Below, in pieces: positions 1 to 28,912 of a stretch of 28,912 nt of DNA; position 1 is the first letter of the stretch, and every line of letters begins with the position of its first letter. The notes below the pieces were generated by a model that was not told where the DNA came from, ran no database searches, and saw only the letters and a program-made list of their open reading frames with translations. A program made the position numbers and the translations under genes. Source of the stretch: a virus (lineage: Duplodnaviria > Heunggongvirae > Uroviricota > Caudoviricetes); IMG/VR virus record IMGVR_UViG_2579778564_000015, positions 1-28,912 of that record. One strand, 5' to 3'.

Positions 1-1605
1 GATAAGACCGTCAACGCTTTTTCCTGACAGCGCCGTCAGTGTATCGTCCAGCGGCTGCTTGCCCGCCAGTTTATTCAGTACAGTGGTAGCAAAGTTCGGA
101 TCGTTACCCAGCGCGTCCGCCAGTTCCTGCAGCGTATCCAGCGACTCAGGTACGGAACCGACCAGTGCAGCAATCAGTTTACGAACAAACTCAGCGTTTG
201 CAGTCTGAAGTCCCTTAGCGTCATCTGGCGGCGTCGGTGTGGTCGGCGTTCCAGTGAATGCCGGACTGTCCAGCGGGGCTTTGGTCTGTACCTCACTCAT
301 GACAGCTTTGACCGCCTTTGGCGTGGCTGCCAGCGCTTCGCTGTCACTGTCCGTGGCACTGCTCAACTGAACTATGCCTTTTTGAGACGTGGTGCTCTCC
401 TTGATATCAAGACTCCCTGCAAAAGCCGCAGCCTCGTCTCTAAATTGTTTGGCGTCAAAAGCAGATTCACTTGCGCTGGTGCTTGCAGTTGTCGCCTTTT
501 CCACTTCTCTTTGAATTGAAGCGGTGATCTGTGCTGATGTCTGAGAGGCCGCTTTATTTGCAGCGTTATTTGCAGCGTCTTTCGCTTCTTCGCTGTATTG
601 ACGCGTGGTTTCACGAGCAGCAATAACCTCGTCTCTAAATTCGGAAATTTGAGATTTGCTGGTATCCACATCCAGCTTTAACTGGTTGGCATCTGCCGCA
701 CTTTTTGCAGCATTTGTAGCGTGGCCGCCAGCGATTTCTTTCGACTCGCTGGCGGCAGCGGCGTTTTTAGCTGATACAGTTTCAGAAGCAGCCGCCGCCT
801 CTCTAGAGCTATTTGCGGCTTCGGCATATTTTTTTGCTTCAGCAGCGTCGTTTGCCGAAGATAACGCGCTTAATGCCGACGCCTTTTCACTTTCAGATAC
901 TTTAGCTTCTGAGGCTGCTGCGTTGGTTTCAGACGCTTTTGCAGCCGCAGCACTGACTCTCGACGATGCGGCATTTTCTGCTGCGTTGGTTTCAGACGTT
1001 TTTGCGGCTAAAGCGCTAAATTCTGCTGCACTCTTACTTTCTGCTGACGAAGCCGCACTTTGAGAAGACTCATCAGCTTTGGTTGATGCGATGGAGGAAT
1101 ATTGGGAAGCAGATGCAGCACTTGCGGCAGCTTCTTTAGCCTTATCACCAGCAGCATTAATTGCTTCTGTATTATCTGTATACCATTTCAAGGCAGCATT
1201 GTGTTCGTTAACGATTTGAAGAAGTGATTTAACAGCTAATTCCGTTCCATCCTCTCGCTCAATCAAGACTTCATCTACAGCCGTAAGCCAGCTGCGCATA
1301 GCTTTAGAGTCAGTCGACATACGAGTCATTAGTGCAGTAAATCTCGCACTAAACTGTGTCAGATCGCCTTCATAAGTCGTGATAATGCGACATGGGACAT
1401 CTGTCTGCGTTTCGCCCGTATACTCCTCGACAAGAGTAAGACTGGTGTCGCTTTGTACACGTTTAATTTCGTACAATTTGTTATCAGGCCCAATAACGAT
1501 CATGCCCGGAAGTACGCCATTAGAGGTGACGTTCCAGAATGTACTCGTCCCGGTCAACGAGCGACTTCCACTTGTAAACGTTACAGTACCTTCCCTGTAC
1601 CACAT
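1..1605 (-). CDS. Side tail fibre protein, N-terminal 535 aa, running off the window edge
   Basis: Missing from the ORF track because it is open-ended. ATG at 1605 preceded by AAGGAG; no stop through base 1. Translation MWYREGTVTFTSGSRSLTG..., an Ala/Ser-rich Stf-like region (SETNAA repeats), then KGIVQLSSATDSDSEALAATPKAVK and APLDSPAFTGTPTTPTP...LDTLQELADALGNDPNFATT, typical enterobacterial fibre repeats. Confidence 0.92.
   Translation of the reverse strand, partial: MWYREGTVTFTSGSRSLTGTSTFWNVTSNGVLPGMIVIGPDNKLYEIKRVQSDTSLTLVEEYTGETQTDVPCRIITTYEGDLTQFSARFTALMTRMSTDSKAMRSWLTAVDEVLIEREDGTELAVKSLLQIVNEHNAALKWYTDNTEAINAAGDKAKEAAASAASASQYSSIASTKADESSQSAASSAESKSAAEFSALAAKTSETNAAENAASSRVSAAAAKASETNAAASEAKVSESEKASALSALSSANDAAEAKKYAEAANSSREAAAASETVSAKNAAAASESKEIAGGHATNAAKSAADANQLKLDVDTSKSQISEFRDEVIAARETTRQYSEEAKDAANNAANKAASQTSAQITASIQREVEKATTASTSASESAFDAKQFRDEAAAFAGSLDIKESTTSQKGIVQLSSATDSDSEALAATPKAVKAVMSEVQTKAPLDSPAFTGTPTTPTPPDDAKGLQTANAEFVRKLIAALVGSVPESLDTLQELADALGNDPNFATTVLNKLAGKQPLDDTLTALSGKSVDGLI
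915..998. repeat. 21-bp direct repeat CTGCTGCGTTGGTTTCAGACG (915-935, 978-998) in the Ala/Ser-rich fibre shaft
   Basis: Two exact copies 63 bp apart, each encoding SETNAA on the minus strand. Confidence 0.8.
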
Positions 1606-1620
1606 AAAATCTCCTTAATC

Positions 1621-1642
1621 TGGCTGGCATGAATACCAGCCA
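1621..1642 (-). terminator. Hairpin TGGCTGG-N8-CCAGCCA between J and the fibre gene
   Basis: 7-bp perfect stem. No clear U-tract, so a terminator role is uncertain; it could be an RNA-stability or processing hairpin. Confidence 0.4.
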
Positions 1643-1660
1643 TAAGTAATTACCTATCTA
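1639..1660. promoter_or_regulatory. Palindromic motif copy 1 (GCCATAAGTA-AT-TACCTATCTA), upstream of tail fibre
   Basis: 18 bp (1643-1660) identical to 21557-21574; 33 nt from the fibre ATG. Confidence 0.7.
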
Positions 1661-1745
1661 TTTTGTCTTATTCAAAAAAATTTTTCTACAGTGAACATTT
1701 CATGTACACATAAACGAACTCTTATTACCCCCAAAAAGGCAATCA

Positions 1746-4700
1746 TCAACTCACAAGAAATCCTGATGGGGATGACTTCGTTGTCGTGATTTGTATTCCA
1801 CTAGTAACATAACCTGCTGCTGTGTTCTGGACTGCCACTTCAATCCTAAATGTAAATTTGATATCGCCACCTCCAGAGTACATAGGCTTAAAAAAACTAA
1901 ATGGGTTAGATTTACCTGGATTTAAGACATCCTGCGTAACATAGCCAGAAGTTACGATCTCCACGCTTCTCCTGAAAATCTCCCCCCCATTAACAGAAAC
2001 AATCAGCGTACAAAGAGACCATGCGCCATTTTTACCACTACCCTCATACACCACCCCAGAATAGAAGACAGGTGGGATAGATATATGACGATCAAATGTC
2101 TGATCATCAAGCACAGTCACCGTTCTTTCTGTGGCATATCGTTTGTCTCCTATTTGTTGCAACGCGGGGAAAGTGACATTGTGGATCTTCACTATATCTC
2201 CAATTATTCTTTCCGCTTTTAACGTCCCGTTAATAGTACAAGTATCAGCAATAGTAACGTTATTTAACGTTCCTGAGTTTGCATCAATATTTCCTCTAAA
2301 TTTGCCGTTATTAAATTCAGGAGTTCCATCTTTGCGAATACACCAACCTGAAACACCTGCAACATAGTCGTAGGACTGAATTACGTTTCCAATTTTTGCA
2401 TCAGAAATCGTACCGTCCTTAATCCATGCACCGTTCATATAGGCTATGCCGTTTTCGATAACGAAAGGCGTTGTGACAGTTCCATTGACTGAGTTAACCA
2501 ACCCAAAGCGATCGGCTTGTACAAGGAACTGCGAAAGACCAGTGCTATCGATACCTAACGCGATACCTGCGACATATGTCTGACCACCTGCCGATGATGT
2601 TTCCATTTTCAGTGTCCAGGCTGCTGATACCTTTTTATTCGTGTCAGCAATAGCCTGAGCCTGTTCCTGAATTACAGCAGAATTACCATCAACCTCGGCT
2701 TTAATGGTATCAACTCGTTTACCAATGGCATTGTCAGCCTCCGCTCTAGCAGTTGATTCTGACGTTATTGCCGCACTAATATCTTTCCCTGTCTGGGCTT
2801 GCAGATTGCTAATTTGGCTTGCAAGAGCTGAATCCGAGTCGGTTCGTGCTTTCGTTTCAGTTGCTACAGCGGCTTTTATATCTTCGGCAGTTTGAGCTTT
2901 AAGAGTGCTGATTTGGCTTGCCAGTGCGCTATCAGCATCTGTTCTTGCTTGTGTCTCGCCAGCGACAGCGGCCTTAATATCATCCCCTGTCTGTGCTTGT
3001 AAACTAACAATCTGGCGTGCGAGCGATTCATCAGCTGTTACTCTTGCCTCTTGTTCAGCAATAATTGAGGCAGAAATATCATCGTTTAACTTAGTTTCCA
3101 GTTTACTTATATTGGTTGCCAAAGCCTTATCGGCTTCAACACGAGCAGTTGTTTCTTCGGTAATAGACGCTTTAATGTCCTCACCTATTTCAGCACGAAT
3201 TTCCTCTACTTTCGTTGCCATCGCAGTCATATCATCTGCAAAGGCCTTTTGAGTAGTGGCAATTTTCGCATTGTTAAACATCTGCTTATGCTGATCTTCA
3301 TCTTGTCGCAATGCCAGATCAATGTTTGTCTTAGCTAACGCCTCAATGTTCGTTGTAACTTCAGAACTTGCTCGATCAATTTCAGCAACCGTCTTTTTCA
3401 TCTCTTCAACGGCGGCAACGCTGTCATCAACGGATGACTTTAATGCCTCGATCTGCTTCGCATTTGCATTATCTCCTTCGACACGAGCTTCTTTTTCTTC
3501 TGCTACGAGAGCAGAAGCATTATCTATGGCAGCCTTGGCGGCATCTACAGCACCTGCTACTGCCTTATCCTGCTCGGATACTTTATTTTCCAGCTTAACG
3601 ATGGCTGCGTTAGTACTGTCTAATTGTTCTAACGCATCATTTACTTTATTAATCGTGCCATCAATTTCGGATTTGAGTTCAGTTTGTGCTGACTCCAGCT
3701 TATTACTGGCGATGGTAAGCTTACCATCCAGCTCACTTAGACTATCCTCCATCTCCTTATAAATTTCATTTACGGCATCTTGAGACGCTTTCGAGTTAAT
3801 ATCTTCCAGCAGTTCCTGCCCCAACTCCGAAGACGTGATCTTATCTTTCAAGAATGAAAGGATATCTTTCGTCATCGCCTCAGTACCCAAGTTTGAGTTG
3901 GGTGGACTAAGCATTCCTCGTTTGTTTGCAGCTTTGACCCAATAAAACCAAGTCTCACTATCGCCAAGACCAGAATGGGTAAACGTGGTGCTGGCGGCTT
4001 CTGCAATAAGCGTTGCCGTATCTAAATCGTTTGTTCTTGATGCGTAAACGTTAATGTGATCAAGGTCAACTGAGTCTGGGTTAACCCAATTAAGCACAAC
4101 ATTACGATAGTCCCCAACCGCTGTAAGAGACGTAGGTGATCCGGGTGGCGTCATCGTGCCAAGAACTTTATATACGGTACTGATTATTTCCGTTTTCTTA
4201 CCGCTGAACGATACCGCATAGAGCTGGATGTCATACTGCCCATTCTCGGCAATATTTTCTATCTCATACTGTTCCTCATTAACGCGAGCAGACTGCCAGT
4301 TGGATACATTATTTTCATCCGAACGGCGCCAGCTTATCCAGTATTCGGTAGACTTCCCTTCCCACGTCGCAATAAGTTTAATCGACAGATTACCAGGGCT
4401 GGAAATATAAGTTCCCTCAGTAACCTGTAGATTTGTAGGCTTTGAGTATGTTGGATCAAGTACCGTAGTATTTTGCGGTATTAGCGTAGCGCCATTATCG
4501 ATAGCCTGGTACTTTGACGGGTTGTTTTGTACTACCGTTACATCAAAAGAACCTTGATTATCACCCTGGGCCACATTAATCACACGTGCACACATTGGTT
4601 CGAGATCAGGTTCGCTGATCATCCACACGCCATTCAAAACAGGTTTATCACCCTGCAAAAGAGGCTTAGTGAACGTTACTTTGGAGATATTTTCACCTGT

Positions 4701-6377
4701 CTCCAGAATATCTCGCTCAATTAATTTGCCTTTTTCATTCACTATGCGAATGAAGCTATTGCTCTTTTTCAGAGATACTGGCGCGTCTAGTGTGATGCTG
4801 TTTTGCGTAAACGCCACGATACGGCCTGAGTTTCTCTTACCTGAGCGATACTTATTTTGAATAAGTACAGTTTCGCCAGGCATTAAAAATGCTGCATCAA
4901 GGCCTGCTGTAAACGTTATTACATCGGACTCCATCCTTGCTGTATAGAGCAACCAAAGCCCAACACGGTGCGCTTGTCCGCGACTTGTACATCCGAATGC
5001 AACAACTTCAGTCTTACGTTCGCCGTAGCGACGCATAGCCTCCTGATCTTCGACATACTCAATGTTCTGTTTATAGCCGTCATCCTTGTTGTTATAGGTC
5101 ACAAGCGCTACTGACGGGCGATCTTTTCTAGAAGAGCCCTTATGGCTAAACATGCCATCTTTAACGTTGGCATTAGTGAACATCATTACCGGATCGGACG
5201 GGCTATCCTGCATGACATTAACCATACCACCAGCCCAGAAGACCATACCTCGGAATGCGCCGGCAATATCCTGAATGAGACGATAAGCATCTTGACGACT
5301 GGTTATCTGGGTATTGATAGCAAATCGTTTCTCTTTACCGCCAAACCCATCGTCTACTTCTTCATCGCAATATCGACCTATCTGATACAGTTGCCCCAGA
5401 TCTATCATCGACTCACTAACAAATTGACCTAGCCCATATCGATGGTTTGTCAAAACGTCAAAAAGAATCCATGCAGGGTTCGATGAAGAGATGAGCTTAA
5501 ATGTACCGTCCCATACACCAACATAAGAGTTTGCGCTCTCATTGTAGTTTGAAGGTACACGGATTTTCATTCCGCGAACCAAATAAGAGCGGGATGGCAT
5601 ATTGCCACCGAACTGTTCTGAATTGACTTTGAGTCCGACCAGTGCAGAGTTCGGGTAATTCATTGGCGTATCGACAATCTCGCCGATAGAATCAACCCAT
5701 ATATCGTTATAAAGATATTGCGATGAGCTGTCATCGGTGATGCGAATTACACGTACTTTGTATGCGCGACCAGGTTTAGGTAGCTTAAATTCATAGCTAC
5801 GATAATAAACACCTGTCTTTTTGGCAGACAGTGAAATGATGATGCTATTTTCACCTTCTGCAATGACATCCTGAAAAGTTGAATCGCCATTGGCAATCTG
5901 AAACTTGTACTGGACAGTTGTGCCGTTCGTATCGCCAGACTTTTGATCGATGCTTCTTAGCGACGGGTATTTAAGGATAACCCTCACACGATCGGCTTCG
6001 TCGTTATCAACAGCAACGGTGACTTCATGTGTCTTTTTCAGCTGTATATTTACGGACTTAGGCGTTTCGACGAAATCGAAACCAGTCATTGGGGTCTGAT
6101 CTTGCGAACCGTCGCGGAAATCCCATGTTATACCGCTATAGTTAGTCGAACCGTCCTCGTTCATAATTGGCAAATCATCAATGAATATCGACTTTGCTCC
6201 ATCGACAAGCCCGCCAATAACGCCTTCACCGAGTAAATCGAGAATTGACGCCATAGCGCGAGAATTAACAGTATCGTCAGCCTCAACCGGAGTACGACTT
6301 GAGCCACTGCTTTTTTTACCACCGGCACCTGAAATTAAAAGCGGTAGCTTTTTCTTCTTGAACTGTTCCATGTTCAA
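1746..6377 (-). CDS. Tail tip / host-specificity protein, lambda J-like (1543 aa)
   Basis: GpJ-type N-terminus (DLLGEGVIGGLVDGAKSIFIDDLP), YPNSALVG, SSNPAWILFDVLTNHRYGLG, FnIII-like segments, coiled-coil repeats and a DUF1983-like region (SQFLVQADRF...PFVIENG); follows L-K-I. Confidence 0.92.
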   Translation of the reverse strand: MNMEQFKKKKLPLLISGAGGKKSSGSSRTPVEADDTVNSRAMASILDLLGEGVIGGLVDGAKSIFIDDLPIMNEDGSTNYSGITWDFRDGSQDQTPMTGFDFVETPKSVNIQLKKTHEVTVAVDNDEADRVRVILKYPSLRSIDQKSGDTNGTTVQYKFQIANGDSTFQDVIAEGENSIIISLSAKKTGVYYRSYEFKLPKPGRAYKVRVIRITDDSSSQYLYNDIWVDSIGEIVDTPMNYPNSALVGLKVNSEQFGGNMPSRSYLVRGMKIRVPSNYNESANSYVGVWDGTFKLISSSNPAWILFDVLTNHRYGLGQFVSESMIDLGQLYQIGRYCDEEVDDGFGGKEKRFAINTQITSRQDAYRLIQDIAGAFRGMVFWAGGMVNVMQDSPSDPVMMFTNANVKDGMFSHKGSSRKDRPSVALVTYNNKDDGYKQNIEYVEDQEAMRRYGERKTEVVAFGCTSRGQAHRVGLWLLYTARMESDVITFTAGLDAAFLMPGETVLIQNKYRSGKRNSGRIVAFTQNSITLDAPVSLKKSNSFIRIVNEKGKLIERDILETGENISKVTFTKPLLQGDKPVLNGVWMISEPDLEPMCARVINVAQGDNQGSFDVTVVQNNPSKYQAIDNGATLIPQNTTVLDPTYSKPTNLQVTEGTYISSPGNLSIKLIATWEGKSTEYWISWRRSDENNVSNWQSARVNEEQYEIENIAENGQYDIQLYAVSFSGKKTEIISTVYKVLGTMTPPGSPTSLTAVGDYRNVVLNWVNPDSVDLDHINVYASRTNDLDTATLIAEAASTTFTHSGLGDSETWFYWVKAANKRGMLSPPNSNLGTEAMTKDILSFLKDKITSSELGQELLEDINSKASQDAVNEIYKEMEDSLSELDGKLTIASNKLESAQTELKSEIDGTINKVNDALEQLDSTNAAIVKLENKVSEQDKAVAGAVDAAKAAIDNASALVAEEKEARVEGDNANAKQIEALKSSVDDSVAAVEEMKKTVAEIDRASSEVTTNIEALAKTNIDLALRQDEDQHKQMFNNAKIATTQKAFADDMTAMATKVEEIRAEIGEDIKASITEETTARVEADKALATNISKLETKLNDDISASIIAEQEARVTADESLARQIVSLQAQTGDDIKAAVAGETQARTDADSALASQISTLKAQTAEDIKAAVATETKARTDSDSALASQISNLQAQTGKDISAAITSESTARAEADNAIGKRVDTIKAEVDGNSAVIQEQAQAIADTNKKVSAAWTLKMETSSAGGQTYVAGIALGIDSTGLSQFLVQADRFGLVNSVNGTVTTPFVIENGIAYMNGAWIKDGTISDAKIGNVIQSYDYVAGVSGWCIRKDGTPEFNNGKFRGNIDANSGTLNNVTIADTCTINGTLKAERIIGDIVKIHNVTFPALQQIGDKRYATERTVTVLDDQTFDRHISIPPVFYSGVVYEGSGKNGAWSLCTLIVSVNGGEIFRRSVEIVTSGYVTQDVLNPGKSNPFSFFKPMYSGGGDIKFTFRIEVAVQNTAAGYVTSGIQITTTKSSPSGFLVS
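2685..3179 (-). repeat. Five tandem 33-aa (99-bp) degenerate repeats in J
   Basis: Units such as DIKAAVAGETQARTDADSALASQISTLKAQTAE, each with an E-x-x-A-R-x-x-x-D core. Confidence 0.8.
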
Positions 6378-6386
6378 AAAATCCTT

Positions 6387-6980
6387 TTACATCAGTTGAT
6401 CGATCGTGATGGAAGAACTAACCACCTGAGAACCGACCAAGATTTCCTCTCCATAAATAAGCTGTACGGGGTTTCCTTGGTTAGTTGTGTTTTGCGGACC
6501 GTCGAAGTAATACGAGTCCTTGTTATCTGCCTGACGAACAGCCTTGTTAGAGGCTTGTGGGGAAAGAAGCTGTGCTACACCGCCCATCATCAAGGACAGA
6601 CCAAGCGGAGCAAGTGCTGGGACAAAAACAGCGGAAACAACAAGCAAAGCAGCCCCAACAAGAGTCTGAAACCAGCCAAACGCTTTACCACCGCTTCCAC
6701 GAGGAACCGGTGTTATTCGGATCTTCGCAATATTGTTCGATTGCCCCATCATTTGGTATTCATTCTCATCAACCGACCATTTTTTCCCCTGCTTATTAGT
6801 GATTTGGATATGGTACTTGTCGTAGATTTTGATGTTGCGCTTCATCCATGCTTTAAAGCCTGGACGATTGGCTTCAATTAAATCCAACGCCTGTTTTGTG
6901 TTACTAACTTTTAAATGCCAATGGCGGCCGAAATGCTTGGACATAGGTCCGCCAAGTTGCACATGTACTAACTCAGACAC
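6387..6980 (-). CDS. Tail assembly protein, lambda I-like (197 aa)
   Basis: Hydrophobic Gly-rich middle, C-terminal YFDGPQNTTNQGNPVQLIYGEEILVGSQVVS; lies between K and J. Confidence 0.88.
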   Translation of the reverse strand: MSELVHVQLGGPMSKHFGRHWHLKVSNTKQALDLIEANRPGFKAWMKRNIKIYDKYHIQITNKQGKKWSVDENEYQMMGQSNNIAKIRITPVPRGSGGKAFGWFQTLVGAALLVVSAVFVPALAPLGLSLMMGGVAQLLSPQASNKAVRQADNKDSYYFDGPQNTTNQGNPVQLIYGEEILVGSQVVSSSITIDQLM

Positions 6981-7765
6981 GTCTCATCTCCCTTGAGCAA
7001 ATCCCTGTGGCGTAGATGATGGGTAGTATGTTTCTGGTACATTCCACCGTAATAAGCACGACAACTAAGACGATCGATCTGGTGATGCAAAATCATGTCG
7101 TTACCGATATACACTGCACAGTGATCAGGCATTTTCCCGTACTGAATGAAAAAGATGTCACCGCGCTGGGGCTCCGTTCCCGGCGCCAGACGAACAAGAC
7201 CTTCGTTACGGTAATTCTGATCTAAAATGTCGTTATCACCCGTGTACCATGACGGGATATGCAGATGGGCATTGGGGTTAAGCTCAACATTAAACTCACG
7301 CTTGAGATAGTCACGACACAACATCCAGCAATCGAAAACGCCAAACACATATGGGCGCCCGAGATAAGGCATTTCGAAGCCATCAGGGGTAATTACATTC
7401 ATCTCGCTGAAATGAAAATTGGCATTACCATCCACATTTTTTCGAACAGCCAGAATCATCCACGGAACCTCAGTAGCCTCACATCCAGCACGATCAGCGT
7501 CAGAAGCATCTGCTGACTCGTCAGTATGTGAATGCCAGATAGCGACCACCTCTCCTGCATCTTCTGCGGCAATGATGTCATCGACATGCATGACGAAAGT
7601 GTTTTGTGGGTTATCCGACACATTACGCGTTTCTATAAAGCGATATTTATCGCCGTTAGTACGCACCAGAAAACCACATGCTTCATTGGGGTAACGATTG
7701 ATGGCGCAAAGATAGATTTGCTCCATAACGCCAGATCCAAGCTCAGATAATGATTTAAGACCCAT
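6968..7765 (-). CDS. Tail assembly protein, lambda K-like (JAB/MPN plus NlpC/P60 domains, about 265 aa)
   Basis: YPNEACG, JAB motif WHSH...SDAD, FGVFDCW and DHCAVY. Start moved to ATG 7765 (GGAG upstream, overlaps the end of L). Confidence 0.9.
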   Translation of the reverse strand: MGLKSLSELGSGVMEQIYLCAINRYPNEACGFLVRTNGDKYRFIETRNVSDNPQNTFVMHVDDIIAAEDAGEVVAIWHSHTDESADASDADRAGCEATEVPWMILAVRKNVDGNANFHFSEMNVITPDGFEMPYLGRPYVFGVFDCWMLCRDYLKREFNVELNPNAHLHIPSWYTGDNDILDQNYRNEGLVRLAPGTEPQRGDIFFIQYGKMPDHCAVYIGNDMILHHQIDRLSCRAYYGGMYQKHTTHHLRHRDLLKGDETCLS

Positions 7766-8456
7766 AACGCGTTGCTCCAATAAATCCGCCAAAATGAATT
7801 ACGCCATTGGCAAAGAAGTTGCGGCGTGCGTTACAAGAGTCATATCTCTTAGTGCAGTAATCCTCGCCTGACATAGTGGTTTGCTGGTTATTTTTGTCGA
7901 AATACGGTCCCGTATATCCGCATTCTGGGCCTCGATATTTCCACGGACAGGTGTTTTTGATGATCTGCCTGTTTGGAAGCTGTACTCCCATCAGATCGAA
8001 CACACTAGACAGCTCGAACTCAACAACCTCATGAGTTTCGAGAGTTTTCTGTTCAACAAACCACATTTCATCTGGGAAATGTTGATTGGGATCGGCGGTT
8101 GGATTGCCATCTTTGAAATTTACTGCATCAAGAAACCGCGCAAGCGTCTGGCGTCGTGTGACTTTACAGCCAACCAAATCGTCGTTAGCCTGAACTTCAG
8201 CAGATACAGCTCCTTCAAAGTTAGAAATCTGAATTTTTGGTCGAGGCAATTTACCCTGACCAGTTTTATCAAAGCCTGACGCTTTAACTGGCCACGGTTC
8301 GTATGTTACGCCTTGCCAAACCACTGGTTCGTTCAGTTTGTTTGTGCCGGCATGAAAGTAAAGCTTGCCCCCTGAAGTAGTGTTCGTCATATCCAGCTCG
8401 AACAACTCAATGAGTGCGGAGGGCGATAAGCTTTGAATATCAGCTCTAATACCCAT
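7755..8456 (-). CDS. Minor tail protein, lambda L-like (233 aa)
   Basis: LIELFELD, PRPKIQISN, and C-terminal Cys cluster CPWKYRGPECGY...CTKRYDSC...FGGF; AAGGAAG RBS. Confidence 0.92.
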   Translation of the reverse strand: MGIRADIQSLSPSALIELFELDMTNTTSGGKLYFHAGTNKLNEPVVWQGVTYEPWPVKASGFDKTGQGKLPRPKIQISNFEGAVSAEVQANDDLVGCKVTRRQTLARFLDAVNFKDGNPTADPNQHFPDEMWFVEQKTLETHEVVEFELSSVFDLMGVQLPNRQIIKNTCPWKYRGPECGYTGPYFDKNNQQTTMSGEDYCTKRYDSCNARRNFFANGVIHFGGFIGATRYGS

Positions 8457-8475
8457 ATTTCTTCCTTGAAGTTAC

Positions 8476-8500
8476 GTGCGCCAACCTCCTGTTAGCGCAC
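8476..8500 (-). terminator. Hairpin GTGCGCTAAC-AGGAG-GTTGGCGCAC (minus strand) between M and L
   Basis: 10-bp stem with one G-U pair; weak U-tract. Confidence 0.4.
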
Positions 8501-8511
8501 CATCATAATAA

Positions 8512-8533
8512 TAGATAAGTACATACTTATCTA
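8512..8533. promoter_or_regulatory. Palindromic motif copy 2 (TAGATAAGTA-CA-TACTTATCTA), upstream of L
   Basis: Perfect inverted repeat (11 bp including 8511 and 8534) with 2-nt spacer; TATTAT -10-like hexamer at 8510-8505 on the minus strand. Confidence 0.8.
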
Positions 8534-8543
8534 TAGGTGTAAA

Positions 8544-8879
8544 TTAAGCCTCATAAATTTGTCTAAAAGTAGCGGTAAGAATTAGATGCCCTTGATAACG
8601 TTTTACCGAGTGGCTATCACATACAACCACCATTTGCTTACCACGCGGATTAGTCCAGTAAAAAGACTCTATCGCCGCGCGTTCTGTCAGGAAATCATCT
8701 ACTGCGTTAATAACCTCATGTGAACGAGTAAATGCCAAAGCCCACTCTTCTTTTATACGATTAAGTCCTTTCCCCTGACGTTGTTCGTAATCATCACCAA
8801 AATTTAATACAGATACACTCGGCTTTACCGTCTTCTCCGACTCGTAGTCCGGATACCAATTAAATGTCTTTCTTTCCAT
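8544..8879 (-). CDS. Minor tail protein, lambda M-like (111 aa)
   Basis: FGDDYEQRQGKGLN and FLTERAAIESFYWTNP motifs; immediately follows the tape measure gene. Start moved to ATG 8879 (AAGGAAGAG RBS). Confidence 0.9.
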   Translation of the reverse strand: MERKTFNWYPDYESEKTVKPSVSVLNFGDDYEQRQGKGLNRIKEEWALAFTRSHEVINAVDDFLTERAAIESFYWTNPRGKQMVVVCDSHSVKRYQGHLILTATFRQIYEA

Positions 8880-8890
8880 GACTCTTCCTT

Positions 8891-8919
8891 TAAATGCCGC
8901 CAATAATGGGCGGCATTTA
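8891..8919 (-). terminator. Hairpin TAAATGCCGCC-N7-GGCGGCATTTA after the tape measure stop
   Basis: 11-bp perfect inverted repeat directly after the stop codon. Confidence 0.55.
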
Positions 8920-11900
8920 CTAGTTACGATTAGTATTTGGGTTTAGTGAACCGCCGCTCCGCTTCTCTTCCGCAATAGTATCAAGGACAATGGCTTTAAT
9001 CTGTCTTGCTGCGCCTCCCCATCTGGCTTCATCCATGCCACTCTCACTTGAACTTCCGTCACTGTTAACATTAATCGCAATATGGACAGGCGAAAAAACA
9101 GAGCCTTTCCCTGCACCACCTGTATTTAGTGTTACAGGAATAGAGCGACCATCAGGTAAGGGGACAAAAGCTTCGTTCATATCGCCTTCACCGTAGATTG
9201 CCAGCTGTGGAGAATCAGCAATTCCGCCTTTCTTGTATGCTCGCAATGGAATCACTCCGTCTTTACCGAAGATGCCGCCATTAGCGAACTTAGGAATGTT
9301 AGGAATACCGCTAGTTCCATCAGCAGCTGATCCGGTGAGATTGTTGAACCCTGAGTTAGAGCCGGAGGAACCAGATCCGATGTTATCGAAGCCACCACCA
9401 GCCCAGGCTGATACCAATCCGGAGGCTACGGTTGCGCCAAAACTTAACCATTTATTGCCAGAACCAGAGGCACTAGCGCCAAGCATGGCGAACGAGGCAG
9501 AAAGAGCGCCGGCCACCGAGCTAAGATTTTGCATGGAGAAGATGGAGGTTTTGACAGCTTTGGTTTCTGCGTCTTTAGCTTCTGTGCTACTGAACAACCC
9601 AGACACCCAGCTACCGATCGCGTTATTCGCTGAACCGATCGCATTAGCTGCCTGCTGTGTGGTCTGCCCTAAGCCAGATACCGAGCTGGATGTCTCCTTC
9701 GTAGCTTCACCTACAGACTTGTCACCATTAACCGTATTCATGCGGACGCCCTGGTTTGAGACTGCCGATGCTACACCTGCTAATAAATTGCCATTTTGAG
9801 AATTCCCAGCTGCCGTTGTTCCCATGCCCAGCACATTCATGAGAGGTAGAGTGATCTGCGTCTTAACAACCATGTTGGTGATGTCACGGAGAATGGATTC
9901 TGCCAGGCTGGAGAAGTTCATTTTCCCTTTCATGACGAAATCGGTAAGCGTATCCGTCATGTTACCGAACAGGTTGCTCCAGCTATTTTCCAACTGATCG
10001 GCTAGATTTTCATATTCCAGTGCCAGCTTCTGTGTAGCCGTACCGGTTTCTTTGATGAGCGCGGTGTTGCCTGCCGCCACCAGCTGGTTGATCTGCTTGG
10101 TGTATAGCGCCACGATTTTCGGATCAGAAGCCTGGTCCCGCAAATCCATCAACGCCTTCAGATTACGGTTGTAGGTATCGTTGAAATCGGCCACTTTCTC
10201 TTCGCGAGACGGCTTGTAACCCGCACTGATGATGGAATCGGATTCCGGCGCCCAAGTGGAGATCATCTGCTCGACGTTGCGGCGATTGAACATCTCGCGA
10301 TAGTCGTCGCTCGCGTTCGCCAGGTCAGCCAGGCGTGACTTGGCTTTGTCGATCATGTCCTGAGTGATGAACTCATTCGGTACGGCGTTGGCCAGTTCGG
10401 TCAGCGATTTGGTGGTATCGCGGAGAGACTGATCAAACGACACGGTCGCTTTTGAGCTTTCACCCATCTGCCCCATAAGCTGATCGGCTTTATCCAGAGC
10501 TTTCTGGTAGCCGGCCACCAGCTTACGCTGCGCATTTTCTTCCTTCCTCGCGGCACGCTGAGAAGCATTGGCAGTACGCTGCCCGGCTTTTTCCGCTGCT
10601 GCGGCGTCCTGCTCACGCGCTTTTGTAAGCGCTGCGATCGCTGCTGCACGTTCCTCATCGCTCATTTTCTCCAGAGAGCTGGCGCTGGAGGCTTTCTGCA
10701 GGTTCAACTGGGTTTTGAGCTGTTTAGGACCGATGATCGGCTTGCCCTCGAAGTCCATCATTGGCGTACCGTCTGGCAGTGTGCGCTGGTAGGTCGCGGA
10801 GTCCATCTGGTTCCGCATATACTGCGCCAGAGCTTTCTGGGCCGCCTTATCGGTCGTTCCCAAACCCAGAATGGTTCCCTGGTTGGACATTACGCCCTTA
10901 CCGGTTTTCGCCGCGTTATCACGCTCGAACTCCGCCTGAGTCAGCTCCTGAGCAACAGCTTCAAGATGCTCCTGATACCCACGGATGCTGCCTTGCAGCT
11001 TCTGAACCTGCTCGGTGTTCCCCTCTTTCTTCGCTTTCTCCAGCATGTCGCTGAAGTGGGCAATTTGCTTCTCGGTGGCGTTTTTACGAGAAGACAGGTC
11101 GTCGACAAGCTTCTGTGCAGGTTCCAGATAGGACTTGTTCACCTTCTCGCGAAGTGGTGCGAGTAGCTTGTTCTTCTCGTCGTCCGAAAGCGATTTGTCG
11201 TCGTTGATTTTCTGGATCTTATCCAGAGCCTCCTGACGGGCTTTCACAAATGTTGCAGAGAAGATCTGGTTATCTGCTCGGATTTTCTCAATCTGGGATT
11301 CAGCAGCCTCTTTTGCCAGACGTTTGGCCACCGCGCCATCACCTAGCGCCATCGTACCCGTGGTTTTTTCGTACTCTTCCTGATTTTTCTTCAGGCGAGC
11401 CTCAACAACCTCTTTGGACTCCTTCACGGCGACAGGGCCAGCCACTGTGGAGTAGTAGTTCACACTCTCGCCAGTTTTAAGCGCCTGCTTGTCTCGCTGG
11501 ATCTGCTTTTCAAGCTCGGCTGCACGCGCTGCCATCTGCGCACGCTTGGCCGCCGTCATCGCCTCCGGGATTTTGCGGATCTCATCCACGACTTTAGACG
11601 TTTCGTTGCGGAGCATGGTCATATACGTGATAAGACCGGCTACAGCCACGGTAGCTACGGTGAACGCAGCACCAATGGGGTTTGCTGCAATGAACGCAGT
11701 TAGCCCAGCAAACGCGCCCTGAAGCCCCGTAATCGCGCCACGGATAGCGAAGATCAGCGATGGGATTGGAGCCAGCCCCATACGAGCCGCGCGATTAAAG
11801 CGGGTGACAGCTGTAGCGCCCAGATTGAACGGAGCCTGTAGAACGGTCGACATCTTGGTAAATGTGTTAACCATTTGCCAGGCTGTACCAATCACGCCTG

Positions 11901-13518
11901 CAATCCCGGCACGCATCAGCTTGAACGCCACCATTGCAGCAACGACTTTGCCCAGGCTGATAACCAGTTCCTGGTTTTTAGCCAGCCACTGCGCCAGTTC
12001 GCGTAAGCCGTCGATCGCCGTGGATAGTCCGGAACCCAGCGAGTTAGCGAACGAAATACCTTCAGCGCTGTTCATTATGGAGGCCAGCTCTTTCATCCCT
12101 TTTGAGAGAGAATCCAAATAGCCCGCCTGACCGACGCGATCGGCAAACAGCGTAAAGGAAGTTTGCAGTTGCGCCAGTGCACCTGTGTAGGTCTGCATCA
12201 TGTCTTTGGCTGCGTTTTCATTTTCCGCCCGCAAACCAACAAACATAAGCGAAAGAGCCTGCTTCGCTTCAACAGTACCGCTTGAGACAGCTTTAGTAAG
12301 CTGTCCCATTGTTATACCTGCAGCATCAGCCATAGCTTTCATTGCGTTAGGAACAGCTTCGCCTAATTGTTGACGCAACTCTTCCATCGACACAACGCCC
12401 TTGCCAGACATCTGTTGGATGGCAATGGCTGCACGTTTTAGCAACTCACTATCGCCACCAAAACGAGCTACTGAATCAACCAATGCCTTCAACGAACCAT
12501 CTGTAGGGTCTAAACCAGCAGAGCGAAACTTCACAAACGAATCGGTCAAGGCTTGCATCGCAAACGGCGCATTCTGGGCCATATTAACGATGTATTGCAT
12601 GTCTTCGGCCGCAGCTTTGCCAGGGTTGTTTTTTTCCTTATTCAATCCACGCAGCATGACACGCATTCGCTGCATTTCAGCAGCCGCATCAATTATAGGT
12701 TTCTGCCACCCAAACAGGATATCCGTTACCGTTCTTGCAGCATCGCCTATTTCACCAAGCAGGAAAATATTGCCTCGAAGACCAGAAAACATCCCACCTT
12801 CATTACCTCTCCCTCTATGAGCAGAGAATTTACTATGTCTGCCATTGCCGCCAATTCCTGAACCGCCATCTCCTCCAGAGGTTCGTACACGTACTGGCTT
12901 GCTGATCAAATGCTGACGATCGATAACTGCATCCATCTGATCACGAACTTTTTTCAGCCCCTCGGCAGCCTGGTTAGTCGTTACGCCCCAATTGCTGAGT
13001 CGCTTAGTCGTGGCATTCAGACGCGTATTCATGCCACTGACGGATGAAGAGGTCTCTTTAATCTCCGTACCAAAGTGTCTGGCGCTCTTGCTCGCGAACG
13101 TAGCCCAATCGGAAAACTCATTAAGTTCTGACTGGACCTTACGAAGTGATGTAGTTAGCTTATTAACAGATGAGGTGGTGGTGTCGACGCGCTCAATAAG
13201 GTTTTTTAACCCAGAATTGAGGCTTGTAATGTTGCTGCGCGTCCTACGCGAAGCATCGGAAATAAGCTCGAAGCCAGCAGCTACATCCTGTAGTTTATCT
13301 GCCGTTGCTTCGAGCTTGGATTCCAGAACGCCAATGATACGGGAGACCGAACCCAAAGAGCGTTCCAGATTGTTAATTTTCTGAGCAGGCTTCGTTGCCT
13401 TCTCACCGAATTTGGTAAGTAACTTACCCGCCCGGTCTATTGACGCTGTAAACTTCTTGTCTTCCAGCGACAGGATAAACTCTACGTTTTGTGACATTCC
13501 CTTGTCATCCTTTGCCAA
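8920..13518 (-). CDS. Tail tape measure protein (1532 aa)
   Basis: Long Ala-rich helical protein with a tape-measure domain (QNAPFAMQALTDSFVKFRSAG, ELRQQLGEAVP) and C-terminal KFANGG...GEGDMNEAFVPL; canonical position. Confidence 0.95.
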   Translation of the reverse strand: MAKDDKGMSQNVEFILSLEDKKFTASIDRAGKLLTKFGEKATKPAQKINNLERSLGSVSRIIGVLESKLEATADKLQDVAAGFELISDASRRTRSNITSLNSGLKNLIERVDTTTSSVNKLTTSLRKVQSELNEFSDWATFASKSARHFGTEIKETSSSVSGMNTRLNATTKRLSNWGVTTNQAAEGLKKVRDQMDAVIDRQHLISKPVRVRTSGGDGGSGIGGNGRHSKFSAHRGRGNEGGMFSGLRGNIFLLGEIGDAARTVTDILFGWQKPIIDAAAEMQRMRVMLRGLNKEKNNPGKAAAEDMQYIVNMAQNAPFAMQALTDSFVKFRSAGLDPTDGSLKALVDSVARFGGDSELLKRAAIAIQQMSGKGVVSMEELRQQLGEAVPNAMKAMADAAGITMGQLTKAVSSGTVEAKQALSLMFVGLRAENENAAKDMMQTYTGALAQLQTSFTLFADRVGQAGYLDSLSKGMKELASIMNSAEGISFANSLGSGLSTAIDGLRELAQWLAKNQELVISLGKVVAAMVAFKLMRAGIAGVIGTAWQMVNTFTKMSTVLQAPFNLGATAVTRFNRAARMGLAPIPSLIFAIRGAITGLQGAFAGLTAFIAANPIGAAFTVATVAVAGLITYMTMLRNETSKVVDEIRKIPEAMTAAKRAQMAARAAELEKQIQRDKQALKTGESVNYYSTVAGPVAVKESKEVVEARLKKNQEEYEKTTGTMALGDGAVAKRLAKEAAESQIEKIRADNQIFSATFVKARQEALDKIQKINDDKSLSDDEKNKLLAPLREKVNKSYLEPAQKLVDDLSSRKNATEKQIAHFSDMLEKAKKEGNTEQVQKLQGSIRGYQEHLEAVAQELTQAEFERDNAAKTGKGVMSNQGTILGLGTTDKAAQKALAQYMRNQMDSATYQRTLPDGTPMMDFEGKPIIGPKQLKTQLNLQKASSASSLEKMSDEERAAAIAALTKAREQDAAAAEKAGQRTANASQRAARKEENAQRKLVAGYQKALDKADQLMGQMGESSKATVSFDQSLRDTTKSLTELANAVPNEFITQDMIDKAKSRLADLANASDDYREMFNRRNVEQMISTWAPESDSIISAGYKPSREEKVADFNDTYNRNLKALMDLRDQASDPKIVALYTKQINQLVAAGNTALIKETGTATQKLALEYENLADQLENSWSNLFGNMTDTLTDFVMKGKMNFSSLAESILRDITNMVVKTQITLPLMNVLGMGTTAAGNSQNGNLLAGVASAVSNQGVRMNTVNGDKSVGEATKETSSSVSGLGQTTQQAANAIGSANNAIGSWVSGLFSSTEAKDAETKAVKTSIFSMQNLSSVAGALSASFAMLGASASGSGNKWLSFGATVASGLVSAWAGGGFDNIGSGSSGSNSGFNNLTGSAADGTSGIPNIPKFANGGIFGKDGVIPLRAYKKGGIADSPQLAIYGEGDMNEAFVPLPDGRSIPVTLNTGGAGKGSVFSPVHIAINVNSDGSSSESGMDEARWGGAARQIKAIVLDTIAEEKRSGGSLNPNTNRN

Positions 13519-13858
13519 AAATTTGCATCAGTTGCTCTTTGGCGTCAGGGTCTGCCTTATCCTTACGTGGATCGTAGACTTTATCGGTAACGACTGGTCT
13601 TCCAATCCTGAGTTGCAAACCCTCCATGAACGCCTTCACACCATCGCCATCTGCCTGGGCGACGCGAGCGACTTGTAGATTGCGGACATCCTCTTCCGCA
13701 CGTAGACGGTCGATGTTGCGACTGAGCATCCAGAACATCGTAAGAGGGACGCCCAGCAGCTCTATTGGCGACACAGCGTAGTGAGCAACTACACGACTGA
13801 AATAGAATCCAAGATCTATCGAGACGGTCTTTATCCCGGATTCATCGCGGGAAACTAC
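13505..13858 (-). CDS. Tail assembly chaperone C-terminal part (lambda T-like), probably made as a -1 frameshift fusion
   Basis: The frame of ORF 13505-13774 stays open upstream into the last codons of the preceding gene, adding VVSRDESGIKTVSIDLGFYFSRVVAHYA. No RBS/ATG evident at the listed GTG start. Confidence 0.75.
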   Translation of the reverse strand, partial: VVSRDESGIKTVSIDLGFYFSRVVAHYAVSPIELLGVPLTMFWMLSRNIDRLRAEEDVRNLQVARVAQADGDGVKAFMEGLQLRIGRPVVTDKVYDPRKDKADPDAKEQLMQIFGKG

Positions 13859-13864
13859 TTTGCC
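13834..13864 (-). other. Candidate programmed -1 frameshift signal: G GCA AAG TAG plus downstream stem-loop
   Basis: GGCAAAG at 13864-13858; TCCCG-N9-CGGGA stem at 13852-13834; a -1-frame TGA just upstream confines the shift to these few codons. Confidence 0.65.
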
Positions 13865-14172
13865 TCTTCACCAGCCGCTTTTTCGTTCTCTTCATCAATC
13901 ACTTCCATAGCGAAGGTGAAGATCTGCTGAAGCTGCGGAACAGTCAGTTTTTCCAGCACTGCATCAGGTACGGATGGGATTACCTTGCGCACAAGATCGG
14001 CATATGCAGTAACCTGCTCTACCGGGGACATATTTTGAATATCTTTGCCTTCCATCTGTTTGATGGAAACAAACAGACCAACCGTCATTTCAACGATGGG
14101 GTACTCCTGACCGCCGAACTTAATACTTTTTTTCGGAGGCAGAATAGAATCGAGATCGAGTAATTTGGTCAT
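13855..14172 (-). CDS. Tail assembly chaperone (lambda G-like, 105 aa)
   Basis: Small acidic protein between tail tube and tape measure genes; AAAGGAA RBS. Confidence 0.8.
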   Translation of the reverse strand: MTKLLDLDSILPPKKSIKFGGQEYPIVEMTVGLFVSIKQMEGKDIQNMSPVEQVTAYADLVRKVIPSVPDAVLEKLTVPQLQQIFTFAMEVIDEENEKAAGEEAK

Positions 14173-14194
14173 TGGTTAAATTCCTTTTAGAAGC

Positions 14195-14213
14195 GAGGCT
14201 CTTCCTGAGCCTC
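14195..14213 (-). terminator. Hairpin GAGGCTC-N5-GAGCCTC after the major tail gene
   Basis: 7-bp stem just after the stop; weak U-tract, consistent with partial termination. Confidence 0.5.
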
Positions 14214-14220
14214 AACTTAA

Positions 14221-14967
14221 TTAACTAGCTGCATTTACCGTTACAGCTTTGGTCGCTTTCTTATTGCCGCTATTGCTGGTGAAGGAGATGTTCGCAGAGC
14301 CTTCAGCTACACCACGAACAAGGCCACCCTGATCTACGGTTGCTTTATCTTCATTTTCTGAAGCCCATACCCCACTTTTATCGCCGGCATCAGCAGGGGT
14401 AATTTCAGCAGTCAGCTGTACAGTTTCACCAACCTTAACCGTAGGTCTTTCAGGTGAAAGAGACACAGCCTTAACCTGCTTTGGGCCGCTCATTTTCCCC
14501 AGAACACCGTCATCATCCGGATATGCAGTGAACTGAACGGAGAAAACGCGAACATCATCAGACTGGTAGGTCATGGTGAAGTTGCCTGCAGTTGCGGCTT
14601 TCGGAATTGTCAGAACGTAGTCGGTCGTATCCTGCGGGGTCAGAATCAACTCTTTAGCAACGTCGATCAGGTTGACGCCCTGGGCAGAAGTAATGGTCAC
14701 AGAATTGTCTTCTTCGCTCATGGTTGAACCTGGCATCAAATCGACCATGTTCCGCAACACAGACTCAGCCAGCGGTGCCGTGATGGTAATGTTACGACCC
14801 TGAACAAGTTCAGACATAGTGGTCTGACCATGCTGGTCGACAGTAACCTTCAAAGTCTCAGTCGCAACCTCGACCTGAACACCGCCTTTGGTGTAACCCA
14901 GATCTACACCACCAAACGACACTTTACATGCGCCAAGTTTGATGTTTTTTACATGGGTATTGGACAT
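14221..14967 (-). CDS. Major tail tube protein with C-terminal Ig-like (Big_2) domain (248 aa)
   Basis: NIKLGACKVSFGGVDLGYTKGGVQVEV tube-like N-terminus; VSLSPERPTVKVGETVQLTAEITP...VWASENEDKATVDQGGLVRGVAEG Big_2 pattern; AAGGAG RBS. Confidence 0.88.
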   Translation of the reverse strand: MSNTHVKNIKLGACKVSFGGVDLGYTKGGVQVEVATETLKVTVDQHGQTTMSELVQGRNITITAPLAESVLRNMVDLMPGSTMSEEDNSVTITSAQGVNLIDVAKELILTPQDTTDYVLTIPKAATAGNFTMTYQSDDVRVFSVQFTAYPDDDGVLGKMSGPKQVKAVSLSPERPTVKVGETVQLTAEITPADAGDKSGVWASENEDKATVDQGGLVRGVAEGSANISFTSNSGNKKATKAVTVNAAS

Positions 14968-15012
14968 TGTTGGAAAACTCCTTTTTCCGTTAAATCAGCA
15001 CTTTTTGCGCTC

Positions 15013-15034
15013 TCGATAAGTATATACTTACTTA
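15013..15034. promoter_or_regulatory. Palindromic motif copy 3 (TCGATAAGTA-TA-TACTTACTTA), upstream of the major tail gene
   Basis: Perfect TAAGTA-N2-TACTTA core; 45 nt from the ATG. Confidence 0.75.
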
Positions 15035-15039
15035 TTTTA

Positions 15040-15423
15040 TTAATTCAATAAATAGCCAGCAAATTCAACAGGAATACCTGACTCTATTAACGCACCTTCG
15101 TTTTTGGGATATGTGATAGGCATAGACATTGGCCTAATCAGACGAAAATAAACATTATCGGCTATCGTTTCCTCTACAGGGAACATTTCCATAATTTTAT
15201 TAGCCTTACTCACAGCTCTTGTTATCGTCGAGTTACGCACGATAATTGTAAAGGAGTCGTGGTAAAACCCTTTCAGTTCATGATCAATTGATATACCCGT
15301 ATTTGGGTTAATTAGCAGCACGCCTGACTTTACACTGGCAGGCATGTAATGGCAGAAAATATCTGTTCCTACAACACCTATTTTTGCCTTCTGCATGAGA
15401 CTAGCAAATGCTTCGATAAACAC
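15040..15423 (-). CDS. Probable tail terminator / tail completion protein (127 aa)
   Basis: Size and position directly before the tail tube gene; VGTDIFCHYMP motif. Confidence 0.6.
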   Translation of the reverse strand: MFIEAFASLMQKAKIGVVGTDIFCHYMPASVKSGVLLINPNTGISIDHELKGFYHDSFTIIVRNSTITRAVSKANKIMEMFPVEETIADNVYFRLIRPMSMPITYPKNEGALIESGIPVEFAGYLLN

Positions 15424-15424
15424 A

Positions 15425-15898
15425 TCAACCTCTCGTAAAACCTGCTTTCCTTGCCGCTACAGCGATCGTCTGTGCGAACTGTTTTTCACTTATCTGAGTG
15501 GCTCTTTCAAGGAATAAAGGCCCAACTCGCGGCTTCACTCCTGCTATTGGCGGATTGGTGACACTCTTCATGCGAGAAAGATAGCCAAGACGATATTTTC
15601 CCAACTCCATATACTCCGCATAATCACCAACCTCAACTCCTGGGTGCTCTTCTCGCGACTTTGCGCCTGATACAGACAGCTCGATACGTAGCCCTGAATA
15701 TCCCTCTTTTATGACACGAGCAAAAATGGCACTTTCCAGCGAACCGGTCTCGATTGGAGCCATTGCACGAGCCAGACGTTCGACCAGTCTGGAAAGTTTC
15801 TCCATATCGCGGATCAAGTAGCGCTTGAAGGCTTTCTGGCTGTTATTAAGTCTATCTCCGGCACGCTTAAACTGATGTGCATCATACTTTAAACCCAT
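15425..15898 (-). CDS. Probable neck / tail completion protein, HK97 gp10-like (157 aa)
   Basis: ARAMAPIETGSLESAI, YAEYMELG and GPLFLERA motifs typical of this family. Confidence 0.7.
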   Translation of the reverse strand: MGLKYDAHQFKRAGDRLNNSQKAFKRYLIRDMEKLSRLVERLARAMAPIETGSLESAIFARVIKEGYSGLRIELSVSGAKSREEHPGVEVGDYAEYMELGKYRLGYLSRMKSVTNPPIAGVKPRVGPLFLERATQISEKQFAQTIAVAARKAGFTRG

Positions 15899-16233
15899 AT
15901 ATTTGCCCCCACTTCAAGATGCCCAGGGCGCCCACGCAGCCCCCAGCGACGATGTACACTTGATACTTTCAGTTTCTGCCCTTCAAGAATCAGCACATCA
16001 TCCAATTGCACTGCTGCTTCAAGTGGAATAACTAATACCGCATCGAACAACTCCAGATTCGCTTTACCACGACTACCTGAACTATCAGCTCGTACAGATG
16101 ATTTTTCGTTGCTTTGTTCAAATTTAACTACGCCTGCGTTCGTCTTTCTAATGAATTGCAATTGTGCTTCACCGTAAACATTTTTCGAACCAAAACGATA
16201 AACTGATAATTCGGTTTGCCATGAAATATTCAT
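15889..16233 (-). CDS. Probable head closure (stopper) protein (114 aa)
   Basis: Beta-rich small protein after the adaptor. Start moved to ATG 16233 (GAGGG RBS). Confidence 0.55.
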   Translation of the reverse strand: MNISWQTELSVYRFGSKNVYGEAQLQFIRKTNAGVVKFEQSNEKSSVRADSSGSRGKANLELFDAVLVIPLEAAVQLDDVLILEGQKLKVSSVHRRWGLRGRPGHLEVGANIWV

Positions 16234-16252
16234 CCACTTTCCCTCGTGATGA

Positions 16253-16327
16253 TCGCCACACTTAATACCAGGCAAAGGCGCGATTTCTCGTCTTGAGCCG
16301 TTTGACCAGAAGTAAATTATGTGGCGA
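16253..16327 (-). other. Putative 75-nt structured RNA element in an intergenic spacer
   Basis: TCGCCACA/TGTGGCGA 8-bp outer stem and nested stems capped by CGA-GAAA-TCG; folded by eye only. Confidence 0.4.
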
Positions 16328-16330
16328 GCG

Positions 16331-17164
16331 CTACGCACGGCGAACAATCATGCGATTGTTGATGTAGCTGGTCAGCAGCCGCCAAGTACTGCGTGCCACT
16401 CTTACGTTTGCCGCCTTACCGGTTCTATACATATTGGTGGTTTCACCAATAGACTCAGACAAGATGCCGTCCTCTCGTGCTGCCGCCACGTCATTGCCGT
16501 TAGCGATCTCGCAGGCTTCGTTTACCACGGCCAGCATCAACGCTTCCTTGAAGTAGTCCGGTAATTCATCAAACTTATCTTGTGTCATTCGCTCCCAGTC
16601 GACAAGATCGTGACGATATACACCATCAACGCCCCACGGAATGTCATAGACGTTCAGCATATTCTGCGGGCGCTCATACCGGTCGAAGTCGATACGCAAA
16701 ATCTTACGAATGGAAAACGGCAGTGTTTTGACTCGTCTGGTGGCTTCGATAAGACGTTTGCGCATCAACCCTTCGCCATCTGCCAGCAGCGTGTCACCAT
16801 TTAGCATATCAATAGCTTGCATCTGAGCATCAGCCACTGTTGCGAACGATTGCCCAGGGATTAAAAGCTCAAAGTTGTTAAGCAGAACGTACATTTTGCG
16901 TTCTTCATGCGTCAGCCCTGAAGCAGTCGCTTTAACAATCACATGACGAAGATCACGCTCTTTTTCAGAAAGCTGGTTGTGATCGGCCGACACGACAACC
17001 GGAATAGACATCTGACCTTCGGTAATCTCAATTGGCTCATCACTTATTAAGATACTCCCTTCACTGTCTTTGACGGTGTAAGTGGCCGACTGGATATCCA
17101 GAATGTTAAATGAAAATGAAAGAGAAACAGCTTCCCCACTACGGTACGTGTCGATCTGCGCCAT
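16331..17164 (-). CDS. Probable head-tail adaptor protein with an extra N-terminal domain (277 aa)
   Basis: C-terminal FATVADA...LIEATRRV...GILSESIGETTNMY pattern resembles adaptor proteins. ATG 17164 overlaps the upstream TGA. Confidence 0.6.
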   Translation of the reverse strand: MAQIDTYRSGEAVSLSFSFNILDIQSATYTVKDSEGSILISDEPIEITEGQMSIPVVVSADHNQLSEKERDLRHVIVKATASGLTHEERKMYVLLNNFELLIPGQSFATVADAQMQAIDMLNGDTLLADGEGLMRKRLIEATRRVKTLPFSIRKILRIDFDRYERPQNMLNVYDIPWGVDGVYRHDLVDWERMTQDKFDELPDYFKEALMLAVVNEACEIANGNDVAAAREDGILSESIGETTNMYRTGKAANVRVARSTWRLLTSYINNRMIVRRA

Positions 17165-17598
17165 CACTCACCGCCCTGTGCATTCAGTATGCTTTCAATC
17201 ATTTCACTGATTCCTTTAGCTTTAACGCCGATCTGATTGCCTATCTGACGCAAACCTGCAATACCTTCGCAATCAGCGATAGACTCCAGCTCTTCACGGG
17301 TAAAATGTGGTAATGGTTTGTCTGTAACTTCATTAGCACCACGCTGCATAGGTACAATATCAGGGGCGACAGGCTCTACAATCTGATCCGCAACAAGCTC
17401 ATTACGACGACTATATGCCGCGGAAGGGGAGACATTTATCCCATCTTCGGTAGAAGCTCGCATTGACGCACAAATCCGCTGCTGATCGACAAACGGAAGA
17501 TCTATTACAGATATACCGTTTTCAAACTGAATGCCGCATAGAATTCCCGTATAGCCCACAAACTGGGGTTCTAATAAACGAATTTTTGCTGGTTTCAT
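17164..17598 (-). CDS. Hypothetical head-associated protein (144 aa), paralogue of the adjacent gene
   Basis: N-terminal FxxYTGxxCxxxFxNxIS motif shared with 17638-18069; short helical C-terminal domain. Confidence 0.55.
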   Translation of the reverse strand: MKPAKIRLLEPQFVGYTGILCGIQFENGISVIDLPFVDQQRICASMRASTEDGINVSPSAAYSRRNELVADQIVEPVAPDIVPMQRGANEVTDKPLPHFTREELESIADCEGIAGLRQIGNQIGVKAKGISEMIESILNAQGGE

Positions 17599-17637
17599 AG
17601 TTTCTCGCTTATGAGCGGCAGTGCCGCCCAGGTAATA

Positions 17638-18069
17638 TTACGCAGCTGGAGATTCAGCTACTTCAACAGAAACAGGTTTTACTATTAGTTCCACCGTTTC
17701 TGACAGATTTGTTTCTATGTCTGTTGCAGTAATCTGGACTGTCCCAGGCGCTACACCAGTAACCAATCCAGATGTGCTAACGGTAGCGATCTTGGCGTTA
17801 GCGCTTTTCCACGTAAATGAACCTGCACTTTTGCTCATAGTGATATCTGCCTTTAATTGCACTGTCTTCCCTACCAACACAGATGGCGAAGTAGGTGTGA
17901 TGGTTAAGGTTTGAGTAAACGGAACGGCCTTGAGACAAGCAGCAAGATAATTCTGCTGACGCTCGCTTAAAGACTCGTTAGAAATGGAATTAGTAAATAC
18001 TGCTCTACACATGTGGCCTGTATAGTCAGAAAATGCTTCTTCCGTAATTTTCATCTTTCGTTCTGACAT
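17638..18069 (-). CDS. Ig-like (Big_2) domain protein, probable capsid decoration (143 aa)
   Basis: LTITPTSPSVLVGKTVQLKA...FTWKSANAKIATVSTSGLVTGVAPGTVQITAT; directly after the capsid gene; AGGAG RBS. Confidence 0.8.
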   Translation of the reverse strand: MSERKMKITEEAFSDYTGHMCRAVFTNSISNESLSERQQNYLAACLKAVPFTQTLTITPTSPSVLVGKTVQLKADITMSKSAGSFTWKSANAKIATVSTSGLVTGVAPGTVQITATDIETNLSETVELIVKPVSVEVAESPAA

Positions 18070-18085
18070 TCCTCGCTCCTACAAA

Positions 18086-18110
18086 AAGGGTGGGCGCTTA
18101 GCCCACCCTT
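18086..18110 (-). terminator. Rho-independent terminator after the major capsid gene
   Basis: Minus strand AAGGGTGGGC-TAAGC-GCCCACCCTT followed by TTTGT. Confidence 0.8.
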
Positions 18111-18115
18111 AAAAG

Positions 18116-18137
18116 TAGATAACTACATACCTACCAG
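18116..18137. promoter_or_regulatory. Palindromic motif copy 4 (TAGATAACTA-CA-TACCTACCAG), upstream of the Ig-domain gene
   Basis: Degenerate match lying between the capsid stop and its terminator. Confidence 0.6.
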
Positions 18138-18142
18138 TTAAA

Positions 18143-19024
18143 TTAAATTTTAACGTTAGTTAGAGCGGCAATCGCTTTGTCATGCTTGTTCGCAAGAGAG
18201 CAGTACCACTTAACACGTGTACGAACGGCATCTTTGTTCTGAACAGTACCAATATTCTCAACTACGATACCCGCATTCTCACCACCGTACAGACCAGTCA
18301 CGCCATTTTCTTCTGACAGATGTAAACCGTAAATGTCGGCAGCCGAACCGTCTTCAGTTTTTGGAATAAAGTCGTTAATAATAAACGGAATACCATTATG
18401 ACACAGCATAGGGCGACCGAAGTTTTCCATCATAATTTCTGACGGCCCTACGTTAACGGTACGAAGCAATGCGCGATACGCACGCAGATGCTCAGAACGC
18501 ATCATGATACAGTCGGCACCGAGATCTTTAATTGCATCGACCAGTTCATCAAACATGGAGAAGGTCATAGATGCTTTAGCAATATCGATTTTCTGATCGT
18601 TATGCATCAGCTTAGGAATGCCATCGAACGCTTTGGTATTCTCGGTAGAGTTACCCAAAATCAAATTACGACGGAACGCACGAGCCAGACCTTTCACTTT
18701 CTGGCGAACCTGGATCGCCAACTGGCTGTTAGTATCTGACATTGTAGTTGCCAAGAATTTATCGACATCAACGTCACCTGCCAGAATACGCAGCTTCGCC
18801 ACATGCTCGGTGAAGGTTGCCGCGCCTTCGGAGATGGTGTCGTTCACATCAATGAAGGTCGCTTCGCTCAGGGTAGCTTCACGGTTGTAAAGGTACGCTT
18901 TGGAGTCGATCTTCATGAACGGCAGAATGGCGAACAGATCATCGCGGTCGATAATAGTTTCGATCACGCCCTGTTCGAGTTCGTTGTTAGACAGCTTTTC
19001 AGCTTCTTCACGCAGTAATGGCAT
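18143..19024 (-). CDS. Major capsid protein (293 aa)
   Basis: Follows the scaffold, ends at a strong terminator; size and FDGI / RVKWY motifs fit a capsid protein without a delta domain. Confidence 0.85.
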   Translation of the reverse strand: MPLLREEAEKLSNNELEQGVIETIIDRDDLFAILPFMKIDSKAYLYNREATLSEATFIDVNDTISEGAATFTEHVAKLRILAGDVDVDKFLATTMSDTNSQLAIQVRQKVKGLARAFRRNLILGNSTENTKAFDGIPKLMHNDQKIDIAKASMTFSMFDELVDAIKDLGADCIMMRSEHLRAYRALLRTVNVGPSEIMMENFGRPMLCHNGIPFIINDFIPKTEDGSAADIYGLHLSEENGVTGLYGGENAGIVVENIGTVQNKDAVRTRVKWYCSLANKHDKAIAALTNVKI

Positions 19025-19049
19025 CTTTCATTTCCCTATGATTAAGATG

Positions 19050-19946
19050 TTACTTGAGTCCGATTTTCCCCAGACCGGAAGTCAACTTATCCATTGTCGA
19101 CCTGTTCTTCGGCTGGTTAACTTTATGGGTCGGTTTGCTGTTTGAACCGGCACCCTGCTTGGCTTCGCTGCGCATCAATGCGTCAGCCTCCGGATCAGCA
19201 CGCAGAATGCGCTCAATCGCGGATTCGAACGGTAACGGCTTACCTTCGCCGTCAACCAGAACTGCACGTTCCTTCTGACCGGCCGGCTTGTCATAACCAA
19301 CAACGCTACCGTCTTCACCCACTTCAAAATGAGAGCCGTAGATAACGCGTGCTTTCGCCGGTGTCATCAGAACCTTTTCACGCAGGAAGGTAGAGCCGCT
19401 GAATGAGGCGCCGACAGTCATTTCGACCAGCTGGGCTTTTAAGGCAGCGTTTTCACTCTCCAAAGCAGAGAATCGTTCGTCACGCTGTGCCAGCTCATGC
19501 TGATGAGCTTCGATCATCTGCTTTTTGACAGCATCGAACTCGCCTCGGCGTTCCAGTTCAGCTTGCTCCGCCTCACGGCGTGCATTTTCTGCGGCTTGTT
19601 CGGCGTCCAGAAGCTGACGAGCACGCGCCGGGTCAATGTCACCGTACTGCGCAAGCTGATCGGATAATGAACGCTCTTTTTCCTTGCGTTTCATATTCTC
19701 TTTCAGCAGGTCAGCGCCAGCTTTCTTAGACTTACGCAGCTCGGCCAGCAACTCTTCAGGAGTCAAACCAGCTAAATCGTCGTCTTCACCCTTCGGCTGC
19801 TCTTTTTGCTCACCCTGTTTACCTTGGTCTTTGGTGCCCTCCTCGCTATCACCAGCAGGAGCACCAGCACCTGTACCACCACGCTCATGCGATTCGGCTA
19901 CATCCATCAGGCCACGACGGGCCATAAGCATTTGCCACAGATTCAT
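19050..19946 (-). CDS. Capsid scaffolding protein (298 aa)
   Basis: Charged coiled-coil protein with a low-complexity N-terminus, between portal and capsid genes. Confidence 0.75.
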   Translation of the reverse strand: MNLWQMLMARRGLMDVAESHERGGTGAGAPAGDSEEGTKDQGKQGEQKEQPKGEDDDLAGLTPEELLAELRKSKKAGADLLKENMKRKEKERSLSDQLAQYGDIDPARARQLLDAEQAAENARREAEQAELERRGEFDAVKKQMIEAHQHELAQRDERFSALESENAALKAQLVEMTVGASFSGSTFLREKVLMTPAKARVIYGSHFEVGEDGSVVGYDKPAGQKERAVLVDGEGKPLPFESAIERILRADPEADALMRSEAKQGAGSNSKPTHKVNQPKNRSTMDKLTSGLGKIGLK

Positions 19947-19967
19947 AAAAATTCCTTTCGTTACTTA

Positions 19968-21548
19968 TCACTCGGTCTCTTGAGTAGATGAGTCCCCCAT
20001 TCCCTCGGGGTTTTCCTGCCCGCTTTCTTGGGCCTTGCCATGATGATAAGTAAGTACTGACTTATTTTCAAGGGTGTTAAGATCATTTTTGGGCGGAAAT
20101 TTCAAGAGATCTTTATCGAATTCTTTTTTCATCGCTTCGGAAATGTTTGGAAAGACCTTTTCAATGAGCATTTCCATCTGAAGCCGACGTACAGAATCAG
20201 GTGCCTGTAATAGAGCCAGTTTCTCAGCAACTAAAAATTCGTCTATTAGACCGCGAATATCAAAACTTTCAGGGTATGCGATGAGAGAGTGGTCTTCGTC
20301 AAGCTCGATCCCCATCCATTTCGCAGCCAGCAACATCATCTGACGTTCAGCTCTTTCTAGACGCTCCGCTTTTGTCACCAGCAAACTATTCACACGCTGG
20401 AAGTCATACATCTTGGCCGCGCCAGAAGAGTTATCGATACCTTGTGCGTTATCCTGCTTGGTCCGTTCGCCGGCAACACCAACGGAATGGTAGATCTCAT
20501 TAATTACCGTCTTAATAGTAGTTATGATCATCTGTGCCTGTTTTGGGTCTGGCGACAGATAGAACGGCTGATTCCCCCCCTCAGAATCGTAGGTGAAGAC
20601 GCGTTTTGTCCCCATTTCTAGTACTTTGGTGTGGTTATCATCCCCTGGCAGTAATGACTGAACCGGAATCGCTAACTGGCTGAATGTCTGATCCTGAATA
20701 ATTGCATCAAGATTCGACAGATAGTTAGCAACGGCGCGGTCAAGATAAGCGATATCATCTATCAACGACGGGCTAAAATATGGAGATTCGCTCTCCCCAA
20801 TGCAGTCCACAGGGAACACAGGCACAACGCCGAGATTATGTTCACCACAATCTTCAAGCACCACTTTTGTCTGACGACGCCCAGCTCCCTTCTTCATCTC
20901 TTCACGGAAAAGATACCATTCGTTTTGAGTCCACAGTCTATAACGCTGGTATTCCTGACCGGAAGAGGTGAAAGGGTCTTCGTCATCACGCGCAATCTCC
21001 ACAATAAGCGCCCACAGCATATTGCCGTCTTCATCCCACGCAACGTCGAGTAATTGCTGTGGTGCAATCCAGTAGGCGTAGGCGCGAGCATCTTTCTGCT
21101 TCTCATCCGCGATGGATTCAACATTGCCATTCATGGTGCTATCGACAACAACCCAGATACGGCCATAAATAGAAGACTGTAGGTCTATAGCCGCCATGAA
21201 GGCATCAATGGAAGAGTTCTGACGTGTAGCTCGTTTCCAGAAATTTCGAATCTGTTCAGGCGCCTCTTCCTGATTACGATGAATATCCTCTTTAAAGAGA
21301 TATTTGTTGATGAGATTCACTACTTCGCGAGTGTGATTAAAACGATAGGCGCGTTCCAGACGTTCTTTGAACTCCTGATCTCCCTCTTTAAAGTATCGGA
21401 AGATATTGTCATTAAACCAGGAACGCCCGCCAGCGTAGGTACTGGAGAGAAAATCCCAATGCTCTTTTTTCTTCTCATATTCTGGGTGGCGCCGTGCCAC
21501 CAGGTCTTTTATTTGTTTGTCGGTAAATTCCATTTTCTTTATTTCCAT
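19968..21548 (-). CDS. Portal protein (526 aa; alternative ATG at 21533)
   Basis: Position between terminase and scaffold, size, YAGG and SGAAKMYDF (SGxA-type) motifs. Confidence 0.85.
   Translation of the reverse strand: MEIKKMEFTDKQIKDLVARRHPEYEKKKEHWDFLSSTYAGGRSWFNDNIFRYFKEGDQEFKERLERAYRFNHTREVVNLINKYLFKEDIHRNQEEAPEQIRNFWKRATRQNSSIDAFMAAIDLQSSIYGRIWVVVDSTMNGNVESIADEKQKDARAYAYWIAPQQLLDVAWDEDGNMLWALIVEIARDDEDPFTSSGQEYQRYRLWTQNEWYLFREEMKKGAGRRQTKVVLEDCGEHNLGVVPVFPVDCIGESESPYFSPSLIDDIAYLDRAVANYLSNLDAIIQDQTFSQLAIPVQSLLPGDDNHTKVLEMGTKRVFTYDSEGGNQPFYLSPDPKQAQMIITTIKTVINEIYHSVGVAGERTKQDNAQGIDNSSGAAKMYDFQRVNSLLVTKAERLERAERQMMLLAAKWMGIELDEDHSLIAYPESFDIRGLIDEFLVAEKLALLQAPDSVRRLQMEMLIEKVFPNISEAMKKEFDKDLLKFPPKNDLNTLENKSVLTYHHGKAQESGQENPEGMGDSSTQETE
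20043..20064. promoter_or_regulatory. Palindromic motif copy 5 (ATGATAAGTA-AG-TACTGACTTA) inside the portal 3' end, upstream of scaffold/capsid
   Basis: One mismatch in the right half-site; 96 nt from the scaffold ATG. Confidence 0.55.
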
Positions 21549-21552
21549 TTAT

Positions 21553-21574
21553 TAGGTAAGTAATTACCTATCTA
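21553..21574. promoter_or_regulatory. Palindromic motif copy 6 (TAGGTAAGTA-AT-TACCTATCTA) at the terminase/portal junction
   Basis: Full consensus match overlapping the terminase stop codon. Confidence 0.75.
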
Positions 21575-22824
21575 GATCCACCAAGAATAACACGATTTTT
21601 CACCGGATACCTACGATGAACTGGATAGCCTAACGCATCTGCGCTGTGTTCTATACCGCCAGACTTATCTATATCGCGCGAACCTGGTTTGTATATGACT
21701 TTTTCAAGAGAGTCGATGAGATGTTTACACTTCGGATCGATATACAATCGTGTTTCACCAGAAGCACTCATCAACATGCGGTTAACCGCATTCACACGAT
21801 CTGCGATCGGCGGATGTTTCTTCGGATAATCTACGCGCAGGAACCCCTTCTCCTTGAAGATATCAACGTCTGATTCGCCTCGCGCGTGCTGACGATACGC
21901 ACCAGCAGGGTCAGGGAAAACCGTGACCTGTGATTTCCAGCGCCAGAATCGACGCTCCAACTCATCGCACACTTCTGCCGTGTTGGAAGAGAACAGCACA
22001 ACCTCGTCCACGGCCCACAACTCACCATTTGGCTGCGGCTGTAGAATAACTGAGGACATCGGGTCGATATTGAAGTCCTGTCCAACCCATACCGGTAGTT
22101 TTGGATTGAATTGTAGTGGCTTCACATGCACGTTTCGATCAAACGGGTAATAAACACGCCCGGACATGTTTTCGAAGCTTGCAAGATACTCCTGAGCGAA
22201 CGACTTCGGGTCCATATCATTCTTCGCGGCTTCGATTTCCGCAGTCGGAACGAACGGAGAGTCGGCGGTAACAAACTGCCAGCTCTTCCACTGGCCTTTG
22301 CGTTGCAGTTCCTTGTTCTGTCCTATAGTCCACAGTTTGTGGAACTCCGAGAAACCTTTCGGTGTACCGATGATAAGCGCGCCACCGCGAGTAGAGGACA
22401 ATGTCGGACGAAGCACCTTGTACCAGGTGTCAGCCTTCATATCCTGAAACTCATCAAGAACTACGAAGTGCAGCGCAACACCACGGAGCGTATCGGGTTT
22501 ATCGGCGCCTTTGAGCGCTATTTCCGATCCGTTCTTCAACACGATGGTCATCGTGGTGTCGTTTTTCTTCCGAACCCATTTACGCGGTAGAACTTCCTGC
22601 AGATCATCCCATAAGATCTGGCGAGCCATCTGATATGTCGGTGCAACGTACCAGACGCGTTGTTTCTTCTCTTTGGCTGCCGCACGGATGATGGTGGAGA
22701 TCGACAGCCGAGATTTACCCCAGCGTCGACCCGCACACACCACTTTGAAACGATGTGGAGACTGGAAGACTTGCATCTGCCCAGAATGCAGCTGCACGAG
22801 ACTCAGAGACGACGGGATGGACAT
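21568..22824 (-). CDS. Terminase large subunit (418 aa)
   Basis: Walker A VVCAGRRWGKS, Walker B VVLDE, GTPKG coupling motif, nuclease motifs GQDFNIDP and HSADALGY. Start moved to ATG 22824. Confidence 0.95.
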   Translation of the reverse strand: MSIPSSLSLVQLHSGQMQVFQSPHRFKVVCAGRRWGKSRLSISTIIRAAAKEKKQRVWYVAPTYQMARQILWDDLQEVLPRKWVRKKNDTTMTIVLKNGSEIALKGADKPDTLRGVALHFVVLDEFQDMKADTWYKVLRPTLSSTRGGALIIGTPKGFSEFHKLWTIGQNKELQRKGQWKSWQFVTADSPFVPTAEIEAAKNDMDPKSFAQEYLASFENMSGRVYYPFDRNVHVKPLQFNPKLPVWVGQDFNIDPMSSVILQPQPNGELWAVDEVVLFSSNTAEVCDELERRFWRWKSQVTVFPDPAGAYRQHARGESDVDIFKEKGFLRVDYPKKHPPIADRVNAVNRMLMSASGETRLYIDPKCKHLIDSLEKVIYKPGSRDIDKSGGIEHSADALGYPVHRRYPVKNRVILGGSR

Positions 22825-22826
22825 AA

Positions 22827-23468
22827 TCAATCTCTCCCATCTACTTCATCGCTCAACGCGCTAGAATCGCTATCAGCTTCGCTCAGAGCTTCCTCTTCAA
22901 GTGACTCAAGCAGATCATCATCAATCGACTCAGGCTCATCTTCTTCCTTACGCAGCTGCGCCACCTGAGATGGCGTAAGTTCGCCAAATACCAGGTTTGG
23001 AATTTCTTCTTCGTCGTTTTCTACACGATCCATGCCTAGTGCTTTCGATGAGATATCGAAACACTTAGCAAGCGTGCCACTTGCACGCTGAAGACTCTTC
23101 AGATCGTCTTCAATAGCAGCGAGAGGTTTGCCTTCCTTTTTAGCAGTAGCAACCTCGTGCATCACCATACGACCTAATGCAAAAGCCCAGTCATCATAGC
23201 GAGTACGGCGTTCTTCGATTTTATCTGCACGCGCTCTTGCACGCAGTTCAGCATCGGATTTGAGTGATTCTCGTACCATCTTTCCAACGGAATCGGCACC
23301 TTTCTCTAAGCCGCGCTTTTTAAAATGTCTGGATAGCGTTTCACGACGAATGCCGTACTCTTCTTCCAGCTTTGAGAGTGTGTACTCGCCTGATGTCCAC
23401 TTCGCTTCGGCTTCAGCCCACTCAGCTGGTGTCAGGCGAGTTTTACTCTCGTCTTTTTCTACAGTCAT
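22827..23468 (-). CDS. Terminase small subunit (213 aa)
   Basis: N-terminal HTH (TLSKLEEEYGIRRETLSRHF), helical middle, acidic tail; abuts the large subunit; GAGGG RBS. Confidence 0.75.
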   Translation of the reverse strand: MTVEKDESKTRLTPAEWAEAEAKWTSGEYTLSKLEEEYGIRRETLSRHFKKRGLEKGADSVGKMVRESLKSDAELRARARADKIEERRTRYDDWAFALGRMVMHEVATAKKEGKPLAAIEDDLKSLQRASGTLAKCFDISSKALGMDRVENDEEEIPNLVFGELTPSQVAQLRKEEDEPESIDDDLLESLEEEALSEADSDSSALSDEVDGRD

Positions 23469-23488
23469 AGATCCCTCTAAAACACACA

Positions 23489-23506
23489 GAGCACATCCTT
23501 GTGCTC
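23489..23506 (-). terminator. Hairpin GAGCACA-N4-TGTGCTC upstream of the small terminase gene
   Basis: 7-bp stem followed on the minus strand by TGTGTGTTTT. Confidence 0.45.
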
Positions 23507-23582
23507 CTAAACAATTTGTTTATAGATATTTCTAACTAATTTGTTTTCTGGGATGCTTAAATCAGAATTGAGTATTTTTCAA

Positions 23583-23642
23583 AGCCTGCTTCCGTATATA
23601 TATTTAATAAGTGATTTATTATTTAGTATACGGAAGCAGGCT
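23583..23642. repeat. 16-bp perfect inverted repeat AGCCTGCTTCCGTATA with a 28-nt AT-rich spacer
   Basis: Arms 23583-23598 and 23627-23642; spacer has no C and contains an inner TAATAA-N5-TTATTA dyad. Confidence 0.9.
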
Positions 23643-23664
23643 ATAAACTGACTCCCAGTTGAAC

Positions 23665-23931
23665 TTACATCACCAGTAACTTAGCTCTTGCCCGACCTAA
23701 TGTTGTCAGCCCCAGAGTGCGACGGTAGTAACCAGAGTCATCGCGCTGGCGACATATTCCTTTCTCAACCAGCCCTTTTTTCACCAGTGCGCGAATCGAA
23801 AACTGCATACTTTGTTTAGTTGTTTTGTACGGAAGCACTTCCAGCAATTCATCCAGATCGAGCAAGTGGCCACGTTCATGACCTAAATTGATGGTTTTGA
23901 TGATGTCTTTTTGTTTGTCGGTTAAAGTCAT
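23665..23931 (-). CDS. Winged-helix DNA-binding protein resembling the LexA N-terminal domain (88 aa)
   Basis: LTDKQKDIIKTI...SIRALVKKGLVEK...RRTLGLT parallels LexA LTARQQEVFDLI...HLKALARKGVIE...SRGIRL; no peptidase domain. Confidence 0.65.
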   Translation of the reverse strand: MTLTDKQKDIIKTINLGHERGHLLDLDELLEVLPYKTTKQSMQFSIRALVKKGLVEKGICRQRDDSGYYRRTLGLTTLGRARAKLLVM

Positions 23932-23940
23932 AGCAAATCC

Positions 23941-24840
23941 TTATGCCGGTAAAGCAATTTCTAGAGGTTTATCAAAAGGCTGTTTATCAAATGCCAGCAG
24001 TGGTAGTGTGTCTGGTAATTTTCGACCAAAATCAGGGTTGCGATACACGCCATATAGCGGAGATGTGAAGCTCAGATTATGAATATCCTTGAGTAGTTTC
24101 ACGATACTGGCCTCATCCACCAGACTGTCGGCAATGTCCTGAACTGTGGTACCGCGATTACGTCCAGCTTTGGCAAGAGAACTGTTCTTGTGATAGTCCG
24201 CAACCAGATCGCGTAGCGCACGACGACGACGAGGTTCGCTCATAGCTAATAGTTCTTTGACAATCGCTTCGTTATCGCCAGGGTCTGAACGGAAATGGCG
24301 CTGGAATACACGTAGAGCACTTTCATAGCTCTTCGGACGCTCAGGACGGATAAACTGGAACCCTGCTTTCATGGCGAACGGGTTGTATTTGCTCATTGAC
24401 GACTGGATCTCGATGATTGACCGGTCATGCATCCTGCTAACCAAGTTAATCATTCGATAGGAGACGCCGACACCGCGGTACTGAGTGTCCACAACGGAAC
24501 GGCTGATCACCGCAAAGTTGTTGTTCACGTACCGACCCCAATACTGGTTGGCCACAGTGGTATTAGAGGTTGGCTTCAGCTTAGGAAACATGCGATGGCG
24601 AGGCGCCAGAAGCAGTTTCGGGTAAGCCATAACCACGACACCCACCAGCCGGCCGTCCAGTTCGCAGCGGTAATACGTTGGCGCGAACGGCTTACCATCC
24701 GTCTTGTAATGCAGCGACTTCAGCGCGTGCCAGTCTTCAACCGTGCCTTTTGTAACGGTCATACGCTCCAGAAAGTCCAGATGACGCGGGAACTCTTCCG
24801 GACGGTAGCGTTTGATGATGACGTCTGCCATGTCGCTCAC
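23941..24840 (-). CDS. GNAT-fold (acyltransferase-like) protein (299 aa)
   Basis: Acetyl-CoA-binding motif A ISRSVVDTQYRGVGVS, later NPFAMKAGF motif, N-terminal HY. Confidence 0.7.
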   Translation of the reverse strand: MSDMADVIIKRYRPEEFPRHLDFLERMTVTKGTVEDWHALKSLHYKTDGKPFAPTYYRCELDGRLVGVVVMAYPKLLLAPRHRMFPKLKPTSNTTVANQYWGRYVNNNFAVISRSVVDTQYRGVGVSYRMINLVSRMHDRSIIEIQSSMSKYNPFAMKAGFQFIRPERPKSYESALRVFQRHFRSDPGDNEAIVKELLAMSEPRRRRALRDLVADYHKNSSLAKAGRNRGTTVQDIADSLVDEASIVKLLKDIHNLSFTSPLYGVYRNPDFGRKLPDTLPLLAFDKQPFDKPLEIALPA

Positions 24841-25091
24841 CTGCGCTCAATATTAGCGTTGATGAAGTCAAGACGAAGTGACTCCATCGCTCCAACCATG
24901 ACGTATGGGCGCCCACCTGAATGCCAGCAATCCAGAACGCTACCGTCACTATTGATAAGCAAAATCGCCATGCTTTGGCTTTTACCTTCTTTGGCATATT
25001 TGAGAGCTTCTTCAAGAAGACGTATAACCTCGGCATTGTTGTCATCAGTCTCTCTTGAGTGCTTCAGTTCTACAATTTTCAAATCAGGCAT
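24837..25091 (-). CDS. Hypothetical protein (84 aa)
   Basis: Overlaps both neighbours in an operon-like way. ATG 25091 preferred to TTG 25097. Confidence 0.6.
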   Translation of the reverse strand: MPDLKIVELKHSRETDDNNAEVIRLLEEALKYAKEGKSQSMAILLINSDGSVLDCWHSGGRPYVMVGAMESLRLDFINANIERR

Positions 25092-25722
25092 ATTCAACCT
25101 TCACTCGTTCTTTGTAGTGTTTGGTGATCTGCATATCCGGGCGCAGCGCGTTCTTCAGGTCTTCGTGGGTCGTCGCCACCATTACCGTCGCACCAACCTT
25201 ACGTGCGGCGCGCTGGAGATTTGAAGCCACAACCTGAGCGGTTACACGGTCGAGAACAGCTCCAAATTCGTCGGCTGCCCAGACTTTGGCGCCGGACTCA
25301 ATCAGCTTGGCGATCTTCAGACGGTATTTCTGGCCGTCAGACATTTCGGATGGCTTGCGCACAAAGAGATAGGCATCATTCAATCCGGCCATAGATAGCA
25401 GCCCTAGCGCTTCGCTGGTGGTTTTCCCCAGCTGGTCGATGACGTTAACCTCATTGTCGAAGGTAAAATCATCGATGGAGGCCACAGAAAGCCCTTCATC
25501 TTTCATCTGGCGTTGCAGATCGCGCAGCACAACGGATTTGCCTGAACCGGATTGGCCGGTGATGTACACTACATCGCCCTGCTTCACTTCCAGCGTCAGA
25601 TTGTCGTAAAGCGTCCACTCTTTTTCGTCCAGACCAAGACCGAACGATTCGGCAATCTCCAGCGTGCGCGTGGTTTTGTTCACGCGGGTCTGAAACGATA
25701 CGTTGATGGTGTATTTGCTCAT
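25084..25722 (-). CDS. Stand-alone ABC-family ATPase (212 aa)
   Basis: Walker A GQSGSGKS, signature-like MSDGQ, Walker B AADEF, D-loop GAVLD, H-switch TTHED; no membrane partner nearby. Confidence 0.9.
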   Translation of the reverse strand: MSKYTINVSFQTRVNKTTRTLEIAESFGLGLDEKEWTLYDNLTLEVKQGDVVYITGQSGSGKSVVLRDLQRQMKDEGLSVASIDDFTFDNEVNVIDQLGKTTSEALGLLSMAGLNDAYLFVRKPSEMSDGQKYRLKIAKLIESGAKVWAADEFGAVLDRVTAQVVASNLQRAARKVGATVMVATTHEDLKNALRPDMQITKHYKERVKVEYA

Positions 25723-26387
25723 GCAGCCAGCTCCCCAGAAGAAACTTTCTCCGCATACGCCACGAAGGCATCTACCCCGCTCTCTCCCGTGATTTCTTCC
25801 ATGTGGGCAAGCAAATCCCCAACCACAATGGCGGAGCCAGCAGGGAGCGTTTTAAAGCCCAATACGTCGATAACACGGACTTCTTCAGAGGCCACTTCAC
25901 GACTGATCTCGGTGTGCTCTTCTTTCTGGCGTTCCGTTTCTTCACCCAGATCGAGCACCAAAGATCCTGTTTCCATTTCTTCAGTCATGCTGCCGACGAG
26001 AACGTTCAGCTCGCGCTCTTCAAAACCGAAGACCTCGACATCTCCCAGCACCAAGGATTCCAGTTCCTGCTGCAATTTGATGGCGTCGTAGTCAATACTG
26101 GCCAAGCGGTTGTCTTCCAGACGCTTCGCCTTCACTTCTTCTTCGCTCAGATCATCGCGCACGATGACAGGCACATGCTCAAGACCAGCCAGAAGTGCCG
26201 CCTCGCGACGACCGTGGCCAGTAATGATGACGTCGTTCTTGTCGATCGTGATCGGCTGGTCAAAACCGCGCTTTTTGATGGCGGCAGCCAAGTCGCGGAT
26301 CTGCTGTTCGTCATGTTTTTTGGCGTTCATCTCATACGGGATGAGTTCTGTAGGGTTTCGATAGACGATTTCAAAGTTTTTGGTCAT
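25719..26387 (-). CDS. ParB/Srx N-terminal-domain protein (222 aa)
   Basis: LIPYEMNAKKH...GFDQPITID...IITGHGRREAA. Start moved to ATG 26387 (AGGAG RBS, TAATG overlap). Confidence 0.88.
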   Translation of the reverse strand: MTKNFEIVYRNPTELIPYEMNAKKHDEQQIRDLAAAIKKRGFDQPITIDKNDVIITGHGRREAALLAGLEHVPVIVRDDLSEEEVKAKRLEDNRLASIDYDAIKLQQELESLVLGDVEVFGFEERELNVLVGSMTEEMETGSLVLDLGEETERQKEEHTEISREVASEEVRVIDVLGFKTLPAGSAIVVGDLLAHMEEITGESGVDAFVAYAEKVSSGELAA

Positions 26388-27067
26388 TACATACGCTCCT
26401 TGTAGTAGTCGACCAGCCACACCAAGGCTTCACCGGCGTTCTCCATTTCGTTACCGGTATTGATTCCCTGCTCTTTGATGATGGTTTTGATGGTGTCGGC
26501 GACGCGATCTGACGCATCAAACGTCACTTTGAAGCGCATCGTCTGGTGTTCAGCGCCGACTCGCTCGGTTTTCTCGCGTTTGTCCTCATCGATCGGCTCG
26601 TCATCGCCACGGGAGAGCGCTTCCAGCGCTTCAAGATCGATAACGGACGCTTTTGCGAGTGTTGCAGCCATTTCGTCGTCATACGGGGCGATATCGGACA
26701 ATCGGTAGTCGATTTCAGACTGGATTTCTTCGATTAAGCGCTGCAAAGCGACCTGATCGTCTTCGCCGTAGCGCTCGTTATCGACCAGGGACATCTGTTT
26801 GGCTACCAGGTCGTTAATTTTGCCCACAGAGATGACTGGAACCGTTGAAATCCCCTGCTCCATCGCGGCACGCCAGCGGTGTTCACCACCGAGGATCTCA
26901 AAAACGTCGCCGTCCAGCTCCCGCGCCAGAATTGGCTTAAAAAAGCCCAATTTTTCGATAGAGCCTTTCAGCTTTTCGAAGTTTTGCGCCCCAACGGAGT
27001 TGGTATTCCAGGGATTCGGACGCAGGTTAGCGACTTCCACCTGCAGAATCGTAATTTTCACATCCAT
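26387..27067 (-). CDS. ParB/Srx N-terminal-domain protein (226 aa)
   Basis: LRPNPWNTN...SIEKLGFFKPILAR...ILGGEHRWRAA. ATG 27067 preferred because ATG 27085 overlaps a -10-like hexamer. Confidence 0.88.
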   Translation of the reverse strand: MDVKITILQVEVANLRPNPWNTNSVGAQNFEKLKGSIEKLGFFKPILARELDGDVFEILGGEHRWRAAMEQGISTVPVISVGKINDLVAKQMSLVDNERYGEDDQVALQRLIEEIQSEIDYRLSDIAPYDDEMAATLAKASVIDLEALEALSRGDDEPIDEDKREKTERVGAEHQTMRFKVTFDASDRVADTIKTIIKEQGINTGNEMENAGEALVWLVDYYKERM

Positions 27068-27083
27068 AATTCTGATACAATCC

Positions 27084-27110
27084 ATTGTATAAGTACTTAC
27101 TTACTATAAT
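27084..27110. promoter_or_regulatory. Divergent promoter region with motif copy 7 (TGTATAAGTA-CT-TACTTACTAT, 27086-27107)
   Basis: Perfect core flanked by TATAAT (27105-27110, plus strand) and TACAAT (27089-27084, minus strand). Confidence 0.75.
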
Positions 27111-27149
27111 AGCCAATTACCATACAAAAGGCACGAAGGAAAGAGATTT

Positions 27150-28709
27150 ATGACAGTTCGGATTGTATCTAATGCAGTCAATGCGCTGATTTCTGGCGCT
27201 GATGACAACGTGAAGCGGCTCGTTCAGGAGATGTTAAGCTATGAGGTGGAGGCTGGTGACTGGAAAGGAACCAGCACGATGTTCAACTGGAGTAAAAACG
27301 CTTTCCCGGCTGGGTTTGCGAAGCCAGTTGTGTCCAACCTTCTAAAAGCCGGCATCAAATGCGTGCATGTCCGCAAGGAAAAAGCCCCCGCGCTGGGCAA
27401 GCCGAACCCGGTAGTTAACCCATTCCCGTATAACCCGGACTATGCGTATCAGGATCAGACAGTGGAAACACTGGTGCGTGAAGGGATGATGATCGCCCAG
27501 ATTGCGACGGGTGGCGGTAAATCGAACGTAGCGTGTAAGGCAGCTGCTCGCATTGGTCGTATGACGCTGTTTTTAACCACGCGATCGGTTCTGATGTTCC
27601 AGATGGCAGAGAACTTCCAGAAATCCATCGACTACCGCGCGGAGAATGGCGAGCCGTGGCTTAAAGGGCAAAAAGTTGGAATCATAGGGTCTGGGGAGTT
27701 TCAGGTATCACGCCATATCAACGTCGCAACAGTACAAACCCTGGCCAGCTTTCTTGAAGAGCCTCCACGTGATGCTTCGTCTAGTAAAAAAACTTACCAT
27801 CTCAAGCGTCGAGAACTAGTGAAAAACTTTCTTTCCAGCGTTTCACTGCTCATTCTTGAAGAGGCTCACGAGTCATCAGGCTCAAATTTCTACGATATCT
27901 CACGACTATGCATTAATGCCGATTATCGACTTGCATTAACGGCAACACCGTTCATGAAAGACTCAACTGAAGCTAACATGCGTTTAATGGCAGTAGCTGG
28001 CCGTATTGAGATAAAGGTCACAGAGAAGTATCTGATTGATAGAGGCATTTTAGCTAAACCGTACTTTCTTTATCATAAAATCGCGTACACTCCTGATGAG
28101 GCGCGAATCCGTTCTGAACTAGCATCAAAACATCTAAATTTCAGAGTTGGTATGAGTACCGCATACCAAAAAGCATATCAGTTAGGTATTGTTTATAATC
28201 TGGCACGTAACGACACCATCGTCCGTGAAGCCTTGATGTATAAAAGTCATGGTCTGAATTGCATGACGCTGGTTCGCTTAAAACGTCACGGACAAATTCT
28301 GATGGAAATGATGAAAGAAAGCGGTCTAAATGTCGACTTCATATACGGAGAGTCAAATCAGGCAACAAGACAAGCAAAACTTAACAGTCTGGCTTCGGGT
28401 AAAATCGATGTCCTGATTGGTTCAACTATATTGGATGTTGGTGTCGATGTGCCAAGTGTTGGGGCGGTGATTTTGGCTGGTGGCGGAAAAGCAGAGGTTG
28501 AAATGCGCCAGCGAGTTGGCCGCGGTCTGCGATCTAAAAAAAATCAGGCTAATGTATGTTTCATTACCGATTTCATTGACGTGTCAAATAAACATCTGAT
28601 GTCGCATTCATATGAGCGGAAGAACATCATAGATACAACACCTGGTTTTGCTGAAGGCGTATTGCCAGTAGACAGCACCTTCGATTTTACTGTTTTGAAA
28701 AGAGAGTAA
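27150..28709 (+). CDS. Superfamily 2 DExH-type helicase/ATPase (519 aa)
   Basis: Motif I IATGGGKS, motif II LILEEAHES, motif III LTATP, motif V GVDVP, motif VI QRVGRGLR. Confidence 0.92.
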   Translation: MTVRIVSNAVNALISGADDNVKRLVQEMLSYEVEAGDWKGTSTMFNWSKNAFPAGFAKPVVSNLLKAGIKCVHVRKEKAPALGKPNPVVNPFPYNPDYAYQDQTVETLVREGMMIAQIATGGGKSNVACKAAARIGRMTLFLTTRSVLMFQMAENFQKSIDYRAENGEPWLKGQKVGIIGSGEFQVSRHINVATVQTLASFLEEPPRDASSSKKTYHLKRRELVKNFLSSVSLLILEEAHESSGSNFYDISRLCINADYRLALTATPFMKDSTEANMRLMAVAGRIEIKVTEKYLIDRGILAKPYFLYHKIAYTPDEARIRSELASKHLNFRVGMSTAYQKAYQLGIVYNLARNDTIVREALMYKSHGLNCMTLVRLKRHGQILMEMMKESGLNVDFIYGESNQATRQAKLNSLASGKIDVLIGSTILDVGVDVPSVGAVILAGGGKAEVEMRQRVGRGLRSKKNQANVCFITDFIDVSNKHLMSHSYERKNIIDTTPGFAEGVLPVDSTFDFTVLKRE

Positions 28710-28711
28710 TC

Positions 28712-28912
28712 ATGAGCGAAAAACGAGCTACGTATTGTCAGGTTCCATTGACAGAGAAGGCAAACGACAAACTGGAAGCCTTTCAAAATCGATTGCGTGA
28801 ACGGAACATCAAGCTATCTAAAGCTGAAATTATAAATTTGGTGTTATCAAAAATGACAATATCTGATTTTGACAAAGCAGCAACATCACTAGAGGCTACG
28901 ACAAAAGCTCGT
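28712..28912 (+). CDS. Probable ribbon-helix-helix DNA-binding protein, truncated by the window edge
   Basis: Not in the ORF track. 67 open codons MSEKRATYCQVPLTEKANDKLEAFQNRLRERNIKLSKAEIINLVLSKM...; strand-helix-SKAEII-helix pattern. Confidence 0.6.
   Translation, partial: MSEKRATYCQVPLTEKANDKLEAFQNRLRERNIKLSKAEIINLVLSKMTISDFDKAATSLEATTKAR

Follow-up and report, generated by a model that had tools for sequence, protein, structure and literature searches.

A short palindromic DNA site that recurs at gene starts appears, from its sequence and distribution, to be the shared docking site of a single regulator, most likely one encoded by the element itself. The window, a 28,912-nt stretch that contains seven copies, covers the initial 28.9 kb of an SSU5-like phage-plasmid (SSU5/pHCM2/pMT1-type) of 92.9 kb. 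Across this record, about 24 copies of what looks like one protein-binding site stand before nearly all lytic gene blocks, both early and late. Our preferred reading, to which we give a probability of roughly 0.45, is that the palindrome is the dispersed operator of an element-encoded repressor, with an XRE protein as the first choice of reader and a MarR-like winged-helix (wHTH) protein as the second.

The palindrome in the window, the genome and its relatives

The seven palindromes described by the first-pass annotation are all present at the coordinates given there (strand does not apply to these sites):

1639 to 1660: copy 1, ahead of the tail-fibre gene, which starts at 1605 on the minus strand; 21.0 bits; the orthologous SSU5 site is at 21932
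8512 to 8533: copy 2, both arms perfect over 10 bp, ahead of minor tail gene L (start 8456); 31.4 bits
15013 to 15034: copy 3, ahead of the major tail gene with the Ig domain (start 14967)
18116 to 18137: copy 4, with the major capsid stop on one side and the post-capsid terminator on the other
20043 to 20068: copy 5, a pair of overlapping registers within the 3' end of the portal gene
21553 to 21574: copy 6, at the TerL/portal junction
27086 to 27107: copy 7, in the gap from which the ParB operon and the helicase gene diverge

Their placement was also correctly described: copies precede the fibre, L, major tail, Ig-like (start 18069), scaffold/capsid (start 19946) and portal genes or lie in the divergent gap, and six of the seven are intergenic, the exception being the copy at 20043. 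A consensus with 20 specified bases fits six sites at ≤3 mismatches and has no match in 100 dinucleotide shuffles; the site at 27086 falls outside this cut-off and fits the 14-base core ATARGTA-NN-TACYTAT with one mismatch. The arms are conserved around a variable 2-nt spacer (centres AT, CA, TA, CA, AG, AT and CT) and are phased by 4-bp steps, with TA recurring every 4 bp. Two forms of half-site spacing coexist, TAAGTA-NN-TACTTA and GTAAG-NN-CTTAC (2 or 6 bp). These features support the earlier proposal that a dimeric DNA-binding protein recognises a site associated with gene starts.

A weight-matrix scan of the 92.9-kb record identified 24 true copies, 17 of them outside the window, compared with approximately one expected in shuffles. 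Two further matrix hits, at 23602 and 50898, represent a different long-stem element. Sixteen to 18 of the 24 copies are intergenic in a genome of which 8-11% is intergenic DNA (P ~1e-12). Besides virion genes, copies precede nrdA, thyA, ssb, a recombinase gene, the MoxR/DnaE block and a methylase gene, while the accessory/plasmid-maintenance region (27.1-45.9 kb) has a single weak copy at 34670. Because replication, recombination and nucleotide-metabolism genes are included, the palindrome is not restricted to late (morphogenesis/lysis) genes; the "late-gene regulon" suggested from the window was too narrow, and the whole-record scan rules out a late-only regulon.

In SSU5 and pJN2-26, palindromes are found at the same places as in this genome, and motif columns are identical at 84% among the three, compared with 72% in the mostly coding flanks. 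Copy 2 has 19 of 22 identical columns across these genomes and copy 5 has 21 of 22. Relatives carry 25-40 copies per element. More distantly related elements, from alpha-, beta- and gamma-proteobacteria that include Acinetobacter, Aeromonas and Rhizobium, have related 4-bp-phased palindromes at matching gene junctions. This was seen in pABTJ2, pKAM329_1 of Aeromonas, the Rhizobium phage RHEph10 and elements of Paracoccus, Methylocystis and Paraburkholderia, which also have the ParB-to-portal gene order in common. A copy directly follows the TerL stop in Paracoccus, Methylocystis, Halomonas, Paraburkholderia, pABTJ2 and RHEph10, the ParB-operon/helicase junction bears a copy in pABTJ2 (72753), Aeromonas (90380) and RHEph10 (106196), and the order of palindrome then terminator after the capsid gene is seen in five distant lineages. 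The motif scan of the replicon and its relatives, proposed beforehand as a check, thus found both intergenic enrichment and conservation. In the 50 of 61 kb examined, Pseudomonas phage YMC11/02/R656 has only TerL in common with this genome and no such palindrome, and no description of the motif was found in papers on SSU5, pHCM2, pMT1, pABTJ2 and RHEph10.

Promoter context and neighbouring hairpins

Where sigma-70 hexamers are recognisable, the palindrome occupies the spacer/-10 region. TTGAAA-17-TATCAT encloses the palindrome both at 20043, where copy 5 fills the spacer between TTGAAA (20071-20066) and TATCAT (20048-20043) on the minus strand, and at record position 73303; at most sites a -35 is not recognisable. 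Copy 7 is flanked by back-to-back -10 boxes, TACAAT (27089-27084, minus strand) and TATAAT (27105-27110, plus strand). Promoter elements are overlapped at 20043, 73303, 27086 and the XRE promoter (see below), most other sites have no recognisable elements and sigma-70-type promoters are depleted overall. The "-10-like hexamers" of the first-pass annotation do exist, but they belong to the palindrome arm (TAYCWW) and lie at a fixed offset equally on both strands (sense 11/24 vs antisense 9/24 in this genome). A fixed downstream -10 was not detected in this genome or SSU5, as there is no information outside the motif. The analogy drawn with P1 late promoters fails on two points: the sites extend beyond the late genes, and SSU5-type genomes appear to lack an orientation-specific -10 at a fixed distance.

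Three copies in the late operons are followed by a hairpin or terminator:

8476 to 8500, minus strand: GC hairpin after copy 2, -17 kcal/mol
14997 to 15011, minus strand: hairpin after copy 3, with compensatory changes among three genomes
18083 to 18110, minus strand: intrinsic terminator after copy 4, -20.8 kcal/mol, then a T-run

The stem at 8476-8500 differs in sequence in SSU5 and pJN2-26 while its pairing is kept (compensatory changes). These individual hairpins are genuine even though a general rule of hairpin after palindrome was rejected, with a strong downstream hairpin at 4-6 of 24-26 sites, not above random segments.

Candidate readers and modes of action

Three encoded proteins are candidates for the reader of the palindrome:

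85335 to 85721 of the record, outside the window: XRE/HTH_3 protein, 128 aa, first choice
23665 to 23931, minus strand: winged-helix protein, 88 aa, second choice
26387 to 27085, minus strand: ParB-like protein 1, with a ParB_N domain, third choice

The XRE promoter, TTTACA-16-TAATAT, runs directly into GTAAG(C/T)ACTTACC, and this arrangement is kept in this genome, pJN2-26 and Y. pestis pMT amid diverged DNA. The XRE protein is present in ~1000 plasmids of the SSU5-type family, and its recognition helix is unchanged between 63%-identical variants with the same operator. It corresponds to the "putative repressor" CYRAN_45, which is transcribed in Cyrano lysogens (PMC9928086). The gene is absent from SSU5, which has been called virulent (PMC5427195). 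The wHTH assigned earlier at 23665 is predicted to be a genuine MarR-like winged helix, based on an AlphaFold model (pLDDT 88.5) that matches the MarR-family fold (TM 0.71-0.76). It is encoded before terS at the same place in all 19 lineages tested and its recognition helix is conserved; no clean correlation was observed between this helix and half-site type (AGTAA against AGTCA). Two further candidates were rejected. The protein at 28712, previously labelled RHH, has no DNA-binding family match, and no phage sigma factor was found in SSU5-type genomes, in the MoxR/CobS-DnaE gap or elsewhere. At this position, pABTJ2 and RHEph10 have an annotated sigma-70-family gene and SSU5-type genomes have only a 67-aa ORF, which resembles the N-terminal, Cys-rich portion of the gp046-like protein encoded next to it.

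The choice offered by the first-pass annotation, an activator site or a repressor operator, is still the correct one, and we infer that a repressor binds. One dimeric regulator encoded by the phage-plasmid would have the palindrome as its common operator, with copies in the short gaps that head nearly every block of lytic genes, whether early or late. Such a repressor would most likely silence the ~100-kb lytic genome during plasmid life by occupying the promoter spacer/-10 region, would block read-through at junctions within long operons and, if it is the XRE protein, may also shut its own promoter via the conserved copy at the transcription start. As expected of a dispersed operator, many copies of one site lie in the non-coding gaps of lytic operons and are nearly absent from the accessory region; as expected under autoregulation, the XRE gene has its own copy, conserved in three genomes. 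Other observations speak against a repressor. SSU5 keeps all sites intact without the XRE gene, so that a pure repressor operator should be dispensable there, although this loss may be recent. The XRE gene is co-oriented with the lytic genes in RHEph10 and the Aeromonas plasmid, several late-junction palindromes precede a hairpin or terminator, an unusual arrangement if they mark promoters, and, in Paraburkholderia, two copies lie immediately upstream of a TTGACA box rather than within the promoter. Finally, with few -35 boxes and depleted sigma-70 promoters, the promoters may need an activator.

The main rival, possible but somewhat unlikely, is that the palindrome is the activator box of -35-less promoters: centred ~18-22 bp upstream of the start, it would bind a phage-encoded dimer, most plausibly the 88-aa MarR-like wHTH, that, like Lpa at the late promoters of P1, brings host RNA polymerase to a promoter with only a -10. 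Along with the absence of a -35 at most sites and the depletion of canonical promoters, the -10-like character of the TAYCWW arm favours this explanation, as do pABTJ2, where the palindrome leads directly into a clear TATAAT in register, the GC-rich Aeromonas plasmid, where -10-like hexamers are on the sense side only (8 vs antisense 0), and RHEph10, where the motif adjoins the ribosome-binding site. Furthermore, the wHTH is universal, is retained together with the sites in SSU5 and is placed as lpa is in P1 (gene order from PMC10695390). Against an activator, early and late genes have the same site, which consequently cannot set timing, and the arms of SSU5-type genomes are equally -10-like on both strands; the copy in the XRE promoter is downstream of the -10 and other copies immediately precede terminators. 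Spacer-bound dimers are nearly always repressors, and MarR-fold proteins mostly so. It is distinctly unlikely that the ParB-like protein loads at the palindromes as parS-like sites in the manner of KorB or Noc, silencing or organising the replicon, possibly with the neighbouring small ABC ATPase. Its match to Spo0J (1vz0) covers query residues 13-161, past the N-terminal domain, it is 37-40% identical in all four distant groups and its operon begins at a palindrome. For KorB and Noc, dispersed palindromes of 13-16 bp are usual; the Noc site is given in PMC3020112. Here, the palindrome is not fixed: its central 2 nt are variable and its half-sites are 2 or 6 bp apart, unlike parS, OB and NBS; the sites are strictly at gene heads rather than scattered, SSU5 has a separate ParA-type partition system, and the C-terminal part of the ParB-like protein is no more than a putative reader of this sequence.

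Very improbable, in our view, is that host SlmA reads the sites, with the plasmid recruiting this nucleoid-occlusion factor for division control or as a borrowed repressor. This explanation is based on the fit of the GTAAG-NN-CTTAC form to the SlmA-binding sequence (SBS), for which the half-site rule is G, T, purine, A, G, pyrimidine (PMC3020112). The rule is followed perfectly at two sites here (34679 and 85292) and three in SSU5 (expected ~0.1) and with one mismatch at 13 and 17 sites, respectively (expected 2.7). However, a critical SBS position is broken in ~90% of the sites in this genome, with both half-sites fitting at 2 of ~25; AGTCAG half-sites of relatives cannot be SBS; and a SlmA-like protein was found in none of four elements tested. 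Perfect sites are also commonest where sequenced hosts lack a SlmA equivalog: there are three per 21 kb in an Acinetobacter element, 11 in pABTJ2 and four per 21 kb in Paracoccus, but none in Yersinia, Morganella and Xenorhabdus and one in Kluyvera, all SlmA-positive. The Acinetobacter and Paracoccus host genomes, whose elements have the best SBS-like sets, score below the NF007015 cut-off, with the pABTJ2 host judged by proxy (Acinetobacter geminorum). Following these rule and host tests, SlmA is disfavoured as a general reader. Least probable of all is an RNA-level element in which the transcript hairpin is a processing site, stabiliser or terminator. The palindromes do lie in gaps that are transcribed, after the stop codon of one gene and before the following gene, and could form a 9-10-bp AU-rich stem, but their arms are kept as sequence and not as pairing, without the compensatory changes of the neighbouring GC hairpins. 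Sense-strand G·U vs A·C is 20:23 here and 26:31 in SSU5, and the variable R/Y pair is Watson-Crick at 7/24 sites, below expectation. These pair statistics largely refute an RNA hairpin: the lack of covariation and of G·U strand bias indicates a duplex site for a symmetric protein.

A wider proposal, which we consider unlikely as a whole, is that a single control code, ancient and so far undescribed, governs a superfamily of ~100-kb phage-plasmids of alpha-, beta- and gamma-proteobacteria, among them plasmids of the S. Typhi pHCM2 and Y. pestis pMT1 types. At each lytic gene junction, one dimer encoded by the element would bind a 4-bp-phased palindrome, and the copies that follow TerL and directly precede the post-capsid terminator would be fixed. 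The ancestral form of the palindrome would coincide with the SBS; in SlmA-bearing hosts the site would have been respaced or broken, so that capture of the host's division inhibitor is avoided or tuned.

SSU5-type phage-plasmids are very common, with matches to the terminase in over 1000 plasmid records. Hosts of this type include Salmonella, E. coli, Klebsiella, Enterobacter and Yersinia pestis, and SSU5-type phage-plasmids carry resistance genes (PMC9600943). With one operator word at ~25 junctions and three candidate readers, their so far undescribed switch between silence and lytic growth becomes directly testable. The palindrome also provides an annotation key for transcription units across the superfamily.

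Comparison with known systems

A dispersed operator set is already known as a concept from P1, L5 and RK2. As in P1, with its C1 operators and Lpa promoters, a plasmid prophage would be controlled here by many genome-wide copies of a short site. P1 C1 operators are asymmetric, and P1 has two separate site classes, early and late, where one palindrome serves both here. P1 late promoters, 11 in number, consist of a -10 and a conserved 9-bp inverted repeat bound by Lpa, which is encoded just before the terminase genes (PMC10695390). The wHTH is likewise placed; unlike in P1 late promoters, the -10-like hexamer lies within the symmetric arm. The E. coli SBS is GTGAGTACTCAC, a published specificity that the GTAAG-YR-CTTAC form satisfies, and E. 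coli SBS sites are not in promoter regions (PMC3020112); only the two sites given above qualify in this genome. Similar to the KorB operators (OB) of IncP plasmid RK2 and to Noc/ParB, these are plasmid-wide short palindromes at which one dimer would coordinate many operons, and a ParB-family gene is again in an operon starting at such a site. They differ from those of RK2 in their variable centre and spacing, their restriction to gene heads and their number (~25-40 vs 12).

In the cluster A mycobacteriophages L5 and Bxb1, one site recurs ~25-35 times in the short gaps between genes of both early and structural operons, and their repressor is proposed to stop read-through as well as initiation. 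Their hosts and proteins are unrelated to those here, and their "stoperators" are 13-bp, asymmetric and orientation-dependent, in contrast to symmetric 18-22-bp palindromes with two spacings. The likeness lies in the arrangement: one site, in many copies, attached to early and structural operons alike.

Number and placement of the palindromes

The 22-bp palindrome that the first-pass annotation placed before seven gene starts (1639, 8512, 15013, 18116, 20043, 21553 and 27086) is real: its consensus matched six of the seven copies at ≤3 mismatches and nothing in 100 shuffled sequences, and at the seventh (27086) the 14-base core was matched with one mismatch. These copies are, however, a sample of a larger set. 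When a symmetric weight matrix built on the best sites was run with a cut-off of >12 bits over the whole 92,912-base IMG/VR record, whose bases 1-28912 form the window, 26 matches were obtained, versus 0.96 in shuffled sequences. Two matches (23602 and 50898) were excluded because they belong to another element, in which a long GC stem flanks an AT-rich loop, leaving 24 true sites; Salmonella phage SSU5 has 26 true sites at corresponding places. Site centres lie outside ORF calls in 16-18 of the 24 cases, such DNA making up 8-11% of the record (binomial P ~1e-12), usually with the next start codon 40-70 nt and the previous stop codon 4-25 nt from the centre.

Nearly all window genes are carried on the minus strand (fibre, tail, head, portal, TerL, TerS, then a ParB-ParB-ABC-small-GNAT-wHTH operon), and a helicase gene diverges from this operon on the plus strand. 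Beyond the window, the palindrome also precedes a methylase gene, nrdA, thyA, an SSB/exonuclease/recombinase block, a MoxR-DnaE block and others (names transferred from the SSU5 annotation), and the accessory region of mixed orientation (27.1-45.9 kb) contains a single, weak site. The set thus marks lytic genes in general and not virion genes, so that the "late-gene regulon" first proposed was too narrow.

SSU5-type phage-plasmids with ~80% DNA identity to the window include Escherichia phage CMS-2020a, Cyrano, Klebsiella pJN2-26 and SSU5. Closer still is the Salmonella Newport plasmid CP119474.1, with a terminase 99.8% and an XRE protein 100% identical to those of the record. The CobT-like "porphyrin biosynthesis" gene, a single 757-aa gene in this near-identical plasmid, forms two ORFs in the record (82477-83853 and 84005-84751), reflecting a frameshift, a pseudogene or an assembly error. 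Relatedness of the SSU5 supergroup to the AB group and, at a greater distance, to RHEph10 was already recognised by Pfeifer et al. (PMC7969092), who make no mention of promoters or repeats. A literature search covering openly readable papers, among them ones on SSU5, pHCM2 and pMT1, brought up no account of the motif.

Conservation in near and distant relatives

The palindrome is kept in relatives: at six orthologous sites of the record, SSU5 and pJN2-26, identity holds for 111 of 132 columns within the motif, versus 808 of 1122 in the flanks, which are mostly coding. More telling than this identity are distant relatives sharing the ParB-ParB-ABC-GNAT-TerL-portal order, MoxR and DnaE, which have their own 4-bp-phased versions at the same junctions. 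Further genera were found by a terminase-profile scan of species genomes (contigs ~100-115 kb).

Palindrome versions in distant relatives
Acinetobacter pABTJ2: terminase identity 60%; TTAGTAAG-CG-CTTACTAA; about 35 copies
Aeromonas pKAM329_1: terminase identity 53%; GATCAGTAAACACTTACTGATC; about 24 copies
Rhizobium phage RHEph10: terminase identity 57%; GTCAGTCAATATTGAYTKAC; 35 copies
Paracoccus element: AGTAAG-YR-CTTACT
Methylocystis, Magnetospirillum and Massilia elements: AGTCAG-NN-CTGACT type
Paraburkholderia element: AGTCAAAACTGACT
Halomonas and Chelativorans elements: GTAAG-N6-CTTAC

Among the five lineages with sites listed, a copy lies immediately past the terminase stop codon in four; in the fifth, Chelativorans, TerL is matched in part and a copy lies just past that part. 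A Pseudomonas phage with the terminase alone in common has no such palindrome in the 50 of its 61 kb that were examined.

Site architecture, promoters and hairpins

Read in the sense direction, the sites share the block AAWA-RR-TAAGTA-NN-TACTTA-YC-WW. Its invariant bases form TA steps at 4-bp intervals, and this phasing allows two palindromic registers within the set: TAAGTA-NN-TACTTA (e.g. 8512, 15013 and 21553) and GTAAG-NN-CTTAC (e.g. record 34679 and 85292, and SSU5 27478). No further sequence information was found within 35 nt downstream. The -10-like hexamers noted earlier belong to the symmetric site, since its TAYCWW arm scores as a -10 hexamer almost equally on the sense (11/24 sites) and antisense (9/24) strands.

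Selection acts on the palindrome sequence and not on pairing. On the sense strand, G·U-compatible arm pairs are not in excess of A·C pairs (20 vs 23 in the record, 26 vs 31 in SSU5), and the variable R/Y pair is Watson-Crick in just 7 of 24 sites, below the expectation for independent choice. These counts make it scarcely credible that the palindrome works at the RNA level; they fit a site for a symmetric protein on duplex DNA, in agreement with the dimeric protein originally suggested.

In the window, canonical sigma-70 promoters were matched about half as often as in dinucleotide shuffles (12 vs 26.5; 10 vs 16.5). Wherever hexamers are clear in the record, the palindrome falls inside the core promoter: it is enclosed by TTGAAA-17-TATCAT at 20043 and at record 73303, and the copy at 27086 is flanked by outward-facing TACAAT and TATAAT. 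Most other record sites have no -35 box. The palindrome continues directly into TATAAT in pABTJ2, is accompanied by -10-like hexamers on the sense side only (8 vs 0) in the GC-rich Aeromonas plasmid and adjoins the Shine-Dalgarno sequence in RHEph10. The link to transcription starts appears strong, with a geometry that is not uniform. At two sites in the Paraburkholderia element (L035, 9242 and 11286), the palindrome runs directly into TTGACA-17-TACATT or AATACT, placing it near -45, upstream of a full promoter and not within one.

Other structured elements are as follows.

Window 8476-8500: GC hairpin following the copy at 8512, with AGGAGG in its loop
Window 14997-15011: GC hairpin following the copy at 15013
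Window 18083-18110: classic terminator 3' of the capsid gene
Window 23583-23642 and record ~50885-50940: 60-bp element with a long GC-rich stem (cctgcttccgtat ... atacggaagcagg) and an AT-rich 26-nt loop

Unlike the palindrome, the two GC hairpins are real RNA structures: pairing is kept, through compensatory changes, despite different stem sequences in the record, SSU5 and pJN2-26. A palindrome lies 5-12 nt ahead of the post-capsid terminator in all five lineages with sites listed, a conserved order that no promoter model explains well. The 60-bp element, which is separate from the palindrome, may serve in packaging or as a terminator; the record has two copies and SSU5 three, one of the latter at the extreme end of the linear SSU5 sequence as deposited, immediately ahead of terS.

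Candidate readers and proposed mode of action

The palindrome family is accompanied throughout by three conserved DNA-binding proteins.

Record 85335-85721: XRE/HTH_3 protein, 128 aa
Window 23665-23931: winged-helix protein (wHTH), 88 aa
Window 26387-27085: ParB-like protein 1

XRE homologues are found in pABTJ2, the Aeromonas plasmid, RHEph10 and about 1000 plasmids. The Cyrano counterpart, CYRAN_45, is annotated as a "putative repressor" and is among the genes listed as transcribed in the Cyrano lysogen (PMC9928086). In the XRE promoter region (record 85230-85334; 17230-17334 of L013, a part of the same record), TTTACA-16-TAATAT is followed immediately by GTAAG(C/T)ACTTACC (palindrome CGGTAAGCACTTACC), and half-sites AGATAAGTAACTT, AAGTACTT and TAGATAAGTCTTTAC are also present. 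This promoter-palindrome block is nearly invariant in the record, pJN2-26 and Y. pestis pMT, the DNA around it having diverged, and the recognition helix is kept between XRE variants with 63% overall identity and the same putative operator. SSU5, which has been termed virulent (PMC5427195), lacks the XRE gene and the neighbouring integrase gene. Relative to record 84751-91128 (XRE repressor, integrase, glutaredoxin and other genes), SSU5 (~41776-42760) is missing ~5.5 kb and has a tRNA-Asn instead, which fits that description.

We propose, with a probability of roughly 0.45, that a single element-encoded dimer, the XRE protein, reads every copy of the palindrome and most likely acts as a repressor, keeping the lytic genome silent while the element exists as a plasmid. 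Repression is favoured because of position: sites overlap the spacer or -10 box, one is at the transcript start of the repressor gene and others are at junctions inside long operons. A serious, if rather unlikely, rival is an activator resembling P1 Lpa, with wHTH as the reader. It would account for the missing -35 boxes, for the retention of sites by SSU5 without XRE and for the site geometry in pABTJ2, the Aeromonas plasmid and RHEph10. The annotation of this 88-aa protein as a wHTH was borne out by a predicted minimal MarR-type winged helix (pLDDT 88.5; TM 0.71-0.76 to MarR, MepR, AdcR and FabT), and its gene is just upstream of terS in 19 of 19 lineages (iterative profile). A ParB/KorB-like role ranks below both models and is improbable; ParB-like protein 1 is 37-40% identical across all groups, with a Spo0J match extending to query residue 161, past the N-terminal domain.

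A sigma factor is annotated in pABTJ2 and RHEph10; it was rejected as a required component because SSU5-type genomes lack it. Between the genes for MoxR and DnaE is a 67-aa ORF (record 80942-81145, minus strand; L013 12942-13145) that matches two proteins, gp046 of RHEph10 and the one encoded at 18870-19550 of pABTJ2, in their Cys-rich N-terminal part; in both relatives its counterpart is preceded by the sigma-70-family gene missing from SSU5-type genomes.

For the host protein SlmA, the published specificity (PMC3020112) of the SlmA-binding sequence (SBS) is G, T, purine, A, G, pyrimidine, and about 0.1 perfect SBS-rule sites are expected by chance.

Perfect SBS-rule sites
Record: 2
SSU5: 3
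pABTJ2: 11
Aeromonas plasmid: 1
RHEph10: 0

The SlmA equivalog NF007015 was found in Yersinia, Kluyvera, Morganella, Xenorhabdus, Halomonas and, unexpectedly, Paraburkholderia host genomes, and was absent from those of Acinetobacter, Paracoccus, Chelativorans and Methylocystis. Perfect sites per 21 kb number 3 in the Acinetobacter and 4 in the Paracoccus element, versus 0-1 in elements of SlmA-bearing Enterobacterales, a scarcity that could reflect avoidance, although the sample is small and its members are not independent phylogenetically. In four elements tested, no SlmA-like protein is encoded. That SlmA reads the palindromes in general is very improbable, perfect sites being commonest in elements whose sequenced hosts lack it; in enteric hosts it may cross-bind the few perfect sites, that of the XRE promoter among them.

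Control through dispersed sites has clear precedents as a kind of system. The repression proposed here for XRE would resemble that exerted through C1 operators in P1 or stoperators in L5.
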